In this document: in pieces, positions 1-64,000 of the stretch
Position numbering within the stretch: the stretch's first letter is position 1
Layout: each line of letters begins with the position of its first letter
Virus record (IMG/VR): IMGVR_UViG_3300044641_009805
Location: 214,436 to 278,435 of that record
Length of the DNA stretch: 64,000 bases
Reading direction: 5' to 3' (one strand)
Made by a program: the position numbers and the translations under genes
Notes under the pieces: model-generated
Told to the model about the DNA's origin: nothing
Seen by the model: only the letters and a program-made list of their open reading frames with translations
Databases searched by the model: none

Positions 1-1091
1 ACGGTCGTCGCAACATTGCGTTGACAACGACTGCTCCGGCAGGGTCTGTTTCATGCCTCACGCAAACGACAAGCGGTATTGAACCAGCTTACCTTCTTTC
101 CTACACACGCCGTAAGAAGATTAACCCTAATGACACCGCATCACGAGTTGATTTTATCGATCAGCTTGGTGATAAGTGGCAGGAGTATAAGGTCTACCAC
201 CACGGTTTCAAGAAGTGGATGGATGCCACAGGAAAGGTAGATGAGCAAATTGCAGAGTCACCCTACTGGAAGGCAACAAGCAATGATGTTGACTGGCCTA
301 TGTCCGTCAAGCTTCAGGCTGCTGCTCAAAAGTGGGTCTGCCATGCAATCTCTAAGACCTGTAACCTTCCTAATGATGTGACAAGAGAAGTTGTTGCTGA
401 CGTTTATATGGCTGCCTGGGAGGCCGGATGCAAGGGTTTCACTGTCTATAGAGATGGATGCCGTACAGGCGTTCTAGTTCAGGATACTCCCAAGGAGACA
501 AAGAAGGTTGATGACAGCCAGCCAGAAACCATGATAGAAAATCATGCTCCAAAGCGACCGAAGGAATTACCATGCGATATTCATCGAATTAACGTAAAGG
601 GTTCTGAAGGTCAGGAATCATATCTTGTCCTGGTCGGCAGGCTTGAAGGAAAGCCATACGAGATCTTCTGTGGCCTATCACATCACGTTGAAGTTCCGAA
701 GAAGGCGAAGGTAGGAAATCTTATCAAGAATGGTAAGAAGGATGGAGTTGCAACATACAATCTTCAGATTCCTGTTGGGGATGACGATAACCTTGTTTTC
801 AAGGACATTGTGGAGTTGTTCTCCAATCCAAATCACGGAGCTTTTACAAGATCCCTCTCGCTTGCTCTACGCCATGGGGTTCCTGTTCAATACGTTGTTG
901 AACAGCTACAAAAAGACAAATACAGTGATATGCAATCTTTCTCTAGAGTCTTGGCCCGCGTTCTAAAAGGATACATTCCTGACGGCGCAAAATCAACGTC
1001 TGACAAGACGTGTCCTGAGTGTGGATCTAACTCTCTAGTTTACAAAGAAGGATGCGTCACATGTAACAGCTGCTCTTGGAGCAAGTGTTGA
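1..1091 (+). CDS. nrdJ: Class II (B12-dependent) ribonucleotide reductase, 5'-truncated by window edge
   Basis: In-frame GRRNIALTTTAPAGSVS..SGIEP, ISKTCN and KGFTVYRDGCR RNR motifs; C-terminal extension ending in CPECG..CNSC zinc ribbon typical of NrdJ. Confidence 0.88.
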   Translation, partial: GRRNIALTTTAPAGSVSCLTQTTSGIEPAYLLSYTRRKKINPNDTASRVDFIDQLGDKWQEYKVYHHGFKKWMDATGKVDEQIAESPYWKATSNDVDWPMSVKLQAAAQKWVCHAISKTCNLPNDVTREVVADVYMAAWEAGCKGFTVYRDGCRTGVLVQDTPKETKKVDDSQPETMIENHAPKRPKELPCDIHRINVKGSEGQESYLVLVGRLEGKPYEIFCGLSHHVEVPKKAKVGNLIKNGKKDGVATYNLQIPVGDDDNLVFKDIVELFSNPNHGAFTRSLSLALRHGVPVQYVVEQLQKDKYSDMQSFSRVLARVLKGYIPDGAKSTSDKTCPECGSNSLVYKEGCVTCNSCSWSKC

Positions 1092-1099
1092 GTAGTAAT

Positions 1100-1363
1100 A
1101 TGAAATTAAAAGCCAAAGATCTTCGTAGGATAATAAAAGAAGAATTTTCTAGCACAATTCCTGACTTTATGTTACGTCAAATGGCGGAAAAGTGCTCTGA
1201 GGATCTTAAACGATTGATGATAAATCACATTAAAGTAAAATCACCAGCTGATCGTACTTATATGATTGCTTTAGCTAACAAAGTATCTGAAGACTTGGAA
1301 GAAGAAGTAAAAAAGTTACTCGACGAAAAACTATCGGAGTTTTTGAATAGATCTTCTCATTGA
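1100..1363 (+). CDS. Hypothetical protein with N-terminal MKLKAKDLRRIIKEE motif
   Basis: ORF; ATG at 1100 avoids overlap with nrdJ; motif shared with many ORFs here. Confidence 0.7.
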   Translation: MKLKAKDLRRIIKEEFSSTIPDFMLRQMAEKCSEDLKRLMINHIKVKSPADRTYMIALANKVSEDLEEEVKKLLDEKLSEFLNRSSH

Positions 1364-1370
1364 GAAAAAT

Positions 1371-2030
1371 ATGCCTGCACAAAATAATAAAGTAGAGCTG
1401 ATCGGGTATTACGGATCTGATGAAACCCATGCGCTTTCAGCGTGGACATCAACATCAAGAGATCTGACTGAAGAAAAAAAGAATAGAATACCTTCCTTGT
1501 TGAAGATGTTAGCTGAGAATGAACACCATTCTGTTTTTGAAAAATCTTCAATTCATTTTCTAGTTACCAGCGATGTTGCTTCACACATACACTTAATCAA
1601 GCATAGAATCGGCGTATCAATCAATGCTGAATCAGCTAGGTACAAGGAATTGAAAGATGATAAGTACTATGTTCCTGTTGATTGGGATAATGAAGAAGCG
1701 ATTGCATACGTGATGCATATGGATCATTCTTTACAAAAATATCATGAAACTCTTGAGAGACTTGTGCGAAAAGGTATGTCACGCAAGCGTGCTAAAGAAT
1801 CTGCAAGATTGTATTTGCCTTATGGTAATCAGATCACTGCTGATGTTATGTTCAATTTTAGAAGCTTTTATCATTTTTTGAAGCTTCGGTATTCTGAGCA
1901 TGCTCAATTAGAGATAAGGAATATCGCACAACAGATGTTGGAACTTGTCGTAGCATCCAAAGCATTTCCTGCTACTCTTGAAGCTTTTGGGTTAGTCGTT
2001 AACGGTGAGATCAGAGAACCTTTTTCTTGA
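1371..2030 (+). CDS. thyX: Flavin-dependent thymidylate synthase ThyX
   Basis: HHSVFE, KHRIGVSINAESARY (ThyX motif), ESARLYLP, NFRSFYHFLKLRYSEHAQLEIR. Confidence 0.93.
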   Translation: MPAQNNKVELIGYYGSDETHALSAWTSTSRDLTEEKKNRIPSLLKMLAENEHHSVFEKSSIHFLVTSDVASHIHLIKHRIGVSINAESARYKELKDDKYYVPVDWDNEEAIAYVMHMDHSLQKYHETLERLVRKGMSRKRAKESARLYLPYGNQITADVMFNFRSFYHFLKLRYSEHAQLEIRNIAQQMLELVVASKAFPATLEAFGLVVNGEIREPFS

Positions 2031-2043
2031 AAGATTAAATCTT

Positions 2044-2625
2044 ATGTCCAAGCTAATAGTAATCGAGGGTCCTGATAGAGTTGGTAAAGCAACTCAAACA
2101 AATTTTCTTTCTAATTTTTTATCATGGAGAGGTTACAAGGTCTTAACGATTGAGGTTCCTATTCGTTCTAATTTTGTTTATCACATCATCTATTGGATGC
2201 TAAGGAATGGGCTAGCAAAAAAGTTTCCAAAATGTTTTCAGTGGTTACAGTATTTTAATAGACAGATTTTTCAATGGTTCAGCTTGAGAAAGCTGGAGAA
2301 AAATTACGATTATATCATAATGGATAGATGGAGTCTATCCACGGTCGTTTATGGTAAAGCAACAGGAGTTCCATCTGAGTTCACTGAAAAATTACATGCT
2401 AGGTTAAGAAGACCTGAGTTCACCTTTTTATTGTTGGGTCCTGCCCACAAACACTCTGCTGAAGACGTGTATGAATCTGATGCTGAGTTGCAAGAGAACG
2501 TGAGAAGAATTTACCTAGAATGGTCAAAAGAGCATCCGGCTTCTTGTAAGGTGATTGACTGCACTCAACCTCGTGAAGTCATTGCAGAAGAGATTAGAAC
2601 CAAATTGAGCGAATTAAATTTTTAA
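2044..2625 (+). CDS. tmk: Thymidylate kinase
   Basis: IEGPDRVGKAT P-loop, IMDRW motif; directly after thyX. Confidence 0.85.
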   Translation: MSKLIVIEGPDRVGKATQTNFLSNFLSWRGYKVLTIEVPIRSNFVYHIIYWMLRNGLAKKFPKCFQWLQYFNRQIFQWFSLRKLEKNYDYIIMDRWSLSTVVYGKATGVPSEFTEKLHARLRRPEFTFLLLGPAHKHSAEDVYESDAELQENVRRIYLEWSKEHPASCKVIDCTQPREVIAEEIRTKLSELNF

Positions 2626-2680
2626 TAGTGATTGTACTATCAAAGATAGATGATTTAAATTTCCATGAAGGACAAAAAAC

Positions 2681-2932
2681 ATGAGCTATAAAATTTCTGA
2701 TGCAGTTGCAATGAGAATGATTCAAATCTTTCAAGAGGCTCTTTTGCTGGGAGTTGATGGTGCTGACCTGATGAGGCAAGTCCGTCTTGTTGTAGATGAG
2801 TCAAATCCTGACACTGTCACTCTAGATCCAAAGTATGAGTTGCAAGTCTCTGAAATGCATAAGAAGTATTTGGCAGAAGCAGAAAGCCTTAAAGACAAGA
2901 AAGATTCTCAAGGTGTGTTAGTCTTTGAATGA
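2681..2932 (+). CDS. Hypothetical protein
   Basis: 83 aa ORF with upstream AAGGA, co-directional. Confidence 0.7.
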   Translation: MSYKISDAVAMRMIQIFQEALLLGVDGADLMRQVRLVVDESNPDTVTLDPKYELQVSEMHKKYLAEAESLKDKKDSQGVLVFE

Positions 2933-2933
2933 T

Positions 2934-3014
2934 ATGATGTTTTGGATTTCTATCAATTTAGCTTTGTTCGTGATTTGTTTCAAGTTTTATATTTCTGGTG
3001 AAAGAGACGAATAA
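2934..3014 (+). CDS. Possible 26 aa hydrophobic peptide
   Basis: MMFWISINLALFVICFKFYISGERDE; TAA overlaps next ATG (TAATG); fills the gap. Confidence 0.3.
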   Translation: MMFWISINLALFVICFKFYISGERDE

Positions 3015-3382
3015 TGTCAGATAAACTTGATGAGATGTGGAAACAGCAAAAGCAATTCATGGATTTACTCAGAGAAAAAAGAGAATTTCCAAGCTTTCCA
3101 GTCGACACTTCGACAAAAGGTGGACAAAAGATATTGAAGTCTATTACTCATGAATGTATGCATGAGTTGTTTGAAGCAAATCTTCTGTTAAAAAATTCGA
3201 AGGATCATCGTGCGACAGATCTACGAGATTTTGATCGCGATAGTTACGTTGAAGAGTTATGTGATGCTCTTCACTACTTTTTTGAAATCGCCATACTTAG
3301 CGGAGTCTCTATTGAAGAGTTATATCAAGCTTACATGAAAAAGGGAGAGATAAACTTCAATAGAGTAGAAAAAGGTTACTAA
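3014..3382 (+). CDS. All-alpha NTP pyrophosphatase (dimeric dUTPase / dCTPase / MazG-like)
   Basis: ECMHELFE...VEELCDALHYF acidic metal-binding helices, YMKKGEINFNRVEKGY C-terminus. Confidence 0.75.
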   Translation: MSDKLDEMWKQQKQFMDLLREKREFPSFPVDTSTKGGQKILKSITHECMHELFEANLLLKNSKDHRATDLRDFDRDSYVEELCDALHYFFEIAILSGVSIEELYQAYMKKGEINFNRVEKGY

Positions 3383-3478
3383 TTTTTTAGTTTGGTCCTT
3401 TTCAGTTTTTTTTTAATGTTTATCAATATCTCAACGACGGCGCCCAACGTATAAGCCGTTTTAACAAGGAGAATTGAT

Positions 3479-3832
3479 ATGTTGACTTGGTATTACGATT
3501 TACACCGTTCAAACGACATACTAGACGTTTTTAAGACTTTTGAAGATCTTGGGAGACCATTAGAAAAAAAAGTTCAAGATTCTGTAGATGAAACTAGCAT
3601 TAAATTAGAAATGCCAGGTGTGAAGCAATCTGAATTAGACATCACCGTCGAAGGAAGACGTTTAAAAGTAAAAGCTAAATCTAGTAAAACGAACAAAGAA
3701 TATTCTTATTCATACTCTTTAAATTCTGCTGTAGATGAATCTTCGATAACAGCAAAATTAGAAGATGGCTTATTAGAAATAAATCTTCCAAAAAAGCCTG
3801 AATCTGTGCCTAGAAAGATTAAAGTCCACTAA
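3479..3832 (+). CDS. Small heat-shock protein (Hsp20/alpha-crystallin)
   Basis: LEMPGV..LDITVEG, ITAKLEDGLLEINLPK; strong AAGGAG SD. Confidence 0.9.
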   Translation: MLTWYYDLHRSNDILDVFKTFEDLGRPLEKKVQDSVDETSIKLEMPGVKQSELDITVEGRRLKVKAKSSKTNKEYSYSYSLNSAVDESSITAKLEDGLLEINLPKKPESVPRKIKVH

Positions 3833-3851
3833 AATCAGCAAACTTAGAGAG

Positions 3852-3886
3852 AAAAAGGATCGAACTGGTTTCGATCCTTTTTTATT
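3852..3886 (+). terminator. Rho-independent terminator after hsp20
   Basis: AAAAAGGATCGAA-ctggt-TTCGATCCTTTTT perfect 13 bp stem with T tract. Confidence 0.85.
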
Positions 3887-3932
3887 TTTGTAAGATTTTG
3901 ATATATATAACGAAGAGTGGAGCCAGCAGAAA

Positions 3933-4454
3933 ATGAAAATAACTCATAATCAGCTTAGAAGAATCATTAAAGAAGAGTATGAAAGAGCAACACCAGTTCA
4001 ACCTGGACAGATAATGTCAGAAGCTAGAGCCATGTATCTGGCTGAAGAGGTCATGAACGAGGGATTTTTTAAGAATGTTTGGGCGGGTCTCACAGGCGCG
4101 GGAAAAGAAGCTGGTAAAAAAGCTGGAGCTGCTAAAGATGTGGTAGTTAAAAAAGCCACAGCTGCAGGACAAGAAATTTCAGCTGCTGCTAAAAGATTTG
4201 CGGAACCAATCGCCGCTGCTGGAAGAACTGCAGTAAAAGCAATAGAAGACATTAAAGACGCAGGCACTCGTGCTGCCGCTGAAAGTGCAGCAGCTGAATT
4301 GAAAGCCGCCTTGGAACCTATGATTAAGAAGCAAGTTGCAGAGCTAATCAAAAATGAAGTCAAGTCAGGAAAAGACGAAGCAGCTGCTAAAGTAGAAGCA
4401 GAAGCAATAGTCATGAATGCTTTAGCAGCTGCTCTGATGGGTATAGGAACTTGA
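3933..4454 (+). CDS. Ala/Lys-rich helical protein with MKITHNQLRRIIKEE motif
   Basis: ORF with GGAG SD; shared N-terminal motif. Confidence 0.8.
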   Translation: MKITHNQLRRIIKEEYERATPVQPGQIMSEARAMYLAEEVMNEGFFKNVWAGLTGAGKEAGKKAGAAKDVVVKKATAAGQEISAAAKRFAEPIAAAGRTAVKAIEDIKDAGTRAAAESAAAELKAALEPMIKKQVAELIKNEVKSGKDEAAAKVEAEAIVMNALAAALMGIGT

Positions 4455-4470
4455 GTATTCATTAAGGACA

Positions 4471-5091
4471 ATGAAATCTCTACAAGAAAAATCTAAAGTA
4501 AATCCAGGTTACATAAAAGGGTTATCAGGATCCGAGGCCGCCAAGCGTAAGAAAGAAATTGAGCGCGGTTCTAAAACGGACTCAGATGATCCTTCTGCAT
4601 ATGATGATGACAGATTTCAGACAGATTTTACTTCTAGTGGAGAAAGAAAAAAGACAAAACCATCGAAACACACCAAAGCCTTTAAACGTATGTTTGGTGA
4701 GATGGTTGACGAGTTTGATGATGTTTTAGAAGAAGACTTTGGGTCTGATGGCTTGCTTGAAGAAGACATTGATTTTTTGATCGATCTATCTCTACTTAGA
4801 GAGTTCATAGGCGAGATTTTGAATGAGAAGAAAAAAGGATCAAACGTCACGACAGCCTTAAAAAATAAGGCTGAAAAGTCAGGCGCTCCTATGGGCGCTC
4901 TTCGTGCGATCTATAATAAAGGATTGGCTGCGTGGAGAACTGGCCATCGCCCTGGTGCTTCGCCACATCAGTGGGCGATGGCAAGAGTCAACAGCGTTCT
5001 TGCAGGAGGTCCAGCAAGAAAAGTTGATGCAGCGCAATGGGAAAAGATAAAAAAACATCGCGGTAAAAAAAGAAAGAAAAAGAAAGATTGA
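4471..5091 (+). CDS. Hypothetical viral protein (C-terminus recalls DUF5824-type viral family)
   Basis: LRAIYNKGLAAWRTGHRPGASPHQWAMARVNS; internal LLREFIGEILNE motif; family label from memory only. Confidence 0.7.
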   Translation: MKSLQEKSKVNPGYIKGLSGSEAAKRKKEIERGSKTDSDDPSAYDDDRFQTDFTSSGERKKTKPSKHTKAFKRMFGEMVDEFDDVLEEDFGSDGLLEEDIDFLIDLSLLREFIGEILNEKKKGSNVTTALKNKAEKSGAPMGALRAIYNKGLAAWRTGHRPGASPHQWAMARVNSVLAGGPARKVDAAQWEKIKKHRGKKRKKKKD

Positions 5092-5117
5092 AATTTCTCA
5101 AAGCGGCAATGTATAAT
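5088..5117 (+). promoter_or_regulatory. Sigma70-like promoter, leaderless architecture
   Basis: TTGAAA-N18-TATAAT-N7-ATG(5125). Confidence 0.7.
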
Positions 5118-5124
5118 CAATTAC

Positions 5125-5550
5125 ATGTCGCCTGAAAAAGATCGTTTGCTTCGACAAAGATATCCAAAGATTTTTAAAACGTCTGAACACAGCGATGAAC
5201 CCCTGGACATGTGGGGAATTGAATGTGAAGATGGCTGGTTTGAACTGATTGATACACTTTGTAACAGGATTCAATCTCATATCGAATGGCGCTCGAAGAA
5301 CGCACAAGACGAAGAAGAACTTGAAGATCTCCAAGTAGTAGCACAGCAAGTAAAAGAAAAGTTCGGCGGACTTCGTTTTTACGTTGCAGGTGGAGACGAT
5401 ATTACAGAAGCTTTTATTTCTTTTGCCGAAACGATGTCCTACAAGATTTGTGAGACGTGTGGTCAACCCGGAAGGCAACAAGACGACAGAGGCTGGATAC
5501 ATACTGTCTGTGATCCATGCTTTGAGAAGAGAGCGCGGAGAACAGCATGA
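5125..5550 (+). CDS. Conserved phage hypothetical protein
   Basis: DGWFELID, QVKEKFGGLRFY, CETCG..CDPC. Confidence 0.8.
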   Translation: MSPEKDRLLRQRYPKIFKTSEHSDEPLDMWGIECEDGWFELIDTLCNRIQSHIEWRSKNAQDEEELEDLQVVAQQVKEKFGGLRFYVAGGDDITEAFISFAETMSYKICETCGQPGRQQDDRGWIHTVCDPCFEKRARRTA

Positions 5551-6314
5551 AGAAAGTTGAGTTTAAAGATGGACTTGCTATTAATGGCGATTCTTCTTCA
5601 AGAGATACAATTGAAGAAGTTAAAACGTGGCTAGGCGAAGCAGGAGGTGTACCTCTGATCGCAACCGATCCTCCTTATGGTAACATAGTCATGCAGGAAT
5701 GGGATCGAGTAAAAATGACTGACGACCAATACGCCGACCACATGATCCAATGGACACGATTGTGGTCGGAGATTCTACTTCAAGGAGGAGCATTCTATGT
5801 CTGGGGAGGTATTGGACTTCCTGATTTCCGTCCTTTCATCAAGTATCTCACGAGAGTTGAAGATGATAACTTTAAGATGGCCAATCTCATTACCTGGTCA
5901 AAGAAGCGGGCATATGGAGTCCAAAACAACTATCTCTTTACGCGTGAAGAACTCGCATACTTCATCAAGGGAAATCCAAAGAAACCCCTGAAGTTTAATA
6001 TTCCCCTCCTCGAAACGAAGCGCGGATACGCTGGATATAATGAAAAGTATCCAGCCAAGAGTGAGTTCTTTCGTCGAACCAACGTTTGGATGGACATTAA
6101 CGAGATTTTTAAGGGAAAACTTCACCCAACTCAAAAAGCTGCTCGTGTGGTAGAGATTCCTATAGAGGTCCATACAGATCCAGGAGATGTCGTCATTGAC
6201 CCATTCGCGGGTAGTGGTGCTACTGCATTTGCCGCTCGCAAACTTGGTAGAAAATTTATTGTTATCGAAAAAGATGAAGAGATCTTCGGTAAGATGATAG
6301 AGAGGTTACAATGA
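5547..6314 (+). CDS. DNA N6-adenine/N4-cytosine methyltransferase (beta class)
   Basis: DPPY catalytic motif precedes DPFAGSG SAM-binding motif; HPTQK. Confidence 0.9.
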   Translation: MKKVEFKDGLAINGDSSSRDTIEEVKTWLGEAGGVPLIATDPPYGNIVMQEWDRVKMTDDQYADHMIQWTRLWSEILLQGGAFYVWGGIGLPDFRPFIKYLTRVEDDNFKMANLITWSKKRAYGVQNNYLFTREELAYFIKGNPKKPLKFNIPLLETKRGYAGYNEKYPAKSEFFRRTNVWMDINEIFKGKLHPTQKAARVVEIPIEVHTDPGDVVIDPFAGSGATAFAARKLGRKFIVIEKDEEIFGKMIERLQ

Positions 6315-6559
6315 AAAAACAGTTTAACTCGCAAAAAGAATATTGGGAATCTTTACTTAAAGAATATTCTAAGATCTATTTGAACGCCCAGGACAAGATT
6401 GCTAGATATGAGTCTGTAATGTCTAGAAAATCTTCTAAAAATTGGTCTGATGATAAAAAGAAAAAGTTTCTTAATAGGCTCACGACAGCAAACAAAGAAC
6501 TTAATGAATCTTTTGACATCATTAATCAACTACAAATGAGATTAAATCAATCAGAATAA
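6311..6559 (+). CDS. Hypothetical coiled-coil protein
   Basis: 82 aa ORF coupled to previous gene. Confidence 0.65.
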   Translation: MKKQFNSQKEYWESLLKEYSKIYLNAQDKIARYESVMSRKSSKNWSDDKKKKFLNRLTTANKELNESFDIINQLQMRLNQSE

Positions 6560-6585
6560 CACCATCTTAATAAAAGAATTAAATT

Positions 6586-7419
6586 ATGAGATTGGCATGG
6601 GCGACTGATATACATTTAGATTGCGTTGATGATGTTGTTTCAAAGGTGCAAGATCTTGCTGTTCGAGGTGCTGAATGTGAGTCTTTCATATTGTCTGGTG
6701 ATATCACCATAGCACCTCACTTGTTACAACACCTTAGAATCATAGAAAGCATCATACAAAAACCTTTTTATTTCGTACTTGGCAATCACGATTACTATTT
6801 TTCAGATATTCTTTCGGTTAGAAAGAGTGTGGCTGATGCATGTCGATCAATGTCATTCGCCAGATACTTGGCCATGACGCCTTACGTTAGATTGACTCCT
6901 CACGTCGCTTTAGTCGGTCATGATGGATGGTATGACGCGATGAATGGTAACTTCAGAGACAGTGATGTTATCATGAATGATTGGATACGGATTGCAGATT
7001 TTTCTCCTGCAATCCTTCCTTCGTTGGGAGGTAAATCGATAAACAAAGATGTGATAATAAAAATTTCAAGAGCGATATGCAGCGCGTCTGTAAACCATAT
7101 AGCAAATGGAATAAAGGCTGCCATTCGTGACAAAAATGAACACGTCATCGTTGTCTCGCACGTTCCTCCCTTTAAAGAATCCTACAATAGTACGAAGTAC
7201 GGACCAACAAATTCTGCTTCAATTTTGCCGTGGTATACATCTAAAACCTTAGGTGATACGTTGCTATCTGCAGCAAGAGCTTATCCACGTGTTAAGTTCA
7301 CGATTTTATCGGGACACTCTCACAGTCATTATGATGAGTATTTGCTCAACAACTTGAACGTTCGCGTCGGAAATTCTCAATATGGTTCACCACAAATTGC
7401 AGGGATCATCGATATTTAA
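6586..7419 (+). CDS. Calcineurin-like metallophosphoesterase
   Basis: DIH, GDI, GNHD, SH, GHSH motifs. Confidence 0.9.
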   Translation: MRLAWATDIHLDCVDDVVSKVQDLAVRGAECESFILSGDITIAPHLLQHLRIIESIIQKPFYFVLGNHDYYFSDILSVRKSVADACRSMSFARYLAMTPYVRLTPHVALVGHDGWYDAMNGNFRDSDVIMNDWIRIADFSPAILPSLGGKSINKDVIIKISRAICSASVNHIANGIKAAIRDKNEHVIVVSHVPPFKESYNSTKYGPTNSASILPWYTSKTLGDTLLSAARAYPRVKFTILSGHSHSHYDEYLLNNLNVRVGNSQYGSPQIAGIIDI

Positions 7420-7438
7420 AGTTAAAGGAGTTTCCTCC

Positions 7439-7969
7439 ATGAAAAGAGCGCTTCTCTTAAACTTTAATGGAGAACCTTTACAATTCATCGATGGTTCTAG
7501 GGCTATTAAGTTGATGTTAAAAGGTAGAGCTGAAGTTGCTTCTGGTATGACAGGAGAGCCTTGCTTTTGGGATGAGATTGTTAACTCTCCGACTCGAGGA
7601 ATTCAACTGCCTGCAGTTTTAAGATTAAAGTATTACGTGAATAAGAGGCAGTATATTAAGCCACCTAGATTTCAAAAGAAAGTTTTATTCAATCGTGATG
7701 CTTGGAAATGTCAATACTGCGGCATTGAGCTCAACTATTCTGGCATAACGGTAGATCACATCTACCCTGCGTCTCGAGGTGGCGCTACTACGTGGAAAAA
7801 TTGCGTTGCAGCATGTCGTTACTGTAACAATAATAAAGGGAATAAGACGCCTGAAGAAGCTGGCATGAAATTATTGAAAGTTCCCGTTGAACCAAACGCG
7901 CTTCATTATTGGGATCTTTCTAAGTCTACTTCATGGCATGATGACTGGTTTTTGTTCGTTGGCGCATAA
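7439..7969 (+). CDS. HNH endonuclease
   Basis: RDAWKCQYCG, TVDHIYPASRGG, NCVAACRYCNNNKG; SD AAGGAG before ATG 7439. Confidence 0.9.
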   Translation: MKRALLLNFNGEPLQFIDGSRAIKLMLKGRAEVASGMTGEPCFWDEIVNSPTRGIQLPAVLRLKYYVNKRQYIKPPRFQKKVLFNRDAWKCQYCGIELNYSGITVDHIYPASRGGATTWKNCVAACRYCNNNKGNKTPEEAGMKLLKVPVEPNALHYWDLSKSTSWHDDWFLFVGA

Positions 7970-8043
7970 ATCTTTATATTCTATTTTCAACAATGATGTA
8001 ATATCTTCTGTTGGATAATAGTTATGACAGGAGTTTTGCATTC

Positions 8044-9108
8044 ATGCGTTTGAAGATAACTGACTTACAACGTATCGTAGAAGAAACGGTACAAGAGAAA
8101 AAAGCAGTGGCAGAATTTTGTTCAGAGATAAAAAGAGTCTTTGGACCGACTGTGATTGTTGCAAATGATGTGGTGGCTTTGTCTGAACAAGCCAACGATC
8201 GTTTGGATGTGCTAGAAAGAACTGGTAGAAGAAACTACATAAAGTTCTCTGCAAACGCAGCTCTCAAAGTAGCTCATCACAAGAATCCAGAAATCAGGAG
8301 ATTGGCTATTAGATTGTTGCCAGAACATCTAGCATGCAAATTTATTAATGATAAGGTTCCTTTTGTTCGAGCCGCCGCCGCGCAAAACTCTCCCGTCAAG
8401 TTAATTGAAGAGACGATCAAAAAATATCCGACAGATGACACCCTACGTGATATCTTAAAACAAAAGCGTCTTACTGAGAGTAAGCCTGCTCTTAAGTCTG
8501 CTGCGTCAAGTCCTGAAGGAGAATCTTTCCTTAGCGACGCATGGTATGATTCAAAAGCCCGTAAATTGATACAAGACTATGGTAGAACCCTGGACACAGG
8601 GTGGGTTTCTGCAGCGGTAAATCAATATTGTTCAGCCGCTAGATCCGTCAATCGCTACAACATAGACTCTTATAAGCTCATGAAAAAAGTTGTAGAGATA
8701 ATGGCTGACAACGAAGAAGAACGCAGAGACAAATTAGAGCTTAATGAATCGTTTAAACATGACGTTCAAGAATCAGATGAGCAGAATGATCAGGTAGAAA
8801 GCTTGTTAGAAACAGCTTCATTACCTAATGAATACATCACAAAAGCTCATGATGTTTTTTCTATGAAAATTACGAAGTTGGTTAAAGATGATGATCTCAA
8901 TGAAGGTATAGCGGAATTTATTTCTGTTCCCTTATCAGGAATGTTACCTCATCAATCTTCTCCCAGATTTACGGATGAAATTGCTTTAGACACGTATGTG
9001 AAGCATTGGAACAATAAGCAAGCGCTTCAAGGAAGCAACTATAGACTTTCTTGGTCGCCACATCCAGAGATTCAAAATAAAGTCAAATTTTATCTGGGGT
9101 CAAAATGA
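8044..9108 (+). CDS. Hypothetical protein with MRLKITDLQRIVEE motif and HEAT-like segment
   Basis: SD AGGAG before ATG 8044; IRRLAIRLLP/VRAAAAQ helical repeats. Confidence 0.75.
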   Translation: MRLKITDLQRIVEETVQEKKAVAEFCSEIKRVFGPTVIVANDVVALSEQANDRLDVLERTGRRNYIKFSANAALKVAHHKNPEIRRLAIRLLPEHLACKFINDKVPFVRAAAAQNSPVKLIEETIKKYPTDDTLRDILKQKRLTESKPALKSAASSPEGESFLSDAWYDSKARKLIQDYGRTLDTGWVSAAVNQYCSAARSVNRYNIDSYKLMKKVVEIMADNEEERRDKLELNESFKHDVQESDEQNDQVESLLETASLPNEYITKAHDVFSMKITKLVKDDDLNEGIAEFISVPLSGMLPHQSSPRFTDEIALDTYVKHWNNKQALQGSNYRLSWSPHPEIQNKVKFYLGSK

Positions 9109-9665
9109 GCAAGAAAAAAATTACCGAATCTTTACACATGATGTTGACGATCGAACCAAACTTAAACATCATTACAGAAAATATGATGGCTGAGTGGGGA
9201 AATGTTCCTTATTGCCAGCTTTCTGTTGTTTTAGTTCATCTAAAATTTTTGGCAGAACTACACCAGAATCATCACTGGACTTGCATGGGAGATCCATTCT
9301 ACGGCGATCATCTTCTTTTTCAACGATTGTATGAAGGCGTTTCTGCAGAAGTAGATTCAGTTGCTGAAAAAGCTATAGGTCTTGGATCAACTTCCAACGT
9401 CAATATTCAGCTGATTCATTCTCAAATGTTAAAGCTCATTTCTAACGTTGGATCAGGTATGACGATTCCGCAATCGACTGATTTAGCAAAACGCTCAATG
9501 ATTGCAGAGTTGAACTTTTTGAAAGTAATTGATCACGCGATGTCTTCTTTGAATGAGTGTGGAATGTTGTCAAACGGTATCGATAATTTGTTACAAGGCA
9601 TTGCAGACAAACATGAAGGACATGTTTATCTCTTAAAACAACGTTGTTCCAAACAGGCCGTTTAA
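9105..9665 (+). CDS. Dps/ferritin-like four-helix bundle protein
   Basis: HQNHHW..GDPFYGDHLLFQRLYE..EVDSVAEK and DKHEGHVYLL ferroxidase-type residues. Confidence 0.78.
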   Translation: MSKKKITESLHMMLTIEPNLNIITENMMAEWGNVPYCQLSVVLVHLKFLAELHQNHHWTCMGDPFYGDHLLFQRLYEGVSAEVDSVAEKAIGLGSTSNVNIQLIHSQMLKLISNVGSGMTIPQSTDLAKRSMIAELNFLKVIDHAMSSLNECGMLSNGIDNLLQGIADKHEGHVYLLKQRCSKQAV

Positions 9666-9667
9666 AC

Positions 9668-10228
9668 ATGAAAATTAAATTTGAACAGTTAAGAAGAATC
9701 ATAAAAGAAGAAATTACTCTTGCAAAATCAGGCGAAAATCAAAGATTTTTACATGGACCTGACGATGAAGGTGCAATGGTAAAATCTAGTTTGTCAGCCA
9801 TGATGAATATGGCTTCTGATATTCAAGATGTCATGGCAGACGATGATCAACTCCCGGGTTGGGTTCAAGATCATCTTTCTGTTGCTCATGAAAATCTGCA
9901 ACAGGTTCATGGTTATTTGATGGGAACATTGAAGCAAGAATCTAGATCTAGTAATCAGAAAAAAAATATTTCAGAGTCTATTTCTAAGATTACGACAAGA
10001 GAAATTAAAGAATGGTCGAAAGGCAATTGGGGATTCATTTCTGAGACATCTCAATCTGTTGACCCCGATCGAATTAGAGAAGTTTGGGAAGACCTAGGCG
10101 GGTACAATGGCTCTAAAGTTACAGTTGAAGATATAGCTTTAGAATTGAGAGTTCTTCCAACGGATGTTAACATGAATGGAACAGGCCTTGTGGTTCTTGA
10201 TGGTGTTGTACAAAGAGAGTCATTCTAA
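9668..10228 (+). CDS. Hypothetical protein with MKIKFEQLRRIIKEE motif
   Basis: ORF; DDEGAMVK..LPGWVQDHL block. Confidence 0.75.
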   Translation: MKIKFEQLRRIIKEEITLAKSGENQRFLHGPDDEGAMVKSSLSAMMNMASDIQDVMADDDQLPGWVQDHLSVAHENLQQVHGYLMGTLKQESRSSNQKKNISESISKITTREIKEWSKGNWGFISETSQSVDPDRIREVWEDLGGYNGSKVTVEDIALELRVLPTDVNMNGTGLVVLDGVVQRESF

Positions 10229-10245
10229 CATTCTGGAATCGACGT

Positions 10246-11499
10246 ATGGGTGGTAATACTAAGGCTATAGATCGTGAGACTGGAGAAGTTGTAAACTTCT
10301 TTGGTCGTCCTGGGTATGCAGACAAAATAGATCTTAAAAAATTAGATCGCTCTTCTCTAAAAAGATCTATCATTACTGCTTTAAAAAATTTGGATTCGTC
10401 GTATGAGAATGAATTTGGCGTTCCTATTTGGGATCGTTCGCAACGAAATTCATTACTCTCATCCGGTGAGGCGTTTAACGGATCTTCTGAACATCTATTC
10501 AACGATAAAATAACGGATAAAGAATTCACAAAATTTAAGCCTTCGGTAGGCGATATTGACTTGACAGTTCCTGCTGAAAAAATAGAAACTATATTTGATC
10601 TACTAGCTTCTCTTGAAGGAAAAGAAGTGGTACCTGGGAAAATTTGGTATGTAGGACAAAATAGAAAAAAGTACGGAGGAGATCAAATAAATGCTTTGTT
10701 TGCGTACAGGCAAACAAAAGACGCAGACCCAGTATTCGTTCAAGTTGATTTTGAATCAGTAGACTATGCTGGGGGGCGTCCGGATTCATTTGCGAAATTT
10801 GGACATTCTTCGGCTTGGGAAGACGTAAAAGAGGGCGTAAAAGGCGTGTTCCACAAATATTTGTTGAGATCTCTAACGACAAAATCAACTCTAAATGATG
10901 CAGTCATTCTTGCCAAGAATAGCCCAGTATACCCACCAGAAAAAATAAAGATTAAGAAGAAATCTGATCCAATTAAGCTGCTCTCGTTTTCTGTTTCGCA
11001 AGGGTTGAGAACCACTGTGGAGTTGCAGAAATACCCTGACGATCCTAATATTCCGAAAGAACTAATCGGTCAACCTGTTAAATTAGGAGATTCTTTCGTT
11101 TATAGAGAACTATCAACAGCAGAATCAAGCTACGTAAAAAATATAGACGAAATATTTACGTTGTTGTTTGGTAAGGTTCCTTCGTCGTCAGATGACATGA
11201 CAAAATTGCAATCTTTTTCTGGTATACTTTCGTTAATGAAAATGTATATGTCAGATGATGACATAGAAAATATCTACGAAGATTTTGTTAATGAAAAGCT
11301 ATTTTCTCCTGAAGCTCAAGGATTAGATTTGACAAGTGCAGAAGTAGATAAATCTTCGAAGCTCGCCGCCGTAGGAAGATTTAGAAAAGAGTTTCCGTTT
11401 TTGGCAGAACCAGATGCGACCATGGTGCAATCTTATTATTCTTCGTATAAGATAAGAGAATCTATATCCAGGTATATACGCATCTTATTCGGTCGATAA
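10246..11499 (+). CDS. DNA polymerase beta-superfamily nucleotidyltransferase
   Basis: NGSSEHLF...VGDIDLTV (GS..DxD) plus third Asp in VQVDF. Confidence 0.7.
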   Translation: MGGNTKAIDRETGEVVNFFGRPGYADKIDLKKLDRSSLKRSIITALKNLDSSYENEFGVPIWDRSQRNSLLSSGEAFNGSSEHLFNDKITDKEFTKFKPSVGDIDLTVPAEKIETIFDLLASLEGKEVVPGKIWYVGQNRKKYGGDQINALFAYRQTKDADPVFVQVDFESVDYAGGRPDSFAKFGHSSAWEDVKEGVKGVFHKYLLRSLTTKSTLNDAVILAKNSPVYPPEKIKIKKKSDPIKLLSFSVSQGLRTTVELQKYPDDPNIPKELIGQPVKLGDSFVYRELSTAESSYVKNIDEIFTLLFGKVPSSSDDMTKLQSFSGILSLMKMYMSDDDIENIYEDFVNEKLFSPEAQGLDLTSAEVDKSSKLAAVGRFRKEFPFLAEPDATMVQSYYSSYKIRESISRYIRILFGR

Positions 11500-13185
11500 A
11501 TGTTAGATATTTCAATTCTAGAACTAAAAAAAGCAGTCAAGACTCCGAAGGCTGCCTCTAATTTTATCAGAAAGCATATCAAGGTTGTCGAGAAAATCGA
11601 CGGAACGAAACTTACCTTGATACGCAATGATGCGCAATTTGACCCAAATGACTATACAAAAAACTGGATTATTTCGTATAAGGGAAACATCATTTATTCT
11701 ACGGAATTTTCTGGATTGGAAAAGAGAGATAAAGACATTAAAACGTCTGGGCTAGGTACGTCTCAATATAAATTTGTGTATGATCATTTGAAAAGAGTCC
11801 ATGAAGGAACTGCTTCAATTCCTCTCAATACAGAATTTTTTATAGAATTTGTTCAAAATAAACCTACTGTAACTAGAGATTATGCGAAGAAACACGGCAT
11901 GTTCTTGGTCGGATTTGGGCCGGCAGTGTATGCATCATCTAAAGGGCAAATCTATTCTTCATCCACATTTGTTGATGATCCTGCTAAGTTAGAAGAGTAC
12001 AGAGAAATATTACAGTTAAATTCTTTTCCATTACTCTACGAAGGTAATTTGTCTTCTAGGACGGAGATATTCGATAATAGCGAATATCTTGATCCAAGGC
12101 TTAGAGAATTATTCTCACAGAATCTAGAGACAGTGGATTTTTCAAATCCGCAAGAGATTCTTGACGGAGTTGTTAGTTCTTTTCAAGCTTTGGAGTCCTC
12201 GTTAGGAGGACAATCAGAAGGAGTTGTCATCACCGTCGAAGGTGATGACATGTCTGAGAAGCAGCTATATAAAGTTTTAGCAGCCGATCAACACAACAAA
12301 GAAGTAAGAGAGAAAAAGAAATCTAGGTATAAGGGCACCCCGCAAGAAGAAGCAGCGTATTGGGAAGACATCAACGCTACTACTGATCTAATTCTGGACG
12401 AATTGCAGATTGATGCTAGGGATTCTCGACCTGAAGAAGCGTTGAAAGACTTGTCGGCAAGAGTTTATGAGATGTCTGAAGAAGACATAGGAGCATATCA
12501 TCCTGTTAAAACTCTTTTAAATAAGCAAGAAGATTTAATGCTGACTGCTAAAACCAGATTGTTCGTTTTAGGTCATAGACTCAAAAAGATAGCTGTCATT
12601 CCTATGGCTGCAAAACCTTTTCACAGAGGTCATCAAGCGTTATTGGATGCAGCAGAAGCAGACGGAAATGAATTAATTCTAGTGTATGTATCTACGGGGG
12701 GAAGAGACGAAATAAGTTCTTCTGACATGGTCCCGTTGTGGAAAAACTACTACTTGCCAGCCATACAAGAGACGTATGGAGATAAGGTCGCCATCAGGTT
12801 CACAAAAGGAATTTCTCCCATGTATGAACTGAGATCTGCAATCTCCAACCTAGTCAGACAATCAGAAGAAACAGTAGTGACTCTTTATGGAGATCCAGAA
12901 GATGCTGCCCGCCGCGTCGACGATATAATCAATAACGAAAAAAACGTGGTTGATCTAACGAGAAAAGTCGTGGCAGGATCGGTACCCAGAGAATCTTCCG
13001 GCGGAATTTCTGGCACAAAAATGAGAGAATTTTTGTCGACTGGACAAAGAGAACAGTTCATGAAGAATTTGCCTGATTTTTTGAACGAAGATTCAAAACT
13101 AGCAATTTGGAATTCTTTGTCAAAAAGTAAAGTTTCGCAAAGTGAAAATCTATTGAAATCATATGTAAGATTAATTCTTGCATAA
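11500..13185 (+). CDS. Fusion: ligase-type adenylyltransferase domain + HxGH (cytidylyltransferase/NMNAT-like) domain
   Basis: EKIDGT (motif I), FFIEF (III), SEGVVI (IV), LYK (V); C-terminal KPFHRGH and ISGTKMR. Confidence 0.75.
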   Translation: MLDISILELKKAVKTPKAASNFIRKHIKVVEKIDGTKLTLIRNDAQFDPNDYTKNWIISYKGNIIYSTEFSGLEKRDKDIKTSGLGTSQYKFVYDHLKRVHEGTASIPLNTEFFIEFVQNKPTVTRDYAKKHGMFLVGFGPAVYASSKGQIYSSSTFVDDPAKLEEYREILQLNSFPLLYEGNLSSRTEIFDNSEYLDPRLRELFSQNLETVDFSNPQEILDGVVSSFQALESSLGGQSEGVVITVEGDDMSEKQLYKVLAADQHNKEVREKKKSRYKGTPQEEAAYWEDINATTDLILDELQIDARDSRPEEALKDLSARVYEMSEEDIGAYHPVKTLLNKQEDLMLTAKTRLFVLGHRLKKIAVIPMAAKPFHRGHQALLDAAEADGNELILVYVSTGGRDEISSSDMVPLWKNYYLPAIQETYGDKVAIRFTKGISPMYELRSAISNLVRQSEETVVTLYGDPEDAARRVDDIINNEKNVVDLTRKVVAGSVPRESSGGISGTKMREFLSTGQREQFMKNLPDFLNEDSKLAIWNSLSKSKVSQSENLLKSYVRLILA

Positions 13186-13742
13186 TGAGAATTTTTTTTA
13201 GTTCTGACACTCACTACTTTCATGCGAACATCATAAAATATTGTGATAGACCTTTTAAAACTGTCGATGAAATGAATGAATTCATGATAGACGCGTGGAA
13301 TTCATTCGTAGATGAAGATGATTTAACTTTTCATCTTGGCGATTTTTCGTTGTTGCGTCCCGTGGACTCCGATCAACTAAGAGATGTAATAACCAGATTA
13401 AAAGGTAAGAAAATTCTCGTTAAAGGTAACCATGACAAAGATAGTGACTCGTTTTTTTTAGATGCAGGGTTTAAAAAAGTATACGATTCTATCAACGTAG
13501 CAGGCGTTTTGCTTGTCCATTATCCGTTGCACGAAGCTTTTTCTAGAAAAGTAAAAGATTCTCATTGGGGTGAAGTGTCTCACGTAATACATGGACATTC
13601 ACACGATAAAAAAAATCCTAATCTAGAAAATCATTACAATGTAGCCGTAGACAGGCATGAATTTTGTCCTGTTTCTTTGCAACAAGCAGTTCCTGAAAAT
13701 TTGCAAAAGAATTTCTTTTTAGAAGCAGTTAAGCTTTTTTGA
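13185..13742 (+). CDS. Calcineurin-like metallophosphoesterase
   Basis: SDTHYFH, LGDF, GNHD, HYP, HGHSH. Confidence 0.9.
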   Translation: MRIFFSSDTHYFHANIIKYCDRPFKTVDEMNEFMIDAWNSFVDEDDLTFHLGDFSLLRPVDSDQLRDVITRLKGKKILVKGNHDKDSDSFFLDAGFKKVYDSINVAGVLLVHYPLHEAFSRKVKDSHWGEVSHVIHGHSHDKKNPNLENHYNVAVDRHEFCPVSLQQAVPENLQKNFFLEAVKLF

Positions 13743-13783
13743 ACAAAGTAAAAAAGTTTTCATAATATATCGTATGAAATAAT

Positions 13784-14851
13784 ATGCAACGTTCATTGTG
13801 CTTCGATGATGTACTGCTCGTCCCTCAACTTTCAGACATAGAGTCTAGATCGCATGTAGATCTTTCAGTGCCGGGATTTGACTCCGCTTTTGCTAGCTTA
13901 ACCGACAAACACGAACAATTAAAGTGTCCCATTGTCGGTTCTCCTATGGACACAGTAATAAGTCCTCAGTCGGCGGCTGTCATTGCAAAGCTTGGAGGCT
14001 TCGGAGTTTTGCATCGATACTGTTCAATCGATGATTCTAAAAAGATGTTTCTTGAAACGGCTAAACTATTGCTTGATGATTGTGACAATAGTTCTTCAGC
14101 TTTTATCCCGAACTTGATGGTGGCTGTTGGTGCGACGGGTGATTATCTTGAAAGAGCAGGTGAACTATACGACGTGGGTTGTAGGGCTTTCTGCGTTGAT
14201 GTTGCGCATGGTCACCACACAAATGTTAAAAATGCTCTAAATAAGCTAAGAGTAAAATTTGGTAAAAAAATTCACATAATGACTGGCAACGTTGCAACTT
14301 TGGAAGCCTTCAATGATCTTGCTGACTGGGGTGCTGATTCCATACGTACCGGTGTCGGAGGAGGATCCATGTGTACAACGAGAATTCGCACGGGACATGG
14401 AGTTCCAACGCTGCAATCAATCATCGATTGTGCAAAATCCGACAGGGACGTTTACATTGTAGCAGATGGTGGAATTAGGAACAGCGGCGATGCAGTGAAA
14501 GCTCTAGCTGCTGGAGCGGACATGGTGATGCTAGGATCAGTTCTTGCTGGACATGATGAATCCCCAGGAGCAATCATTACAAAAGACAACCAACGTTACA
14601 AGAAGTTTCGCGGAATGGCTTCAAGAGAAGCGCAATTGGAATGGAGAGGTAAGGTGTCCGTTGCTGAAGGAGAGTCAACGTTGATCCCTTACAGAGGTTC
14701 TCTTCAAGATACTTTGACAGACCTGCTTGAAGGCATTAAATCAGGTCTGTCATATTCAGGCGCTAAAAGTATTAGAGAGTTTAGAAGCAAAGCTAAATTT
14801 TTAGGTATCACTTCAAATGCTGTCAAAGAAAATGGTCCTCACGGAAAGTGA
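13784..14851 (+). CDS. IMP dehydrogenase / GMP reductase family (no CBS domains)
   Basis: [28 protein letters not shown] catalytic Cys loop, ADGGIR, FRGMAS. Confidence 0.9.
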
Positions 14852-14853
14852 TT

Positions 14854-15324
14854 TCACTTTTTCTTTTTCTTCTTTTTTCCGTGAAATGGAACGCCTGCTT
14901 GCTTTGACATCCAATTTGCTGCGGCCCAAGGATTCGTAGCCCAACTATCAACTTTTTTTGCTTTTTCTGTTGCGGTTACTGCGCCTTTCAATATTTTTTT
15001 TGCTGTTGATTTAGAAGGTCCTTTTTTTGCTTCTGTCATTGCACATGTGCATGGCCCTTCTAACTCTAAAGGCATCATACCGCACATAGGGCAAACTGAA
15101 GCTTGTTCGCATGAACATTGATCGGCAGGCATTCCACACATTCCACACATTTCAGATTCCATTCCACCGCAACCACAATCTGACTCGACTGATTGCGACA
15201 TCATGCCACACTCTTCGCATGGCATTCCTGCTTCTCTTGTGTCCATCACACCCGTTGGTGCGTTACCTGCGTAACTTCCTATGGGTTCTCCAAATGTTTC
15301 TGCTAGATAGTCTTTTGCTCTCAT
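14854..15324 (-). CDS. Cys-rich protein with three CxxCGM..CxC units and basic tail
   Basis: CEECGM..CGC, CGMCGM..CSC, CPMCGM..CTC; start 15324 chosen from upstream TATATTTA-N5-ATG (15384 possible). Confidence 0.7.
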   Translation of the reverse strand: MRAKDYLAETFGEPIGSYAGNAPTGVMDTREAGMPCEECGMMSQSVESDCGCGGMESEMCGMCGMPADQCSCEQASVCPMCGMMPLELEGPCTCAMTEAKKGPSKSTAKKILKGAVTATEKAKKVDSWATNPWAAANWMSKQAGVPFHGKKKKKKK

Positions 15325-15329
15325 GTCGA

Positions 15330-15337
15330 TAAATATA
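15330..15337 (-). promoter_or_regulatory. TATANTTA box (putative late promoter)
   Basis: TATATTTA-N5-ATG(15324). Confidence 0.5.
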
Positions 15338-15359
15338 CCTTCTTCCAAGAAATATTGAA

Positions 15360-15389
15360 GTGCAAATTTAAACTTCTTTAACATACAAT
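15360..15389 (+). promoter_or_regulatory. GTGNAA-N18-TANNNT promoter, leaderless
   Basis: GTGCAA-N18-TACAAT-N7-ATG(15397). Confidence 0.75.
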
Positions 15390-15396
15390 AGTTCTG

Positions 15397-18300
15397 ATGA
15401 CGAGAGACAATAAAACAGCTTCACCTACCAGATTCGTGGGTCTTCATGCGCATTCTACATTTTCGCAGTACGATGGTCTCGATTATCCTCAAGAGCACAT
15501 TGATTACGTGCTAGAAAATGGCATGGACGCTTGGTCGTTGACTGACCATGGTAACATGAATGGATTCTGTCACGCTTTTCTTCATGCCGAAAAGATGAAA
15601 AAGTCAGGAAAGAACTTTAAGTTTATCCCTGGCTGCGAGATGTACGTTCATCCTGATCTTACCCAGTGGAAAAAAGATCTGGAAGCGTCCAAGGTAAAAC
15701 CTGCAAAGGACGAGTCCATCATTACTCCTATCACCGCGGTCGTTGATGGCGATGACGAGACGACAGACGTTGGTACGGATGAAGCAGCTTTGACTGTTGA
15801 GAACGAGGACGAGACGAAGTCAGGTAAATACAATGATCCCGTCAAGCGTCGTCATCATCTAGTCGTTCTACCAAAAACCTCAGTAGGCCTTCAACGTCTG
15901 TTCCACCTGGTATCCAGGGGATACATGGAAGGATTTTATCGATTCCCTCGAATCGATTATTCGATGCTAAAAGAAGCAGCAAAAGGTGATCATCTCATGA
16001 TCAGCACAGCTTGTTTAGGTGGTCCTTTGGCTTTCGACGCTTTCGAACAGCTTCAAAAAGTTCCGTTCGAAGAATTGAAACACCAATTGCTTAACGACAG
16101 ATCACTTTTGGATCGTATCATTGCTACGATGAGTAACACTTACGACAAGTTAGTTGATGCCGTCGGTCGCGATAACGTATGTCTTGAACTACAATTCAAC
16201 AAGCTCCCTGCTCAGCATCTTGTTAATCGAGCTCTCATTGAGTTTTCCAAACGAAATTCCCTGCGCGATAGAGTGGTGGTTACTTGCGACTCGCACTATT
16301 CACGACCAGAAAACTGGAAAGAACGAGAGATTTATAAGAAGCTAGGTTGGCTTAACTATCAAAACTTTGATCCAAGCTTGTTGCCTAAGTCTAAGGACGA
16401 TTTAAAATGCGAATTGTATCCCAAAAATGCCAAGCAGGTGTGGGAATCTTATTTGTCTACGACGGAAGGCATGGATTTCTATGACGATGAATTTGTTAAG
16501 GACGCGATTGAAAGAACCCATGATATCGTTCATAACGAATTAGGTGACATTCAGCCTGACAAGACAATGAAGCTTCCTTCTTACGTGATCCCTGAGGGAA
16601 CCACGGAAGATAAGGCACTCGTGGTTGCGTGTAAAAATGGATTGAAGTGGAGAGGTCTAGACTCAAGACAAGACTACATCGACAGAATCAAATATGAGCT
16701 AGGCATCATCAAAGGTAAGAAGTTCTCTAGGTACTTCTTGACGATGAAGGCTATCATGGATATTGCTCGTGAGCATATGTTGATCGGACCAGGTCGTGGA
16801 TCAGCTGCTGGTTCACTTGTAGCCTATGTTCTTGGAATTACGAATTTGGATCCAATTGAATATGATCTTTCTTTTGAAAGATTTTTGAATCCTTCTAGAA
16901 CAGGTGCCCCTGATATTGACTCTGACATCTCTGATCGAGATTTATTGATTGAACTTCTTAGAAAGAATCTTGGCGAAAGGAACGTCATTCCTATCTCCAA
17001 CTACAACACCTTCAGGTTAAAGAGCCTCATTAAAGATATTGCTCGATTCTACAGTATCCCTTTTGAGGAAGTCAACGCTGCTCTTGCTCCTGTCGAGGAT
17101 GATGTCAAGAAGGAGGTCTTTAAACCAGGAACAGACAAGAACTTGTTCGTTCTTACATACGAAGACGCCATCAAATATTCAAAGTCTCTACAAGACTTCA
17201 TTGCTGCACACCCCGAGGTGGCCGAACCAATTGAGATTTTATTCAAGCAAAACCGTTCTTTGGGCCGCCACGCCGGTGGCGTCATCGTATCAGAAGATGT
17301 CGCCGAAAGAATGCCTCTAATCCTTGCTCGCGGTGAGGCCCAGACACCTTGGGTCGAAGGCATGAACTATAAACATCTCGAAGAATTTGGGTGGATCAAG
17401 TTCGATCTGCTAGGTCTTGAAACCTTGCGTATCATCGAACGATGCATCGGCCTAATCCTCGAGCGCCGGGAAGGTGTAAAAAATCCTGATTTTAAGCAAA
17501 TTCGAGCGTGGTTTGATAAGCATATGGATCCGAAGAACATTGATCTGAACGATCAAAAAGTCTACGAATATGTTTACCACGAAGGTAGGTTCGCAGGTAT
17601 CTTCCAGCTAACACAAACAGGTGCTCAGCGGCTGTTTACGAAGGCTAAACCACGTAGCATCATCGACATTGCCACTCTTACTTCGATCTATCGTCCTGGT
17701 CCTCTTGCGGCTAACGTGGATAAACTTTATATTGATGCAAAGAATAATCCTGACAAGATTGATTATCAACATCCGTTGATCAAAAAAGTCCTCGAGTCTA
17801 CATACGGTTGTATCATCTTTCAAGAGCAGACCATGAGGTTATGTTCTGTGGTGGCGGGATTCCCTGAGGCTGAGACTGACACCATCCGTCGTAACATTAT
17901 GAAGCGCAGCGCGTCTAAGAAAGACGATGCTGCAGCGGATGCGAGGAAAGCAAAAGAAGAGTTCGTGTTAGGTGCTGTGAAGAATGGCGTAAACGAGAAG
18001 GTCGCATCTGAACTATACGATAAGATTCTATTCTTCTCTGGATACGGCTTTAATGCCTCGCATGCCGTGTCTTATGCAATTGATTCTTACTATTGCGCTT
18101 GGCTCTTGACTTATTATGAAGAGGAATGGCTATGCGCATATCTCGAATCGATGTCAGGAAACGACGAGAAACGAGCCAAAGCTTTTTCAGAAGTAAAAGC
18201 GCTAGGATATAAGATCGTTCCAATTGACGTAAACTACGCGACAAAGAGCTGGACAATCTTGGAAGGTAAACGATTCATGCCAAGCTTCTTGTCTTGCAAG

Positions 18301-18981
18301 GGAATTGGAGAGGCTGCTATCGATGAAATCGTCGAGAACAGACCTTACAAGAGTGTCGAAGAGATGTTGTGGAATGATGATGGTTCATGGAAACATTCCA
18401 AATTTAACAAGCGAGCTTTTGAAGGTCTCATCTCCATCAGAGCGTTTGACTCTCTTGACTGCGTAGGTGAAGGAAAAACATTTAACAGCTACAAACAGAT
18501 GCATCACATCTTGATTGATAAAGGTGCCGATATCAAGAAAACTTCAAAGAAAAATCCTACTCTCGGTATGGAAAACTTTCGAAATCTTTTGATAGAAACA
18601 AATGACATGGATGAGTGGACTCGTGGGGAGTTGGTTGACAACAGCGTGAAATATCTTGGATCATTCAACTCTAACATTTTAGTTTCTCAAGAACTGATTG
18701 CAAAGCTAGAATCTAAAGGTGTCAAATCCATCGACCTCATCGAGCAAACTGACGTTTATTGGTTCATTATTTCTGACGTAAAAGAAAAAAAGACGAAGAA
18801 CGGAAAGCCATACTTGCTTCTGACGGCAATAGGCCTTGAAGGCCAAACCCGTCGGATCTTTTGTTGGGGATGGGATGGCCGAACTGAGTTGCCGAAGTAC
18901 TCCACATGCATAGCAGAAATTACTGTCGATAATTACGGTAATAAAACTTTTATGAGCAAGGTTAAGGTAATCGATGAATAA
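15397..18981 (+). CDS. dnaE: DNA polymerase III alpha subunit (family C)
   Basis: PHP motifs LHAHS, TDHG, GCE; GRGSAAGS, PDIDSD, KFDLLGL, GYGFNASH; C-terminal OB fold. Confidence 0.96.
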   Translation: MTRDNKTASPTRFVGLHAHSTFSQYDGLDYPQEHIDYVLENGMDAWSLTDHGNMNGFCHAFLHAEKMKKSGKNFKFIPGCEMYVHPDLTQWKKDLEASKVKPAKDESIITPITAVVDGDDETTDVGTDEAALTVENEDETKSGKYNDPVKRRHHLVVLPKTSVGLQRLFHLVSRGYMEGFYRFPRIDYSMLKEAAKGDHLMISTACLGGPLAFDAFEQLQKVPFEELKHQLLNDRSLLDRIIATMSNTYDKLVDAVGRDNVCLELQFNKLPAQHLVNRALIEFSKRNSLRDRVVVTCDSHYSRPENWKEREIYKKLGWLNYQNFDPSLLPKSKDDLKCELYPKNAKQVWESYLSTTEGMDFYDDEFVKDAIERTHDIVHNELGDIQPDKTMKLPSYVIPEGTTEDKALVVACKNGLKWRGLDSRQDYIDRIKYELGIIKGKKFSRYFLTMKAIMDIAREHMLIGPGRGSAAGSLVAYVLGITNLDPIEYDLSFERFLNPSRTGAPDIDSDISDRDLLIELLRKNLGERNVIPISNYNTFRLKSLIKDIARFYSIPFEEVNAALAPVEDDVKKEVFKPGTDKNLFVLTYEDAIKYSKSLQDFIAAHPEVAEPIEILFKQNRSLGRHAGGVIVSEDVAERMPLILARGEAQTPWVEGMNYKHLEEFGWIKFDLLGLETLRIIERCIGLILERREGVKNPDFKQIRAWFDKHMDPKNIDLNDQKVYEYVYHEGRFAGIFQLTQTGAQRLFTKAKPRSIIDIATLTSIYRPGPLAANVDKLYIDAKNNPDKIDYQHPLIKKVLESTYGCIIFQEQTMRLCSVVAGFPEAETDTIRRNIMKRSASKKDDAAADARKAKEEFVLGAVKNGVNEKVASELYDKILFFSGYGFNASHAVSYAIDSYYCAWLLTYYEEEWLCAYLESMSGNDEKRAKAFSEVKALGYKIVPIDVNYATKSWTILEGKRFMPSFLSCKGIGEAAIDEIVENRPYKSVEEMLWNDDGSWKHSKFNKRAFEGLISIRAFDSLDCVGEGKTFNSYKQMHHILIDKGADIKKTSKKNPTLGMENFRNLLIETNDMDEWTRGELVDNSVKYLGSFNSNILVSQELIAKLESKGVKSIDLIEQTDVYWFIISDVKEKKTKNGKPYLLLTAIGLEGQTRRIFCWGWDGRTELPKYSTCIAEITVDNYGNKTFMSKVKVIDE

Positions 18982-19507
18982 CATGCATACTGTCGTAATT
19001 TTTGAAGGATGTGATAAAGTTGGTAAGACTGAAATGGCTCGTGAGCTTTCGCGACGAATGGAGATTCCATATTTCAAGAATAAATCAGAATGGAAAGCGT
19101 TTAGCTCAGATCCAGATTATTTCGTGAAGGCTCTTCGATACGGAGACCCTTACTTCTACACTTTTCTTCGAGACACCAAGACGTCTGTTATTCTTGATCG
19201 ATCGTACCCTTCAGAGTGGGTGTATTCAAGAGTTTACGATAGAAAGACCGATCATGATGCTCTGTCTCATATTGATTTTCTTGCAGCTTCTTTTGGCGTT
19301 AAGATAGTCATTCCGTATAGGACTTCTTATTCTGGTCTAAAAGACGATATTCATAACATAGGCGAATATCATCTACAAAAATTGTCAGACATGTATGAAG
19401 AATTTGCAAAGTGGACCAAATGTGACGTACTACGCTTTTGCATTGATTCTGAAAACCTAGAATGGGAAATGGAGACCATTCGTAAATTCTTGAAAAAGGA
19501 GGCATGA
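18974..19507 (+). CDS. Second dNMP kinase (thymidylate kinase-like), probably for a modified nucleotide
   Basis: FEGCDKVGKT P-loop, ILDRSYPSEWVY; coupled between dnaE and glycosyltransferase. Confidence 0.75.
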   Translation: MNNMHTVVIFEGCDKVGKTEMARELSRRMEIPYFKNKSEWKAFSSDPDYFVKALRYGDPYFYTFLRDTKTSVILDRSYPSEWVYSRVYDRKTDHDALSHIDFLAASFGVKIVIPYRTSYSGLKDDIHNIGEYHLQKLSDMYEEFAKWTKCDVLRFCIDSENLEWEMETIRKFLKKEA

Positions 19508-20532
19508 TGCGCATCGGAATTAGTTATTGGGGTTTTTGTGAGCCTTTTGGAGCATCAGGAGAAGCAAAAACGCCTGATGGTCATCGGTATGGTCGTCCTA
19601 TTTTTGTGAACGCAGCTGTCGCATCAGGACATCAGATTTATGCGTTACAAAAGCGTAGAGAAGTTGTGCCATATAAAAACATCAATTATGATGAGGGATT
19701 TCCTGACATAGATGTTTTATTTGTTGAGTGGCGATGGCCAACTTATAAAAATTCAGGAGAAAATCCTGCCGAACCTGATCTGCTCAGGCAAAATGAGCTT
19801 CTTCGGCACTATCACGGAAAGATTCCTGTCGTTATTTGGGATTGTGATTATAAGGTGACACCAGAAGATGAGCTAGCATGGCCTAAAGCTATAATTGCAG
19901 ATCCCGCATTTGAACCAAGATATTTGACCAGAAAAAGAGAAAGATTGATGTTTTGGACAGATTGGCAATTTTTGCTGCAACCGTCCAACGTGTCTTTTGA
20001 ATATGGCTATGTGGGAAACAATTATGAAAGACCAGAAGCATTTTATCAGTACTATTCCTCACCATCAAGAGAGCTAAGAAATCTGGGAATACAGACGACG
20101 GTTCATGGTAATTGGTTAGAAGTTTCTCCTGAGAGAGAACATCCTACATCATTGATAAAACAGCATCCCTTCGTTTCATTCGCTCAACGCTTGAATTTTC
20201 ATGATTCAATGAAAAGGTTGAATTCTTTTATCTGCGCAACACACATAACCAAGCCAGAATACGCCAAACGTGGGTTTGCGTCTCCTCGTTACTTAGAAAA
20301 TATGGCTGTGGGCACGCCTGCTTTGGTCCCATCAGAGTTTTTGATCCCAAACTTATTAGGAAGTGAGTGGACAGTATCGACGTCAGAACAAGTAATTGCT
20401 CAAGTTAAATACATCAGCAAACTTTCTTATGAATTCAGGGTTTCTTTAGTCAAAGAACAAATGACGATTTTGAAAAATAAGAATGTATTTTCTGTAAGCG
20501 ACGTAATAGATTTCTTGGAGACACTCGTATGA
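19504..20532 (+). CDS. GT-B glycosyltransferase resembling T4 DNA beta-glucosyltransferase
   Basis: GYVGN, VHGNW, ICATHITKPEYAKRGFASPRYLENMAVGTPALVPSEF parallels the recalled BGT C-terminal domain. Confidence 0.65.
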   Translation: MMRIGISYWGFCEPFGASGEAKTPDGHRYGRPIFVNAAVASGHQIYALQKRREVVPYKNINYDEGFPDIDVLFVEWRWPTYKNSGENPAEPDLLRQNELLRHYHGKIPVVIWDCDYKVTPEDELAWPKAIIADPAFEPRYLTRKRERLMFWTDWQFLLQPSNVSFEYGYVGNNYERPEAFYQYYSSPSRELRNLGIQTTVHGNWLEVSPEREHPTSLIKQHPFVSFAQRLNFHDSMKRLNSFICATHITKPEYAKRGFASPRYLENMAVGTPALVPSEFLIPNLLGSEWTVSTSEQVIAQVKYISKLSYEFRVSLVKEQMTILKNKNVFSVSDVIDFLETLV

Positions 20533-21530
20533 TGAAAAAAGATAAGGTTCTAATCACAGGCGTAGCTGGACTTCTTGGGGCAAATTTTTCTAGATATCTG
20601 TTGTCCAGAGGTTATGATGTCGTTGGGATTGATGATTTAAGCGGCGGATATCTAGATTCTGTTCCAAAAGAAATGACATTCTACGACGTAGACTTGGTAG
20701 ATCGTCATAAAACAGAAGAGGTATTTGCAAAAGAAAAACCTGATTATGTTTTCCATTTTGCTGCGTACGCAGCAGAAGGATTGAGTCCTTTCATTAGAAA
20801 TTACAACTACACAAACAACGTGTTAGCTTCCGCTAATGTAATTAATGCTTGTGTAAATCATGATATCAAAAAGATTGTTTTTACCTCATCGATGGCGGTA
20901 TATGGAGTAGGCAATCCACCCTTTACAGAAGATCAGCTACCAACCCCAGAGGATCCTTACGGTATTGCGAAATATGCAGTAGAGATGGATCTCAAACTTG
21001 CACATGAAATGTTTGGACTAAGATACAGCATTGTTCGCCCGCACAACGTTGTTGGCATTTATCAAAATATTTGGGATAGGTATCGAAACGTTATAGGCAT
21101 TTGGATTCGTAAAGCTCTTGTTGGAGAACCGCTGACTATCTTTGGAGACGGTACACAAAAACGTGCTTTTTCAGACATCAAGTTCTATATGGCTCCTTTT
21201 GAAAAGCTTATGACGTCTTTTGACGGTGAAACTTTCAACATAGGAGCTGATAAAGATTTCACAATTAACGAAGCTTGCGATCTCGTGATGGACGTTGCAG
21301 CTGAGCTTGGAGTTAAAGCGACCAAGGTTCATTTAGAAAAACGCAATGAAGTGCACACTGCATACTGCGATCACAGTAAAGCTCATAAGCTGTTAGGGTT
21401 TAAAGATGAAACTAATCTTAGAGATATGATTAAAGAAATGTTTGTCTGGGCTATGAAGCAGCCTGATAGACAAATAAAGAACATGGATTATGAGATTGAA
21501 AAGAACATGTACTCTTTTTGGAAGAAATGA
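20529..21530 (+). CDS. NAD-dependent NDP-sugar epimerase/dehydratase (extended SDR)
   Basis: ITGVAGLLG, HFAA, TSSMAVYG, PYGIAK (YxxxK), RPHNVVG, GDGTQKRAF. Confidence 0.92.
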   Translation: MMKKDKVLITGVAGLLGANFSRYLLSRGYDVVGIDDLSGGYLDSVPKEMTFYDVDLVDRHKTEEVFAKEKPDYVFHFAAYAAEGLSPFIRNYNYTNNVLASANVINACVNHDIKKIVFTSSMAVYGVGNPPFTEDQLPTPEDPYGIAKYAVEMDLKLAHEMFGLRYSIVRPHNVVGIYQNIWDRYRNVIGIWIRKALVGEPLTIFGDGTQKRAFSDIKFYMAPFEKLMTSFDGETFNIGADKDFTINEACDLVMDVAAELGVKATKVHLEKRNEVHTAYCDHSKAHKLLGFKDETNLRDMIKEMFVWAMKQPDRQIKNMDYEIEKNMYSFWKK

Positions 21531-22315
21531 TTATGACTTTTCCTGAAAAATTAGCTGATAGAGAAAAATACATTTTTGATCAAGTTTTAGCTGGCAATTT
21601 TGATGCAGAATGGGTTCCTCTCGAATTTTCTTCAGGAGGAAGAACCATTAAATTCAATGTGATGAATGATGCATTGAAAATTGACGGCATAAGAGTTAAT
21701 GTATCTGCAGAACTTCAGCAAAAGTTAGCAGATGTATTTAATGCGTCTTTATTGACAACACATATCGCTGACTTAATGTTTATCAATGCCACGCACCGAG
21801 TAGAGCCCTGTCCTATGACGATATCTTCGACAGTCGATTCTATGATTAAACACAGCAAAATGGTCGATGGAAAAGTTGGGTTTAATGTGACAGGATTAGT
21901 AGCTTCTCCTGGAAAGCATTGGATTTTAGATAAGAAACTAGACTTAAATCCTAGAAGAGCTTGTAACTATGGGTGGCATTTCGTTGGTACGAACTACAAG
22001 GGTATAAAAGGTCACCCAACTGGATCTAAGCAGAACAAGCTAAATGGATCGACGATGTCAGTGATCCAGCCGAATGCAACTGCCCATGATATGAAACATT
22101 CTGATTATTCTCAAATTTGTCAGCTTGTTTCTCAAGCTTGTTGGATCGACGGTGTCATACACCGTTTATCTGACGTTCTGCAAGATCCAACGAATTGTGA
22201 TCTTGCTACCGCTAATGGTCCTTTAAGTTTTGTTAGACAACCTGGTACGTCTCCTTTTGTCGGAACTTCTGTTATGTTTCCTGTAAAAATTACTTCGCAA
22301 GGAGGAATTGTATGA
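21527..22315 (+). CDS. Hypothetical protein
   Basis: Long ORF coupled by ATGA overlap; NYGWH, HSDYSQ conserved-looking blocks. Confidence 0.75.
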   Translation: MIMTFPEKLADREKYIFDQVLAGNFDAEWVPLEFSSGGRTIKFNVMNDALKIDGIRVNVSAELQQKLADVFNASLLTTHIADLMFINATHRVEPCPMTISSTVDSMIKHSKMVDGKVGFNVTGLVASPGKHWILDKKLDLNPRRACNYGWHFVGTNYKGIKGHPTGSKQNKLNGSTMSVIQPNATAHDMKHSDYSQICQLVSQACWIDGVIHRLSDVLQDPTNCDLATANGPLSFVRQPGTSPFVGTSVMFPVKITSQGGIV

Positions 22316-22500
22316 CGTATGAATACGAATGCAAAGCTTGCAATCATCAGTTTGAAGCGGAACAATCAATCAAAGATCCACCATTAACAAACTGCCCTCG
22401 TTGTAAGACTGACTTTTTAAGAAGGCTTATAAGCAAATCAACATTTGTTTTGAAGGGCTCTGGGTGGGCTGCTGATAACTATTCTTCAAAATCTTCTTAG
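22312..22500 (+). CDS. FmdB-family zinc-ribbon protein
   Basis: YEYECKACNHQFE..CPRC..RLIS..FVLKGSGW. Confidence 0.85.
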   Translation: MTYEYECKACNHQFEAEQSIKDPPLTNCPRCKTDFLRRLISKSTFVLKGSGWAADNYSSKSS

Positions 22501-23225
22501 TAAGTAGGTAGCGTGTGTTGTCTCAGCGGACAATCACTTTTGTTGCGAGATGATCTAGAAGCAGGATGCCCAGGTTTCAAGAGGTTGTGTAAGTCTTCTC
22601 CTTCTTTGCTAGCAAAGACTGATTTGACTTCGCCTGTTTCACTATTAAAGATAATAGTATACCCGCCTCTGGACATATCTAGAGGCTTTTTTATAGTGTT
22701 CATATAATCGAACCTACCTGCTTTACTCATCTCCCTATCAAACCAAGCTTCAAGCACAAAGTTAGAGACAGAAACGGGCGTGCCATTGACATCAATCTCA
22801 TACGAGTCTCCTTGAACGGGGTCGCACAATTCCAATGCTACGAAAGTATGATCTCCTCTATTCGACCAAAGATTGACGTAGGGATTGTAGAATGTTTCAA
22901 GTATTTCGTGAGATAGGACGACCGAAACAGCGTGAGTTCCCTTCAACGTAGTTCCGCCATGCTTCAATAACGGGTCCGTAAAAACTCTACACCAAACTCT
23001 TCCGTCAGGATCTTGCGTATGGTATCCAAGAGCACCAGCAACATCTGGAGAGTTAATAAGAACAACGGGGAATCCATCATTACCACCTACCTTTATCTCC
23101 CATGGCATCCTTTCCAGGAGCGGGGCTGCTTGTTGCGTTAACTGTATTTTGCAGGCTTCAACCATGAGGTTCAAATCTGCTTCGGAAACGTTGGTCGATT
23201 TATTGATGACATTAAACGTTCTCAT
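22497..23225 (-). CDS. Hypothetical protein, possible zincin-like peptidase
   Basis: GYHT, LSHEILE, ELCDPVQ..VSNFV. Confidence 0.7.
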   Translation of the reverse strand: MRTFNVINKSTNVSEADLNLMVEACKIQLTQQAAPLLERMPWEIKVGGNDGFPVVLINSPDVAGALGYHTQDPDGRVWCRVFTDPLLKHGGTTLKGTHAVSVVLSHEILETFYNPYVNLWSNRGDHTFVALELCDPVQGDSYEIDVNGTPVSVSNFVLEAWFDREMSKAGRFDYMNTIKKPLDMSRGGYTIIFNSETGEVKSVFASKEGEDLHNLLKPGHPASRSSRNKSDCPLRQHTLPTY

Positions 23226-23230
23226 AATTG

Positions 23231-23238
23231 TAAATATG
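23231..23238 (-). promoter_or_regulatory. TATANTTA-like box
   Basis: CATATTTA-N5-ATG(23225). Confidence 0.45.
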
Positions 23239-23277
23239 AAACAAGCTTGTTTATAATTTAAAAAGGTGTATAATCAT

Positions 23278-24246
23278 ATGAGAATTTTATTGACGGGTGG
23301 TGCGGGCTTCATAGGCAGTAACGTCGCAAAAAGGTTGTTGGCAGAAAATATAGAGTTTGACATCGTTGACGATCTATCGAACGGTCACATGTCGTTTGTT
23401 GATCCTTCGCTGCTGGATCGTAACATTACGATTGCCAGCTTCGACTCCGAAACAATCTTAGCAAAGATAAGGTCTGGATTGTACGATGTTGTTATACACT
23501 TGGCGGCCGTCCCGCGTGTGAGTTATTCCGTCGATTTTCCCCTTGAGTCTCACAACGCAAACGTGACAGCAACAATGAAATTGATTGATGCTTGTCGAGG
23601 AAAGATTAAACGTTTTGTCTTTGCATCCTCGTCCTCTGTTTATGGAGGTGCTGACCAGCTACCAACTCCTCCTGATACCGCAAAGAATCCTAAATCACCT
23701 TACGCTTTGCAAAAATCTATAATTGAAGATTATTTGAAGATGTATTACGATCTTTATGGGTTCGATTCAGTCAGCCTAAGGTTCTTTAACGTCTTTGGTC
23801 CAAATCAATTAGGAAATTCTCCTTATTCCACAGCGGTTTCTGCGTGGGTTAATGCAATTATGAAGGGGACTTCGATGCGTTCTGACGGAGACGGAACGCA
23901 ATCTCGCGACATGTGTTATGTTGATAATGTTGCCGATGCATGCGTAAGAGCAGCAAAGGCAAATTTCCCATTAAAGTCTGAAACTTTAAATGTGGCTTGT
24001 GGCGACAGGACAACAAATAGAGAAATTTTGCAATTTTTGTTGAAAAAATTTCCTGATGCGAAATACCATGATGCTCCTTGGAGACCTGGCGATGTCATGC
24101 ACACTCAAGCTGATATTTCTAGGACAAAAGAAGTTTTAGGTTACACTCCCCTGGTGTATTTTTGGGAAGGATTGGAAAAAACAATCCAGTGGTATCAGGA
24201 CAATTGGGAACTAATTAAAACGTTGAGTGATAAAGAGAATATATGA
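23278..24246 (+). CDS. NAD-dependent NDP-sugar 4-epimerase (WbpP/GalE-like extended SDR)
   Basis: LTGGAGFIGS, HLAA, ASSSSVYG, SPYALQK, LRFFNVFGP, GDGTQSRD. Confidence 0.92.
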   Translation: MRILLTGGAGFIGSNVAKRLLAENIEFDIVDDLSNGHMSFVDPSLLDRNITIASFDSETILAKIRSGLYDVVIHLAAVPRVSYSVDFPLESHNANVTATMKLIDACRGKIKRFVFASSSSVYGGADQLPTPPDTAKNPKSPYALQKSIIEDYLKMYYDLYGFDSVSLRFFNVFGPNQLGNSPYSTAVSAWVNAIMKGTSMRSDGDGTQSRDMCYVDNVADACVRAAKANFPLKSETLNVACGDRTTNREILQFLLKKFPDAKYHDAPWRPGDVMHTQADISRTKEVLGYTPLVYFWEGLEKTIQWYQDNWELIKTLSDKENI

Positions 24247-25241
24247 AAGTTTTTTCTAGCTTCACTGAAGCCTACTATGATCTGCTTCTAGACGTCTACA
24301 AGCATCCTGACTTTGTTTCTTCTCCTCGAGGGCAGAAGATCAGAGAAAAGTTGGGCGTATCATTCAGGATTTCTAATCCTCTTGATAGATTACCGTATGT
24401 AGAGCAAAGAGACTTTAGCTTATCATATTTTGTTGCAGAGTCTTTGTGGTATCTTTCTGGAAACGATTCCACTGAATGGATATCGAATTATTCTTCTTTT
24501 TGGAAGAACATTTCTGATGATGGCACTACAGCTAACAGCGCTTACGGCGCCAGGATTTTTAATCCTCATTCAAGAATTGCTGGTCAAATCGATCCTTCTT
24601 GGACACAATGGGATTACATCTTGAATGAACTGACGACAGATCCAGATTCTCGCCGAGCCGTCGTTCATATTAGATCTCCTCAGGATTCTATCCTAGCCTC
24701 AAAGGACGTTCCTTGCACTTTGTCTTTGCAGTTTTTTTTGCGTAACGATCAGGTTCACATGATAGTCTCTATGAGATCATCTGATCTCATCTTAGGAATT
24801 GCGTATGATGTTCCTGCATTCACGTTGTTTCAAGAGTTGTTGGCTAATCAATTATCGGATAGGCTGAACAGGTCTATAAGCGTTGGTGAGTATACTCACG
24901 TAAGCAATTCTTTGCATATTTATGAAAAGCATTTTGGAATGGTAGAAGAAATTCTAAAAAAACGAGAGTTTTTTAGTTTAGAAATGCCGAAGCTACCAAA
25001 GGGTAAACTACCTTTAGAATATATTTTGGAGCAAGAATCCAAGTGCAGAAATTGTCAGACTATTGATGAATTAAAACAGTTGGCTTCTAATCTCAATGCT
25101 GGTTCTGAATATTGGAATGATTGGTGCAAGATTTTAATTTCGCATAGAGCAAATAAGTTAAAAGGTGTTGATTCTGAAAACTTTAAGTTAGTCCTCTTGA
25201 AATCAACGGAATTTAACGGCTATAAATTTTTTAACAAATAA
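24243..25241 (+). CDS. Thymidylate synthase homolog of dCMP-modifying type (dCMP hydroxymethylase-like)
   Basis: SRRAV, DVPC (catalytic Cys), MRSSDLILGIAYD with Asp at the Asn177-equivalent site, SLHIYE; ThyX already present. Confidence 0.8.
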   Translation: MKVFSSFTEAYYDLLLDVYKHPDFVSSPRGQKIREKLGVSFRISNPLDRLPYVEQRDFSLSYFVAESLWYLSGNDSTEWISNYSSFWKNISDDGTTANSAYGARIFNPHSRIAGQIDPSWTQWDYILNELTTDPDSRRAVVHIRSPQDSILASKDVPCTLSLQFFLRNDQVHMIVSMRSSDLILGIAYDVPAFTLFQELLANQLSDRLNRSISVGEYTHVSNSLHIYEKHFGMVEEILKKREFFSLEMPKLPKGKLPLEYILEQESKCRNCQTIDELKQLASNLNAGSEYWNDWCKILISHRANKLKGVDSENFKLVLLKSTEFNGYKFFNK

Positions 25242-25247
25242 GGTGTT

Positions 25248-25811
25248 ATGTCAAATCCTCAATTCATACTCTATACGGGTCCAATGTTTTCTAGCAAAAC
25301 AACCGGACTGCTGTCTTCAATAGATCGTTTTAAATACCAAAACAAACGAGTAGCTGTGTTTAAGCCGCGCTTAGATGATAGATACAGTGAAGAGTATATT
25401 TGTACTCATAGCGGGTGGAAAGTACCTGCCATTTGCATAAAAGAAGGAACCGACATACTTGAAAAATTGTCAGAGATGAATGAAAATCCTCATGTCGTGG
25501 CTGTTGATGAAGCATTCATGATACCAGGTATTTCGAAAGTTTTAGTCTGGCTTTATAGAAGTGGATATTCGATAGTGGTATCGTCATTAGATCTATCAGC
25601 CAGCGGAAAACCGTTCAATGAAATTGAAAAAATGCTGCCTTGGGCAACCCAGGTGGAAAAACGGACGGCGGTCTGTACAGTCTGCAGCAAAGATGCTCAT
25701 TACACATACAAAAAGCAGATTGGAGGAAATGAAATAGAGGTCGGCGGAGCTGAACTTTATGAACCAAGATGTTTAAAGTGTCATCCAGTAATATTTGATC
25801 CGGCTAGCTGA
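25248..25811 (+). CDS. tdk: Thymidine kinase (type II)
   Basis: GPMFSSKT, FKPRLDDRY, VDEAF, CTVC..YEPRCLKC. Confidence 0.92.
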   Translation: MSNPQFILYTGPMFSSKTTGLLSSIDRFKYQNKRVAVFKPRLDDRYSEEYICTHSGWKVPAICIKEGTDILEKLSEMNENPHVVAVDEAFMIPGISKVLVWLYRSGYSIVVSSLDLSASGKPFNEIEKMLPWATQVEKRTAVCTVCSKDAHYTYKKQIGGNEIEVGGAELYEPRCLKCHPVIFDPAS

Positions 25812-25812
25812 A

Positions 25813-26253
25813 ATGATTGATAGGAAAAAATTAAAGCTTTCTGTTTTCATGCAAATGTGCAGGGACCTGTCTGTTCTTTCATATGATCCGAAATACAAGG
25901 TAGCTTCAATTATTATCACTCCAGACTTTAGAGAAGTTTGTGCTATCGGGTATAACGGAGGATACAAAGGCGGGCCTAACGAGAGAAGTTCTTTAGACCA
26001 CGGTAACTCAGGATTTCTCCATGCCGAAGAAAATGCTCTTTTTCATCTTTGCAAGCCTTATGAACTTCGATCTGGACTAATCATGCTATGTACTCATAAG
26101 CCTTGCTCAATGTGTGCCCGTCGCATCGTGAATAGTGGAATTCAAAATGTTGTCTATGAAGTCGATTATTTAGATAAAGAGTCTGCTACAGATGAGATAT
26201 TCAAGAATAGCAATACTTCTTGTAAAAAGTATGAAGATATAATTTCTTTATAA
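25813..26253 (+). CDS. dCMP deaminase
   Basis: GYNG, HAEENA, PCSMC zinc-deaminase motifs. Confidence 0.9.
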   Translation: MIDRKKLKLSVFMQMCRDLSVLSYDPKYKVASIIITPDFREVCAIGYNGGYKGGPNERSSLDHGNSGFLHAEENALFHLCKPYELRSGLIMLCTHKPCSMCARRIVNSGIQNVVYEVDYLDKESATDEIFKNSNTSCKKYEDIISL

Positions 26254-26307
26254 ATTCCGAACGTGGACTAAACGGCATGATAATTACTATGTAGTTTGGG
26301 TAGATTC

Positions 26308-26652
26308 ATGAAAAAATTAACAGAAAAAGAAGTAGTAAGACTTTTACGAGAAGAGTGGAATAAAAAAATAGAGTCTTTCCTCCCTGAAAAAGACAAATTA
26401 GAAAAGAAAGACAAGAAAAAAGCTGACACTGATTTGTCTGTAGAATTTCCACTCAAAGGAGAAAAAGAGATTGTTATATCTCCTGAATTCAAGGTGAAAA
26501 GTAAAAAAGGAACGGGGCAGGGTCTTTTGTACACTGTTTCAAACGTGAATCCAACCAGCAAAACCATCACTTTAACTCACCAAAAAGAAGATGGCGTGGC
26601 AGAAACAACGGTAACTTTTGATGAATTTGTAAAAGAATTCGAGAGGCAGTAA
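26308..26652 (+). CDS. Hypothetical protein with EVVRLLREE motif
   Basis: ORF; motif variant near N-terminus. Confidence 0.7.
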   Translation: MKKLTEKEVVRLLREEWNKKIESFLPEKDKLEKKDKKKADTDLSVEFPLKGEKEIVISPEFKVKSKKGTGQGLLYTVSNVNPTSKTITLTHQKEDGVAETTVTFDEFVKEFERQ

Positions 26653-26656
26653 TCAA

Positions 26657-27385
26657 ATGAACAAGCTTATAGATCCTCAAAAAATAGACTCGTTATTAAA
26701 AAAAGCTGTTAAGGACAGCATCTCCAAAAAAGCGCCATCTATTGGTTTAACGCCTCAAGCAGATCAGATAAATGAATCTTACGTTGCTGAGCCCAAGGTT
26801 TTTAAACAAGTAACTGAGTTTGTTACTCAAAAAACCAAAGATGCTCATTATGATCTCTACAAGGGCTACGTCGAATCATTCAACAAAGTATCTGCTGAAC
26901 TCGACACTTCAAAACGTGGAGATGCTAACCCTCGTCACTCATCGTATAAATCTCTGAAAAAAGATGAGGTTTATAACCTAAACGCGATTTGGCTTCACGA
27001 GTTATACTTCTCGAATTGTTTCGACCCACATTCTGAGATCACGATGGACTCTTTGTCTTATTTACGATTGGAACGAGATTTCGGCACATTTGAAGACTGG
27101 CAAAGAGATTTCATAGCGTGTTCAAACTCAGCAGGAGTTGGTTGGGCTGTTTGCGGATATCACATGTTTTTGCAGCGATATGTGAATACTTTCGTCGGAA
27201 GTCATGATGCGAATGTCATGTTGGGTATATACCCAGTGATCGTTCTAGACGTTTGGGAACATGCTTATCGTGATTACTTGAACGACAAACAGAGCTATAT
27301 AGTTTCTCAAATGAGAGAAATTAATTGGAATGTGGTTGAAGAAAGAGTTAAGAAAGCCGAGCAAATTGCGCAGGTATTAAAATGA
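26657..27385 (+). CDS. Fe/Mn superoxide dismutase family protein with N-terminal extension
   Basis: AHYDLYKGY, LHELYF, FGTFEDW, GWA, LDVWEHAY, INWNVV. Confidence 0.88.
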   Translation: MNKLIDPQKIDSLLKKAVKDSISKKAPSIGLTPQADQINESYVAEPKVFKQVTEFVTQKTKDAHYDLYKGYVESFNKVSAELDTSKRGDANPRHSSYKSLKKDEVYNLNAIWLHELYFSNCFDPHSEITMDSLSYLRLERDFGTFEDWQRDFIACSNSAGVGWAVCGYHMFLQRYVNTFVGSHDANVMLGIYPVIVLDVWEHAYRDYLNDKQSYIVSQMREINWNVVEERVKKAEQIAQVLK

Positions 27386-27924
27386 AAATTCATTTAAAAG
27401 AGTTGAAAAAGATTATTAAAGATAGCGTATCTCATTTGCTCGAGGAGAAAAGCAAATCTTCTAAAGTAGAATCGGAAGACTCTTTAGACTCGCAAATAGA
27501 CTCTTACTTCGCCAAATATGAAAAAGAAGCGACCTCTGTTAAAAAAGAAGGATTTGATTTCAAAATCATGACGAGAAATTTTCTGTTAGAAGCAGAAGAT
27601 GACAAAGCAGGCAAAGATGATAAAGCTCAAGAAGCTCCATCTGATCTTACGATCGATGATATAGATCTAGAATCCTTTACAAACAGCGTAGTTCGTTTAA
27701 TTGATAACTACGATTCTCTTTTAGAGGTAAGAGACACTGTGGTTCGTAGAGCCGTAAATTTCTTATCAAAGAGTTATGATTCGAGCGTCATACAATCATT
27801 TAAAGAAATATTAGAAGAACAGTATGATATAGAAGTTGGCAAGAATCAATCAGAAGAAAAATTTTCGAAATTCCCAGCACCACCAGCCGATAGAGCTATG
27901 GGACCATCTGGAGGTGGTGCTTGA
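27382..27924 (+). CDS. Hypothetical protein with MKIHLKELKKIIKD motif
   Basis: ORF; motif variant. Confidence 0.75.
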   Translation: MKIHLKELKKIIKDSVSHLLEEKSKSSKVESEDSLDSQIDSYFAKYEKEATSVKKEGFDFKIMTRNFLLEAEDDKAGKDDKAQEAPSDLTIDDIDLESFTNSVVRLIDNYDSLLEVRDTVVRRAVNFLSKSYDSSVIQSFKEILEEQYDIEVGKNQSEEKFSKFPAPPADRAMGPSGGGA

Positions 27925-28259
27925 TCAGAACTGACATTTTGCATGATAGAAAATGCATTCATGTTAAATTGAAGAAAGATGTTCATCTACGTCTAAGAGA
28001 AAAATTATTCGCTTACCAGTTGTCTATACAATCTGTTTTTGATGAATTTGCGATGTTGATTGTTACGGAGGATCGAAAAGCAATAAAAATGCTGGAAGAT
28101 CTTGCGCTAAAAAGAGCTCAGGCTGAATTAGAAAAACCAATTAGGAAATTTACAGGAAGTCGTGAACGTATTGATGAACTAGATCATAACACGCTGTATA
28201 ATATGATCAATGCAGAAGACAAAAGAGGAAAGCGAAAAAAAGAAGATGAGTCTGCTTGA
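27921..28259 (+). CDS. Hypothetical protein
   Basis: ORF coupled to neighbours. Confidence 0.65.
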   Translation: MIRTDILHDRKCIHVKLKKDVHLRLREKLFAYQLSIQSVFDEFAMLIVTEDRKAIKMLEDLALKRAQAELEKPIRKFTGSRERIDELDHNTLYNMINAEDKRGKRKKEDESA

Positions 28260-28500
28260 AGAGATTATCGATGTCGCAATAGGGTCTTCTCGAGTCATGT
28301 CAACCGTCGTCAATAACATGTTGGTGTTGACCAATGAGATAAAAAGCATCAAAGAATCTTTGTCGACTCTTACTAAAGCGTTACACGTTCATCAAATTGC
28401 TATCTCTGAACTGATGGAAAACTTAACGCAAGATTCTATTAGAGAAAATTTTGAAGACGTAGGTCAAATAAAAAATGCGAGAAAAGACAAACCAAATTGA
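28246..28500 (+). CDS. Hypothetical coiled-coil protein
   Basis: ORF, start 28246 minimises overlap. Confidence 0.6.
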   Translation: MSLLEEIIDVAIGSSRVMSTVVNNMLVLTNEIKSIKESLSTLTKALHVHQIAISELMENLTQDSIRENFEDVGQIKNARKDKPN

Positions 28501-28501
28501 T

Positions 28502-28885
28502 ATGAGCAAGTTATTACCTTTTTTGAAAAAAAATTGGAGATATTTTGCGATTGCGATTTTTACTATTTTAGTGTTGTTATTCTTGCAAAAAGATAGAATC
28601 TCTTTAACGCAACAACTTCAATCTACTCGAACAGCGTACGAAGAAAGAATCAGTCAGATTGAAAATGCAAGAAAAGAAGAACGCAGACAAAATGATGAAG
28701 CGTTGTCACAACTAAAGAAAAAGCTTGTTGATGTCCAAAAACAGTATGACGATGCAAAAGTAGAATTAGAAAAAAAGAAAAAAGAAGAAATAAAAGATCT
28801 TGTCGAAAAGTACTCAGACGACCCAGAAGAGCTAGCAAAGAAGCTTTCTGAAGTTACGGGATTTAAGATAATTCTTCCGGAGTAA
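28502..28885 (+). CDS. N-terminal TM + coiled coil protein (i-spanin-like topology)
   Basis: WRYFAIAIFTILVLLFLQ followed by charged heptad region. Confidence 0.65.
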   Translation: MSKLLPFLKKNWRYFAIAIFTILVLLFLQKDRISLTQQLQSTRTAYEERISQIENARKEERRQNDEALSQLKKKLVDVQKQYDDAKVELEKKKKEEIKDLVEKYSDDPEELAKKLSEVTGFKIILPE

Positions 28886-28887
28886 AT

Positions 28888-29418
28888 ATGAAAAAAATTA
28901 TACCGTTGTTCTTATCTGCATTTATATTCACGATTTCTTCTTGGGCTGTTTCTGATGAAAAGAAAGGTCCTAATGTTGAACTGTCTAAAGTTGTCAAAGA
29001 CGTTGTTCCTGAGATGCCTAGTTCTGAAAAAGACTTGACAGCAATTTCTCCTATGCGAAAATCTCAGTTTGCTCCTTTTACTGGTGTCTTGCTGTCTCCG
29101 ATGGCTATTGCGACGATCATCTCTGAAATAAAGTTTCAACAAGAAAAGATTGATATTGAAGTAAAGAAAGCAGTAGAAACAACGACGGCAGAATTTGCAT
29201 ACAAACAGCAAATCTTTGAAAATAGATGTACAGCAGATAAAAAATTGTTAGAAGTCAGCGTAGAAGAAAAGAAAAAGCAAATTGAATTGTTAGACTCTAC
29301 CATCAAAGCAGAAATAGAATCAAGACCAAATCCAGTCATGTGGTCTTTATTGGGCCTTGCTGCAGGCGTTGTCGTAACAACAACAACAGCTTCTATAATA
29401 ACAGCCGTTTCTAATTGA
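28888..29418 (+). CDS. Secreted coiled-coil protein with C-terminal hydrophobic anchor
   Basis: Signal peptide MKKIIPLFLSAFIFTISSWA; C-terminal WSLLGLAAGVVVTTTTASIITA. Confidence 0.7.
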   Translation: MKKIIPLFLSAFIFTISSWAVSDEKKGPNVELSKVVKDVVPEMPSSEKDLTAISPMRKSQFAPFTGVLLSPMAIATIISEIKFQQEKIDIEVKKAVETTTAEFAYKQQIFENRCTADKKLLEVSVEEKKKQIELLDSTIKAEIESRPNPVMWSLLGLAAGVVVTTTTASIITAVSN

Positions 29419-29777
29419 GGAAAATTACAATGAGAAGAAATAACAGCATCCCGCCTCCTACTCTTGAACCGTTTATGGCAAAACCAGTAAAAATTGTTGA
29501 GAATGAAGAAAAGAAATCTTCCGCTATCCCGTGGTGGTGGATGAGGAACGACAAAGGTCGTAAATCAGTGAGCGTGACATTCGCGTCAATTTCATTTTTA
29601 GTGACAACTTTAGTCTATCTTGTTGCAGCTTTTGAAAAATTAGGACCGGTATCCTTTAGACCTTTTGACGTAGGGGCGTGCATGGCTTATTTCTTGCCAG
29701 CTTTAAGCTTGTATTTTGGTAGAAGGTTAACTGAGGCAAAGTATTCTTCCACGCCTGAAACAAAATCTGATCAGTAA
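29415..29777 (+). CDS. Small two-TM membrane protein (holin-like)
   Basis: Two hydrophobic segments VTFASISFLVTTLVYLVAA and ACMAYFLPALSLYFG. Confidence 0.6.
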   Translation: MRKITMRRNNSIPPPTLEPFMAKPVKIVENEEKKSSAIPWWWMRNDKGRKSVSVTFASISFLVTTLVYLVAAFEKLGPVSFRPFDVGACMAYFLPALSLYFGRRLTEAKYSSTPETKSDQ

Positions 29778-29792
29778 ATTAGGAAATAACGT

Positions 29793-29800
29793 TATAGTTA
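29793..29800 (+). promoter_or_regulatory. TATANTTA box
   Basis: TATAGTTA 12 nt before ATG 29813. Confidence 0.45.
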
Positions 29801-29812
29801 TCGAAGTATATT

Positions 29813-30763
29813 ATGAACTCGATTGTCATAACAGAATCTGCTTTGAGAGAGTTTTTGAGAGAGATGTTAGATTCTCCGTCGACGAATAGTCATTTAGATG
29901 GAAATATGCCTGTTAGAATAAGTCCCGTTGTAGCTCCTGATGCTGCCGAGGTCAATTCTGCTAATTCTAATTTCACACCTCAAAATAAAGTCGAGTTGTT
30001 ATCTGCTTTGCGCACAATATGCAACGTAGAAGACGATCAAGTTCCCGCTGTTTACATAGCTGTAAAAGATGCGCTAGAGAAGCAAGGTGAAGAGATGAAG
30101 AATACCCAAGTTGAATCAACTATTCGTGCTACGGTTAGAAAACTATTATCTGAAATTTCAGCATCAGAAAAACGCCAAATGGCTGCCGACAAGTTGTGGA
30201 GTGAACTACCCAAAGTAGATCCTTCTACTTATCCACAAGTAACGAAGGTAGATCCAGGGGTTTCTAGTAAATCAGGAACTCCAGCAGAACAAAAAGCAAA
30301 ATTTGAAAAGAATAAATCGCAGCTTCAAAAAACATTTTCAACTATGAAAATGTCAGACTTAGAAGATGAAGCAGAATCAGAACCGACAGGACGTAAGAAT
30401 GTCATGATGACAGACGTTGGTGGTTCCTCATTTAAAGAGATTGCAAAAGAGCTAGGATTTGCTGCAGAATCTGGTGCAAAACAAGCCGTTGAGAAAGCTT
30501 TAGAAAAAGCTAAACTTGTGACTAAGATGGATTTATTCGATCCTGACACTTTAGAGATTTTAGTTCTACAATCAATGTCAGATTATATCGACGTTTTATC
30601 TTCGACTGGGGAACTTACACCTCAAGAAGTAAAGATGCTGAAAGATAATCCAGCTATAGTTAGAACGCTCGACGGATTTAGAGAATTTTTAGATAAAGAT
30701 TTAAGAAAAGCTAAAAAGACGCTTGAGACAGCAAAAAACGAATCTAGATTGCGTGGACGTTGA
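29813..30763 (+). CDS. Hypothetical protein with ALREFLREML motif
   Basis: Long ORF; second copy IRATVRKLLSE internally. Confidence 0.78.
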   Translation: MNSIVITESALREFLREMLDSPSTNSHLDGNMPVRISPVVAPDAAEVNSANSNFTPQNKVELLSALRTICNVEDDQVPAVYIAVKDALEKQGEEMKNTQVESTIRATVRKLLSEISASEKRQMAADKLWSELPKVDPSTYPQVTKVDPGVSSKSGTPAEQKAKFEKNKSQLQKTFSTMKMSDLEDEAESEPTGRKNVMMTDVGGSSFKEIAKELGFAAESGAKQAVEKALEKAKLVTKMDLFDPDTLEILVLQSMSDYIDVLSSTGELTPQEVKMLKDNPAIVRTLDGFREFLDKDLRKAKKTLETAKNESRLRGR

Positions 30764-31521
30764 AAATGTTTAATGCTACCATAGCCGCTGCAGTACAATT
30801 CGAACCGAAGATTCTTGACGTACAAAAGAATCTTTCTACTGCTCGTTATCTTGCTCATGAAGCCGCAGCAAAAGGAGCGAGCGTAGTGGTACTACCAGAA
30901 TTGTGCATCAGCGGTTATGTATTGCGCAATAAACAAGAAGCTTCTCAATGTGCGCAAACTAGAGATGGTTACCAAACTGAAGCATTTCTGCCAATAGCTA
31001 AACAGTACAATTGTCACATCGTGGTCGGATACGTAGAATTGAATGAAGGAAAGCTGTATAATTCAGCTGTAGTCGTAGGTCCAAATGGCGTTAGCGCTAA
31101 TTTTCAAAAACACAATCTTTGGGCTAACGATTATTTGTGGGCAGAGTCTTCAGAAGCATTTAATCCCGTTGTTATAACAAGAGCTGGTCGACTTGGCGCT
31201 TTGATCTGTAGAGATGCTATGAATGTCTATAGAGAAAGTTACAAGTTTTACAAAGAAGATCAAAAATTCTATAGAAAAGGGTCGGTTGATACTATAGCAT
31301 TATTGACAAACTGGGGTGGGAATGTAGGTCATCCGGATCATACATGGGTAGAACTTGCCGAACAAACGAATGCAAATATCATCGTTTCTAATCGTGTTGG
31401 AAAAGAAAGAGATTTGACATTCAAAGGCGGTTCTTGTATAGTTACTCGCAACAAACAAGTCTACACACATGGTTCCAGCTTTTTGAACGAAGCCGTCGTT
31501 GGTGGTATAATTGAACTATGA
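30760..31521 (+). CDS. Carbon-nitrogen hydrolase (nitrilase superfamily)
   Basis: Glu-Lys-Cys triad: LPEL, FQKHNL, LICRD; YNSAVV, SNRVG. Confidence 0.9.
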   Translation: MKMFNATIAAAVQFEPKILDVQKNLSTARYLAHEAAAKGASVVVLPELCISGYVLRNKQEASQCAQTRDGYQTEAFLPIAKQYNCHIVVGYVELNEGKLYNSAVVVGPNGVSANFQKHNLWANDYLWAESSEAFNPVVITRAGRLGALICRDAMNVYRESYKFYKEDQKFYRKGSVDTIALLTNWGGNVGHPDHTWVELAEQTNANIIVSNRVGKERDLTFKGGSCIVTRNKQVYTHGSSFLNEAVVGGIIEL

Positions 31522-31898
31522 AGCTTGTAGAAATCAACCGAAATTTTATACGCGATTCTTTCAGATCGATCGTCGATGCCCCGGTTAAGGTTGTAAAGAA
31601 TGTTGATAAACCAATCATAGCGATTGAAAAATGGTCCTTTCTTGATGACGGAAATTCTTATGTAAAGAAGTTTTTCTTTGAAAGCCTACAAGATAGAAAC
31701 AGATTTGTAACATCTCTATTAAGTTACGAGTCAGAGTCTGGTCATCATGCTAGATTAAGAATAGACAAAAAAATAGTTTTTGTAGAACTAGAAACTCTAG
31801 AAAAGAACAAAACGACAGAGCTAGACAAAGCTTACAGCAGATATGCGGATTTAATTTGTAAAGACATAGCGTATAATCCGCTGTATGAAAGAGAATGA
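31518..31898 (+). CDS. Pterin-4a-carbinolamine dehydratase-like protein
   Basis: KKFFFES..FV..ESGHH..ELET..TELD pattern. Confidence 0.65.
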   Translation: MKLVEINRNFIRDSFRSIVDAPVKVVKNVDKPIIAIEKWSFLDDGNSYVKKFFFESLQDRNRFVTSLLSYESESGHHARLRIDKKIVFVELETLEKNKTTELDKAYSRYADLICKDIAYNPLYERE

Positions 31899-32265
31899 TT
31901 CTAGAATTTTAGTCAGCAAAGAACTTGAAGGTCAGATACCTGACATAGAAGGATCTTTGTCTGATTATTTGTTTTCAGCTGTTTGCATTTATCTTAAAGA
32001 TTCTAATGCTTCATTGGAGCTAGATGGCCCCATTACATCATTTTCTATTTCCAATGAAGTTAGTATTAACATGAAAATGCAAATTGATAAAGCTTTTCAT
32101 ATAATGAAGTTGAAAAGCTTTTTAAAGTTTGATGATGTCAACTTTGTTTTAAAAGACAACTTAATAAAATTGAACGGTCATTATGCAGTTCAACAAGTGA
32201 AAATGTTAGACATCAACGTTGAAGATCAAGAGTGCAATCTAGAATTAAGCATTAAATCTGTTTAA
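31885..32265 (+). CDS. Hypothetical protein
   Basis: 126 aa ORF in operon. Confidence 0.65.
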   Translation: MKENDSRILVSKELEGQIPDIEGSLSDYLFSAVCIYLKDSNASLELDGPITSFSISNEVSINMKMQIDKAFHIMKLKSFLKFDDVNFVLKDNLIKLNGHYAVQQVKMLDINVEDQECNLELSIKSV

Positions 32266-32287
32266 TGATTGATTCAAGCGTCTAATA

Positions 32288-32295
32288 TATAGTTA
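32288..32295 (+). promoter_or_regulatory. TATANTTA box
   Basis: TATAGTTA-N19(contains GGAG)-ATG(32315). Confidence 0.5.
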
Positions 32296-32314
32296 TACCA
32301 GGAGTCACGTCACA

Positions 32315-32482
32315 ATGGAACGAGATGAACAAGATATAAATTTTGACAAATTTATGGATGATATTCTCATTAAAGAGTCAAAGAAAAAGCAGGAATTAGT
32401 TGAAGAAACTCCGCAACGTAAATATGTAAAAAAGTATACAGAGCGTGCTTCAAATCGCATTAGATTTTCTAAGGTGTTATGA
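32315..32482 (+). CDS. 55 aa hypothetical protein (below ORF-track cutoff)
   Basis: MERDEQDINFDKFMDDILIKES...; SD; stop overlaps next ATG. Confidence 0.65.
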   Translation: MERDEQDINFDKFMDDILIKESKKKQELVEETPQRKYVKKYTERASNRIRFSKVL

Positions 32483-32979
32483 TGTCTAATCGTCCTACTA
32501 TAAAATCTGGAGAAACGCTTAGCAGTTTTTTATCTGAGATTATTAAAGAATCTTATTCTGAAAAGATAAGACTGTCTGAGAAAAAAGATGCGGAAGCTTT
32601 ATCAACAGGAGATATTTCTGTCGAGGACGTGGTCGATAAGTTGAACGTAATTCGATCAGGAAAATCTTTTAAGGATGAAGAAGTTCTAGCAAATATGCAA
32701 AAATACTTAGAAGATCTTGACAAGCCAGAAAAAACAGCGCTTCTTGCATTTTTAAAGGGCATATCTGAAATAGTTACTGCAGGTGTATCAGGAGCCAAAG
32801 CGTTTGAACCAACAGACACTCCTTCTAAAGTGAAGATGAAAAAGAAGTCATCTGAAAAGCAAAAGGTTTCTGTCACGCCGAATGTGATAAAAAAGCCAGA
32901 GTCTGAAGAGACTACAAAGTCTTCTAGTCCTTCAGAAGATACTTCTCCTCCTGCCCCGATTGAACCCAAGAAGAAATAG
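32479..32979 (+). CDS. Hypothetical protein with FLSEIIKES motif
   Basis: ORF; Lys/Ser/Pro-rich tail. Confidence 0.75.
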   Translation: MMSNRPTIKSGETLSSFLSEIIKESYSEKIRLSEKKDAEALSTGDISVEDVVDKLNVIRSGKSFKDEEVLANMQKYLEDLDKPEKTALLAFLKGISEIVTAGVSGAKAFEPTDTPSKVKMKKKSSEKQKVSVTPNVIKKPESEETTKSSSPSEDTSPPAPIEPKKK

Positions 32980-32988
32980 TATTATAAT
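32960..32988 (+). promoter_or_regulatory. Sigma70-like promoter (TTGAAC-17 class)
   Basis: TTGAAC-N17-TATAAT-N9-ATG(32998). Confidence 0.6.
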
Positions 32989-32997
32989 TCAATCATT

Positions 32998-33207
32998 ATG
33001 GAAGAAGTTAGGCGAATACATTTACATGATGGTGAAGTGCTTGAAGTCTCTATGAGACCAGGATTTCTTGAAAGAATCTCTTCACATTTTCAGCTAGCTA
33101 AAGCTGAAAACGTAACAGATGATCACATACGTATGTACATATTTGATGTATTTAAAAATGCGATAGACAAGGCTGAAAATGAAGGATTCAGAGAAAATTC
33201 TGCTTGA
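32998..33207 (+). CDS. Hypothetical protein
   Basis: 69 aa ORF behind promoter. Confidence 0.65.
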   Translation: MEEVRRIHLHDGEVLEVSMRPGFLERISSHFQLAKAENVTDDHIRMYIFDVFKNAIDKAENEGFRENSA

Positions 33208-33451
33208 ATATGTTACTTTAATACTTGAAAAAAAGATTAGAGAAGCCGACATATCTGACGGTCAAAAGGCCAAATGGGGATCAAGAAAACACATCTCAGA
33301 TCTCAAGCGCCGTTTGAAAGAAGCTGAGTACTGGCGTGACAAGCAAAAGAAGGGCTCTGAAAAAAGAGCCCATTATAGAAATGTTGTTAATGACATCAAA
33401 CGTCAGTTAAAAGCTGCTATAAAAAAAGAAAAAGTTGAAGACGAAAAGTAA
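33179..33451 (+). CDS. Hypothetical protein with ILLEYVTLILE motif
   Basis: ORF; motif variant. Confidence 0.7.
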   Translation: MKDSEKILLEYVTLILEKKIREADISDGQKAKWGSRKHISDLKRRLKEAEYWRDKQKKGSEKRAHYRNVVNDIKRQLKAAIKKEKVEDEK

Positions 33452-33454
33452 TTT

Positions 33455-34480
33455 TTACTTTTCGTCTTTTACAATTTCGTCTTTCTTAACTTTGCCGCTT
33501 TCAGGCTGCTGAGAGTTGATTAAACTTAGAATTTTTTCTTTTCCTGCGACGGAAACCACGATTCTTCCACCTTGCGTCGTCGCAACTATCGAGATAATAT
33601 CTTTTGTAGCAAAAAACAACGAATTATTCTCATACCACACAATGCCTACTGCATCTCCCACTGCGGCTTTGATAGCTTCAGCATTGATTATTTTGTAGAT
33701 GTTTTCCGGCGTGTAATCTTGCAAGTCGTTTTTCTTGAATTCATCCGACCATTTCTTTAGAAGATTTGCGAATTGTTTTTGACCAAATTCTGTCAAATCG
33801 CTGATGTCTGAAATACCCATTCTTACGAGTTTTAGTACGAATGGAGTGCTAGTAAGCAACTTTCCTTTTGCTGAACCCATCTTGATTCCAGCGGTTTTAG
33901 ACCCAGCTTTAACGTGCCAAGGTTCATTATTGATTGTTACATCATATAAAGAATTGCTTTTTTCACCAGTACTTGTGTTTTCAAACATCAGACGAATCAC
34001 AATTTCGCCTGCTCCAATTTGCATACCACCAGCTTTAGGATTAGTCGACAATCTTGCTACATCACGCAAAACTTCAGGCACATTTATTGACGTATTAGCA
34101 GGCGCCGCAGCCAGCTTAAATAAAGAAGCCTCTAGCTTCGCTGGATCTTTTTTTGAAAGTAGAATCTTAAGCTCGTCTCTTAGTACGTTTGTGCTTTCTA
34201 CAATTCCCTTTAGTTTTTCAGAAACTGCTGGGTCGATACGATCTATGCCTTGTAACAAATTTTCATAATCTTGGGATTCTTTCGCGGAAGGCTTTGACCC
34301 TTGCTCTACTGGAGATGTCCGATCTTTAGTTGTCGCCTTTAAAATAGAAGTTTTAATTTTCTTTGCGACTTTATCAGGAACTTCGAATTCTTCGTCATTA
34401 ATAGTGACTTTTACTTCAAGCAATTGTTTTACGTACTCTCTAAGCAATGTTACGCTGCTTTTTCTATTGTTATATGGCAT
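33455..34480 (-). CDS. Hypothetical protein with LLREYVKQLLE motif; possible restriction-endonuclease-like fold
   Basis: GAGEI...YDVTINNEPWHVKA resembles a PD-(D/E)xK core with His for Glu. Confidence 0.7.
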   Translation of the reverse strand: MPYNNRKSSVTLLREYVKQLLEVKVTINDEEFEVPDKVAKKIKTSILKATTKDRTSPVEQGSKPSAKESQDYENLLQGIDRIDPAVSEKLKGIVESTNVLRDELKILLSKKDPAKLEASLFKLAAAPANTSINVPEVLRDVARLSTNPKAGGMQIGAGEIVIRLMFENTSTGEKSNSLYDVTINNEPWHVKAGSKTAGIKMGSAKGKLLTSTPFVLKLVRMGISDISDLTEFGQKQFANLLKKWSDEFKKNDLQDYTPENIYKIINAEAIKAAVGDAVGIVWYENNSLFFATKDIISIVATTQGGRIVVSVAGKEKILSLINSQQPESGKVKKDEIVKDEK

Positions 34481-34498
34481 ATCTAGATCTAATAATCC

Positions 34499-34506
34499 TA
34501 TATTTA
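34499..34506 (+). promoter_or_regulatory. TATANTTA box
   Basis: TATATTTA 28 nt before ATG 34535. Confidence 0.4.
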
Positions 34507-34534
34507 TCTACTTAACAGGATAAATTTAGAATTT

Positions 34535-34954
34535 ATGGTACCAACAAGATTTTCATGCGGAGCTGTAGTTTATAGAAAGCAACCTACTTGCACGCAAATC
34601 TTATTGGTGAAGCAGTCTACAAATGATGAAGCTTGGGGAATTCCGAAAGGCCACATGGAGTATGGCGAAACATACGTAGAGACAGCTGTTAGAGAAACCT
34701 TTGAAGAGGCTGGAATTGACATAAAAATAATCACGCAATTACCCCACGTGTTCATAACAAGAAAAAAATATAAAAAAATTGTGATACCTTTCCTAGCAAT
34801 ACAAACATGTGATCGTGAGCCGAGCAGCGGTCATGAAGCTTCAGAAGTCGTAGAAGCAAGATGGTTCGATATAAAAAAGTTGCCTCCGTTGTGCTCGTAT
34901 CAGCGTCCTATCTTCGATGCAGCTCTTTTGATGTTGGAGATGGGAAATGGATGA
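34535..34954 (+). CDS. Nudix hydrolase
   Basis: WGIPKGHMEYGETYVETAVRETFEEAG Nudix box. Confidence 0.92.
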   Translation: MVPTRFSCGAVVYRKQPTCTQILLVKQSTNDEAWGIPKGHMEYGETYVETAVRETFEEAGIDIKIITQLPHVFITRKKYKKIVIPFLAIQTCDREPSSGHEASEVVEARWFDIKKLPPLCSYQRPIFDAALLMLEMGNG

Positions 34955-35195
34955 AAAGAAGCTAGAGCAAATTTTGTTAGAAATACGTAGTTATGCTATG
35001 AACGTGAAAGATTGGCAGACTATAAAAAAGGAAATTTTAAAATCCTTGCCTCCATCTGACAGGAAGTTTTTTTCTACAAGAGATCCATACACCAAACAGC
35101 AGACGTTAAATGAATTTGAACGTACGGTTGTAGAAAAATGGGAGAAATTAACGAGCGTTAAACTGATAATTAAGAGTCGTGATGCAAGAAAATAA
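34947..35195 (+). CDS. Hypothetical protein
   Basis: 82 aa coupled ORF. Confidence 0.65.
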   Translation: MDEKKLEQILLEIRSYAMNVKDWQTIKKEILKSLPPSDRKFFSTRDPYTKQQTLNEFERTVVEKWEKLTSVKLIIKSRDARK

Positions 35196-36072
35196 ATTAT
35201 TAAGAGAGTACGTTCGACGAATTCTAACAGAAGAGATGTCAGGCGACTATTCGGCGTCCTACATGTCAGGTGGTAGTACCTTTGGTGGCACAGCCATAAA
35301 GACAGCATTCGTAGATCCCGTTACTGATATTTTCAAGATATTGAAAGGTAGAGCAAAAGAATTATTCTCAGGAGTAAAAAGACTCGCCCGCGTGTCTCTT
35401 AGCGGAGGGTTGGGTCTCTTGACAGCTGGCGCTTGGGAACCGAATTATCAAGCCGCCAAAGACGCGTACAACAATGAAATATCGAAGATAAGAAGTGAGT
35501 ATGAAGGTGCAAGATCGGCCGGTATAAAAGCTTTGTTGGCTAGCGATTTAGTCGCAATCGGTTTTTTATATAACCCAGCGGCCGTGATGACGGCAAAAGC
35601 CGCATTAGAAAATATAAGAAAAAGTAACTCTGTCTTGTTAGAGCGTGAGGAAGACGCAGGAAAAAAGCAAAAATTACCGCAGGTTCCTGCTGAGCTGGTC
35701 GAAAAAGCTCATGCAGCCGTCGATAGATATTTCGGTAAGATCAAAAATGATCTTTCAAAAGTTAAATCTGCAAAGAACTTGCAACAGCTGAATGCACCGA
35801 AAGAGACAATAGACAAGATGTCAGCTGAGCTGTCGGAAAAACCTGAAGCAGAGAAAAAGCAAGCGGAAGAAAAGATTTTAGAAGCTGGCAAACATCAAAT
35901 TTTCATGACTTCAATCAAAACTTTGAAGCAAGAAAGAGATAAGATAGTTGGTCAGATGAAGGAAAAAGGGATTTCAACTTCTGATATAATGTCTAAAGAA
36001 GGATTGCCTGCCAGGTACTCTGAAGAAATAAAGAAAATTGCTGCGATGATCGGCATCAACGCCAAAGAATAA
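35182..36072 (+). CDS. Hypothetical helical protein with LLREYVRRILTEE motif
   Basis: Long ORF; motif at N-terminus. Confidence 0.78.
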   Translation: MQENKLLREYVRRILTEEMSGDYSASYMSGGSTFGGTAIKTAFVDPVTDIFKILKGRAKELFSGVKRLARVSLSGGLGLLTAGAWEPNYQAAKDAYNNEISKIRSEYEGARSAGIKALLASDLVAIGFLYNPAAVMTAKAALENIRKSNSVLLEREEDAGKKQKLPQVPAELVEKAHAAVDRYFGKIKNDLSKVKSAKNLQQLNAPKETIDKMSAELSEKPEAEKKQAEEKILEAGKHQIFMTSIKTLKQERDKIVGQMKEKGISTSDIMSKEGLPARYSEEIKKIAAMIGINAKE

Positions 36073-36076
36073 TTGA

Positions 36077-36105
36077 TTGAACAAGGATTTTTTTTAGATT
36101 ATAAT
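36077..36105 (+). promoter_or_regulatory. Sigma70-like promoter (TTGAAC-17 class), leaderless
   Basis: TTGAAC-N17-TATAAT-N6-ATG(36112). Confidence 0.7.
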
Positions 36106-36111
36106 CATTGT

Positions 36112-36408
36112 ATGTCTAAAAAAAATGCTTCTCAAAAAAATTACAACGTAGAAACGATGCAGCCAGATGAGATTAACTCTCTGCGCACTCTAGTTAAAGA
36201 GTTTATCCACAAGATCGAATCTATTGATAATGAGATAGAGCTCTTAAAAGGAGATCGAAAAGAGATCATTGAAGAGTACTCTGAAAAGCTAGATATGAAA
36301 ACTTTGCAATCTGCTCTTAAGGTCGTCAAGATCCAACAAGCAGTTGCGCATAAAGATACGTTTGATCTATTTCTTGAGGCATTGACGGGCGTAGAAAAAT
36401 CAACTTGA
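36112..36408 (+). CDS. GapR/DUF2312/T4 DsbA-like dsDNA-binding protein
   Basis: LRTLVKEFIHKIESIDNEIELLKGDRKEII..LDMKTLQSALK pattern. Confidence 0.6.
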   Translation: MSKKNASQKNYNVETMQPDEINSLRTLVKEFIHKIESIDNEIELLKGDRKEIIEEYSEKLDMKTLQSALKVVKIQQAVAHKDTFDLFLEALTGVEKST

Positions 36409-36776
36409 AGGAAACAACAATGGATAACTCTAGAGAAGCTTTGCTGAAACCAAAAAAGACTTTTACCTTAAAATTATCGCTTGCTGAGCTGATCCATCTA
36501 AGGGATCTTTTTAGTATTTCTTTGCCTGTTGATTTAAAAACAACAGTGAGCCAATCTCTTGCGATTGGGCAAGGAAGGCAAATCGTAGAAACGAAGCTGT
36601 GGAATAAAATTGTGAATCTTTGTAAAGAAGGCAGTGTTCCGTTGGAAGAAGAATCTCCAGACTTTATAATCACCGTGACAGCTCCTCCTGAGTTAGGAGT
36701 CTTTGAAGTTGCTTCTGATTATGATCAATCCTCTGAACCAGCACCTGATTCAGAAGACGATGCAGATGATGAGTAG
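36405..36776 (+). CDS. Hypothetical protein
   Basis: Coupled ORF, acidic tail. Confidence 0.7.
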   Translation: MKETTMDNSREALLKPKKTFTLKLSLAELIHLRDLFSISLPVDLKTTVSQSLAIGQGRQIVETKLWNKIVNLCKEGSVPLEEESPDFIITVTAPPELGVFEVASDYDQSSEPAPDSEDDADDE

Positions 36777-36786
36777 CTAAGAGGGA

Positions 36787-37206
36787 ATGATGACATCACG
36801 TTCTTATAGAGTTGGGCAGATTCTTTACGTCTTAACCAACAAAGAAACGAAAATTTATCCTCTACAAATTGTAGAAGAGATAATAAAAAGAACAGTCTCA
36901 GGAGAATCCATTTCGTATATTGCGAAGGTTGGGAAAAACGCAAGAACAATTTCTTTATCTGATGTTGACGGAGAGCTCTATGAAGACATAGAAGACTTAC
37001 GTAGAGATCTCACTCATCGTGTGATGAATACCGTGAATAACATCATAGATTCTTCTGCTTTAAAGGCCGAAGAGTGGTATCCACGTTCTGAAGTTCATTC
37101 TCCTATAATTGATCCGTTGCAGCAGCGAGAAGAAAAAGCTGTGGTGGTTCTTCCTGATGGAAAAGTTGCAAATTTGAAATTATCCAACAACGTAAACGAA
37201 GAATAA
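36787..37206 (+). CDS. Hypothetical protein
   Basis: 139 aa ORF with SD. Confidence 0.7.
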
Positions 37207-37211
37207 AGGAA

Positions 37212-38456
37212 ATGATAATGGAAGCAAGATTCGATGGAATCGTTCGTAACTATTCAGAAAAAGATGTTGATAGATTAACAGGCACGGTTACGTTACAACA
37301 CACGTTAGCTACGATAGGTGCTAATAAGCTTCGAAAATTAATATGCGAGCAACCTTATGTCTCTGCATTAGGAGCTCTTACAGGTAATCAAGCCGTTCAA
37401 CAGGTAAAAGCAGGGCTCAAAGCCATTTATTTGTCAGGTTGGCAGGTTGCAGCAGATGCCAATCTAGCAGGTGAAATGTATCCGGATCAGAGTCTTTATC
37501 CCGTTAATAGTGTTCCTTCAGTCGTTAGAAGAATTAATAATGCTCTTCAACGTGCCGATCAAATTGATCATGCCGAAGGCAAATCTGGTACAGATTGGTT
37601 CGCTCCAATTGTGGCCGATGCCGAGGCCGGATTTGGCGGTCCTCTTAACGTCTTTGAACTCACGAAAGCAATGATTGAAGCCGGCGCTGCCGGTGTACAT
37701 TTCGAGGATCAGTTAGCATCAGAAAAGAAGTGTGGCCACATGGGTGGTAAGGTTCTGGTTCCTACATCACATTTCATTCGTACGTTAACAGCAGCCCGCC
37801 TCGCTGCAGACGTTATGGGTGTTCCCACGGTGATCATTGCCAGGACAGACGCTGATTCTGCAAATCTTATCACCAGCGATGTTGATCCTTACGATCACGA
37901 TTACATCGAAGCGACGAAAGAAAGAACTCCAGAGGGTTTTCATTATCTGTGTAGAACAGGACTTGAGAGGTCAGTCGCCCGTGGACTAGCGTATGCTCCA
38001 TATGCCGATTTACTTTGGATGGAAACATCGACTCCTGATCTTGATCAAGCAAAACAATTTGCCGAAGCTATTCACGAGAAGTTTCCAGGAAAACCTCTCG
38101 CTTACAACTGTTCACCTTCTTTTAACTGGAAGAAGAATCTGGACGACTCGACTATCGCCAAGTTTCAAAGAGAGCTAGGAGCCATGGGCTATAAGTTTCA
38201 GTTTGTTACCTTGGCAGGATTTCATACCCTCAACCATTCTATGTATCAATTAGCCCATGGATATAAAGATCATGGCATGGCGGCTTATTCAAAACTACAA
38301 CAGGCGGAATTTGATGCAGAAAAAATCGGCTACACGGCCACGAAGCACCAACGAGAGGTTGGGACGGGTTATTTCGATGCTGTGTCTCAGGTTATCTCCG
38401 CCGGCAATTCTTCAACTTTGGCGTTGCATGGTTCTACCGAAGAAGAACAATTTTAA
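37212..38456 (+). CDS. aceA: Isocitrate lyase
   Basis: [40 protein letters not shown] catalytic motif, [24 protein letters not shown]. Confidence 0.96.
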
Positions 38457-38501
38457 AAAAAATCTCAGTTGAATTTTTATTTATTGTCAGGAGGCGTAGT
38501 T

Positions 38502-38735
38502 ATGCGCGACCTGACACCGAACGAACTAGGTGTTATGTTATTTAATATCAAGGGCGACCTTGAGATTATTGCTGGCACCTTATCTAATTGGAGAATGAAG
38601 GGATTAGGTCAAAATGGCATGGTCCCTCTTTCTGTTATTGCTGCTGAGACAAAAATAAATGCCACGATAACAGAAGTTGAAGATTTAATTCAAATATTAG
38701 CAAAGGTATCTAATAATTTGATTGATAGATATTAG
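38502..38735 (+). CDS. Hypothetical protein
   Basis: AGGAGG SD before ATG 38502. Confidence 0.7.
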   Translation: MRDLTPNELGVMLFNIKGDLEIIAGTLSNWRMKGLGQNGMVPLSVIAAETKINATITEVEDLIQILAKVSNNLIDRY

Positions 38736-38744
38736 TCAAAACTT

Positions 38745-39008
38745 ATGACAAAGAATAAGCTGAAGCGGTTAATTTTCGATTTTATTATGGAATCAAGAGT
38801 AGCCGCTTCGGCTTCTTATATGAAAAAGGAAGAAGTGAGACAGTCTCTTCAAGATTTGATCTCTCAAAAAGTCGCCGCAGGAGAAATATCCGATCAAGAA
38901 TCTCTTGACGAATGGTTTGCAACGGCTGAGATGTCTCTTAAAGCTTTAAAAATGGTTCCGTTGATTGTTTACCAGACGACGTCTACAAAAAAGGTCAAGC
39001 GTCGATGA
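38745..39008 (+). CDS. Hypothetical protein with KLKRLIFDFIME motif
   Basis: ORF; motif variant. Confidence 0.7.
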   Translation: MTKNKLKRLIFDFIMESRVAASASYMKKEEVRQSLQDLISQKVAAGEISDQESLDEWFATAEMSLKALKMVPLIVYQTTSTKKVKRR

Positions 39009-39193
39009 AGATGAGCCTTGTTGAAGGTGTAGATTACACGATAGAAAACAACAAGATGGTTTTTACAAAAGATTTTCTTTTGAGGCGTGGGTATTGTTGC
39101 AATTCTCGTTGTCGAAATTGTCCATACTCTAAAGAGATTCGTTCAGGAGATTCACGAGATGAATCTTCTGTGCAAATCGTCAAAAGTTCATGA
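39005..39193 (+). CDS. Small Cys-rich protein (DUF5522-like)
   Basis: DY.IEN..MVFT..FLLRRGYCCNSRCRNCPY. Confidence 0.7.
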   Translation: MKMSLVEGVDYTIENNKMVFTKDFLLRRGYCCNSRCRNCPYSKEIRSGDSRDESSVQIVKSS

Positions 39194-39199
39194 TACCAT
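39170..39199 (+). promoter_or_regulatory. GTGNAA-N18-TANNNT promoter, leaderless
   Basis: GTGCAA-N18-TACCAT-N6-ATG(39206). Confidence 0.8.
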
Positions 39200-39205
39200 G
39201 TTGGT

Positions 39206-39787
39206 ATGGGTATCGGTAAGATTGAGCTGTCTAAAGCAAATTCCATTGCAAACGCTGTTCTTAGTCACATCATGCCGTCAATCGACCGCGGTGAAATTGC
39301 TGGATCTATTCGCAGGCAAAAAGACGTCGTCGGCGACATTGAGATCGTAGCCATCTCAACGCAACGAGACCGTTTGTTGTCGTTGCTGTCGGATGTCGGC
39401 CAACACATCAAACCTGGAGTTCCTGGTGCGGTTCCTTGGTCTCCAAAAGCCTCCGCAAAGTATCTTCGGGTTCGCTTACAGGAAGGCATGAATCTAGATC
39501 TTTTCATGGCATCACCAGAGAACTGGGGTGGTCTTTTTCTCATGCGAACTGGCTCAGGCGCGGGTCTTGATGGCAATTCCTTCAATGGCTTCACTCCTGG
39601 AATCTTTTCAAGATGGAAGAAGCTCTCTGGTGGTGGCCGCATGACCGACTGCATGCCGACGATGCCGACAGGCGAACAACTATGGATTCCTGAGGAAAAA
39701 GATTTCTTTGATTTGCTTGAAATGAACTTTGTGCCACCGGCAGAAAGAACCGGTCGCCAAGTCATCAAGAAATACATTCGCGGTTGA
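39206..39787 (+). CDS. Minimal DNA polymerase X (catalytic and C-terminal domains only)
   Basis: IAGSIRRQK..VGDIEIV, LDLF, GGLFLMRTGS. Confidence 0.85.
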   Translation: MGIGKIELSKANSIANAVLSHIMPSIDRGEIAGSIRRQKDVVGDIEIVAISTQRDRLLSLLSDVGQHIKPGVPGAVPWSPKASAKYLRVRLQEGMNLDLFMASPENWGGLFLMRTGSGAGLDGNSFNGFTPGIFSRWKKLSGGGRMTDCMPTMPTGEQLWIPEEKDFFDLLEMNFVPPAERTGRQVIKKYIRG

Positions 39788-39819
39788 TTTTGAAGAATTC
39801 TCGAATATTTACTACCGTC

Positions 39820-40563
39820 ATGAAAATAATCATTTTTGATTTAGACGGTACGTTGGCAGAAAGCAAATCACGAATAACATCAGGTATGGCTGATGCCTTT
39901 CGGCGTTTGCTCGCTTCTTACGATGTTGCTGTCATTTCAGGCGGCGCGTGGCCACAATTTGAATCGCAATTAGTTAATCAGCTTGGGTTGACGCCTGAAT
40001 TGTCACATCGTTTGCATTTGTTCCCAACATCGGGTACAAGTTTCTACAATAATCATGACGGAAAAAAGTGGATGCAGGTTTACTGCGAAGACCTTACAGA
40101 CAAAGAAGTAAAAAAGATCATGTCTGCCTTCAAGAAGATCCTGTCAAACCCAGGAGTAAGCATGCCCAAACGATTTTGGGGCGATCAGATCGAAAATCGT
40201 GGAACGCAAATCACATTCTCTGCCATGGGCCAGTTGGCTCCTGTAGCCGAGAAAAAGAAATGGGATCCGAATTTCTTCAAACGTCTCATTCTCATCGATC
40301 AGCTTCGGCAACTCTTGCCAGAATTTGACCTTAGAGCAGGTGGTTCCACTTCCATCGACGTGACAAGAAAAGGAATCGACAAGGCATACGGAATTTCTCA
40401 AATCGAGAAACATCTAGGGTTTTCCAAAGAAGACATGTTGTTCATTGGAGATGCGCTATTCCCGGGAGGAAATGACTATGCGGTGAAAACCACAGGAGTT
40501 CAGTGCATAGAAACCACCGGACCTGAACTCACGGCACAAATTATTGAACAATTGCTTGCATGA
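39820..40563 (+). CDS. Phosphomannomutase-like HAD-IIB phosphatase/mutase
   Basis: FDLDGTL, ISGG, IENRGTQITFS, GGSTSIDV, IDKAY, FIGD..FPGGND. Confidence 0.85.
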   Translation: MKIIIFDLDGTLAESKSRITSGMADAFRRLLASYDVAVISGGAWPQFESQLVNQLGLTPELSHRLHLFPTSGTSFYNNHDGKKWMQVYCEDLTDKEVKKIMSAFKKILSNPGVSMPKRFWGDQIENRGTQITFSAMGQLAPVAEKKKWDPNFFKRLILIDQLRQLLPEFDLRAGGSTSIDVTRKGIDKAYGISQIEKHLGFSKEDMLFIGDALFPGGNDYAVKTTGVQCIETTGPELTAQIIEQLLA

Positions 40564-40564
40564 T

Positions 40565-40572
40565 TATAATTA
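40565..40572 (+). promoter_or_regulatory. TATANTTA box
   Basis: TATAATTA-N19(contains GAGG)-ATG(40592). Confidence 0.5.
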
Positions 40573-40591
40573 ACTACATTCAAGAGGCAAC

Positions 40592-41083
40592 ATGAAGATA
40601 CGTTTGGGCGATCTAAAGAGGATTATTCGTGAAACAGTCGAAAGCGTTGCGACAGCCGGTTCGAACGATTCCAAAACAGCATATAAAGAATTTTTGGCTT
40701 TAGAAAAATCGTTAAGAGGCCCATCTGCTGCACCTCTTGTCGTGCTTTTTTTCAAATTTTTTGGAGGCACTCCTGAAGATCTTCAAGAGATCTATGGTTT
40801 TTCGGGCGGCAACTATGGCAAATTCTTTGCTGCTGTTGAAAAAGACCCTAGCAATCGAAACACAGCACAGCAAATAAGCTCAGTTTTTGAACTTCTTAAA
40901 TTAGGAATGACTGCCGAGCAACTTTCAGCCGACGCTAAAAAGTATGATGAAGGCCGTAAACGTTTTCAGGAAAAATATGAACGTGACCCAATGTACGCCA
41001 GCTCGACGAAGGTAGTTGTAGATCAGATGACAGGTATGCCCGTTTCAAGCGAAGAAGTAGATCAAGGTAGACTAGGTACCTGA
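40592..41083 (+). CDS. Hypothetical protein with MKIRLGDLKRIIRE motif
   Basis: ORF with SD; shared motif. Confidence 0.8.
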   Translation: MKIRLGDLKRIIRETVESVATAGSNDSKTAYKEFLALEKSLRGPSAAPLVVLFFKFFGGTPEDLQEIYGFSGGNYGKFFAAVEKDPSNRNTAQQISSVFELLKLGMTAEQLSADAKKYDEGRKRFQEKYERDPMYASSTKVVVDQMTGMPVSSEEVDQGRLGT

Positions 41084-41089
41084 TCTTTT

Positions 41090-41119
41090 GTGCAATGTTG
41101 TAAAGACTCATGATATGAT
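41090..41119 (+). promoter_or_regulatory. GTGNAA-N18-TANNNT promoter, leaderless
   Basis: GTGCAA-N18-TATGAT-N6-ATG(41126). Confidence 0.8.
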
Positions 41120-41125
41120 GGTCTC

Positions 41126-41953
41126 ATGACCATCCTCTGCATCGACTTTATGAACGTCGCCCATCGTGCTCGCAGCGGATTTACCTCCGGCGAGCACGCT
41201 GTCATTTACAACTTCTTTCGTCAGTTCAGGGCACTCGTCGATCAATTCAAGCCCAACCGCGTTTACCTCGCCCTCGAAGGCAGGCCTGTGCATCGCCATG
41301 AGGCGATGACGGAGTACAAGGCCAATCGAATCGTGGAGGAAAACGACCCACGCCATGAGGACCTCATGAAGTTCTTTCGACAAAAAGACCGCATTGTGGA
41401 ACTCCTCTCCACATACTTCCCTGTCTCTCTCGTTCGACATCCAACTTCGGAGGCCGACGACACGATCTACAACCTGATCCGTACATCATCCACAGCCGTT
41501 CCTTGGATCGTAGTATCGTCGGACACTGACTTCATCCAAGCCCTACAAGAATTCCCGCATATTTCTTTGTATAATCCGGTCAAAAAGATTTTCGTGAATT
41601 CTCCTGACCATCCTTATGTCACCTGGAAGGCTTTGCGAGGCGATTCATCCGACAACATCCCCGGCATCCCTGGCGTCGGTGATAAGACTGCTGAGAAACT
41701 AGCTTGCGATCCTGAACTCTTGTCGGAGTTCTTGTCAGACAAGACGAAGGCGGAGATTTTCCAACGAAATTACAACCTTATTTCTTTTCGAGAATGGAAT
41801 GACGAGGAAAAGATGAAGATGTCATCTTCATCTCCCATTCGAGATTGGGACATCGTAAAAACGACTTTTACTGATATGGGCTTCCATTCTATCACTAAGG
41901 AAGGATCTTGGCAAAAATTCTTAAATACCTTTGAAAGCCTGTGGGGTAGTTGA
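41126..41953 (+). CDS. 5'-3' exonuclease / flap endonuclease
   Basis: IDFMN, YKANR, EADD, SSDTDF, ALRGDSSDNIPGIPGVGDKTA. Confidence 0.93.
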   Translation: MTILCIDFMNVAHRARSGFTSGEHAVIYNFFRQFRALVDQFKPNRVYLALEGRPVHRHEAMTEYKANRIVEENDPRHEDLMKFFRQKDRIVELLSTYFPVSLVRHPTSEADDTIYNLIRTSSTAVPWIVVSSDTDFIQALQEFPHISLYNPVKKIFVNSPDHPYVTWKALRGDSSDNIPGIPGVGDKTAEKLACDPELLSEFLSDKTKAEIFQRNYNLISFREWNDEEKMKMSSSSPIRDWDIVKTTFTDMGFHSITKEGSWQKFLNTFESLWGS

Positions 41954-41966
41954 TACGTATGACTTG

Positions 41967-42254
41967 ATGAAACAATCTCTTGTGATTATTTCTTTTTTCT
42001 TACAGGGCTGTTATTCTCTCGGGTTAATCGAGTTGGATAACAGCCCAACTCGTGTTCATCCTTTGCCTGTCAAAGCTGCCATAAAAGATAGCTCTGTGAG
42101 TGTGTCTATACCTTTGAAGGTACAGAAAAAACCCACTGGCGGATTTAGATCAATAGTAGATTTAAATTTTGATGTTAGGCTCAGCGAGCTGGATGGATTC
42201 GATGTCCCGGTTGTTCCGAACGGAGTGGTTGTCGGTCCAAAAATTCGTTGGTAA
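41967..42254 (+). CDS. Putative lipoprotein
   Basis: MKQSLVIISFFLQGC lipobox-like. Confidence 0.55.
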   Translation: MKQSLVIISFFLQGCYSLGLIELDNSPTRVHPLPVKAAIKDSSVSVSIPLKVQKKPTGGFRSIVDLNFDVRLSELDGFDVPVVPNGVVVGPKIRW

Positions 42255-42507
42255 TTTTTGTGATCCACCCAGTTCCAGTCCATCCAATTTCGCCTTGGGG
42301 ACCTAGTAGCAAGCAAGAGCTATGTTCCCATTCTGGTTGCAATTTTTGTTTGTTTGAGTCATCGAATCGTTGTACTTCGATGATCATTAATATTGATTCT
42401 GGACCTACTTCTGCAACGACAGTAATAGGCGTTTTACCATCCGACCACAGTAACAGTTTCCTTTCTTCTTGAAGATTCGGAACGACCATGTCTCCTACGG
42501 ATAGCAT
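42181..42507 (-). CDS. Outlying member of the xGDxV small beta-barrel family
   Basis: Reads on the minus strand (CAT at 42505-42507): MLSVGDMVV...LLGPQGEIGW. Confidence 0.6.
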   Translation of the reverse strand: MLSVGDMVVPNLQEERKLLLWSDGKTPITVVAEVGPESILMIIEVQRFDDSNKQKLQPEWEHSSCLLLGPQGEIGWTGTGWITKITNEFLDRQPLRSEQPGHRIHPAR

Positions 42508-42579
42508 GTTGATAAAATATTCTTATTTTCTTTTTAGTTCAATTTAATTATGTAAAGTTATTAACGTTGGGAGTCAATT

Positions 42580-43122
42580 ATGCTTTCTACTGAAGGATAC
42601 GATAAATTACTTGAGGAAATAAATGAAGAATTTCCGGACTTTAAGATCTTAAAAAAGTCAGAGTCTACGTTGATGAAAACAATAGGAAAGTTATTGAAGA
42701 TTATATCTTTTGGTAAGATGACAACTTTCATGGATTCTTTTATCACGACGATCGGTACAACAGTGTACGTTCCTGATTCTTGGGATGCTAGATCTGTTTC
42801 ATCAAAAGCTATAACTATGCGTCATGAAAGAGTACACATGCGTCAAGCTCGTGATTTTGGAAGGATCGCATTTTCTTTGCTCTATCTGTTTTTACCTGTA
42901 CCTTTGATCTTTGCATACTTCAGGATGAAGTTTGAAAAAGAGGCATATGAAGAAAGCCTAAAAGCAGCGTATGAATATTATGGGACCAAACTTTTTACTC
43001 AAGCGCTGAAGGATGACATAGTTCAACACTTTACTTCTGCCGAGTACATGTGGATGTGGCCTTGGAAAAAGTCGATAGAAGAATGGTATGACAGCGTGGT
43101 CGAAGGTATTACAAAAAAGTAA
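42580..43122 (+). CDS. HExxH zinc-metallopeptidase-like protein
   Basis: MRHERVHMRQ, FEKEAYE; hydrophobic segment; SD GGGAG. Confidence 0.7.
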   Translation: MLSTEGYDKLLEEINEEFPDFKILKKSESTLMKTIGKLLKIISFGKMTTFMDSFITTIGTTVYVPDSWDARSVSSKAITMRHERVHMRQARDFGRIAFSLLYLFLPVPLIFAYFRMKFEKEAYEESLKAAYEYYGTKLFTQALKDDIVQHFTSAEYMWMWPWKKSIEEWYDSVVEGITKK

Positions 43123-43221
43123 TATCAACAAAAATTCTTTTATGAATTTTTAAATCGACGAGGGGCAAGCGAATAGCTATTAATAAGGCTGGAGCTCAGC
43201 CCCTCCGGCCAGGAGGTCCTG

Positions 43222-43959
43222 ATGAAAACTTTCAGGAACCTATTGCAATTTAGTTTGCTATCATTTGTGGTCGGGTGTTGCGCTGGGGGATCGATACCAT
43301 TAAAACCAGAGCCTGAGCCGCAAGAATTGCCTAAAAATGTCGTAGCAAACGACAGGCAAAAAACCGTGGAATACTTGCTGCATTCCACGGTGGCCTTTGT
43401 CGATAACGCAGGTCCATTCATTATACCAACCTGCGCAGGCGTTTGGATATCAAAAACGTTGATTTTGACTGCAAATCATTGTGTGGACGAAAAACCACCG
43501 AATTTTCAGTACATAGTTCAAGGAGACTTGGCTGACAAAAAGTTGAGAGAAGCTCTCTTGTTAGCCACTGACAAAAAAACTGATCTTGCTCTTCTGATCT
43601 CAAACCCAGAAGATTTGCCTGATCACAGCGTTGCCAAACTGAGTGAAGATCCGATTATGGTAGGCGATCCTATGCATATTGTCGGTCACACCTCTGGTTA
43701 CCCCTGGACTTATTCAAACGGATTCGTGTCTGCTATAAGAGACAGCATGTTCGGTCCGTCGGCATTCGATGTTAAGGTTATCCAAATATCAGCTCCGGTG
43801 TGGATGGGGAACAGCGGCGGCGGAGCCTTTGATTCCAATGGTCAATTAATCGGAATCTGCTCATGGATTTCCAAGAACGGTCCGCAATTGACATTTTTTA
43901 TACACAGAGATGTCGTAAAATCATTCTTACGTCAAGAGTCTTTTAAGAAGATGCCTTAA
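43222..43959 (+). CDS. Trypsin-like serine protease, probable lipoprotein
   Basis: LTANHC, DLALL, GNSGG catalytic triad; FVVGC lipobox. Confidence 0.9.
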   Translation: MKTFRNLLQFSLLSFVVGCCAGGSIPLKPEPEPQELPKNVVANDRQKTVEYLLHSTVAFVDNAGPFIIPTCAGVWISKTLILTANHCVDEKPPNFQYIVQGDLADKKLREALLLATDKKTDLALLISNPEDLPDHSVAKLSEDPIMVGDPMHIVGHTSGYPWTYSNGFVSAIRDSMFGPSAFDVKVIQISAPVWMGNSGGGAFDSNGQLIGICSWISKNGPQLTFFIHRDVVKSFLRQESFKKMP

Positions 43960-44242
43960 TGTTTGGCAACTTTTGATGTAGGCTAAAGCTATAAAATTGT
44001 TCCACGGTGTCGTCGAATAGATCGACGACACCATTTTCATTAATTTTCACCACAGTTCCTTCGTGGACTTTGGTCGTCCCGCTCAAGGTTCTCTCAAAGA
44101 ACACCTTTCCCTTGATGGGAACGACGAACTTGCCGTCGACGATTGCGTCAGGCAGCTTTGACAGATCGACTTTCACCTTCTTCTGCCGCGGCGCTCTTTT
44201 CTCTGTCTTCTCTGGTTGCTCCATCATTTTTCTTTTTATCAT
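43943..44242 (-). CDS. Hypothetical protein
   Basis: 99 aa ORF following glycosylase. Confidence 0.6.
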   Translation of the reverse strand: MIKRKMMEQPEKTEKRAPRQKKVKVDLSKLPDAIVDGKFVVPIKGKVFFERTLSGTTKVHEGTVVKINENGVVDLFDDTVEQFYSFSLHQKLPNIKASS

Positions 44243-44648
44243 GTTTTATTCTCCAATGCCAATATTTTGTCAGAGCGTGGTCCTTTGGTGCCACGTCGCC
44301 CATGTCGTTCTTGCAGAAGATCTCCCAGGCTCTTGACCCATACTCTCCTATGCCTGGAAGACTTCGCACATCTTGCCATTCTTCAAGGTAACTAGAAGCT
44401 AGTTTCTTTAGCAAAGAAGACCTTCTATTTTTAAATCCCAAAGGATAGATCACTGACTGTAGATCTGCCTCGGTTGCAGCCACAATTGAAGCAGCATCCG
44501 GCCACCTCATGAAAAATTCTGGCAAAATTTTTTCTACTTGCTTCCTAGACGTACAATTCAACATGACACAAGAAACCAATATTTTCCATTTATCTGGCCA
44601 TAGATCTTCTTGTATTAAGCCGAAAGGACTCCTCGGCGGCAAAAACAT
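44148..44648 (-). CDS. MBD4-like HhH-GPD DNA glycosylase
   Basis: LIQE..W..LVSCVMLNCTS, PLG..RR, LPGIGEYG, PKDHALTKY. Confidence 0.85.
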   Translation of the reverse strand: MFLPPRSPFGLIQEDLWPDKWKILVSCVMLNCTSRKQVEKILPEFFMRWPDAASIVAATEADLQSVIYPLGFKNRRSSLLKKLASSYLEEWQDVRSLPGIGEYGSRAWEIFCKNDMGDVAPKDHALTKYWHWRIKHDKKKNDGATREDREKSAAAEEGESRSVKAA

Positions 44649-44687
44649 AAGATTTATGTATCTTCATTGCCACCAAGTGTTCAATGT

Positions 44688-44716
44688 TTGAACAATCAAA
44701 GTTTTTACAATAAATT
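44688..44716 (+). promoter_or_regulatory. Sigma70-like promoter (TTGAAC-17 class), leaderless
   Basis: TTGAAC-N17-TAAATT-N6-ATG(44723). Confidence 0.6.
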
Positions 44717-44722
44717 ATTAGT

Positions 44723-45145
44723 ATGCGTTTTCCAAAAACAATTTCTTTAGTAGTCATTTCAGCTTTTTTCGTAACATCTTGCGTTGATGTTGCGCCTTCT
44801 CCTTCTTCGAGCAGTAAGTGTGCCGATGACAAATGTCTGTCTCCACAAGAGGAACCTCCACCTTCGTCTACAGATGACAGCACATCAATTGCAGCTGAAG
44901 AATGTTTGTGGTGCCTCGGGGCGGCTTCAGAAGTATGCCTCGATGAGAATGAAGATTGCCTCTCGTCAATGAGTTGTAAAGCCTGGAAAGATTGCACGGA
45001 ATCTTGCGTGGTCAGCGATGCCGGAGAAAATTGTTACAATACTTGTGATGAGTCTATCCAAACGCTTTTCACGCCGAGCAAAGTAAAAACTTGCAATTGT
45101 GACATTTGTTACGCACAATGTTTTAACATGTGTCCTCAGCAGTAG
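44723..45145 (+). CDS. Cys-rich lipoprotein
   Basis: FFVTSC lipobox; dense CxxC/CxxxC repeats. Confidence 0.8.
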   Translation: MRFPKTISLVVISAFFVTSCVDVAPSPSSSSKCADDKCLSPQEEPPPSSTDDSTSIAAEECLWCLGAASEVCLDENEDCLSSMSCKAWKDCTESCVVSDAGENCYNTCDESIQTLFTPSKVKTCNCDICYAQCFNMCPQQ

Positions 45146-45153
45146 TATACTTA
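45146..45153 (+). promoter_or_regulatory. TATANTTA box
   Basis: TATACTTA-N5-ATG(45159). Confidence 0.5.
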
Positions 45154-45158
45154 GTAAT

Positions 45159-46031
45159 ATGCTATTAGCCATAGCATATCTCCTTTCTGGAGAGATGTTG
45201 TCGAACCGCCAGTCGACAAATGTCTCTCCAGGTTTTTTTAGTGGAATTTGGTGGTCGTATGAGGCAATTTCATACGACTTGGTTCCATTGCTCGTCTCTG
45301 ATTCAGGATGCCCTGAAGACATGCTTCCTGTTTCAGGAGCCATGTTGGATGATGGTGGATTAGGAAGTTGGAACAACAACTCTATCGAGTCTCTACAGAA
45401 GACCACATGCACGAAGTGGATAGAGAGGAAGTACCCCGAACGTTGCGCGTCTTTTGATCGTGATAAATGGCTTGAAGTATCGAACCGCTTTCCTCGCAAA
45501 CCGATGTCGTTCTGCATTGATAAGTACGAATGGCCCAACAAGAAGGGTGCATACCCATGGGTCATGATCACGTGGGGCGAATCTCAAAAGTTATGTGAAT
45601 CCGTCGGTAAACGTCTATGTGCCGAGGATGAATGGACCTTTGCCTGCGAAGGTGAGGAGGCCACTCCTTTCCCTTACGGTTATACACGTAATTCTCAAGA
45701 ATGTAACTTGGACAATCCATGGAAGAGATATTCACAAAAATTCCTGTCCCGGCGTGGGTCACAAGAATGTTCACGAGAGTTGAAGCGATTGTGGCAGGGA
45801 CGTCGCAGCGGGTCTGCACCTCAATGTGCCTCTTCTTTCGGCATCGAGGACATGAATGGGTCTGTAGATGAATGGACTGTCGGAACGATAAAGAGTCAGT
45901 ATCCTTACTCTTCAGTTCTCAAAGGAGGGTATTGGGGGACTGTTAGAACTAGATGTCGTCCCGCCACTCGCAATCATGGTCCCGGTCACACCTTTTATCA
46001 ACAAGGATTCAGGTGTTGCAAAGATTTGTGA
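45159..46031 (+). CDS. FGE/SUMF1 (formylglycine-generating enzyme family) domain protein
   Basis: CPEDM, FCIDKYE, KRLCAEDEWTFACEG, FPYG, DMNGSVDEW, KGGYW, GFRCC. Confidence 0.88.
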   Translation: MLLAIAYLLSGEMLSNRQSTNVSPGFFSGIWWSYEAISYDLVPLLVSDSGCPEDMLPVSGAMLDDGGLGSWNNNSIESLQKTTCTKWIERKYPERCASFDRDKWLEVSNRFPRKPMSFCIDKYEWPNKKGAYPWVMITWGESQKLCESVGKRLCAEDEWTFACEGEEATPFPYGYTRNSQECNLDNPWKRYSQKFLSRRGSQECSRELKRLWQGRRSGSAPQCASSFGIEDMNGSVDEWTVGTIKSQYPYSSVLKGGYWGTVRTRCRPATRNHGPGHTFYQQGFRCCKDL

Positions 46032-46043
46032 TATATAGATCAC

Positions 46044-46232
46044 GTGAAGTTAGTTGCGTCTATAAAAGAAGTAATTGCTCTCGATGAAGAGTTATCCGTA
46101 GGATGTCTTGTCAAATCTTCTGCAGACGAAAACGCAACCGGAATGGTTATTGAGTTTTTATCTGCAGAAGAAATTTTGATTCTTTGGAGCATTCCTCCAA
46201 AAAGAAACTACACGAGTAGAGAGATTTGGTAG
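46044..46232 (+). CDS. Small hypothetical protein (xGxLV-like)
   Basis: LSVGCLVK; GTG start. Confidence 0.45.
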   Translation: MKLVASIKEVIALDEELSVGCLVKSSADENATGMVIEFLSAEEILILWSIPPKRNYTSREIW

Positions 46233-46233
46233 C

Positions 46234-46842
46234 TTATTTATTGGCTTTTTTTCTGCGAGATTCTTTAAGCCTGTTCACAGTTTCTGAAACGTGAGCTGCT
46301 TCGTCAGGTCTTCTTTTCTTTCTGCCCACTGCTTTCTTTGGGACCTCACTAATTTCTTCAAAGCGAACTTGTTGAGATTGTTCTTCTCTTTGCTTTTCAA
46401 GAAGCTCATTTTCTGCTTTCTTTGCTTCCAACTCTGCTTTTTTTGCCTCTTCTATCATACGCTTGTTGCTGTTCAGCACGTCATGAGTGGTCTTTAACAA
46501 CTTCACGCTAGATTCTAGAGCATTGGCCTCGCCTCTCTTCACATTGTATTGCGCAGTCTTATCGGTTAAAAATTTTTTGATAACATCGTGTGACTTGGAT
46601 GAGATGCTCATTGATGCCTTGACGAACTCTGACGCCAACTTGCCTTCTTTCACGCTTGCTTCAAGTTCTTGTTTGTTCTTTTCCATGAATTCGCTATGAA
46701 CCTTGACAAGTTCAGTCATTGCGGCTACTCCACCGATGGAGATCTTTATCTCTTCCCTTTTTTTCTCAAGGGCATCATCTGTCTTTACTCCTAGGTCCTG
46801 AATGATCGTTAGAGAATGATCCAAATTTTCTGTTTTGCTCAT
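46234..46842 (-). CDS. Coiled-coil hypothetical protein
   Basis: 202 aa charged helical ORF. Confidence 0.75.
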   Translation of the reverse strand: MSKTENLDHSLTIIQDLGVKTDDALEKKREEIKISIGGVAAMTELVKVHSEFMEKNKQELEASVKEGKLASEFVKASMSISSKSHDVIKKFLTDKTAQYNVKRGEANALESSVKLLKTTHDVLNSNKRMIEEAKKAELEAKKAENELLEKQREEQSQQVRFEEISEVPKKAVGRKKRRPDEAAHVSETVNRLKESRRKKANK

Positions 46843-46847
46843 ACCAC

Positions 46848-46855
46848 TAAATATA
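46848..46855 (-). promoter_or_regulatory. TATANTTA box
   Basis: TATATTTA-N5-ATG(46842). Confidence 0.5.
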
Positions 46856-46856
46856 T

Positions 46857-46891
46857 CAAAAAAAATTGGGGACCCCTTTCGAGGTCCCCAA
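46857..46891 (-). terminator. Rho-independent terminator for the 48938-46929 gene
   Basis: Minus strand TTGGGGACC-tcgaaagg-GGTCCCCAA followed by T run. Confidence 0.85.
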
Positions 46892-46928
46892 CGCTCACCT
46901 TATTTTAAATTCAGGGAGCTTGCCGATT

Positions 46929-48938
46929 TCAGGCTGCGCTGCGGATCACGACTGTGATTACGTCGTCAGCCATGAGGCCGCTGGCGATATTGGAGTCGAG
47001 GTCGACAGTTGTCGTTGTGAGACCAGAGAGATCGCGGCTTGGAGAGAGAAGGACGCCGTTGAGGTAAACGTCGACCAACTTGTGTTCTGCTGCCGTGAGT
47101 GTGCCGATCGAGCTGAAGGTGAGTGTGTTACCTGCGACGTTTGCCACGCTGAGGTCACCCTTAGCTGCAGAACCACCACCGATCATGTCGAAGAGTTCGA
47201 CGAGGGCTCCAACAACTGATGTTGCTGTGAACTTGGCGTCGAAGTCGCCCTTCTCGGCGGATGACATGAGGTCGATTTCTTCGGCATTTGCGCCGAGGGT
47301 CAAGGAATCTGCTGCTGCGACCGTGAGTGCTGCTGTTGAGCTGAGTTCTGCACCAGCTGCTGTTGCCACGAATGAACCGCTGAGCGATCCTTCGATGCCA
47401 CCGAGCTTGATCTCAGACATCCACATTGCTGCGAGCTTCGCATTAGCGAATACGTCGCTGTTTCCTGCGTCGACGTCTGCGTCAGAGACTTCCTTTGCGA
47501 GGACGAAGTCACCAGAAGCAGGCTTTGCGCCGAAGGCGAGATCGTCATATGCCTGGTCGCCATGGAGCACAAGGCCACGTGGAGAGAGGTTAGAGTTTCC
47601 GCCTGTGTTGAGGTGGATGAGTGCATCCTTCACCTTGAGGTTCTCGGTGTCGATGTATGTCATCGAGCCCTGGATCGTGAGATCACCTTGGACTGTGACG
47701 TCGCCTGAGAAAGAAGCGCTGACGGCATAGAACATGTCGCCCTTGACTTCCATGTTGTTTGCAACTTCGACGCTGGAGGCGACGCTGTTGATCGACTTGA
47801 ATGTGATCACTGTTGCGTCGGCACCGTCGATGATGTCGTTTCCACCGACCTTGAGGTCTTGTGAGATCTCAAGAGCGCCGGTCACGTAGAGCTTGGATCC
47901 ATCGAACCAGAGGTCTGCCTCGTCCTGGATCTCTCCGCCTGCGCCGACGAGATAGAGGTGCATTGGCTCGTCGCCATCGATCTTGATCTCGTTTGCTGTG
48001 ATGCCTGCGTTGAAGTCAGCAGCTGCATTGTCGACCGTGAGGCCATTAGAGAGCGTTGCTGCCTGTGCAACCGTGAGCGAACCAGAAACGCCGAGGTCAG
48101 AAGCCATGTAGACTGCTGATGCGAAGTCTGCGACGCCTGCTACTTCAAGTGCACCGTTGAGGTCAGAGAGACCTGCAACTTCGAGTGAACCTGCGTCGAG
48201 TGCTCCTGCTACAGATGCAGAACCTGAGACGCCGAGAGCAGCTGCCATATAGACGTCTGCCTTGAAGTCTGCAACGCCGTCGACGTTGAGCGTGCTGTCG
48301 AAGTCGACTGCACCGGTGATGCCCATAGAGCCTGTGACTTCGAGACGATCGCCTGACACCGTGAGGCCATCATTCATTGTTGCAGGTCCTGCAACCGTGA
48401 GTGAACCAGAAACGCCGAGGTCAGAAGCCGCGTAGACTGCTGAAGCGAAGTCTGCCACGCCAGCAACCTCGAGGGCGCCGTTGAGGTCAGAGAGACCTGC
48501 CACTGTGAGCGAGCCGCTGACGCCAAGATCCGAAGCCATGTAGGCTGCAGAAGCGAAGTCAGCTACTCCGGCTACTTCAAGTGCGCCGTTGAGGTCTGCA
48601 AGACCTGCTACAACGAGCGAACCAGAAACGCCGAGATCAGAAGCCATGAAGACTGCTGAATCGAAGTCTGCCACGCCAGCGACGTCCATTGCACCCTGGA
48701 AGCTTGCGCCTGTTCCAGTTACGTGCAATGCAGCGTAGATGTCAGCGAGGTCTTGCGAACCGCTGAGTGCATCGTACCAACGCTCACCACCGATGATCTT
48801 GTTGATCTGCGAGCGGAGTGCGTCGAGGTCGCCTACGAGTGTCTGCTTGTTTGCGAGTTCCCCAGCGCCTGTTCCCATCGTATCGTTAAATGCTAATGAA
48901 CCACTGATCTGTGATTGCTGAACGAATGTTCTTGCCAT
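46929..48938 (-). CDS. Repeat-rich beta-structured virion protein (tail fibre/beta-helix-like)
   Basis: Gly/Ala/Val/Asp-rich with 36 aa repeats; markedly GC-richer than flanks. Confidence 0.75.
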   Translation of the reverse strand: MARTFVQQSQISGSLAFNDTMGTGAGELANKQTLVGDLDALRSQINKIIGGERWYDALSGSQDLADIYAALHVTGTGASFQGAMDVAGVADFDSAVFMASDLGVSGSLVVAGLADLNGALEVAGVADFASAAYMASDLGVSGSLTVAGLSDLNGALEVAGVADFASAVYAASDLGVSGSLTVAGPATMNDGLTVSGDRLEVTGSMGITGAVDFDSTLNVDGVADFKADVYMAAALGVSGSASVAGALDAGSLEVAGLSDLNGALEVAGVADFASAVYMASDLGVSGSLTVAQAATLSNGLTVDNAAADFNAGITANEIKIDGDEPMHLYLVGAGGEIQDEADLWFDGSKLYVTGALEISQDLKVGGNDIIDGADATVITFKSINSVASSVEVANNMEVKGDMFYAVSASFSGDVTVQGDLTIQGSMTYIDTENLKVKDALIHLNTGGNSNLSPRGLVLHGDQAYDDLAFGAKPASGDFVLAKEVSDADVDAGNSDVFANAKLAAMWMSEIKLGGIEGSLSGSFVATAAGAELSSTAALTVAAADSLTLGANAEEIDLMSSAEKGDFDAKFTATSVVGALVELFDMIGGGSAAKGDLSVANVAGNTLTFSSIGTLTAAEHKLVDVYLNGVLLSPSRDLSGLTTTTVDLDSNIASGLMADDVITVVIRSAA
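48048..48695 (-). repeat. Intragenic 108 bp / 36 aa repeats (3 tandem + 1 displaced copy)
   Basis: GALEVAGVADFASAxYMASDLGVSGSLTVAGLSDLN consensus. Confidence 0.9.
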
Positions 48939-48960
48939 AACTTATATCATCCTTTGTTGC

Positions 48961-49022
48961 GGACCCAGCAGGGTCCTTAGTTGTACGTACTTGTCATATG
49001 GGAAGCTCATCTTCCCATATGA
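48961..49022 (-). other. Two hairpins between lysozyme and fibre gene
   Basis: GGACCC-agca-GGGTCC (48961-48976) and TCATATGGGAAG-ctcat-CTTCCCATATGA (48994-49022). Confidence 0.6.
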
Positions 49023-49107
49023 ATATTTATGTTCGCTACTGAATTTTTGCGAAAAATTGATTTTAATTTTTTACAAAATTCCTCATGAATTTTATATTGT
49101 TTGATTT

Positions 49108-49875
49108 TTATCCAACCACCTTTGCAAGCGCAGCTAGCCATGAAGGAGCAATTCCTATCTTTGGGTCCGCGCCTGTCGGTACGTTGTATTTTTTTGAGAA
49201 ATCTTCAATTCCTTTTCTTGTGGCTGGTCCCATAATCCCGTCGATTACTCCTGGATACAAGCCAAGCATTTTCAGCCTGGTTTGAGTATCCATGATTGTT
49301 TCTCTCGTCCACGACACGATTGTTGGTACTTCGTGCGGATCGACAGGAACAAACGGAATTTTGTTGAATAATTCTCCTTCAGCGGTTCGTCTTGCCAAAA
49401 GACCTTTATTCGTTCTCAGTTCGCCACCAATTCTTACTTTACTCCAATCTAATAATCTTTCTGCAACAGCATTGTAATTTCCTGCGTTCAACGCTCTACA
49501 CGCTCCTGAAGTTTTGAAAACGCCTGTACCGCAGTTAAATCCAAACGATACGAGCGCATCAAATTGATTCTGATTGAGAGGAACCCTGATATCTCGATTG
49601 AGCGCTGTTTCCACGTTGACTATGTCTCTTGCAAGGAACTCTAGCGCCTCCTCTCTAGATATCAAAAGTTCTGAATAAGGATGAGATCTATCTTTGGATT
49701 TTAACAACGCCTTAACTTTTTCGTTAGGTATCGTACTAAACGAATCGTGCGGAGTTATTAAATGCCCAATTCCGATAGTCCACAATCCTCCAACGTCCAT
49801 GTACGGTTGTAACACGACGCCTTCCCACCTAGAGATAAATTCCAGACCATTTTTTGAGGTTTTTAGGTTGTTCAT
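49108..49875 (-). CDS. Endolysin: GH24 lysozyme + C-terminal peptidoglycan-binding domain
   Basis: RWEG..PYMD..TIGIGH (E-D-T), NQNQFDALVSF..N, GLLARR; QTRLKMLG..IDGIMGPAT; SD GAGGAGG. Confidence 0.92.
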   Translation of the reverse strand: MNNLKTSKNGLEFISRWEGVVLQPYMDVGGLWTIGIGHLITPHDSFSTIPNEKVKALLKSKDRSHPYSELLISREEALEFLARDIVNVETALNRDIRVPLNQNQFDALVSFGFNCGTGVFKTSGACRALNAGNYNAVAERLLDWSKVRIGGELRTNKGLLARRTAEGELFNKIPFVPVDPHEVPTIVSWTRETIMDTQTRLKMLGLYPGVIDGIMGPATRKGIEDFSKKYNVPTGADPKIGIAPSWLAALAKVVG

Positions 49876-49893
49876 GACAAACCTCCTCAAAAA

Positions 49894-49901
49894 TAACTAT
49901 A
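49894..49901 (-). promoter_or_regulatory. TATANTTA box
   Basis: TATAGTTA-N18(contains GAGGAGG)-ATG(49875). Confidence 0.55.
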
Positions 49902-49928
49902 ATTCACTTGCGAATTTTTGCCGATTTC

Positions 49929-49936
49929 TATATTTA
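49929..49936 (+). promoter_or_regulatory. TATANTTA box
   Basis: TATATTTA-N4-ATG(49941). Confidence 0.4.
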
Positions 49937-49940
49937 TAAT

Positions 49941-50138
49941 ATGGAACTCGGTGACCTCGCCTGGGATTACACCGATGCGTACGAAAACGTAAGCGGTGCT
50001 TCTTCGCTTCTTAACAGGAGCATGGTGATAATTTTGTCTTATCCAAAACCTCCTACGACCTGTAAGTCCGCCAGGGTTCTTACGTTTGAAGGCGTAGTGA
50101 AGAATGTCCCTATTGAATTTCTTTTACCTTTGTGGTGA
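49941..50138 (+). CDS. xGDLV-family small protein
   Basis: MELGDLAW...ARVLTFEG. Confidence 0.65.
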   Translation: MELGDLAWDYTDAYENVSGASSLLNRSMVIILSYPKPPTTCKSARVLTFEGVVKNVPIEFLLPLW

Positions 50139-50146
50139 GATGATTT

Positions 50147-50494
50147 ATGACGCCCCGTAAAAAATGTTCCAACGTGGTTCCAAACACCTTCATAATTTGT
50201 GGAGAAAATGGAAATTATTGTTCTGAAGAGTGTTATAATGAACGACAGAAAAAAATCGATAAAAAAAAATCTAAGTTCAGGTCTGGAGACTTGGCTATCA
50301 TCGCGTATGATCTAGTTCCATATTGGTCTTCTGATACAGGTATAGGACATCCTACCGGTTACTTTTCTTTTGGTGACATAGTGACGACAGTTTTTCTTTC
50401 AAGAAAGTCGGGAGCTAATTATTGGTACGTCACCTCCGCGATTGGCAATGGGTTCGTTTACGAAATAAACATGCTGCACGTTCATGAAATTTGA
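50147..50494 (+). CDS. xGDLV-family protein with N-terminal Cys cluster
   Basis: C..ICGENGNYCSEEC then FRSGDLAII...IGNGF. Confidence 0.65.
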   Translation: MTPRKKCSNVVPNTFIICGENGNYCSEECYNERQKKIDKKKSKFRSGDLAIIAYDLVPYWSSDTGIGHPTGYFSFGDIVTTVFLSRKSGANYWYVTSAIGNGFVYEINMLHVHEI

Positions 50495-50751
50495 ATTGTC
50501 GTCGTGTTATAAATGATCGTGTGACACTATCTAAACGAAATCAAGAAATTGTTCGTCAGGCAGCGAGAGAAGCAGGAGACCACTTAAAAGGTCGTCTTCC
50601 TCCGTGCAAGTTCTTGAAGCAGCGTAATTCTTACGCTCATATTTGGGAAAGGTTAAAGGCGAGGCTTGGCAGATCTTACAAAGATTGCGATGACCTAGAG
50701 CTTGACAAGATTCTTTCCTTGATCGAATACTATCGAAACAACCCTTGTTGA
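50491..50751 (+). CDS. Hypothetical basic protein
   Basis: TTG start overlapping previous stop. Confidence 0.65.
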   Translation: MNCRRVINDRVTLSKRNQEIVRQAAREAGDHLKGRLPPCKFLKQRNSYAHIWERLKARLGRSYKDCDDLELDKILSLIEYYRNNPC

Positions 50752-50761
50752 AGAATAAACC

Positions 50762-51472
50762 ATGGACGCTTTGATCTCAAGAATCGAGAAAACTTTTTCT
50801 AACAAAAAAATTCGACCGACTGAAGAATTGTTGGCTTACGCAAAAGCCTGCGATGAATTTGCCATGCATAAATTAACGGATGATGAGCTTCAATCGGCGC
50901 TATGCGAATACTTGGATATGTCTGCGTTGCGTATCCGCGCATTGTCAGAAGTTCTTGATAGAGCAAAAGAACCTGCGTTGTCAGAGATTGTGACGGAATC
51001 AATCAACATGCTCGTGGATTCTTTCATTAGAAAAATGGGCCTTTGTGAAGAAGGGTTTTCTGTCTCTTCTGAAAAAAATGTAAGGCTTTCTTCAGGAATC
51101 TATCGAAAACCAGATGTCGGCATTTGGAAAAATGACAAACTGAAGTTGATTATCGAATGCAAGACCTCTCTAGGACGTCGAAGAAAAGAATGGCAGGACG
51201 ACTTTGAAAAAAGAGTTGTTGAGTTCTCTTCTGTCGGCTTGCCTGCAACTTCTGTCATGCTATTCGTGGGTACTGACACGACGTGGAAAGGATTTCCTTC
51301 TGGTGATAAAAGAATCAATGAAACGTGGTTCTCTCTTTGTCCTGTTGGCACCTGGTATGGAGGAGGAAAAGCAGGTGAGACCACCATGTCTTCTAAACAA
51401 CATTCAAACGTCGTAAAAAAGTTTAAAACTGCAATTTTTTCTTCCATCGTTGAAAAAAGTGAATTTATGTGA
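50762..51472 (+). CDS. PD-(D/E)xK nuclease-like protein
   Basis: RKPDVGIW...IIECKTSLG. Confidence 0.75.
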   Translation: MDALISRIEKTFSNKKIRPTEELLAYAKACDEFAMHKLTDDELQSALCEYLDMSALRIRALSEVLDRAKEPALSEIVTESINMLVDSFIRKMGLCEEGFSVSSEKNVRLSSGIYRKPDVGIWKNDKLKLIIECKTSLGRRRKEWQDDFEKRVVEFSSVGLPATSVMLFVGTDTTWKGFPSGDKRINETWFSLCPVGTWYGGGKAGETTMSSKQHSNVVKKFKTAIFSSIVEKSEFM

Positions 51473-51491
51473 ATAAATTCTATTTGCTAAA

Positions 51492-51692
51492 ATGAAAAAG
51501 CTCAATCAAGTTCTCGTCGAAAGAGATGAATTAAAAGCAAAGTTGAATAACTTAGTAAATCTGTTAAAAGAAGCGACTGAATCCGTGAATGTAGCTATCA
51601 ACGTGGAGTTAGAATATGCAGACTATGATTCAGTCGAAAAATTGAAGGTTTTGAAAAAAAAGATAGAGCTAGAGGTAAAAAATTGCGAGTAG
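51492..51692 (+). CDS. Hypothetical coiled-coil protein
   Basis: 66 aa ORF. Confidence 0.6.
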   Translation: MKKLNQVLVERDELKAKLNNLVNLLKEATESVNVAINVELEYADYDSVEKLKVLKKKIELEVKNCE

Positions 51693-51913
51693 CCACACCA
51701 GTTCCTTTTATTTTCATCGTAGACAAAGATGGAAATGCAGTCGATATTTTTGCTGCAGATTCAAAACTCGATTACATTCATGATATAGTAAGGATCCTTA
51801 ACAAAAATCAAACTGAAGACGCTCCTCATGTTCCTTGGTTGTATAATGGATCTACCATGGCGCCACTGATCTCTTCAGCACCTCTTACAATCATTAACGA
51901 AACGTTACATTAA
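51683..51913 (+). CDS. Hypothetical protein
   Basis: 76 aa ORF, TTG start. Confidence 0.5.
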   Translation: MRVATPVPFIFIVDKDGNAVDIFAADSKLDYIHDIVRILNKNQTEDAPHVPWLYNGSTMAPLISSAPLTIINETLH

Positions 51914-51968
51914 ATTTAAATAGAAAACAAATTCATGTGATTTATTCAGAGGCAAATAATTAAATTAT

Positions 51969-52217
51969 GTGAATCATGATCCGATTGATATCGGAGATAT
52001 AGTCGTATTCAAAAGCGACAATCCTGCTTTTAAAATGGGATATGTTTTATGGGCAGGTCCAGATTATGAAGAAACTTCGCTAGAAGTGAAATCTATCATG
52101 CGCCCAGGCGATATTATGTTAGTGTTGTACTTCAGCAAAGAACGTAATAACGTTTTTTTAATGTTACATGATGGGACCACCGGATGGTCAAAAACTACAG
52201 TATTAGAAAAGCTTTGA
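51969..52217 (+). CDS. xGDLV-family small protein
   Basis: IDIGDIVVF...HDGTTGW. Confidence 0.7.
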   Translation: MNHDPIDIGDIVVFKSDNPAFKMGYVLWAGPDYEETSLEVKSIMRPGDIMLVLYFSKERNNVFLMLHDGTTGWSKTTVLEKL

Positions 52218-52236
52218 GTAACAGGTGATTGCCGAA

Positions 52237-52476
52237 ATGAAACCTGGAGATCTTGTGATGATAGATCCAATGTGGTTTGGATATGATAATATCCTACCGC
52301 AATGGACAGATTCATTGTTCATCATAATAGACGTTTTCAAAGAAAAAAAGAGAATAGCTGATTACAAGCGAATGATCTGCAAAGTTCTCACACCAGAATG
52401 CACGCTTTGCGAATTTTACGATTATGAATTAGTGCTTGCAGAGACAGAAAATTATAGAAAAAACGTGTTATTATAA
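52237..52476 (+). CDS. xGDLV-family small protein
   Basis: MKPGDLVMI...CKVLTPE. Confidence 0.75.
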   Translation: MKPGDLVMIDPMWFGYDNILPQWTDSLFIIIDVFKEKKRIADYKRMICKVLTPECTLCEFYDYELVLAETENYRKNVLL

Positions 52477-52479
52477 TAC

Positions 52480-52890
52480 ATGAATCGAACACTGATCGTC
52501 ATGACGATTTTGGCTTTCGGATTTTCTGCTTTTTTTAGGAAGCTAGCTGTTGATAAATTGCATCCTTATTACATGCAGATCATTTCAGCAGGCGTTTATC
52601 TTACTATGGCTCCCGTATGGTACAATTTGGCTCCTAAAAATGCGACTATGGATGCTCAGGGAACTTTTTATGCAATAATCACTACATGCGTGCACGTCTG
52701 TGGCGCTGTCATGTTCGGAATGTTACTAAAATCTTCTAATTCAACAGGATCTCTATCGGTCATGGTGTCAGCGGCTCCCATAGTCACTGTCTTGTTGTCT
52801 ATCATCTTCCTTGAAGAAGAATTCCAACTGAAACATTTCGTTGCGACCTTGTTAACCTTGTCTGGTTTGACGCTTTTTAATATGAAGTAA
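52480..52890 (+). CDS. DMT/EamA-like small membrane transporter domain
   Basis: Five hydrophobic helices; SAAPIVTVLLSIIFLEE...LTLSG pattern. Confidence 0.78.
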   Translation: MNRTLIVMTILAFGFSAFFRKLAVDKLHPYYMQIISAGVYLTMAPVWYNLAPKNATMDAQGTFYAIITTCVHVCGAVMFGMLLKSSNSTGSLSVMVSAAPIVTVLLSIIFLEEEFQLKHFVATLLTLSGLTLFNMK

Positions 52891-52910
52891 ATTTGTTTGA
52901 GAATTTTTAC

Positions 52911-52940
52911 GTGCAATTCTCTCGTCGTGGATGATACCAT
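52911..52940 (+). promoter_or_regulatory. GTGNAA-N18-TANNNT promoter, leaderless
   Basis: GTGCAA-N18-TACCAT-N6-ATG(52947). Confidence 0.8.
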
Positions 52941-52946
52941 ACTGAT

Positions 52947-53195
52947 ATGAAGTTCCTCGATGCCTACATTGCAGACATTCCTATGGGTTCCTTGATGTAC
53001 CCAAGTGCGGATGCGCGTAACAATTGCAAGGGTGGAAACTACTACCTCGAGGATCTCATGCGGTTTGTTGGCGATTCAGAGATCTTTCCTGCTGTCGTCA
53101 TCCCAGGAAAGTATGAGACTTTCGTCCAGGTTCTCACACCGACCGGCATCCACACCATGAGCAAATTCTCCATGGTTTCTTACGAGAAAACATGA
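52947..53195 (+). CDS. xGDLV-family-like small protein
   Basis: PMGSLMY...VQVLTPTG. Confidence 0.7.
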   Translation: MKFLDAYIADIPMGSLMYPSADARNNCKGGNYYLEDLMRFVGDSEIFPAVVIPGKYETFVQVLTPTGIHTMSKFSMVSYEKT

Positions 53196-53404
53196 AGGTT
53201 CAAGTTGGAGATCTCGTCACCTACGAATGGGCGACCAACCTTTCATTTCATGGGCTGGTTCTCGGTGTCAAGGATTCGTCTGATTTACACGGCAAACATT
53301 CGATCCTATATTCTTTCGAACTGCTAGAAGAAAACGAAAAAAGATTTTGGTACGATGTATGGGAAGGAGTAGACGAGGGCAAGATCATAGTCCATAATCG
53401 ATAG
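53192..53404 (+). CDS. xGDLV-family small protein
   Basis: MKVQVGDLVTY; ATGA coupling. Confidence 0.75.
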   Translation: MKVQVGDLVTYEWATNLSFHGLVLGVKDSSDLHGKHSILYSFELLEENEKRFWYDVWEGVDEGKIIVHNR

Positions 53405-53408
53405 CGTC

Positions 53409-53603
53409 ATGAATTCTTTTGCGGTAGGTGATCTGGTCACACTCAACATCCACTCATCATGGATCAAGGGTGACTTGTGCCCTATTTTACTCGTCATAGG
53501 ATTCGGTAAGACTGTCAAACTCAGAAAGCCCACTTGCAAGTTGCTCTTACCAGACGGAACGGTAAAGACGTATTTTAGTCGCCACGTGAAAAAATTACTA
53601 TGA
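53409..53603 (+). CDS. xGDLV-family small protein
   Basis: FAVGDLVTL...CKLLLPDG. Confidence 0.75.
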   Translation: MNSFAVGDLVTLNIHSSWIKGDLCPILLVIGFGKTVKLRKPTCKLLLPDGTVKTYFSRHVKKLL

Positions 53604-53788
53604 AACCAGGTGATTTGGTCATAGGTCGTCAGGAGGGTAGAAAAGGAAAACCTCTCACTGGAATACTCCTATACGAATCTCCCCGAACCAACTGGTGGGG
53701 TGACCAACAACACCGATGGTGGTTCGTCCTGTGTCAGGATGGAATGATCGTGGAAGAGACCGAGAACTACATGGACGTCGTCGAATGA
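53600..53788 (+). CDS. xGDLV-family small protein
   Basis: MKPGDLVIG; ATGA coupling. Confidence 0.78.
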   Translation: MKPGDLVIGRQEGRKGKPLTGILLYESPRTNWWGDQQHRWWFVLCQDGMIVEETENYMDVVE

Positions 53789-53979
53789 AGCGATCACCCA
53801 CGACATGGAGGGAACCTCTCCTTCCCGGTGAACTCGTAAAGTTCTCTGATGAACCTCAGGTTTACGTGGTCATTCGAACCTTCTTCTCCGATCGATTCCT
53901 CGACAACATCGTAGAGGTCCTCACACCCGATGGAAAAACACACCAGTTCTACGAGGACTACATGGATCGAGTCAGGTGA
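53785..53979 (+). CDS. xGDLV-family small protein
   Basis: LLPGELVKF...VEVLTPDG; ATGA coupling. Confidence 0.75.
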   Translation: MKRSPTTWREPLLPGELVKFSDEPQVYVVIRTFFSDRFLDNIVEVLTPDGKTHQFYEDYMDRVR

Positions 53980-54065
53980 TCACGTTGTCAATCCAGTATC
54001 GATCTTCAAACATATTTATGATTGTCTGCGAATAATTTTGATTTGTTCGCACAGGAGATTTTTTT

Positions 54066-54869
54066 ATGGCCATTAAATTAACAGGATCCGGTGGGTCCAT
54101 CAAATTAACAGGTACAGGTGGAAGTCTAAAGGTTATTCCGTCAGTCGGCGGTGGAGGGACAATAGACCCAGGTTCTTTTCCCGACCTCGTCGCATGGTAT
54201 AAAGCTGGCTCGTTGGCTTTGAGCAATGGTGCAACTGTTACCAACTGGTCCGATGACTCTCCAAATAACAACGACTTGAACAGTTACGAGAGTGCTCCGA
54301 TATACAACTCATCCGACGCCTTATTGAATGGTATGCCTTCAGTGACCTACGATGGCAATGACTCAAATTATCGATCCAATCCCACAGGACTACCAGTTGG
54401 TTCTTCTGCATGCACAGCATACATTGTAGCATATTGGGATGGTGCATCGGGATGTCAGGGATTGTTCGGCTGGGGTGCAAATGCCTATACAGGAAGTAGA
54501 ATTTCTTTCGGGCAGTGCAATGGACTTTTGCAAGCAGAATCACAAGGCATGGGATCGGTCACACGTAGCATCTCAGCTAACACTCCTTTCATTTATTCTT
54601 TTCCGTATGTTGCGGGTGCAAACTATTCGGCATCCACAACATATCTAAACGGAGTTGGTCTCACAGGCGAAATACCAGGGTTCCCAGGGGTTCCAAATAT
54701 AATCAATCCCGTGTCGGAAATTGCGATTGGACGACCGCCTACGGTAGCTGTCGAACGATGGACCGGTGCTGTTGCAGAGGCTCTTATCTTCAACACGACA
54801 CACGATGCTTCTACTCGTCAAAGCATCGAAAATTATCTAGCGAACAAATATGGAATTACGCTAGCATAA
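54066..54869 (+). CDS. LamG/concanavalin-A-like lectin domain protein with Gly-rich N-terminus
   Basis: AWYKA, NWSDDS, GMPSVTYDG, WTGAVAEALIFN, IENYLANKYG; SD AGGAG. Confidence 0.8.
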   Translation: MAIKLTGSGGSIKLTGTGGSLKVIPSVGGGGTIDPGSFPDLVAWYKAGSLALSNGATVTNWSDDSPNNNDLNSYESAPIYNSSDALLNGMPSVTYDGNDSNYRSNPTGLPVGSSACTAYIVAYWDGASGCQGLFGWGANAYTGSRISFGQCNGLLQAESQGMGSVTRSISANTPFIYSFPYVAGANYSASTTYLNGVGLTGEIPGFPGVPNIINPVSEIAIGRPPTVAVERWTGAVAEALIFNTTHDASTRQSIENYLANKYGITLA

Positions 54870-54895
54870 TTTGCGTATGAATTAATTCAAATTTT

Positions 54896-54927
54896 CGACC
54901 AGGAATTAAACGCTCCCGGTCGTTTTT
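54896..54927 (+). terminator. Putative terminator after LamG gene
   Basis: CGACCAGGA...TCCCGGTCG imperfect stem followed by TTTTT. Confidence 0.5.
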
Positions 54928-54933
54928 CATCCC

Positions 54934-54963
54934 GTGAAATCCCCTCACATCCCATGATATACT
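54934..54963 (+). promoter_or_regulatory. GTGNAA-N18-TANNNT promoter, leaderless
   Basis: GTGAAA-N18-TATACT-N6-ATG(54970). Confidence 0.82.
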
Positions 54964-54969
54964 GATCCC

Positions 54970-55221
54970 ATGGACCTCAGGGTTGGCAACATGGTGACCA
55001 CACCAAGCTACGTGGATCTCTGCACCGATCCATCCCTCTATTATTCCTCCACGATCTTCAGCAGGTATCAGCTCGGAATCGTTGTGGAACTCCTGGAGAC
55101 TCCCGACGCCATCGGCCGAGAGCAGATCACCTATGCAAAGGTTCTCTCCTCCACCGGTCACATTGGTTGGTGTGTGGCCCGTTTCCTTATCCCTGCATCC
55201 CAATATCGTCGAGGATCATGA
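54970..55221 (+). CDS. xGDLV-family small protein
   Basis: LRVGNMV...AKVLSSTGHIGW. Confidence 0.78.
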   Translation: MDLRVGNMVTTPSYVDLCTDPSLYYSSTIFSRYQLGIVVELLETPDAIGREQITYAKVLSSTGHIGWCVARFLIPASQYRRGS

Positions 55222-55424
55222 AACCAGGATCTCTCATCGTAGTCCCTCCGCGTTCATACGTGAATTTCTACCCGGATCTTCGCTATGGAAACTCCACACG
55301 AATCACGGAAAACCAAGCCATGTTGGTACTTCCAGGTTATTCCGATGGTGGTTGGGTAAAGGTTCTCCTGGCGGATCAAAGAATCGGTTACATCTGTGCC
55401 ATCGGCATGAAGGAGGTTCAATAG
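55218..55424 (+). CDS. xGDLV-family small protein
   Basis: MKPGSLIVV...VKVLLADQRIGY. Confidence 0.78.
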   Translation: MKPGSLIVVPPRSYVNFYPDLRYGNSTRITENQAMLVLPGYSDGGWVKVLLADQRIGYICAIGMKEVQ

Positions 55425-55624
55425 TGAACCCACCATTCAACCCGGGTTCCATGGTGAAACTCACGAAGTACCGCACCTCACCCTACTACGATCAACCACT
55501 CCTCATCATCGATGTTGAATTCAAGTACACCATGTACTTCTGCCGGTGTCTCGTTCCAACAACAGCCATGGTTCACACCTTCGATTCCAAGGATCTCCAG
55601 GAAATTCACCCATGTATCCAGTAG
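55424..55624 (+). CDS. xGDLV-family small protein
   Basis: GTG overlapping TAG; FNPGSMVKL. Confidence 0.7.
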   Translation: MNPPFNPGSMVKLTKYRTSPYYDQPLLIIDVEFKYTMYFCRCLVPTTAMVHTFDSKDLQEIHPCIQ

Positions 55625-55821
55625 GAACCTTGATCAGGGTTTGTAACACCGGTGGTGCCATACCCTACATCGAAATCTTCAACAATCGAATCGATTCATC
55701 CCTGGTTATTCCCTATGGTTCACTCGGAATCATAACAGAACAACACTCATACCGTTCCCAGGTGGCATTTCCCAACGCCCACGGGTGGATCCCCAACGAA
55801 TTCCTTGAAATCATTCGGTGA
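55612..55821 (+). CDS. xGDLV-family small protein
   Basis: MYPVGTLIRV...AHGW. Confidence 0.75.
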   Translation: MYPVGTLIRVCNTGGAIPYIEIFNNRIDSSLVIPYGSLGIITEQHSYRSQVAFPNAHGWIPNEFLEIIR

Positions 55822-55846
55822 AAACCCACTAAAAATGTATTAGTAT
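55818..55846 (+). promoter_or_regulatory. Variant of the GTGNAA promoter
   Basis: GTGAAA-N17-TAGTAT-N8-ATG(55855). Confidence 0.6.
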
Positions 55847-55854
55847 ACAACACC

Positions 55855-56142
55855 ATGGCCATCTATCGAGTCTCATTCCTCACCGATCTCCTGGTGGAAT
55901 GTGAAAATGAAAAAGAAGCCGAGATGATCGGATTCAAACACCTCACCGATGAGGTTGATAACCGAGGATCCGAGGTTTTCTCAATCAAACTCCTAGAATC
56001 TCCGGATCAGGTTCGCAGGTGGGAAAGAGGTTCCTTACCATGGAGGGATACCCAACGAGATCTCCGCGGTGAACGTGAAAAACCTGTGGAACAAATCCTC
56101 AGAGAGGCACAAAATGGCAATCTACCAAAAACACCAGGTTGA
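55855..56142 (+). CDS. Hypothetical protein, paralog of 59600-59842
   Basis: YRVSF...ERGSLPWR. Confidence 0.78.
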   Translation: MAIYRVSFLTDLLVECENEKEAEMIGFKHLTDEVDNRGSEVFSIKLLESPDQVRRWERGSLPWRDTQRDLRGEREKPVEQILREAQNGNLPKTPG

Positions 56143-56398
56143 AACATGGATACCCCTGGATGAACACCTAAAAAATCCCGTTAATTTCCCTAGAGGAATT
56201 ACCTCAGGATTTTTGGTGGTATTTACTCCACCTCCCCAGGATGAAAGGTTGTACCCACTTCGCCCCGGAAATCCAATACTTTTCCTAGGTGAAATCCCAG
56301 GGATGAAGGGCCATGGGATCTTCGTGGGGAACGATGGATTGGTTCGATTCGGGTATCACACCCATGATTTTCGGGTTATTCCCATGGAGGAACTGTGA
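56114..56398 (+). CDS. Hypothetical protein, paralog of 59839-60117
   Basis: PLDEHLKNPVNFP.GITSGFLV, LFLGEIPGMKGHGIF. Confidence 0.8.
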   Translation: MAIYQKHQVETWIPLDEHLKNPVNFPRGITSGFLVVFTPPPQDERLYPLRPGNPILFLGEIPGMKGHGIFVGNDGLVRFGYHTHDFRVIPMEEL

Positions 56399-56631
56399 AA
56401 ATCGGTGATCTCTTTCGCAGGAATCGATACCAAACAACCGGTGTATCAATCTTCAGGGAAAACTCCACCCTGGACTTCGATTGGATCGCGTTGGTTCTCA
56501 AAATAACTCCACCGTCCTACTCCACAACCCACTACACCACCATCGAGGCCCTCGTTACACCCGATAACCTGGTGATGAGGGCACTCCTCTTGAATGATGA
56601 GATGGAAGAAATTCTCGAGGTTCTCAGGTGA
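56395..56631 (+). CDS. xGDLV-family small protein
   Basis: MKIGDLFRR; GTGA coupling. Confidence 0.75.
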   Translation: MKIGDLFRRNRYQTTGVSIFRENSTLDFDWIALVLKITPPSYSTTHYTTIEALVTPDNLVMRALLLNDEMEEILEVLR

Positions 56632-56867
56632 AAATCGGTTCTTTGATTCGAAACAAACCCACCTCTCCCGGTGAATATCAACACCAACTATTCGATAACG
56701 TTTGTGGTGATTGGTTCGGAATCGTAATCGATTTCATCCCCAAGCACCGTGGTTCCAAGTACAACCAACTCAAGGTTCTCTTCACCTCCCACGGTGGTGT
56801 GATTGGAAAATCCTGGTTGATGGATGGTGAAATCTCGGATGACATAGAGGTTCTCAGTGAAACCTGA
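56628..56867 (+). CDS. xGDLV-family small protein
   Basis: MKIGSLIRN...LKVLFTSHGG. Confidence 0.75.
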   Translation: MKIGSLIRNKPTSPGEYQHQLFDNVCGDWFGIVIDFIPKHRGSKYNQLKVLFTSHGGVIGKSWLMDGEISDDIEVLSET

Positions 56868-57063
56868 TCCACTTCCCATCGGAACACTTCTCCTACCCAA
56901 CGATTACCAGGTTCGCAACGGAAATCCAACATCAGGATTGATTCTCGAGGTTCTCATCGATGAGAGGTGGAACACGGTTAACTACCTCGTTCACCTATCC
57001 AATGGAATCACCCGTAGAATTGGTGATGATGTTATCCGCGATTTGTTCGAGGTGGTGTTGTGA
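56857..57063 (+). CDS. xGDLV-family small protein
   Basis: LPIGTLLL...SGLILEV. Confidence 0.72.
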   Translation: MKPDPLPIGTLLLPNDYQVRNGNPTSGLILEVLIDERWNTVNYLVHLSNGITRRIGDDVIRDLFEVVL

Positions 57064-57236
57064 AGAGGGGAGATCTGATACGATTTCACATCAATGGTGA
57101 GTTTCCCAACGAAACCCTCGCGGTTATCATCTCCCAGGAAACCAACGGGTGGTTCGATATCATGTGGGCCCACAACGGAACCACATCACGATTCTCTGTT
57201 GATTTCATCTCTCGGATGTTCGAGGTGGTTCATTGA
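57060..57236 (+). CDS. xGDLV-family small protein (58 aa, below ORF-track cutoff)
   Basis: MKRGDLIRF...MFEVVH; GTGA coupling. Confidence 0.72.
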   Translation: MKRGDLIRFHINGEFPNETLAVIISQETNGWFDIMWAHNGTTSRFSVDFISRMFEVVH

Positions 57237-57406
57237 GCCCCGGTGATCTCGTTATTTTCTACGAAGATCCCAACCTTGTTCTCGAGGTACACAAACACCT
57301 CAACATTGTTATCCTCTTCAACCCCAGGCTCCAAACCATGGATCGTTGGGGATACAATTGGATCAGTAAAAACTTCACCGTGGTGAAAAACCCACATTCC
57401 ACATGA
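57233..57406 (+). CDS. xGDLV-family small protein (57 aa, below cutoff)
   Basis: MSPGDLVIF; TTGA coupling. Confidence 0.7.
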   Translation: MSPGDLVIFYEDPNLVLEVHKHLNIVILFNPRLQTMDRWGYNWISKNFTVVKNPHST

Positions 57407-57412
57407 TACCAT
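57383..57412 (+). promoter_or_regulatory. GTGNAA-N18-TANNNT promoter, leaderless
   Basis: GTGAAA-N18-TACCAT-N6-ATG(57419). Confidence 0.8.
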
Positions 57413-57418
57413 ATAACC

Positions 57419-57592
57419 ATGGTTCCTGGTTCCCTTCTCATCTCAATCGAACCTCACCACCATGTTCCACCCGGTATCGCCCTTCTCCTCTCCGAATCCC
57501 CCACCGGAGCATGTGAAATCATGTGGAACAATGGAACCACCTCCATCTACTCCTACTTCTTCCTCAAAAGGAACTTCAAGGTTCTCCAATGA
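57419..57592 (+). CDS. xGDLV-family small protein (57 aa, below cutoff)
   Basis: MVPGSLLI...FKVLQ. Confidence 0.75.
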   Translation: MVPGSLLISIEPHHHVPPGIALLLSESPTGACEIMWNNGTTSIYSYFFLKRNFKVLQ

Positions 57593-57795
57593 AACCCGGT
57601 GATCTGGTTCAAACCAAATACAACATGCACTTCTTCTCCACCGCATCTCGGGTAAACGATCAACTCCCCGATGAACTACTTCACAAAGGAACCACCGGGA
57701 TCATCATCTCTCCTCCCAACGGAACCTGGATCAGGTGGATGGTTAATGGTAGGATTGGTTGGGGAAACTGGAACATGATGGAGGTTCTCCAATGA
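57589..57795 (+). CDS. xGDLV-family small protein
   Basis: MKPGDLVQT...NGRIGW. Confidence 0.8.
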   Translation: MKPGDLVQTKYNMHFFSTASRVNDQLPDELLHKGTTGIIISPPNGTWIRWMVNGRIGWGNWNMMEVLQ

Positions 57796-57980
57796 AACCC
57801 GGTGATCTTCTCTTCATCAAACCTGGTACCCAGGTTCCACCCAACGGCAGGTATTCCCGTGGAATCATTCTGGATTCTCCATCCTCCCACGGTCTCATCA
57901 CCGTTGGGTGGCACGATGGGAAGATCAACAGTGAGATCATCACCAACATCAACCAGTACTACACGGTGATTCCCCAATGA
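57792..57980 (+). CDS. xGDLV-family small protein
   Basis: MKPGDLLFI. Confidence 0.78.
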   Translation: MKPGDLLFIKPGTQVPPNGRYSRGIILDSPSSHGLITVGWHDGKINSEIITNINQYYTVIPQ

Positions 57981-58213
57981 AAAACCTCAACAAAGGTGAT
58001 CTCATAATCATCTGTGCTCCTAGCCACTCCTACCCCAACTCCTGGGTTCGAGGCCAGGATCCACACCGATACTCCGTGGATACTCCGGTGATCTACCTCT
58101 CCGAATTCAAGGAGAAGCACGGAGGTAATAACCCTCGGGTCTTCTTCAACGTTCTCACCCCGGATGGGGAACACAACATCTTCTCCGGGTACTGCAAGGA
58201 GGTTCCACAGTGA
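57977..58213 (+). CDS. xGDLV-family small protein
   Basis: LNKGDLII...FNVLTPDG. Confidence 0.78.
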   Translation: MKNLNKGDLIIICAPSHSYPNSWVRGQDPHRYSVDTPVIYLSEFKEKHGGNNPRVFFNVLTPDGEHNIFSGYCKEVPQ

Positions 58214-58302
58214 TCTTCGGTGTGTTTGGAACCCTTGGGCTCATCCTACTCGCATCGGTACTCATCACGGTGGTGGTATACGGATCCTCCAGGGATGATT
58301 AA
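58210..58302 (+). CDS. 30 aa single-TM peptide
   Basis: MIFGVFGTLGLILLASVLITVVVYGSSRDD; GTGA coupling fills the gap. Confidence 0.55.
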   Translation: MIFGVFGTLGLILLASVLITVVVYGSSRDD

Positions 58303-58304
58303 CG

Positions 58305-58493
58305 GTGAAACCCGGTTCACTCGTTGGTTGGAAATCCCGATTCCAAATGGATCTTCCCGGTGATGTTGGGATCATCCTCGAACACATCCCCTATGAATTC
58401 CGTGGAAATGATCCGTTCCCCCACTGGAAGGTATTGTTTCCAGAACGTGGAGTTCTTCACTGCCGAGAATCGGATCTCCAGGAGGTTGAGTGA
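58305..58493 (+). CDS. xGDLV-family small protein
   Basis: MKPGSLVGW...WKVLFPERG. Confidence 0.78.
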   Translation: MKPGSLVGWKSRFQMDLPGDVGIILEHIPYEFRGNDPFPHWKVLFPERGVLHCRESDLQEVE

Positions 58494-58696
58494 GAGTTGG
58501 TGATCTCGTTCTCTACTACAACTCCGATAGGATTCCCCTCCCCCTCCTCGGAATCATTCTCCAAGAAAAGTTCTTGGATCTCCAAGAACTCAACCTCATC
58601 ACGGTGGATCATCGTTTGTTCTCGGTTCTACTGAGCAACGGATCCGAGAAAATCATACCGGATTCCTACCTCAGGCACCTCAACGAAGTGGAGTGA
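58490..58696 (+). CDS. xGDLV-family small protein
   Basis: MRVGDLVLY...SVLLSNG. Confidence 0.78.
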   Translation: MRVGDLVLYYNSDRIPLPLLGIILQEKFLDLQELNLITVDHRLFSVLLSNGSEKIIPDSYLRHLNEVE

Positions 58697-58722
58697 AAAT
58701 CCCCACCTCGATAGGATAGGAT
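58693..58722 (+). promoter_or_regulatory. GTGNAA-N18-TANNNT promoter, leaderless
   Basis: GTGAAA-N18-TAGGAT-N6-ATG(58729). Confidence 0.82.
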
Positions 58723-58728
58723 AACATC

Positions 58729-59229
58729 ATGGCAACGAAGAAATCCTCCAGTTCCACCAAGAAATCCACCGAGAAAAAGAACTTCGTGTTGAAGTTCCAC
58801 ACATCCCTCGATGGAGAGAATAACTCCTGGGATTCACCTATGTTCTACAGTGAATCCGGGCAAGGTTGGGTGGCCGATATCGGAAGTGCAACTCGATATT
58901 CCGAGAGCGGTGCGGATGGGATCATCCTGGAACTTCTCAAGGTGGAAAAGATCGCATCCGAGTTGATCGATGTGAACGAGAAACCGGATAACCTCTTCTC
59001 ACTTCACACGGTGTTCCTCAATGTGAACAACATCCCGCAGATCATCAACAAGGTTCCCCAGTTCATCGGTGATACCTACCACCTCATTCCCTCCCACGAG
59101 AACTGGAGTGAGGAGGATCTGGTGGATATGTTGAAGGAGGATCGTTTCACGGTTCTATGGGATCCGGTTGGAAGTTTTGTTCCTGAGGATAACGAGAGTT
59201 GGTTGAATGGTTTGATGGGTAAATCATGA
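58729..59229 (+). CDS. Hypothetical protein
   Basis: 166 aa ORF behind promoter. Confidence 0.8.
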   Translation: MATKKSSSSTKKSTEKKNFVLKFHTSLDGENNSWDSPMFYSESGQGWVADIGSATRYSESGADGIILELLKVEKIASELIDVNEKPDNLFSLHTVFLNVNNIPQIINKVPQFIGDTYHLIPSHENWSEEDLVDMLKEDRFTVLWDPVGSFVPEDNESWLNGLMGKS

Positions 59230-59408
59230 AGAAATCAGGAATGAGGGATGAACTACTTCAGGTTTGCATGGATTTCATCCGTGAGAATGGTATCAGTTGT
59301 TCCGAGGTTATCTACCAATCGGATCGGATCATCCTAAACTCCCAGGATTTCATCAAGAGGATCTGTGATGTGGTAGGTTACTATGAAGTGGAGGAGGATG
59401 AGAAGTGA
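59226..59408 (+). CDS. Hypothetical protein
   Basis: 60 aa; ATGA coupling. Confidence 0.7.
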   Translation: MKKSGMRDELLQVCMDFIRENGISCSEVIYQSDRIILNSQDFIKRICDVVGYYEVEEDEK

Positions 59409-59590
59409 ACCTCCCTCGAATTCGAAGTGGATTTCGTTTGTTGTTGAGAAGTTCCACCGGGTTCTTCACCTCCTTCCCCAACTGGAACCTGATGGGTATC
59501 AGGGCCCGGCAGGTTGGAATATGTTTACGTGCCATTCGAAGTGGATTTTTTGATGAACCTCCGGTGAAAAACCCAACCGGTGGAGGATAG
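59405..59590 (+). CDS. Possible basic hypothetical protein
   Basis: GTGA coupling; IRSGF occurs twice. Confidence 0.45.
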   Translation: MNLPRIRSGFRLLLRSSTGFFTSFPNWNLMGIRARQVGICLRAIRSGFFDEPPVKNPTGGG

Positions 59591-59593
59591 TAT
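59564..59593 (+). promoter_or_regulatory. GTGNAA-N18-TANNNT promoter, leaderless
   Basis: GTGAAA-N18-TAGTAT-N6-ATG(59600). Confidence 0.82.
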
Positions 59594-59599
59594 TGAATC

Positions 59600-59842
59600 A
59601 TGTTGTACCGAGTAACATTTCACACCGAGATCCTTGTGGATTGTGTTGATCCTCACGAGGCCGAGAGTATCGGTTTCCGGAACCTATCCGAGGAGATTCG
59701 AGGTTCATCGGTGTACAAGGTTGAGAAGATCGATTCGGTGGATCAACTTCACCGGGAGGAACGTGGATCCTTACCATGGAGATCCACCGAGAGGCACCTT
59801 GAACCTGAACTTCGGGTAGAGGAAATCCTAGGAGGAAAGTGA
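59600..59842 (+). CDS. Hypothetical protein, paralog of 55855-56142
   Basis: YRVTF...ERGSLPWR. Confidence 0.78.
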   Translation: MLYRVTFHTEILVDCVDPHEAESIGFRNLSEEIRGSSVYKVEKIDSVDQLHREERGSLPWRSTERHLEPELRVEEILGGK

Positions 59843-60117
59843 ACATGACCTACCAACGTGAACAATTTGAAGGTTGGTTACCACTGGATGAACACCTAAA
59901 AAATCCTGTTAATTTCCCGGTTGGAATAACCTCCGGATTTCTTGTGATTTATTCTGCCCCACCTGGAAATGGGATGTGGAAAACAGGAGATCCGGTGTTA
60001 TTCCTTGGAGAAATTCCAGGTATGAAGGGCCATGGGATATTTTCCGGGATGGATGGTGTGGTTCGTTGGGGATCCCATACATTTGATTTTCGGGTGATTC
60101 CGGAGGAGGAACTATAG
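59839..60117 (+). CDS. Hypothetical protein, paralog of 56114-56398
   Basis: PLDEHLKNPVNFPVGITSGFLV, LFLGEIPGMKGHGIF. Confidence 0.8.
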   Translation: MNMTYQREQFEGWLPLDEHLKNPVNFPVGITSGFLVIYSAPPGNGMWKTGDPVLFLGEIPGMKGHGIFSGMDGVVRWGSHTFDFRVIPEEEL

Positions 60118-60119
60118 AG

Positions 60120-60500
60120 ATGGGTACAAATTATTACCTTAGAAAAGAATCACCTTCCAAATGTGTAACCTGTAAACACGATCCGGAGGAGGAGGTTCTT
60201 CACATCGGAAAATCCTCCTTCGGTTGGTGTTTCTCCCTACACATCATCCCCGAGATGGGTATCAATTCCCTGGAGGATTGGATCACCGAGTGGGGTAAAC
60301 CCAATACCAAAATCCTAAACGAATACGATGAGGAGGTTCTCCCCGAGGATATGATCAAAATCATCACCACTCGAGGCCCAGGGAGGTGGTGCCCGGAGGG
60401 AATGGAACTTCAACGCCATGCTCCATACCACAAGGAAAATCCAGGAACGGTTCGTGAGGGGCCAGGCTCCTATGATTTAATTCTCGGCGATTTTAGCTAG
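60120..60500 (+). CDS. Conserved phage hypothetical protein
   Basis: MGTNYYL...HIGKSSFGWCFSLH. Confidence 0.78.
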   Translation: MGTNYYLRKESPSKCVTCKHDPEEEVLHIGKSSFGWCFSLHIIPEMGINSLEDWITEWGKPNTKILNEYDEEVLPEDMIKIITTRGPGRWCPEGMELQRHAPYHKENPGTVREGPGSYDLILGDFS

Positions 60501-60501
60501 T

Positions 60502-61293
60502 TTAAACTTCCTGTTGGAGTTTTTTTAATTTTTTCTTTTCCCACCCTAATCTCTGCTTTTCTTTCATCATTGCCCTGAACTCAGGATCATCCCACCTTTT
60601 CTTTCTGGATTCAATAACCTTGAATCGATATTCAGGATCCTCCCACATCTTCTTGCTAGATTCACTCATCTTTTCTCTGTATTCAGGATCTTCCCATACT
60701 TTCTTCATGGTTTCAGAAATCTTTTCTTGGTATTCAGGATCTTCCTTAAATTTCTTTTGAGTTTCACGCATTTTTTCTTTGAACTCAGGATCCTCCCACA
60801 TCTTTTTTCTAGATTCACTAATTTTGGATTGATATTCAGGATCCTCCCACATCTTTTTACTATTCTCACTCATCTTTTCTCTATGCTCAGGATTCTCCCA
60901 CATTTTCTTACTTATTTCCTGAAGTTTTTTTCTTTCTTCAGGATCTTCACACCTTTTTTTATGTGATTCACTCATCTTTTCTTTATGTACATCCGCATGT
61001 TTGTAACCTGAGCTACCTTCCCCTCCAACGGTAAGATTTGCTCCACCATTTCCATGGTGAACATATGTTTGAAGTTCCTGAATGAGTTGTATCTCTTTAT
61101 CTAGAGATTCCTGTTCGTTATAGGTTTCAAACACAACTTCTCTAATGATCCCATGTTTCTTTTTAATGTTGGTGTGAAGAAGATTTCTTTCTAGATCTTT
61201 AATCCTCTTCGTTATTCCCTTCCCAACATAAAATGGTTTCCCATCATCCTTCCGATAATCAACATACACGAAGAATTTCTTCTCAGTTTCCAT
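60502..61293 (-). CDS. GIY-YIG endonuclease with NUMOD3-like repeat tail
   Basis: FVYVDY..FYVGKG...R..E..N; followed by helical repeats. Confidence 0.85.
   Translation of the reverse strand: METEKKFFVYVDYRKDDGKPFYVGKGITKRIKDLERNLLHTNIKKKHGIIREVVFETYNEQESLDKEIQLIQELQTYVHHGNGGANLTVGGEGSSGYKHADVHKEKMSESHKKRCEDPEERKKLQEISKKMWENPEHREKMSENSKKMWEDPEYQSKISESRKKMWEDPEFKEKMRETQKKFKEDPEYQEKISETMKKVWEDPEYREKMSESSKKMWEDPEYRFKVIESRKKRWDDPEFRAMMKEKQRLGWEKKKLKKLQQEV
60555..60985 (-). repeat. Eight 17 aa (51 bp) tandem repeats; coordinates approximate
   Basis: SExxKKMWEDPEYREKM consensus. Confidence 0.85.
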
Positions 61294-61298
61294 ACCAA

Positions 61299-61306
61299 TA
61301 AATATA
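61299..61306 (-). promoter_or_regulatory. TATANTTA box
   Basis: TATATTTA-N5-ATG(61293). Confidence 0.5.
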
Positions 61307-61328
61307 CTCTAAATACCTAAAAAGGTAA

Positions 61329-61346
61329 CAAAAACCATGGTTTTTG
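61329..61346. promoter_or_regulatory. 18 bp perfect palindrome between divergent promoters
   Basis: CAAAAACCATGGTTTTTG. Confidence 0.45.
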
Positions 61347-61355
61347 ATAGGTTTT

Positions 61356-61385
61356 GTGTAAATTTAAGGGATCATAGAGTAGGAT
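61356..61385 (+). promoter_or_regulatory. GTGNAA-N18-TANNNT promoter, leaderless
   Basis: GTGTAA-N18-TAGGAT-N7-ATG(61393). Confidence 0.75.
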
Positions 61386-61392
61386 AAAATTT

Positions 61393-61569
61393 ATGAAATT
61401 TAAGATTTTTGGCATGGTTCTATGGAAGGAAAAACCTGGAGTTATTTCTTCCGGTTCCTCATGGTGCCTTGTGTATGGTGGGTGTTACCTACACGTTTGT
61501 GATTCCCTCCCACAACTCCTACTGGAACTCATCACCGAGTTCAGGAGCGAAAAACACATGGTGGGGTAA
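61393..61569 (+). CDS. 58 aa hypothetical protein (preferred over the 61409 frame)
   Basis: MKFKIFGMVLWKEKPG...; starts exactly at the promoter-predicted ATG. Confidence 0.65.
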   Translation: MKFKIFGMVLWKEKPGVISSGSSWCLVYGGCYLHVCDSLPQLLLELITEFRSEKHMVG

Positions 61570-61571
61570 CC

Positions 61572-61601
61572 GTGAAATTCCCCACCGCGGGATGATATAC
61601 T
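61572..61601 (+). promoter_or_regulatory. GTGNAA-N18-TANNNT promoter, leaderless
   Basis: GTGAAA-N18-TATACT-N6-ATG(61608). Confidence 0.82.
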
Positions 61602-61607
61602 TGAAAC

Positions 61608-61826
61608 ATGCTTCCCGGTAATCTTGTCAAAAACCTGTGCTTCACCCACCTCTATTCCACGGTGAAACAGGTTCACAGAGGACTTCCGGAGGATGTGATT
61701 CCAATCGATTCTCTACTCACCATTCTCACCCCACCCAACGGAACACTGATCAAGGTACTGTACCGTGGGAAGATTGGATGGGTAAACACTAACTTCCTGG
61801 AGGCAATCTACAATGAAACCCGGTGA
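61608..61826 (+). CDS. xGDLV-family small protein
   Basis: MLPGNLVK...IKVLYRGKIGW. Confidence 0.8.
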   Translation: MLPGNLVKNLCFTHLYSTVKQVHRGLPEDVIPIDSLLTILTPPNGTLIKVLYRGKIGWVNTNFLEAIYNETR

Positions 61827-62007
61827 TTTGATTGAGTTCCGCAAATGGGGTTCCGGAACCTCCATGTGGCACACCTACATCGGAATGGTACTGGAAACTC
61901 CAATCATCTTCAACCACGAACACTGGTGTACCATTCTTCACAACGGTGAGGTTCGAAAGGAAATGGTAACACCCAACTGGTATGTTTTAAGCAATGATCC
62001 CCGGTAA
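61813..62007 (+). CDS. xGDLV-family small protein
   Basis: MKPGDLIEF. Confidence 0.78.
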   Translation: MKPGDLIEFRKWGSGTSMWHTYIGMVLETPIIFNHEHWCTILHNGEVRKEMVTPNWYVLSNDPR

Positions 62008-62212
62008 AATATACCTCTCCGATTCCTGCACCGTTTGGAACTCCCCTTCCACACAATCCCCTGAAATCATGGTGGATCACCTGGAATACAACGAAATAGT
62101 TCTTCTGCTCTCCCTCCACGGAGATGAACTCCAGGTTTTAACACCCCGAGAAAAAATAGGTTGGATTTCCCCCCGATCCGATGGAAAGGCCCGATTACGT
62201 GAGAATCGGTGA
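61994..62212 (+). CDS. xGDLV-family small protein
   Basis: MIPGKIY...LQVLTPREKIGW. Confidence 0.75.
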   Translation: MIPGKIYLSDSCTVWNSPSTQSPEIMVDHLEYNEIVLLLSLHGDELQVLTPREKIGWISPRSDGKARLRENR

Positions 62213-62414
62213 TATTGTAACCAACAATTCCCCAGGAAGTTCCTCCAAGTTATTCTCATCCCCACTCGGATCGGTTCCTCCTGGAACCAGGAAATACCAC
62301 GGGCTTCTAACCGGAATCGGTTTGGTTGTTGATGTTCATCGTTCCGATGTTAAGGTTATCTGTGGTGAAAATATTGGTTGGTGTTATGTAGGAAACGTGA
62401 AGGTGGTGGAATGA
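62199..62414 (+). CDS. xGDLV-family small protein
   Basis: RIGDIVT...VKVICGENIGW. Confidence 0.75.
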   Translation: MRIGDIVTNNSPGSSSKLFSSPLGSVPPGTRKYHGLLTGIGLVVDVHRSDVKVICGENIGWCYVGNVKVVE

Positions 62415-62620
62415 AGGATATTCAACTCGGAGATCTGGTTTTTATCATCGGTTCCCTATACATTCACCCTCAAACCCCGGTAATCATCTCCGATATTTTC
62501 CAACCTCCTTATTCCTCCACACCATGGTACGTGGTTCTCAATCCACTCACCGGTGAGAAACTGGAATATCAGGAACACAACATCTCAACCACACCACCCA
62601 TCGGAACACTTCCCAAATGA
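62411..62620 (+). CDS. xGDLV-family small protein
   Basis: IQLGDLVFI; ATGA coupling. Confidence 0.78.
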   Translation: MKDIQLGDLVFIIGSLYIHPQTPVIISDIFQPPYSSTPWYVVLNPLTGEKLEYQEHNISTTPPIGTLPK

Positions 62621-62841
62621 TCCCCGGTGATCTTCTCCGTGCCCGGAGTAAAATCAGGGTTGGATTGGTTCGGATCTACACCGATGATCAATGTGATTCA
62701 TGGGAAACACACGTGAAAAAGGGTGAAACCTTCGTTCTACTGGATGAACACCAGAACTCATGGAAACAGGATGTTTGTAAGGTTCTATTTCCCCGTGGAG
62801 TTCGTTGGGTTTACCGGCTGGATGTGGAGGTGGTGGAGTGA
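62617..62841 (+). CDS. xGDLV-family small protein
   Basis: MIPGDLLRA...CKVLFPRG. Confidence 0.78.
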   Translation: MIPGDLLRARSKIRVGLVRIYTDDQCDSWETHVKKGETFVLLDEHQNSWKQDVCKVLFPRGVRWVYRLDVEVVE

Positions 62842-63023
62842 GAAACGATGATATCCTCAGTGTGAATCAGGTGGTACCTGGATCCCTGGTTCTTCACCGT
62901 TACAACCCTGAGATCGGTGTGGTTCTCCGCGTTTCCTGGAACATGGTTGAGATTCTACTCGGAAACTCCACCGTGAGGTGGGAGATGAATGGATTCAGGA
63001 ATATCTTTAGGAATCTCCAGTGA
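62838..63023 (+). CDS. xGDLV-family small protein
   Basis: VVPGSLVLH; GTGA coupling. Confidence 0.72.
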   Translation: MRNDDILSVNQVVPGSLVLHRYNPEIGVVLRVSWNMVEILLGNSTVRWEMNGFRNIFRNLQ

Positions 63024-63211
63024 AACGAGGAACCCTGGTTAGATTCAACGTTTACCCCTATTCCTCATGGGGATTGGGGATTCTCCTCGGTGAGAAACCG
63101 TTTGTGGATAGAGAAGGTAGGAATCACCGTGGATTTTATGATGTTTTAACCCAGTGTGGGGTTAAACTCGTTTCCGATGAGTTCTTCGAGAGGTTGAGCT
63201 GGGATGTTTAA
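63020..63211 (+). CDS. xGDLV-family small protein
   Basis: MKRGTLVRF...YDVLTQCG. Confidence 0.78.
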   Translation: MKRGTLVRFNVYPYSSWGLGILLGEKPFVDREGRNHRGFYDVLTQCGVKLVSDEFFERLSWDV

Positions 63212-63410
63212 CACCGGTGATCTGGTTCTAATCACCGCGGATTTTCTGGAACCACATGAACCCCGTGTGGGGATATTCTGGAGCGATAAGGTTCCACTGG
63301 ATGAATGGGGAGATCAGGTTGCAGGTGAGTGTGATTGTATCGTTTTCTGGAACGAAGATTTCATTCCTTTCATATGGGAAAACCTAACACTCCTCTCGGA
63401 GGCACCATGA
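63204..63410 (+). CDS. xGDLV-family small protein
   Basis: MFNTGDLVLI. Confidence 0.78.
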   Translation: MFNTGDLVLITADFLEPHEPRVGIFWSDKVPLDEWGDQVAGECDCIVFWNEDFIPFIWENLTLLSEAP

Positions 63411-63655
63411 AACCCGGTGATTTGGTTGGTGTGAAGGATGGTGATAAAGGTAACACCTACTGGTTATACCATCCTGAATCCCCAATTACCATTAACCTCA
63501 TCCCCACCGATATTCGGTTTGGATTCTCGGATACCGGTTTGATATTGAAAACCCATATGAACAATGGGATGTACCCTTACGCAACCTTCCTCAAGATTCT
63601 CACCCCTCGGGGAATCGGTTGGGCAAATGAGAATTGGGTGGAGGTTCTCAAGTGA
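63407..63655 (+). CDS. xGDLV-family small protein
   Basis: MKPGDLVGV...LKILTPRGIGW. Confidence 0.8.
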   Translation: MKPGDLVGVKDGDKGNTYWLYHPESPITINLIPTDIRFGFSDTGLILKTHMNNGMYPYATFLKILTPRGIGWANENWVEVLK

Positions 63656-63918
63656 AACCCGGATCACAAGTTCGTTTAATTCCTGAGTTAGAAGGTAACG
63701 ATTGTTCTCTTCCCCTATGGGATGATCCACCTGATTTCACTTCAATCTATAGGAAGAACCACACCGGGAGGTTCCGTTACTCCGAGGTGGGAGTGATTCT
63801 TGAACAAAGATACATTCTCAATGATGTTCATGATTCTCTACCCACCAGTTTTTGGGTGAAGGTGTTGTGCCCCGGTGGGATTGGTTGGATAAAGAGATGT
63901 GATCTGGAGTTGGTGTGA
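63652..63918 (+). CDS. xGDLV-family small protein
   Basis: MKPGSQVRL...VKVLCPGGIGW. Confidence 0.78.
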   Translation: MKPGSQVRLIPELEGNDCSLPLWDDPPDFTSIYRKNHTGRFRYSEVGVILEQRYILNDVHDSLPTSFWVKVLCPGGIGWIKRCDLELV

Positions 63919-63944
63919 AAAGTTGAAACCTGGTGTGTTAGGAT
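63915..63944 (+). promoter_or_regulatory. GTGNAA-N18-TANNNT promoter, leaderless
   Basis: GTGAAA-N18-TAGGAT-N7-ATG(63952). Confidence 0.78.
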
Positions 63945-63951
63945 TGAATCT

Positions 63952-64000
63952 ATGAAACCCGGTAATCTGGTTCGAGTTACCAACACCCTAACCCCTCTCT
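63952..64000 (+). CDS. xGDLV-family protein, 3'-truncated by window edge
   Basis: MKPGNLVRV... Confidence 0.7.
   Translation, partial: MKPGNLVRVTNTLTPL

What the first reader, a model, noticed from the sequence alone, without database searches (positions are those of the whole stretch)
37212..38456. Full-length isocitrate lyase in a phage
Seen: all AceA motifs including KKCGH are intact, flanked on both sides by phage-type unknown ORFs, with SD and no malate synthase in the window. Established: AceA gates the glyoxylate shunt, sparing carbon from CO2 loss and supporting gluconeogenesis from acetyl-CoA. Inference: rare auxiliary metabolic gene that could feed sugar-phosphate and nucleotide-sugar demand of glycosylated DNA in a host living on amino acids or lipids (as myxobacteria do).
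Basis: partly seen in the sequence, partly recalled or inferred. Interest (0 to 1): 0.66.

Follow-up and report, generated by a model that had tools for sequence, protein, structure and literature searches.

The report
Isocitrate lyase in a lake jumbo phage
A large contractile-tailed phage from lake water carries an intact isocitrate lyase, kept under strong selection but with no malate synthase; this kind of phage metabolic gene has already been reported, so it is a solid but not new finding.

Summary
Window 37212-38456 (+) is an open 414-codon frame. The likelier start is the ATG at 37218, giving 412 aa. It scores 749 bits on NCBIfam's isocitrate lyase equivalog (cut-off 562) and is about 75% identical to solved bacterial isocitrate lyases (ICLs), with KKCGH and the other active-site blocks conserved.

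It sits in a 278-kb IMG/VR virus record. The same contig carries major head, portal, tail-sheath, baseplate, tape-measure and lysozyme genes and 14 tRNAs.

Mis-assembly or host contamination is excluded. The same gene order appears in independent assemblies, single contigs from two other studies span both junctions, and the gene's codon composition matches the phage rather than cellular ICLs.

The gene belongs to a well-supported clade found only on virus-like contigs (78-100% identical; best cellular hit 75%). Synonymous sites are saturated, and dN/dS is about 0.1 where it can be measured.

No malate synthase, AceK, isocitrate dehydrogenase, aconitase or citrate synthase occurs in the record. 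Malate synthase is also absent from nine related records, one of them 97% complete.

The auxiliary-metabolic-gene (AMG) reading is supported. The link to glycosylated DNA is circumstantial, and the myxobacterial host is unsupported. A 2025 preprint already reports ICL in 98 huge phages, with the freshwater ones lacking malate synthase.

The parts
37218..38456 (+). Isocitrate lyase (AceA-type) coding sequence, 412 aa from the likelier start. The longest frame starts at 37212 (414 aa).
   Evidence: Gene callers on identical public copies give 412 aa.
37207..37211 (+). Shine-Dalgarno-like AAGGA. It lies about 6-8 nt before the ATG at 37218 and abuts the ATG at 37212.
   Evidence: Read directly from the sequence.
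36073..37206 (+). Three small ORFs of unknown function (36073-36408, 36405-36776, 36787-37206). They sit directly upstream of ICL in the window and in five related viral contigs. The last one ends 5 nt before the ICL frame.
   Evidence: No Pfam or PHROG hit. Synteny with L003, L008, L009, L010 and L013 at 35-81% amino-acid identity.
38469..38735 (+). Small unknown ORF 12 nt downstream of ICL on the same strand, probably co-transcribed with it.
   Evidence: A homologue follows ICL in L008 and L070. No promoter or terminator signal above chance.

Best explanation
This is a catalytically competent isocitrate lyase (EC 4.1.3.1) carried as an auxiliary metabolic gene by a freshwater, contractile-tailed jumbo phage with a distantly T4-like capsid.

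It was taken from a bacterium long ago and has since been kept by a lineage of such phages. That lineage carries neither malate synthase nor any other TCA or glyoxylate-shunt enzyme.

During infection the enzyme would split host isocitrate into succinate and glyoxylate. This diverts carbon away from the two CO2-releasing, NADH-producing TCA steps.

What happens next is inferred, not shown. The most likely route is that host malate synthase turns glyoxylate into malate, which conserves carbon for oxaloacetate, PEP, sugar and nucleotide synthesis while succinate feeds respiration.

Shown: gene identity, the viral setting, purifying selection and the absence of malate synthase. Inferred: enzyme activity, expression, and the fate of the products.
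For: **Identity**
- Equivalog HMM 749 bits against a cut-off of 562; E 6.5e-201 to a solved ICL.
- [40 protein letters not shown] and the C-terminal lid are all conserved against E. coli AceA.

**Phage setting**
- Head, portal, three tail-sheath genes, baseplate and tape-measure genes are on the same contig.
- Lysozyme is in the window, and the record has 14 tRNAs.

**Not an artefact**
- An identical gene in the same context appears in a 282-kb ENA contig, a 31-kb JGI contig and three short contigs.
- Logan contigs of 25 kb and 10 kb from two other studies span 35000-40600 without any joint.
- ICL GC3 is 0.362, the 56th percentile of the genome's genes, against 0.61-0.98 in cellular relatives.

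**Kept by selection**
- The clade of 11 virus-only rows has support 100/99.
- Synonymous sites are saturated (pS 0.76-0.87) while amino-acid identity stays at 78-89%. dN/dS is 0.117 against the closest relative.
- ICL is the best-conserved gene in its neighbourhood.

**No partner enzymes**
- Searches find none in the record.
- Malate synthase is absent from 9 of 9 clade records, including one 361-kb record that is 97% complete.

**Agrees with the literature:**
Against: - No activity or expression data exist. The only RNA-labelled runs hold short, low-depth pieces and are probably DNA.
- The host is unknown, so it is not known whether it supplies malate synthase.
- The record is 84% complete, so a partner gene could lie in the missing part. 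The 97% complete relative argues against that.
- The protein lacks roughly 12-24 N-terminal residues found in solved cellular ICLs, and the effect of this was not tested.
Confidence: 0.75

Rival explanations
1. Host DNA was joined to phage DNA by mis-assembly, or the contig is bacterial (for example from a Chlamydiota genome).
For: The only named close homologue, at 89% identity, is labelled as a Chlamydiae bacterium MAG protein.
Against: - That MAG contig is itself phage-like and syntenic with the window.
- Independent assemblies and contigs from other studies span both junctions.
- Codon composition matches the phage.
- Structural genes lie on the same contig.
- No species-representative genome has an ICL above 75% identity.
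Confidence: 0.02
2. The enzyme works alone, not as half of a glyoxylate shunt. The phage wants glyoxylate (for glycine, and hence purines and one-carbon units), or succinate, or relief from NADH and oxidative stress. Alternatively, it installs the missing half of a shunt in a host that has malate synthase but no ICL.
For: - Malate synthase is consistently absent across the clade, even at 97% completeness.
- A second large virus-only ICL clade also lacks it, including a complete 337-kb genome with terminal repeats.
- An Fe/Mn superoxide-dismutase-like gene lies 10 kb upstream, and nucleotide-metabolism genes are in the window.
Against: - No glyoxylate aminotransferase or glyoxylate reductase is present. 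The only class-V-like aminotransferase hit is a DegT-type sugar aminotransferase.
- Other phage ICL clades do carry an adjacent malate synthase, which shows that the full shunt is what phages assemble when they carry both.
- Many bacteria supply malate synthase themselves.
Confidence: 0.2
3. It acts mainly as a 2-methylisocitrate lyase (propionate handling), or it is an inactive relic.
For: The family includes bifunctional enzymes, and the Pfam PEP_mutase superfamily hit overlaps.
Against: - Methylisocitrate lyase models score far below their cut-offs.
- From memory of the structural literature, ICL-type specificity residues are Trp in SGW and Phe/Thr in the FQF-x-TLAG block. All three are present.
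- Strong purifying selection argues against a relic.
Confidence: 0.03

Closest known systems
Bacterial AceA isocitrate lyases (E. coli AceA; solved structures such as 6lrp, 7cmx, 1f61)
   Same: 65% identical to E. coli AceA and about 75% to 6lrp over the full length. All active-site blocks and the C-terminal lid are conserved.
   Different: - Encoded on a phage.
- About 12-24 residues shorter at the N-terminus.
- No aceB or aceK partner.
- AT-rich, phage-like codon usage.
Isocitrate lyases of huge phages reported in bioRxiv 10.1101/2025.02.27.640493
   Same: Huge phage, freshwater source, ICL present without malate synthase, exactly the pattern that paper describes. The paper drew on IMG/VR huge phages, and another record from this sample is in its genome table.
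   Different: I could not confirm that this record is one of their 98, because the stored table is cut. That paper gives no phylogeny, selection analysis or assembly check for this lineage.
aceBA operon of the marine T4-like viral genome TARA_ERS478052_N000008 (PMC5332604)
   Same: A large phage with T4-like structural genes that carries ICL together with several sugar and polysaccharide biosynthesis genes.
   Different: That virus has malate synthase next to ICL. This lineage has none.
Phage C48C1 (OQ984149, Kyanoviridae, 156 kb)
   Same: The only true phage in INPHARED with an ICL homologue. It also lacks malate synthase and has nucleotide-sugar genes about 8 kb upstream.
   Different: Only 60% identical, on a long branch in a different part of the tree, so probably a separate acquisition. 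It is annotated as a hypothetical protein.

Membership tests
Isocitrate lyase (AceA, EC 4.1.3.1; NCBIfam NF011645 / TIGR01346, Pfam PF00463) | Scores above the curated cut-off of the equivalog model over its full length | tested here: met
   749 bits against a cut-off of 562, covering model positions 20-428 of 430. Pfam ICL scores 330 bits against 26.
Isocitrate lyase (AceA, EC 4.1.3.1; NCBIfam NF011645 / TIGR01346, Pfam PF00463) | Catalytic KKCGH loop with the general-base cysteine | tested here: met
   K170-K171-C172-G173-H174 (412-aa numbering) are invariant in alignment A1 with E. coli AceA.
Isocitrate lyase (AceA, EC 4.1.3.1; NCBIfam NF011645 / TIGR01346, Pfam PF00463) | Mg2+ and substrate-binding residues (SGW, YPDQ Asp, ADAEAG Asp/Glu, HFED His/Glu, ARTD Arg, NCSPS Asn/Ser/Ser, TLAG Thr) | tested here: met
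   All are invariant columns in A1. The assignment of roles to these residues comes from memory of the Mycobacterium ICL structural literature.
Isocitrate lyase (AceA, EC 4.1.3.1; NCBIfam NF011645 / TIGR01346, Pfam PF00463) | TIM-barrel tetramer with a swapped helix and a C-terminal lid | not tested
   Inferred from about 75% identity to solved structures. No fold or complex job was run. The N-terminus is shorter than in solved ICLs.
Isocitrate lyase (AceA, EC 4.1.3.1; NCBIfam NF011645 / TIGR01346, Pfam PF00463) | Cleaves isocitrate to succinate and glyoxylate | not testable with these tools
   Needs an enzyme assay or genetic complementation.
Phage auxiliary metabolic gene | Lies inside a genuine viral genome with viral genes on both sides | tested here: met
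   Hallmark genes are on the same contig. The flanking ORFs are shared with other viral contigs. The junctions are confirmed in independent assemblies.
Phage auxiliary metabolic gene | Cellular origin, and maintained by selection in the virus | tested here: met
   The clade branches among bacterial ICLs, with its sister unresolved. dN/dS is about 0.1 and synonymous sites are saturated.
Phage auxiliary metabolic gene | Expressed during infection | tested here: inconclusive
   The two runs labelled RNA hold only 151-278-nt pieces and are probably DNA.
Complete glyoxylate shunt module (aceBA / aceBAK) | Malate synthase, and in enterics AceK, encoded together with ICL | tested here: not met
   No PF01274 or PF06315 match in the 278-kb record. 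None in nine related records.

The most novel reading that the evidence does not exclude
In this freshwater lineage, and in a second independent one, phages keep isocitrate lyase alone because the aim is not the classical shunt. One possibility is that ICL completes a latent pathway in hosts that have malate synthase but no ICL. Another is that it is used by itself to make glyoxylate and succinate and to lower NADH and oxidative stress during infection, perhaps together with the phage's superoxide-dismutase-like gene.
Probability: 0.2. Interest if true: 0.6.

Novelty: already known. Interest (0 to 1): 0.33.

Why it matters
Phage-encoded central-carbon enzymes change how infected cells route carbon, and so how much carbon lake bacteria respire or pass on.

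This case gives a clean, well-verified example: true viral context, strong selection, and no malate synthase even in near-complete relatives. It could serve as a test subject for what a lone isocitrate lyase does in an infected cell.

It does not open a new category. ICL in viromes (2013), in a marine T4-like genome (2017) and in 98 huge phages (2025) is already on record.

Tried and rejected
- **Host contamination or chimeric assembly:** rejected.
- **Chlamydiota origin of the closest named homologue:** rejected. That contig is phage-like and syntenic with the window. Looking up other NCBI-sourced homologues gave no further taxon names.
- **Myxobacterial donor or host:** the tree does not resolve the sister group. 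A forced clade with Myxococcota is not rejected (p-AU 0.20) but also not favoured.
- **Cyanophage markers:** psbA and nblA are absent.
- **Nearby DNA matches:** megablast of 20 kb against cultured phages found nothing.
- **A glyoxylate aminotransferase candidate:** it turned out to be a DegT-type sugar aminotransferase.
- **Expression evidence:** the RNA-labelled runs were fragmentary and are probably DNA.
- **Preprint's list of ICL phages:** the stored supplement is cut, so the list could not be read.
- **Whether ICL is a core gene of the lineage:** capsid relatives in IMG/VR are too fragmentary. Two of the four records over 160 kb have ICL.
- **Transcription signals:** promoter and terminator scans around the gene were at chance level.
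- **Not run:** structure and complex predictions were judged redundant at about 75% identity to solved structures.

Full report
**1. The observation**

The frame 37212-38456 (+) is open and encodes 414 aa.
- It matches Pfam ICL (E 2e-98).
- It scores 749 bits on NCBIfam's isocitrate lyase equivalog NF011645, whose cut-off is 562. The methylisocitrate lyase models score 85-103 bits against cut-offs near 354.
- Against solved structures, the best hit is an isocitrate lyase (6lrp, E 6.5e-201), aligned from residue 5 to the last residue. Fourteen bacterial ICL sequences with solved structures follow at E below 1e-160.
- In an alignment with E. coli K-12 AceA (65% identity), all of these are invariant: the KKCGH loop, the blocks [31 protein letters not shown] and TLAG, and the C-terminal STE..QF tail. 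The assignment of these blocks to catalysis, Mg2+ and substrate binding is from my memory of the ICL structural literature.
- The protein is about 12-24 residues shorter at the N-terminus than the solved cellular enzymes. Its phage relatives share this.
- AAGGA lies at 37207-37211. It abuts the first ATG and sits 6-8 nt before the second ATG at 37218. That is the start gene callers chose on identical public copies, giving 412 aa.

**2. Is it in a phage?**

The window is the last 64 kb of a 278,435-base IMG/VR virus record that CheckV rates 84% complete.
- The same contig carries a gp23-type major head protein, a portal, three paralogous tail-sheath genes, a baseplate wedge, a tape measure and SbcCD.
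- The window holds a phage lysozyme, and the record has 14 tRNAs.
- Coding density is 93%.
- The ORFs next to ICL have no Pfam or PHROG hit. Further neighbours are a NUDIX hydrolase, a weak polymerase-beta-like protein, a HAD/phosphomannomutase-like hydrolase and a flap-type 5'-3' exonuclease.
- The nearest cultured capsid relatives are Microcystis phage Mel-JY01 (35% identity over 95% of the protein) and Flavobacterium phage immuto (43% over 75%), followed by T4-like cyanophages. The phage is therefore a distant T4-like jumbo phage.
- The host is unknown. psbA and nblA are absent.

**3. Artefact checks**

- *Independent assemblies.* The identical protein in the same gene order occurs in a 282-kb ENA contig, a 31-kb JGI contig from another sample and three short contigs.
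- *Other studies.* Eighteen runs, all lake, freshwater or aquatic metagenomes, hold at least half of the sampled words of 35000-40600. In two runs from other studies, single contigs of 25 kb and 10 kb cover the whole 5.6 kb with 10 and 17 mismatches and no joints.
- *Composition.* ICL has GC3 0.362, the 56th percentile of the genome's genes. The closest cellular ICL genes have GC3 0.61-0.98.

Mis-assembly and contamination are excluded.

**4. Relatives and evolution**

- *Close homologues.* The word search returned over 100 metagenomic proteins at 81-100% identity, all 407-426 aa apart from two 371-aa fragments. Some lie on contigs up to 371 kb.
- *The Chlamydiae label.* Only one of these carries an organism name, a Chlamydiae bacterium MAG protein. 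It lies on a contig that is phage-like and syntenic with the window, so the label is most likely a binning error.
- *Cellular genomes.* Among one genome per prokaryote species, the best match is 75%, shared by Myxococcota, Ktedonobacteria, Acidobacteriota and Chloroflexus.
- *Tree.* The window's ICL falls in a clade of 11 rows, all from viral or metagenomic contigs, with support 100/99. Its sister group is unresolved. Forcing it together with Myxococcota costs 30.9 log-likelihood units but is not rejected (p-AU 0.20).
- *Selection.* Within the clade, synonymous sites are saturated (pS 0.76-0.87) while proteins stay 78-89% identical. For the closest pair, dN/dS is 0.117.
- *Neighbourhood.* ICL is the best-conserved gene in its surroundings. 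Three small upstream ORFs travel with it in five relatives, at 35-81% identity.
- *Other viral ICL clades.* IMG/VR holds several more, so phages seem to have acquired ICL several times.

**5. Partner enzymes**

- The record has no malate synthase, AceK, isocitrate dehydrogenase, aconitase, citrate synthase or 2-hydroxyacid dehydrogenase.
- The one class-V-like aminotransferase hit is a DegT-type sugar aminotransferase.
- Malate synthase is absent from all nine records of the window's clade, including one of 361 kb rated 97% complete.
- It is also absent from the sampled records of a second large virus-only clade, including a complete 337-kb genome with terminal repeats.
- It is present in 18 of the 50 records searched, which belong to other ICL clades.

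**6. How it most likely works**

The enzyme should cleave host isocitrate to succinate and glyoxylate. This bypasses the two decarboxylating, NADH-producing TCA steps. Because the phage supplies no partner, the fate of glyoxylate depends on the host. Host malate synthase is the simplest route, giving malate, oxaloacetate and PEP for biosynthesis. All of this is inferred.

- The phage has two NDP-sugar epimerase/dehydratases, a weak glycosyltransferase hit, a PMM-like hydrolase and a PseB/PseC/GNAT-like cluster.
- Two other ICL phages also carry sugar-nucleotide genes.

DNA glycosylation itself is not shown. A rival reading is that ICL acts alone, for glyoxylate, succinate or redox relief. This remains open.

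**7. What is already known**

- aceA and aceB were seen in ocean viromes in 2013 (PMC4053976).
- An aceBA operon was described in a complete marine T4-like viral genome in 2017 (PMC5332604).
- A 2025 preprint reports ICL in 98 huge phages and notes that malate synthase occurs only in marine, soil and plant-related ones, not in freshwater ones (10.1101/2025.02.27.640493).

The present gene fits that pattern, so the finding is real but already described in kind. This analysis adds the assembly verification, the virus-only clade, the selection signal, the absence of malate synthase in near-complete relatives, and a recombination breakpoint inside the gene.

Noticed in passing
window 37201-37800 versus L070 (IMGVR_UViG_3300022752_000015): There is a recombination mosaic inside ICL. 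DNA identity to this related 213-kb phage is 97-100% upstream and in the 3' half of ICL. It drops to 74-79% in the 5' 600 bp of ICL, and again to about 80% beyond 39000.
   Followed up: partly
window 26657-27385 (+): A 242-aa protein with an Fe/Mn superoxide dismutase C-terminal domain lies 10 kb upstream of ICL. It may be a second stress or redox gene.
   Followed up: no
window 13784-14851, 19504-25241 (+): The window holds a GMP-reductase/IMPDH-family gene, a weak glycosyltransferase hit, two NDP-sugar epimerase/dehydratases and a divergent thymidylate-synthase-family gene. Together they suggest nucleotide or DNA modification, which was not tested.
   Followed up: partly
L186 9670-12362 (G000:C1:137670-140362): A PseB-like dehydratase, a DegT-type sugar aminotransferase and a GNAT acetyltransferase lie in a row. 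This looks like an amino-sugar or nonulosonic-acid pathway in the phage.
   Followed up: partly
L176 3649-13076 (G000:C1:177649-187076): Three tandem paralogous tail-sheath genes of about 1,010-1,020 aa each.
   Followed up: no
window 15397-18981 (+): The replicative polymerase is a DnaE-type Pol III alpha (phrog_405). This is unusual beside a gp23-type capsid. The nearest phage hits are only 26-30% identical.
   Followed up: no
L003 / L004 (JGI 3300020183 and 3300020578 contigs): GenBank protein MBM3194147.1, labelled as a Chlamydiae bacterium MAG protein, sits on a phage-like contig syntenic with this window. It is probably mis-binned.
   Followed up: yes
L001 7992-9233 (Phage C48C1, OQ984149): A complete Kyanoviridae genome has an ICL homologue (60% identity) annotated as a hypothetical protein. 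It has no malate synthase.
   Followed up: partly
L006 13312-17960 (JGI 3300034073 contig, 366 kb): A related ICL-carrying huge phage encodes a DUF444 / SpoVR / PrkA triad just downstream of ICL.
   Followed up: no
L040-L087 (IMG/VR): A separate clade of 33 ICLs, found only on IMG/VR contigs, nests among Burkholderiales-type ICLs. None of its sampled records has malate synthase, including a complete 337-kb genome with terminal repeats. This is probably an independent acquisition.
   Followed up: partly

Follow-up and report, generated by a model that had tools for sequence, protein, structure and literature searches.

Sixty candidate genes for small SH3-like proteins in an uncultured lake-water phage

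Why would a phage carry, side by side, several dozen tiny genes whose products begin alike and then diverge? The question is raised by the last 64 kb (64,000 nucleotides, hereafter the window) of a 278,435-bp IMG/VR contig of an uncultured lake-water phage. The preliminary description, made from the sequence alone, reported about 35 paralogs sharing an MKPGDLV start and a (K/R)VL..G.IGW end in the window. This observation is confirmed, and the array is larger than was reported. Small plus-strand ORFs starting with (M)(K/R/I/V)(P/V/I/R)G(D/S/N/T)L(V/I) are present as described; genome-wide, 29 such motifs directly follow a start codon, of which 28 lie in the array, all on the plus strand, and none on the minus strand. 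The curated list includes 36 candidates in window positions 49941-64000 and, because the array runs off the contig end and resumes at the contig start (which had been missed), 24 more at genome positions 127-5718, that is, 60 candidates in total, plus about 8 dispersed copies. The ‘IGW’ ending, said to be frequent, occurs in 11 of the 36 window members (16 of 60).

Profile tests support about 50 of the candidates as one family. The 16 ‘IGW’ sequences form a core group, and 25 further members show an hhalign probability of at least 80% against the core profile, whereas 150 decoys reach at most 1.7% and the non-family genes in the array score below 1% in all but one case (w60120, 13%; here w and g denote window and genome coordinates). 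A leave-one-out (LOO) HMM ranks 33 of 59 candidates above all 1776 decoy ORFs. Nine candidates (w49941, w52947, w53192, w56395, w63204, g3380, g3777, g5076, and g5270) share only the N-terminal motif and fail both profile tests. Of the two outliers proposed previously, the gene at 42184-42522 on the minus strand is a true, dispersed member (hhalign 92.8% over 75 columns), whereas the ORF at 46044 has no profile support.

The left arm of the array, like the rest of it encoded on the plus strand, starts with a motif-level candidate at 49941-50138 (MELGDL start; hhalign 17%, LOO E=0.069), followed by a two-part protein at 50147-50494 that combines a Cys-rich N-terminus with an SH3-like C-terminal domain (residues 42-114; hhalign 83.2% over 73 columns). 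Family members are found at 51969-52217 (95.4%; LOO E=6e-6) and 52237-52476 (MKPGDLV; 96.4%), weak candidates at 52947-53195 (48%; LOO E=1.1) and 53192-53404 (57% over 16 columns only), and further family members at 53409-53603 (86.8%), 53600-53788 (MKPGDLV; 95.5%, LOO E=8e-9) and 53785-53979 (90.7%). The next run comprises a core ‘IGW’ member at 54970-55221 (phmmer cluster 0; iterated HMM E=3e-17), a core-cluster member at 55218-55424 (by phmmer clustering), an intermediate candidate at 55424-55624 (48.6%; LOO E=2.4e-4) and a core ‘IGW’ member at 55612-55821. A two-gene non-family module (95 and 94 aa; hhalign to the family <1%) occupies 55855-56398, and its second copy, at 59600-60117, encodes proteins 54% and 67% identical to those of the first.

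Beyond the first copy of this module, a weak candidate at 56395-56631 (33% over 8 columns), a family member at 56628-56867 (89.1%) and an intermediate candidate at 56857-57063 (20%; LOO E=2.6e-4) are followed by three short-type members at 57060-57236 (58 aa), 57233-57406 (TTG start; 95.5%) and 57419-57592 (90.1%), a core ‘IGW’ member at 57589-57795, and family members at 57792-57980 (94.6%), 57977-58213 (82.5% over 73 columns), 58305-58493 (96.0%) and 58490-58696 (92.3%). A homing-endonuclease-like gene with WEDPEY/KMSE repeats (phrog_314, E=7e-16) lies on the minus strand at 60502-61293; three similar genes are present in a relative, L005. The last long run includes core ‘IGW’ members at 61608-61826, 61994-62212 and 62199-62414, a core-cluster member at 61813-62007, a weak candidate at 62411-62620 (8.2%; LOO E=1.2e-3), a core member at 62617-62841, an intermediate family member at 62838-63023 (43%; LOO E=7e-6), a family member at 63020-63211 (81.1%), a motif-level candidate at 63204-63410 (9%; LOO E=1.1), and core ‘IGW’ members at 63407-63655 (with 12 metagenomic orthologues at 46-93% identity) and 63652-63918. 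The member at 63952-64000 (MKPGNLVRVTNTLTPL...) is cut by the contig end; a full-length homologue exists in L005 (1986-2189), and a direct join to the contig start is out of frame.

Do these proteins adopt one fold? Structure prediction had been proposed in advance as the way to find out, with heterogeneous predicted folds counting against a single family. AlphaFold2 models were obtained for two proteins, the 68-aa ‘IGW’ member at 57589-57795 (pLDDT 97.8) and the 58-aa short-type member at 57060-57236 (pLDDT 92.1, a five-strand barrel), and both are confident small beta-barrels of the SH3 type, even though the underlying alignments are shallow. In Foldseek searches, the long type matches SH3 at probability 1.0 and SH3b AFDB clusters at TM 0.75-0.87, whereas the short type matches PWWP, SH3 and KOW barrels. 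A 14-sequence core profile retrieves genuine Pfam SH3_3 repeats of cell-wall hydrolases as well as hundreds of viral proteins of 65-96 aa. Thus, the earlier assignment to KOW/SH3-like barrels is supported, although the family is better named SH3b-like than KOW. In the alignment, entropy is low in the strands, whereas high entropy and insertions are found at positions 8-33 and 42-47, that is, in the RT and n-Src loops, the usual binding face of SH3 domains. The predicted pI values are heterogeneous (29 acidic, 19 neutral and 11 basic proteins).

The dN/dS ratio across related phages, another test suggested beforehand, is 0.27-0.44 in seven informative orthologue pairs (0.27 for the gene at 62411-62620 and 0.33 for that at 62617-62841), an eighth pair being identical. 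The statement that nearly all genes are joined by ATGA, GTGA or TTGA overlaps is exaggerated: of 71 junctions, 50 overlap, 33 of these by 4 nt, 16 by more (8-32 nt) and 1 by 1 nt, whereas 6 are gaps of 0-12 nt and 15 are gaps of more than 12 nt. The reported leaderless promoter is real as a motif. The sigma-70-like sequence GTGAAA-N17/18-TAnnAT-N6-ATG, with the -10 box 6 nt before the ATG so that the mRNAs are likely leaderless, occurs 8 times in the window against 0.84 expected (0 of 100 shuffles reach 8) and is present in relatives. Seven of the eight occurrences head gene runs: 54934-54972 (GTGAAA-N18-TATACT-N6-ATG, at the left edge of the compositional zone described below), 55818-55857, 57383-57421, 58693-58731, 59564-59602, 61572-61610 and 63915-63954, all on the plus strand. 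A phage sigma factor is encoded elsewhere, and no phage RNA polymerase was detected.

A feature absent from the preliminary description is the composition of the DNA itself. From window position ~55265 onward, the sequence is nearly free of GAC/GTC (20 found, ~394 expected) and 3-8-fold poor in the dinucleotide GC; GWC-free gaps extend up to 3967 nt, against at most 387 nt elsewhere. The zone continues at genome positions 1 to ~5700, and relatives share it. About 48 of the 60 candidates lie within this stretch of roughly 14.5 kb, as does the homing-endonuclease-like gene. The remaining twelve (11 in the left arm, w49941-w55218, plus g5479) and all dispersed copies lie outside, and several other phages have arrays with normal GAC/GTC density, so the family does not depend on the zone.

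The interpretation that we favor, tentatively, is that the array is a massively expanded family of stand-alone, cytoplasmic, single-domain SH3-type barrels (57-115 aa) of a jumbo phage, homologous to the bacterial SH3b/SH3_3 domain. The conserved strands (MKPGDLV; G-I/V-V-L-E; K-V-L; G-x-I-G-W; L-E-V-V) hold the barrel while the RT and n-Src/distal loops vary freely in sequence and length, so that each paralog would present a different binding surface. The genes sit in translationally coupled runs, the stop of one overlapping the start of the next, with the Shine-Dalgarno GGAGG in the C-terminal E-V codons of the preceding gene, and each run is launched by one of the sigma-70-type promoters. 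The zone, purged of the symmetric words GWC and, less strictly, GC, is inferred to be the part of the genome that is exposed first and unprotected in the cell, and the SH3-like proteins would be its payload, a library of small binders made in the first minutes to neutralize or redirect host proteins, defense systems included. There is precedent for the requirement that only first-entering DNA lack nuclease sites and for variable anti-defense genes in leading regions (PMC10644984; PMC12455610). The analysis demonstrates the existence of the array, the homology and fold of its products, the location of the variation, purifying selection, the coupling and promoter motifs, and the zone with its conservation in relatives, whereas early timing, first entry and binding to host targets are inferences.

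The earlier interpretation is only partly supported. The fold, the hyper-expanded and diversified library (about 50 profile-supported copies) and the operons headed by a leaderless-type promoter stand. Expression immediately on infection is inferred only from the sigma-70-like promoters, the phage sigma factor, the lack of a detectable phage RNA polymerase and the unusual zone; no transcript, protein or interaction data exist, and the only two RNA-labelled runs looked like DNA. The suggestion of anti-defense binders or host-machinery decoys is speculation that was not tested here. With regard to first entry, the physical genome ends are not known: the record is ‘linear’, about 84% complete and breaks inside the zone, and in G002, the one complete relative, the zone is internal in the assembled (probably circularized) contig. 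Furthermore, SH3b domains classically bind peptidoglycan rather than cytoplasmic proteins.

Two alternatives appear unlikely, to about the same degree. The first is that the proteins bind nucleic acids or the translation and transcription machinery in the manner of KOW, Sm or Tudor domains, acting on ribosomes, RNA polymerase or RNA to redirect gene expression rather than on diverse host proteins. The short-type model matches PWWP-ssDNA complexes, NusG/Spt5 KOW domains and a ribosomal protein at TM 0.6-0.69, the xGDxV first strand is shared with KOW domains, and 11 of 59 members are basic. However, a Pfam search with 10 members gave no KOW or Sm hit, the long-type profile retrieves SH3_3 and not KOW, most members are acidic or neutral, and one conserved machinery target would not need about 60 diverged binding faces. 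The second alternative is largely selfish or neutral amplification, with duplication and shuffling driven by recombination between the conserved 5′ ends and by the resident homing endonucleases, and with most copies contributing little to fitness. Gene content indeed turns over quickly between close relatives (G000 and L005 are 95-98% identical where alignable, yet genes are replaced and the continuation differs), homing-endonuclease genes are interspersed (1 here and 3 in L005), dN/dS is fairly high for phage genes, and nine candidates are barely recognizable. Against this possibility, all ORFs are intact with preserved coupling signals, dN/dS is below 0.45 in every informative pair, AlphaFold2 confidence is high, and the family persists as arrays in many independent IMG/VR jumbo-phage contigs, across phages of 42-58% G+C.

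For the zone alone, a mutational footprint, such as context-specific cytosine deamination, instead of selection against a recognition word is more doubtful still. The enriched words GAT, GTT, GGT, ACC, CAC and GTG are those that C-to-T and G-to-A changes at GC/GWC would leave. However, the G+C content of the zone is not lowered (0.47 against about 0.41 for the rest); the edges are sharp, although the left one is fuzzy over 54970-55265; the depletion is near-absolute and is the same in relatives at about 70% identity with different gene content; and alanine drops to 1.1% of residues in the in-zone members against 3.1% in out-of-zone members (1.5% for all members against 7.0% in the rest of the genome), which implies a sustained constraint. 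The least likely reading, that the proteins bind peptidoglycan or another envelope polymer, for example to modulate lysis, block superinfection or protect the wall, draws on the sequence and fold homology to SH3_3 domains of amidases, glucosaminidases and lysozymes but is opposed by the lack of room for a signal peptide or membrane anchor before the first barrel strand, the lack of a fused catalytic domain, and the location of the genes far from the transcription unit of the lysozyme gene and behind early-type promoters.

Among known systems, the bacterial SH3 domain (SH3b; Pfam SH3_3, PF08239, SH3 clan), exemplified by the cell-wall-binding domains of lysostaphin and phage endolysins, shares the fold, detectable sequence homology and the G-x-(I/V)-G-W-V strand pair with the array proteins; the latter, however, are stand-alone, have no signal peptide or catalytic partner, are found only in viral sequences, and individually do not reach the Pfam threshold (best 12.8 bits against 27). 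The first-step-transfer (pre-early) region of phages T5 and BF23 is similarly a compact block of many small genes of unknown function behind host-type promoters, on DNA that must lack nuclease recognition sites because it is exposed before protection is in place (PMC10644984). The terminal host-takeover module of SPO1 is comparable. In the present case, no terminal repeat or two-step entry has been shown, the avoided words are 2-3 bases long and near-absolute rather than the sites of particular restriction enzymes, and one protein family dominates the payload. The variable leading (first-injected) regions of Autographiviridae, which carry anti-defense genes, show similarly rapid gene turnover, and the absence of motifs there decides sensitivity to restriction (PMC12455610), but that case concerns single Type I sites in phages of about 40 kb, with unrelated early genes instead of one expanded family. 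The multigene families and ‘genomic accordions’ of large eukaryotic DNA viruses (ankyrin, BTB, poxvirus K3L amplification) likewise amplify and diversify one binding scaffold in tandem, thought to serve host antagonism; here the virus is a bacteriophage and the units are whole, translationally coupled single-domain genes. We found no report of a comparable expansion in phages; the array looks like a first-expressed host-takeover module of a kind that we did not find described. Finally, KOW, Tudor and PWWP barrels share the five-stranded SH3-like architecture with an xGDxV first strand and are matched by the short type in Foldseek searches, but there is no sequence-profile match to KOW for the 10 members searched, and the long type carries a full RT loop as in true SH3 domains.

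The contig carrying the array is 278,435 bp long, its last 64 kb being the window, and is classified in IMG/VR as a linear virus record that is about 84% complete. It encodes a DnaE-type polymerase (window 15397-18981), an isocitrate lyase, an unusual auxiliary metabolic gene (window 37212-38456), a lysozyme with a PG_binding_1 domain, a factor of the sigma-70 family (genome 79088-79297), 14 tRNAs, including a cluster of 12 at genome 52-54 kb, and one beta-class adenine methyltransferase of unknown specificity. Neither a C5 cytosine methyltransferase nor a phage RNA polymerase was detected in the record. No cultured phage is close: a megablast search with 8 kb of the sequence and a tblastn search with a family member against 50,697 phage records returned nothing, and the DnaE in the same collection finds only relatives at 30% identity or less. 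In contrast, near-identical sequence occurs in many lake-water metagenomes from 2017 to 2024.

The small ORFs of the preliminary description exist as described there. A start codon followed by the motif (K/R/I/V..)(P/V/I..)G(D/S/N/T)(L/M/I)(V/I/L/A) occurs 29 times in the genome, and 28 of these occurrences lie in the array, all on the + strand. The array does not stop at window position 64000 but resumes at the start of the contig (locus L001) and extends to about 5,718; the curated list includes 60 candidates, 36 in the window and 24 at the contig start. The contig ends (window 63952-64000 and genome 1-127) fall inside the array and cut one member, the ORF that begins at 63952. Simple circular closure of the contig was rejected because the direct join is out of frame and the close relative L005, a related metagenomic contig, continues with different genes, so that some sequence is probably missing between the ends. 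Of the 71 junctions between consecutive + strand genes, 33 are 4-nt NTGA overlaps, 16 are longer overlaps, one is a 1-nt overlap, six are gaps of 0-12 nt and 15 are larger gaps. The C-terminal EVV/EVL often encodes the GGAGGT Shine-Dalgarno sequence of the next gene. The MKPGDLV start is conserved in part at the nucleotide level (ATG AAA CCC GGT GAT CTN): Pro is encoded by CCC in 15 of 26 cases, compared to 13% of the Pro codons in long ORFs genome-wide and 30% elsewhere in the array genes, and Gly is encoded by GGT in 41 of 58 cases, compared to 31% and 39%, respectively. This motif creates a GATC site at most gene starts.

Whether all these ORFs are mutually homologous, as implied by the claim of a single paralogous family, was to be assessed by all-against-all profile comparison, and the result is mixed. 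Pairwise phmmer comparison links only small groups, the largest of which includes 11 members, or 16 once metagenomic relatives are added. Leave-one-out HMMs place 33 of 59 candidates above every one of the 1,776 decoy ORFs from the same genome, and hhalign against the 141-sequence core profile yields a probability of at least 80% over at least 35 columns for 25 candidates beyond the 16 core members, whereas 150 decoys reach at most 1.7%. About nine further candidates are supported by the leave-one-out HMMs only, and nine fail both tests and share only the N-terminal motif, so that the comparison does not settle the matter for the complete set of about 35-60 ORFs. Of the ten non-family genes of the array that were tested, nine score below 1% and one (window 60120-60500) scores 13%. 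About eight copies of the family are dispersed outside the array, with normal GAC/GTC density: genome 18262-18504(+), 32393-32701(+), 38909-39169(+), 49381-50135(-, three in a row), 73950(+) and 76554(+), and window 42184-42522(-). The latter had been singled out in the preliminary description and is supported as a member (92.8%), whereas the other suggested outlier, the ORF at 46044, is not supported.

Structural modeling had likewise been proposed as a test of a common fold. The AlphaFold2 model of a 68-aa member with the IGW ending, built with only 14 aligned paralogs, has a pLDDT of 97.8 and shows the SH3 arrangement of five strands, an RT loop, an n-Src loop and a 3-10 turn before the last strand. 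It matches SH3 domains in the PDB at a Foldseek probability of 1.0 and a TM of about 0.65-0.70, and bacterial SH3b clusters in AFDB at a TM of 0.75-0.87. The model of a 58-aa short member (pLDDT 92.1) is a five-strand barrel that matches PWWP, SH3 and KOW barrels about equally well, with NusG/Spt5 KOW domains aligned at a TM of 0.6-0.68, and so does not discriminate between a KOW-type and an SH3-type barrel; no KOW (PF00467) hit at E≤1 was found among the 10 members scanned. In the same scan of 10 members, neither Pfam nor PHROGs gave a significant hit, and the best SH3_3 (PF08239) match was 12.8 bits (E=0.14), below the gathering threshold of 27; sequence searches of the PDB gave only marginal SH3 hits. 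At the profile level, however, homology to bona fide SH3_3 domains is detected. The core profile (A1), searched against 1.8 billion representatives, yields 637 hits at E≤1e-3. The long hits are amidases, glucosaminidases and lysozymes with 4-12 matched repeats (E down to 9e-30) that Pfam identifies as SH3_3, next to Amidase_3, Glucosaminidase or Phage_lysozyme domains. The short hits are 65-96-aa proteins with the same MKPGDLV...GxIGW...LEVV layout, the clusters of which are labeled in the ESM Atlas as viral and unannotated. The family is therefore SH3b-like at the profile and fold level but represents a distinct, viral, stand-alone branch.

In the 141-sequence alignment, the strands (MKPGDLV, G-I/V-V-L-E, K-V-L, G-x-I-G-W and L-E-V-V) are conserved, whereas positions 8-33 (the RT loop) and 42-47 (the n-Src/distal loop) show near-maximal entropy and contain most of the insertions. 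These loops form the ligand face of SH3 domains. The isoelectric points range from 4.1 to 9.9, with no common charge. The ORFs are single domains that start with strand 1 at residues 1-9, with no fused domain and, in most members, no N-terminal extension, although no dedicated signal-peptide predictor was run; accordingly, neither an extracytoplasmic location nor fusion to a wall-active enzyme is indicated. The 115-aa protein at window 50147-50494 combines a Cys-rich N-terminus (CGENGNYCSEEC, zinc-ribbon-like by eye) with an SH3-like C-terminal domain.

The comparison of substitution rates across related phages, also suggested in advance, yielded dN/dS values of 0.27-0.44 for seven informative orthologue pairs with the relatives L005 and L002, an eighth pair being identical. 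Related contigs from independent metagenomes carry similar arrays with different gene complements, and a scan of IMG/VR for the conserved 5′ nucleotides returned many jumbo-phage contigs with 8-19 family hits per 10 kb. Several genes that do not belong to the family are embedded in or adjacent to the array. A two-gene module of unknown function is duplicated at window 55855-56398 and 59600-60117 (95/94 aa and 80/92 aa; 54% and 67% identical; hhalign to the family <1%). A homing-endonuclease-like gene (phrog_314), with a GIY-YIG-like N-terminus by eye and C-terminal WEDPEY...KMSE repeats, is located at window 60502-61293(-), and three such genes are interspersed in the array of L005 (2834-3817, 6362-7282 and 10289-11005, -); these may drive gene shuffling. 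An EamA-like membrane protein (Pfam E=1.6e-9) is encoded at window 52480-52890, in the left, out-of-zone part of the array, and a 267-aa protein that matches a PHROG family of virion structural proteins (E=2.6e-13) is encoded at window 54066-54869, immediately to the left of the edge of the zone considered next but one.

The gene runs are separated by spacers of about 35 nt that contain the promoter-like pattern GTGAAA-N17/18-TAnnAT-N6-ATG, found eight times in the window against 0.84 expected. Seven of these occurrences head runs between 54934 and 63954 (at 54934, 55818, 57383, 58693, 59564, 61572 and 63915); the pattern is also present at L001:832 and recurs in relatives. GTGAAA overlaps the stop codon of the preceding gene, at the position where the GTGA-overlap start of a member would normally sit. 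The -10 box lies 6 nt before the start codon, which places the expected transcription start at the A of the ATG; that the mRNAs would be leaderless is an inference from sigma-70 geometry. The available read data gave only flat contig depths from Logan, and the runs labeled as RNA are probably DNA, so that they provide no evidence on transcription or on terminal repeats. The case for host-type promoters rests on the sigma-70-type motif, together with the presence of one phage sigma factor and the absence of a detectable phage RNA polymerase.

Codon usage in the array is unusual, with 93% of Asp encoded by GAT and Ala accounting for 1.5% of the residues against 7.0% in the rest of the genome, and the cause lies at the DNA level. 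From genome position ~269,700 (window ~55,265) to the contig end, and from 1 to ~5,700, GAC/GTC occurs 20 times where ~394 are expected, and seven of the 20 lie in the first 300 nt. All GC-containing trimers are depleted 3-8-fold, and alanine and the codons GAC, GTC and GGC are nearly removed from the encoded proteins. GWC-free gaps reach 3,967 nt inside this zone, whereas the longest gap elsewhere in the genome is 387 nt. The same hierarchy, with GAC/GTC far more depleted than AGC/GCT, followed by the other GC words, is observed in the relatives L005 (one site in 11 kb), L002-L004, G001 (0-13 kb) and L037, and in the complete 298-kb genome G002 (56.5-69.5 kb). Several simple causes can be ruled out. 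A codon-level or tRNA-level effect is incompatible with the equal depletion in all three codon phases. The depletion is not a property of the protein family because family members outside the zone have normal density (26.4 GAC/GTC per kb against 1.07 per kb inside), whereas non-family genes and the minus-strand endonuclease gene within the zone are depleted. General avoidance of palindromes or restriction sites does not fit either, given that GATC and CCGG are enriched and 6-mer palindromes without GC/GWC are at expectation (169 against 155). Finally, the G+C content of the zone is not low (0.47). Other phages have arrays of the family with normal GAC/GTC density, and family and zone are therefore separable.

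The avoided words are dyad-symmetric (GWC, GC), the edges of the zone are sharp, and the feature is conserved while gene content turns over, which points to sustained selection against a DNA-level recognition word that acts only on this compartment. The zone is therefore interpreted, tentatively, as a first-exposed, host-transcribed takeover module, with the SH3-like proteins as its diversified payload. The data do not discriminate between a host defence, the phage's own host-DNA-degrading nuclease and restriction that depends on a modification as the source of the avoided activity. The existence of the ORFs, the profile-level homology, the predicted fold, the location of the variable positions and the depletion of the words follow directly from the sequence analysis, whereas entry order, early transcription and binding of host targets are inferred, no expression or interaction data being at hand and neither the host nor the physical genome ends having been identified. 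The interpretation offered in the preliminary description is supported only in part, and the function as anti-defence binders is a hypothesis. A more far-reaching possibility, which we consider less likely than not although compatible with the data, is that the 13-15-kb compartment embodies a new kind of genome defence by word avoidance, namely a first-exposed segment made intrinsically immune to a frequent-cutting, GWC- and GC-directed activity. That activity could be a host defence, or the phage's own host-DNA-destroying nuclease acting while only this segment is in the cell. The constraint is strong enough to nearly remove alanine from the encoded proteins, and in this view the SH3-like array would be the diversified anti-host payload carried on that segment.

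Among the alternatives, binding of the transcription or translation machinery or of RNA and neutral amplification of the array are both considered unlikely, to the same degree. For the zone, a mutational footprint is less likely than selection because G+C is not reduced and the depletion is near-absolute. Envelope binding, in the manner of classical SH3b domains, is the weakest alternative given the stand-alone, single-domain organization of the proteins, although binding to peptidoglycan or other wall polymers was not assayed.

If the preferred interpretation holds, a phage devotes a large share of its genes to a single minimal binding scaffold diversified on its ligand face, a natural binder library that would be a new format of phage counter-measure. 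The family is absent from Pfam and PHROGs yet recurs as arrays in many uncultured lake jumbo phages, so that naming it would annotate hundreds of viral proteins. Literature searches for such arrays or for word-free zones found no precedent. Small, well-folding SH3 scaffolds with natural loop diversity also are candidate reagents for inhibitors of bacterial proteins and defence systems.

With respect to known systems, a diversified library of this kind resembles the multigene families of giant eukaryotic viruses. The nearest precedent for the zone is first-entering DNA. T5-like phages are restricted only when sites lie in the first-step-transfer region (PMC10644984), and the zone shares with that region, as a sequence property only, the lack of recognition words that the rest of the genome contains, as well as small genes behind promoters of the host type, on motif evidence. 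Location in a long direct terminal repeat at the entering end of the virion DNA is neither supported nor excluded, as the contig breaks inside the zone, which lies at contig ends in three assemblies (G000, G001 and G005) but is internal in the complete G002; two-step transfer was not examined. The work on T5 leaves open how first-entering phage DNA survives while host DNA is destroyed (PMC10644984), and the GAC/GTC-free zone, in which apparent DNA-level selection reshapes amino-acid composition over 14 kb, offers a possible, testable answer. In Autographiviridae, similarly, the leading region decides sensitivity to restriction and carries variable anti-defence genes (PMC12455610).

Follow-up and report, generated by a model that had tools for sequence, protein, structure and literature searches.

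Selection against defence-recognition sites that is confined to one small genome segment has been described for the first-step-transfer (FST) DNA of T5 and BF23 and for the leading region of the T7-like murciaviruses, in which the segment is rich in small hypervariable early genes and the same sites are tolerated elsewhere in the genome (PMC10644984; PMC12455610). The avoided sites in those phages are ordinary R-M sites of 4-13 bp, absent in ones and twos. Besides, very short sequence contexts are known from phage DNA modification. GpC is the unit of recognition for post-replicative cytosine hypermodification by C5-MT/TET/glycosyltransferase clusters, whose biological purpose is admitted to be unclear (PMC8256090; 10.1101/2023.12.21.572611), and the DpdA of CAjan inserts 7-deazaguanine at two motifs, GA and GGC, showing that one modification system can act at two very short motifs of different length (PMC7544227). 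In T-even and RB69-type phages cytosine is completely replaced by glycosylated 5-hydroxymethyl- or 5-hydroxycytosine (PMC13326640). In vertebrates the self-complementary dinucleotide CpG sits at about 0.2 of expectation outside CpG islands, a regional contrast with a mutational cause that is tied to a cytosine mark and to gene expression.

Here, a window of 64,000 nucleotides (positions 214,436 to 278,435 of IMG/VR record IMGVR_UViG_3300044641_009805, an uncultured 278-kb freshwater phage) was analysed after an earlier note had described a zone of 9-10 kb at its right end that avoids GC and GAC/GTC on both strands. The observation holds, and every count given for it was reproduced: 8 GC and 1 GAC/GTC in 59221-60360, 18 and 10 in 17041-17340, no GAC/GTC in 60481-61320, and, in 58729-59229, GAT for all 12 Asp codons with Ala at 5 of 167 codons. 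Over 54970-64000 there are 115 GC against 489 expected (o/e 0.24) and 17 GAC/GTC against 261 expected (0.065), whereas the values in 1-52900 are 1.10 and 1.04; the Poisson tail probabilities are below 1e-86. Gapped statistics showed that only G-C (0.21) and G-N-C (0.16) are affected, while GNNC is 0.74. GGC/GCC are no more depleted than other GC-containing triplets, so the second rule is G-W-C rather than G-N-C. No description of such a pattern was found in literature searches of limited extent.

The note had inferred selection against C preceded by G at -1 or -2, and this interpretation is partly supported: the core inference stands, with the -2 rule holding only across A/T, whereas not all of the causes offered for it do. 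Three conditions that could have overturned it, named beforehand, were examined and all of them fail. Firstly, the depletion survives amino-acid and codon correction. After synonymous shuffling with the zone's own codon usage, codon-junction GC is 19 against 103+-7 and junction GWC is 2 against 27 and 2 against 43, and no other junction dinucleotide comes close. The rule applies in all three codon phases, in non-coding pieces and in two opposite-strand genes, and alanine falls from 7.6% to 1.5%. Secondly, it is not genome-wide. Thirdly, the zone is not an assembly chimera, because it is conserved with the same flanks in several independent assemblies. Nevertheless, two points of the note need correction. 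The pattern is not a smooth gradient but steps gene by gene, and the zone does not end at position 64000. The window end is the contig end, and the contig start (1-5718, locus L352) is also depleted, with GC o/e 0.14 and GWC o/e 0.02. The contig end and start are collinear with relative L009, with a spacing of 663 vs 650 nt. The zone is therefore one block of about 14.8 kb, holding about 55 small co-oriented genes, mostly SH3-like paralogues, in a circular 278-kb map. Its features within the window, and the gene set that bears on its interpretation, are as follows.

54970..64000 (+): fully depleted block, part A, with about 34 small co-oriented genes, mostly 55-90 aa SH3-like 'MKPGDLV...' paralogues, many with overlapping stop/start codons (AF2 model pLDDT 96.5, SH3 domains as the top Foldseek hits); it continues across the contig junction into 1-5718.
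52947..53979 (+): transitional genes upstream of the block; the shift to C-ending codons starts at 52947, and genes 53600-53788 and 53785-53979 are almost GC-free (0 and 1 against about 12 expected) but have normal or high GAC/GTC (10/5.7 and 6/6.0), a 'GC-only' class.
54066..54869 (+): variable-slot gene (LamG-like/virion-protein-like, 267 aa) of fully normal composition (GC 42/44, GWC 26/23.5, Ala 9.7%), an undepleted island between the GC-only genes and the block.
54934..54972 (+): promoter-like element GTGAAAWNCC-N-(TG)nTAnnnT-N6-ATG, ending at the ATG of the first block gene, with four further copies at 57383-57421, 58693-58731, 59564-59602 and 61572-61610, each ending at the ATG of a gene that follows a gap.
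60502..61293 (-): GIY-YIG homing-endonuclease-like gene on the opposite strand, which obeys the rule (0 GAC/GTC, 10 GC).
55855..56398 (+): two-gene module (95 aa + 94 aa), duplicated at 59600-60117, the second genes being 69% identical in protein; both copies are depleted.
24243..25241 (+): not part of the block; thymidylate-synthase homologue with the cytosine hydroxymethylase MilA as its closest solved relative, the core of a predicted cytosine-hypermodification set.

Both boundaries of the block are sharp and fall at gene junctions: a 5' step at 54970 after the promoter-like element, and a 3' step between L352 position 5718 and the AAA-ATPase gene at 5764, inside a co-oriented array. A second opposite-strand gene of the block (L352 2504-2959) also obeys the rule (GC 1/14.5, GWC 0/8.9). 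The '-35' of the promoter-like element reads GTGAAA, which is TTGACA without its GAC. Five matches were found against 0 in 100 shuffles, all on the + strand inside the block, and the element is conserved in L009 and a further contig, L225, although its promoter function is only inferred; a generic promoter scan was not enriched (24 found against 25 expected).

The same block occurs in at least six large related contigs and many lake-metagenome fragments. With normal flanks it was found in IMGVR_UViG_3300022752_000015, 3300034101_006325, Ga0114969_10000001, Ga0133913_10000007 and ENA k141_1258463, and in more than 15 lake-metagenome fragments. The two constraints are separable: 19 ORFs are GC-low/GWC-normal and 13 are GC-normal/GWC-low, and in Ga0114969 the GWC depletion is complete while GC is only 0.2-0.5. 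The GC-only pair sits at the same place in a more distant relative (L334, 1385-1794). In addition, newcomers are exempt, namely an IS200/IS605 insert and the variable-slot genes. The counterpart of the LamG-like gene in L009 is only 27% identical, and other relatives carry different normal-composition genes in the block (L162, 606-2147; L334, 1991-2869).

A regional mutational bias analogous to CpG decay, in which C in G(W)C context is hypermutable in the block, for example through context-specific deamination of exposed or modified DNA, and newcomers have simply not decayed yet, was considered and appears very unlikely. The GC o/e of about 0.2 resembles that of vertebrate CpG, newcomers are undepleted, GC polymorphisms are enriched in transitions (GT/AC 64 against 32 others, compared with 417:329 overall) and residual sites are the least conserved words. 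Nevertheless, residual GAC/GTC sites are conserved in 47-52% of pairwise comparisons at 90.5% mean identity, whereas the 25-fold hypermutability needed predicts about 1% and mutation-selection-drift with 2Ns~3 predicts about 56%. For GC the observed value is 67.5%, against 46% under mutation and 73% under selection. Only 1.1% of substitutions touch GWC, although 10.6% of random mutations would create one; GWC-creating changes are about 10-fold rarer than the neutral expectation. C is strongly favoured at third positions in all non-G contexts, and the block, with its sharp boundaries at gene junctions, is more conserved between relatives (90-96%) than its flank (80%). The turnover of residual sites fits weak purifying selection per site rather than hypermutation, and the block is read as being under weak but pervasive purifying selection, at the level of the nucleotide sequence, against 5'-GC-3' and 5'-GAC-3'/5'-GTC-3'. 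In comparison with vertebrate CpG, the polarity is reversed, the special region here being the depleted one.

The predicted cytosine-hypermodification set comprises the thymidylate-synthase homologue (MilA 2.7e-41, against ThyA 1e-15 and T4 gp42 5e-14) together with a GT-like gene (19504-20532), NAD epimerase/dehydratases (20529-21530, 23266-24246), dCMP deaminase (25795-26253), a PMM-like HAD (39784-40563) and an N6/N4 DNA methyltransferase (5547-6314). The window also holds dUTPase-family and sugar-nucleotide enzymes, and these, the thymidylate-synthase homologue, the dCMP deaminase and the GT-like gene are features in common with T-even and RB69-type cytosine replacement. The best reading, proposed tentatively, is that the block is most likely the immediate-early, host-takeover block of this jumbo phage, and that GC and GAC/GTC are the contexts in which its modified cytosine matters. 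Either the modified base is recognised by a host modification-dependent nuclease or glycosylase, which is considered slightly more likely, or it carries a context-specific bulky mark written by the phage itself. In this view each site would carry a small cost only in DNA that must be read intact from the incoming genome, before any phage counter-measure, repair or replication exists; the block would have been purged down to its codon junctions, non-coding spacers and alanine content, while the rest of the genome is free to keep the words. What the analysis shows is the depletion and its exact rule, its restriction to one block with sharp gene-junction boundaries, its conservation in relatives, the separability of the two rules, the exemption of recent insertions, a signature of selection rather than mutation, and the presence of the predicted modification gene set; the early timing of the block, the link to modified cytosine and the identity of the agent are inferences.

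Early expression is inferred only from gene size, co-orientation and the five promoter-like elements. The modification pathway seen is of the pre-replicative ThyA-homologue type, so it should affect every C and does not by itself explain a G(W)C context. No C5-MT/TET, DpdA or other context-specific enzyme was found in the ~96 kb of the genome that was read, a scope that leaves out about 183 kb, and no enzyme with G(W)C specificity is known to us. T4 (AF158101), which has glucosyl-hmC and is attacked by type IV enzymes, shows no such depletion in early or late regions (GC o/e 1.18, GWC 0.8 in both), indicating that cytosine replacement alone does not produce this pattern.

The variant with a phage-written mark corresponds to a possibility raised in the note, a glycosyltransferase marking C in these contexts and bulky sugars being kept out of DNA that host RNA polymerase must read first. 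As a modification-free island, the block would lack sites that are marked post-replicatively everywhere else, since it must be transcribed from fully modified parental DNA by the unaided host RNA polymerase. This is not excluded, but taken alone is rather unlikely. GpC-specific pathways exist in phages, and their authors note that the function is unexplained by restriction evasion (PMC8256090; 10.1101/2023.12.21.572611); one enzyme can serve two motifs of different length (PMC7544227), although the base (G), the enzyme family and the motifs of the CAjan system all differ and no regional motif-free zone is reported there. GT-like and sugar-nucleotide genes are present in the window, a small per-site cost and lineage-to-lineage variation are natural under this model, and it is independent of the packaging mode. 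Nevertheless, besides the lack of C5-MT, TET or DpdA genes in the 96 kb read and the ThyA-homologue route, which modifies all C, GC is not depleted or decayed elsewhere in the genome (o/e 1.10), T4 tolerates glucosyl-hmC in early genes, and there is no direct evidence that such marks slow bacterial RNA polymerase. The second word, GAC/GTC, has no counterpart in the GpC papers.

The note's other surviving possibility was first-injected DNA that escapes a host nuclease, possibly a modification-dependent one, before counter-defences are made. In its strict T5/T7-type form, in which the block enters first from a fixed genome end and the rest follows only after block-encoded inhibitors are made, it is also not excluded but unlikely. 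The block is about 5% of the genome, against about 8% for the T5 FST, its genes are hypervariable, small and co-oriented as in leading regions (PMC12455610), sites matter only in the FST/leading DNA of T5, BF23 and murciaviruses (PMC10644984; PMC12455610), and six of seven large assemblies break inside the block. However, these breaks lie at five different homologous positions and the two ends of our contig abut in a relative's map, so the map is circular with no fixed terminus visible; no evidence was found that the block lies at a physical genome end, and neither a terminal repeat nor an injection-stop region could be shown. No large non-coding stop-signal region lies at either boundary, and the first 3 kb of the co-oriented array (49908-52890) are not depleted. 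More than 100 GC sites remain and 68-site insertions of normal composition are tolerated inside the block, which argues against an all-or-none nuclease escape. The T4-like recombination/replication genes (gp32-like, RecA/UvsX-like) are of a kind typical of headful, permuted genomes. The T5 FST itself shows at most 2-fold k-mer shifts, whereas here 2- and 3-nt words are removed 4- to 50-fold over 15 kb, reshaping codon and amino-acid usage.

Avoidance at the RNA level, in which abundant early mRNAs would escape cleavage or binding by a ribonuclease or RNA-binding factor of host, toxin-antitoxin or phage origin that reads G-C and G-A/U-C, is considered very unlikely. Because {GC, GAC, GTC} is closed under reverse complement, strand symmetry does not exclude an RNA reader and the data cannot separate it from a DNA-level reader. 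The depletion is gene-wise and quantitative, and some mRNA interferases read 3-nt words; MqsR, for example, cuts at GCU. On the other hand, one or two RNases with the odd specificity G(W)C would be needed, non-coding spacers and the two antisense-oriented genes are equally depleted, and residual sense-strand GAC (9) and GTC (19) are both near zero.

A block acquired from a phage with this bias genome-wide, the third possibility in the note, finds no support and, together with classical avoidance of palindromic restriction sites and an assembly artefact, is the least likely reading. G+C (47% against 40%) and codon usage do differ from the rest of the genome, and the identity pattern with relatives is mosaic. 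Nevertheless, every large contig carrying the block has normal flanks, no donor with a genome-wide bias was seen among about 350 loci, and the same block and junctions recur in independent assemblies from different lakes. Paralogues of the same family outside the block, and in other phages (L040, L042, L062), are not depleted. A homologue of the duplicated two-gene module sits mid-contig in a 361-kb, 33% G+C phage (L008), with no GC depletion and only mild GWC depletion. Palindromic NGCN make up 36 of 114 residual sites, so they are not preferentially removed, and CCGG, GATC, CCWGG and GGATCC are enriched.

Every hand count in the earlier note was reproduced, and the scarcity of GC and GAC/GTC that it described in this zone is real. 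In 1-kb steps, GC falls from about 1.0-1.3 of expectation to 0.12-0.42 from 55 kb onward, and GAC+GTC falls from about 1.0 to 0.00-0.24. Overall, GWC observed/expected (o/e) is 0.02-0.065 and GC o/e is 0.14-0.24 inside the block, against 1.04 and 1.10 outside. Strand-symmetrised k-mer tables single out GAC/GTC (o/e 0.06; first-order Markov 0.05) and the GC dinucleotide (0.23), and every GC-containing triplet is explained by the GC deficit alone. Gapped dinucleotide statistics showed that only G followed by C at +1 (0.21) or +2 (0.16) is affected, with nothing comparable elsewhere in the window. Since GGC/GCC are the least depleted GC triplets, the −2 rule holds only across A/T, and G-N-C was rejected in favour of G-W-C plus GC.

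The depletion is not an artefact of codon or amino-acid usage. In 32 curated block genes (7.96 kb), Asp is GAT 99%, Val GTC 2% and Gly GGC 4%, and Ala makes up 1.47% of codons against 7.55% in 47 reference genes, whereas C-ending codons are otherwise strongly preferred (TTC.73, CAC.75, ATC.63, ACC.63, TCC.51). Shuffling of synonymous codons with the block's own usage still predicted 103±7 junction GC (19 observed), and 27 and 43 junction GWC (2 and 2 observed). Among all 16 junction dinucleotides GC is the outlier, with z = −12. Non-coding pieces are also depleted (GC 14 against about 55 expected, GWC 3 against about 25), and so is the opposite-strand GIY-YIG gene. In addition, A|G across codon junctions in window 54970-64000 is at 0.57 of expectation on the sense strand while its complement C|T is at 0.96, an asymmetry unlike the GC/GWC rule that suggests a separate RNA- or translation-level effect.

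The zone is a tandem array of 55-90-aa paralogues that start 'MKPGDLV', together with a few other small genes, many of which have overlapping stop/start codons. More than 50 such paralogues ('MKPGDLV...G.I.L...W..V....G') occupy window 52225-64000 and positions 1-5718 of L352, the locus at the start of the same contig. The family is very divergent, with 16% mean column identity, indicating that the bias is not inherited from recent duplication. An AlphaFold model (pLDDT 96.5) is an SH3-like barrel, while Pfam and PHROGs searches with ten block proteins returned no family. The family alignment was too divergent to serve as a locus query, and therefore the duplicated 92-aa gene and DNA motifs of the family N-terminus were used to find related loci. 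On the 5' side the composition changes gene by gene as follows (window coordinates):

49908-52890, small genes of normal composition
52947 onward, shifted codon usage
53600-53979, GC-free but GWC-normal
54066-54869, a LamG-like gene of normal composition in a variable slot
54970 onward, both words gone

The earlier note had described a gradient building up along the zone, but a smooth positional gradient was rejected, as the changes are step-like per gene. Likewise, the LamG-like gene cannot be regarded as a long-resident exception because it occupies a variable slot. Five copies of the element GTGAAAWNCC-N-(TG)nTAnnnT-N6-ATG, each ending at a start codon, were found at the following window positions:

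54934-54972
57383-57421
58693-58731
59564-59602
61572-61610

They look like sigma-70-type promoters with an extended −10 lying so close to the ATG that the mRNAs would be leaderless, and their '−35' is TTGACA without its GAC.

The window is the last 64 kb of IMGVR_UViG_3300044641_009805 (278,435 bp), and the first 5.7 kb of that contig are equally depleted and co-oriented. The contig end and start abut in the map of a relative and are collinear with it at matching spacing (663 against 650 nt). The zone is therefore one block of about 14.8 kb in a circular map, running from window 54970 to contig position 5718, where the depletion stops abruptly before a co-oriented AAA-ATPase gene. In T5, BF23 and T7-like phages, avoidance of recognition sites is confined to the DNA that enters first. 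The present block shares the presence of a motif outside and its near absence inside. Nevertheless, no long terminal repeat or large non-coding injection-stop region was seen at the inner boundary, as both boundaries fall in gaps of under 100 nt between genes, and the 40-mer at window 63940-63979, near the contig's 3' end, occurs only once in the viral collection. The strict leading-end version lacks any evidence for a terminus in these assemblies.

The same block with normal flanks occurs in several independent assemblies, and it is not a chimera. These are IMGVR_UViG_3300022752_000015, where it spans at least 16 kb; 3300034101_006325; Ga0114969_10000001, a 298-kb contig in which the whole block of about 16 kb is internal and ends at convergent 215-aa and 778-aa genes; Ga0133913_10000007; ENA k141_1258463; and more than 15 short contigs, most of which appear to come from freshwater-lake metagenomes. 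Six of seven large contigs break inside the block, at different homologous positions and without terminal overlap (window 64000 and L352 position 1 in this phage; also the contig loci L088, L244, L247 and L353). Together with the mosaic identity (blocks at 96%, 90% and 80%, or no match, next to a flank at a uniform 80%), this points, on the evidence of assemblies alone, to hypervariability rather than a fixed terminus; the block is evidently hard to assemble because of strain-level mosaicism among paralogues. Paralogues outside the block, and arrays of the same family in other large phage contigs, are not depleted. A 361-kb, 33% G+C phage carries a homologue of one block gene, with no GC deficit and only a mild GWC deficit. 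Megablast of the zone and of the DnaE region found no close relatives among GenBank phages, and the best DnaE protein hits are about 30% identical.

Two constraints can be distinguished. Pooled ORFs from 24 loci gave 198 ORFs depleted in both words (GWC 28 against 1390 expected, GC 507 against 2578), 19 GC-low/GWC-normal ORFs and 13 GC-normal/GWC-low ORFs. In Ga0114969 the GWC deficit is complete, whereas the GC deficit is only 0.2-0.5 and the preference for C at third codon positions is weak. In the second half of the block studied here this preference also fades while both deficits stay complete, so the three signatures are independent. Newcomers are exempt, as an IS200/IS605 insertion and the variable-slot genes inside the block have normal composition. 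The 298-kb relative carries several IS200/IS605- and IS607-type elements (Y1 transposase or resolvase plus TnpB; 3743-5543 and 17766-19353 of its locus L246, and 128-1219 of locus L334), one of which is the insertion in the depleted block.

A mutational origin comparable to CpG decay was evaluated with 61 pairwise alignments of block sequences at a mean identity of 90.5%. GC is the least conserved dinucleotide (67.5%, against 80-89% for the others), and GAC/GTC are among the least conserved triplets (47-52%, against about 85% for GAT, GTT, ATC and AAC). A purely mutational deficit would need decay rates of about 25x for GWC and about 5x for GC, which predict about 1% and 46% conservation, whereas mutation-selection-drift with 2Ns = ln(1/o/e), about 3.2 and 1.6, predicts about 56% and 73%, close to the observed values. 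Moreover, 10.6% of random mutations in the block would create a GWC, yet only 1.1% of substitutions touch one, a suppression of gains of about 10-fold. For GWC this share test is weakened because so few sites exist, and the conservation test is the stronger one. Although this is a rough calculation with overlapping pairs, it clearly favours a small per-site cost over hypermutability or all-or-none lethality.

Classical avoidance of palindromic restriction sites was not supported either. Palindromic NGCN make up 31% of residual GC contexts, against 25% by chance, CCGG, GATC, CCWGG and GGATCC are 2-9 times enriched, and no non-GC/GWC 4-mer deviates strongly. Per kb, CCGG (7x), CCWGG (5x), CCSGG (16x) and GGATCC (9x) are much more frequent in window 54970-64000 than in the rest of the window, partly because the family N-terminus is encoded as AAA CCC GG, and the contrast between allowed 5'-C..G-3' and forbidden 5'-G..C-3' is striking. 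A cross-strand steric clash of C5 substituents, or G-N7 proximity as at cross-linking sites, remains merely an idea, and the CC/GG enrichment argues against simple crowding. As controls, T4 has GC o/e 1.18 and GWC 0.8 in both its early and late regions, so that glycosylated cytosine alone is not supported as the cause. The T5 first-step-transfer DNA differs from the rest of T5 by at most 2-fold for any di- or trinucleotide and is not supported as a quantitative precedent.

The rest of the window is a replication and nucleotide-metabolism module containing RNR, ThyX, dTMP kinase, an adenine-type N6/N4 methyltransferase, HNH, GMP reductase, DnaE, thymidine kinase, dCMP deaminase, FEN and an HhH-GPD glycosylase, and it also carries isocitrate lyase, SOD and a lysozyme. 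tRNA and Rfam scans of the window found nothing. A thymidylate-synthase (ThyA) homologue at 24243-25241 is most similar, among solved structures, to MilA CMP 5-hydroxymethylase entries (2.7e-41, against ThyA at 1e-15 or weaker), while a separate ThyX supplies dTMP. It sits beside predicted sugar-nucleotide enzymes, including two epimerase/dehydratases (20529-21530 and 23266-24246), and a glycosyltransferase-like hit (19504-20532) that is weak (E 5e-4, below the Pfam cut-off); the dCMP deaminase (25795-26253) and a PMM-like HAD (39784-40563) belong to the same predicted set. Upstream lie gp32-like, RecA-like and DnaB genes, dUTPase-family and weak dUTPase_2 genes; one dUTPase-family gene appears to be split by an intein-containing insert (2934-4682 of L329, contig 208.7-210.5 kb). 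By analogy with the pre-replicative cytosine replacement of T-even and RB69-type phages (PMC13326640), it is likely that the virion DNA carries glycosylated 5-hydroxy(methyl)cytosine. Adjacent genes for a C5-cytosine methyltransferase and a TET/JBP-like dioxygenase, as in GpC-specific hypermodification, were not found by Pfam in window ORFs of 150 aa or more or in the pre-computed Pfam lists for contig 1-12.5 kb and 195.8-226 kb, a search that leaves out about 183 kb of the genome. Giant upstream ORFs were considered as phage RNA polymerase, but gave no PDB hit and contain no DFDGD motif.

The data require a reader of G-C and G-W-C whose effect is small per site, which matters only for this block and has acted throughout the lineage's history. 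Very short contexts are typical of enzymes that write or read modified bases, such as GpC for phage C5-MT/TET/GT systems and GA/GGC for DpdA (PMC8256090, PMC7544227). Type IV enzymes such as McrBC read R-mC. Selection confined to early-acting DNA has precedent in T5/BF23 and T7-like phages (PMC10644984, PMC12455610). The reading tentatively favoured is therefore that the block is immediate-early DNA that must work before counter-measures exist, and that G(W)C is the context in which the phage's modified cytosine is attacked or obstructive. The analysis itself establishes the depletion, its confinement to one conserved block, the two separable rules, the exemption of newcomers and a turnover that favours selection; early expression, the modification of cytosine, the substrate and product of the ThyA homologue, the roles of the glycosyltransferase-like and dUTPase-family genes, and any link between the mark and the depletion are inferences. 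These data do not distinguish a host reader from a phage-written mark, and DNA cannot be formally distinguished from RNA as the target, because the word set is its own reverse complement; strand symmetry is thus no proof of a duplex-DNA reader. The interpretation offered in the earlier note was supported in part. Its option of a block acquired from a phage with the same bias genome-wide is not supported. The palindrome-avoidance and artefact readings are not supported either.

A bolder possibility, regarded as unlikely though not excluded, is that the phage uses sequence alone to create an epigenetically distinct compartment. In this view, a mark or vulnerability attached to cytosine in G(W)C context would cover the whole chromosome except a ~15-kb immediate-early island evolutionarily scrubbed of those contexts, an inverted 'CpG-island' logic serving temporal gene control or defence evasion in a virus and strong enough to remove alanine from about 55 proteins. 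Region-limited avoidance of defence sites has been known for a few long motifs in T5- and T7-like phages, whereas a 4- to 50-fold purge of two- and three-letter words over 15 kb, visible in amino-acid composition, conserved across a lineage and separable into two rules, has not, as far as the literature searches went, been described. It implies an agent with 2-3-nt specificity, either a host enzyme or a phage-written mark, that acts only on, or only matters for, one class of phage genes. Its identification could reveal a new kind of modification-dependent defence with a very short recognition context, or give the first functional rationale for motif-specific DNA hypermodification, which the GpC-hypermodification papers state as an open question. 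The signature is also trivially computable and could be used to find early or leading blocks, and their anti-defence genes, in uncultured phage genomes.

The full-length isocitrate lyase gene (window 37212-38456) is an unusual auxiliary metabolic gene for a phage. Its product is 70-75% identical to bacterial enzymes of many phyla, and it was therefore uninformative as to the host. Large, G+C-rich (about 55%), repeat-containing 'bactofilin-like' genes lie on the opposite strand near the small-gene array, about 6 kb upstream of the block in this phage (window 46929-48938, minus strand) and immediately past its far boundary in the relative (L246 7642-9978).
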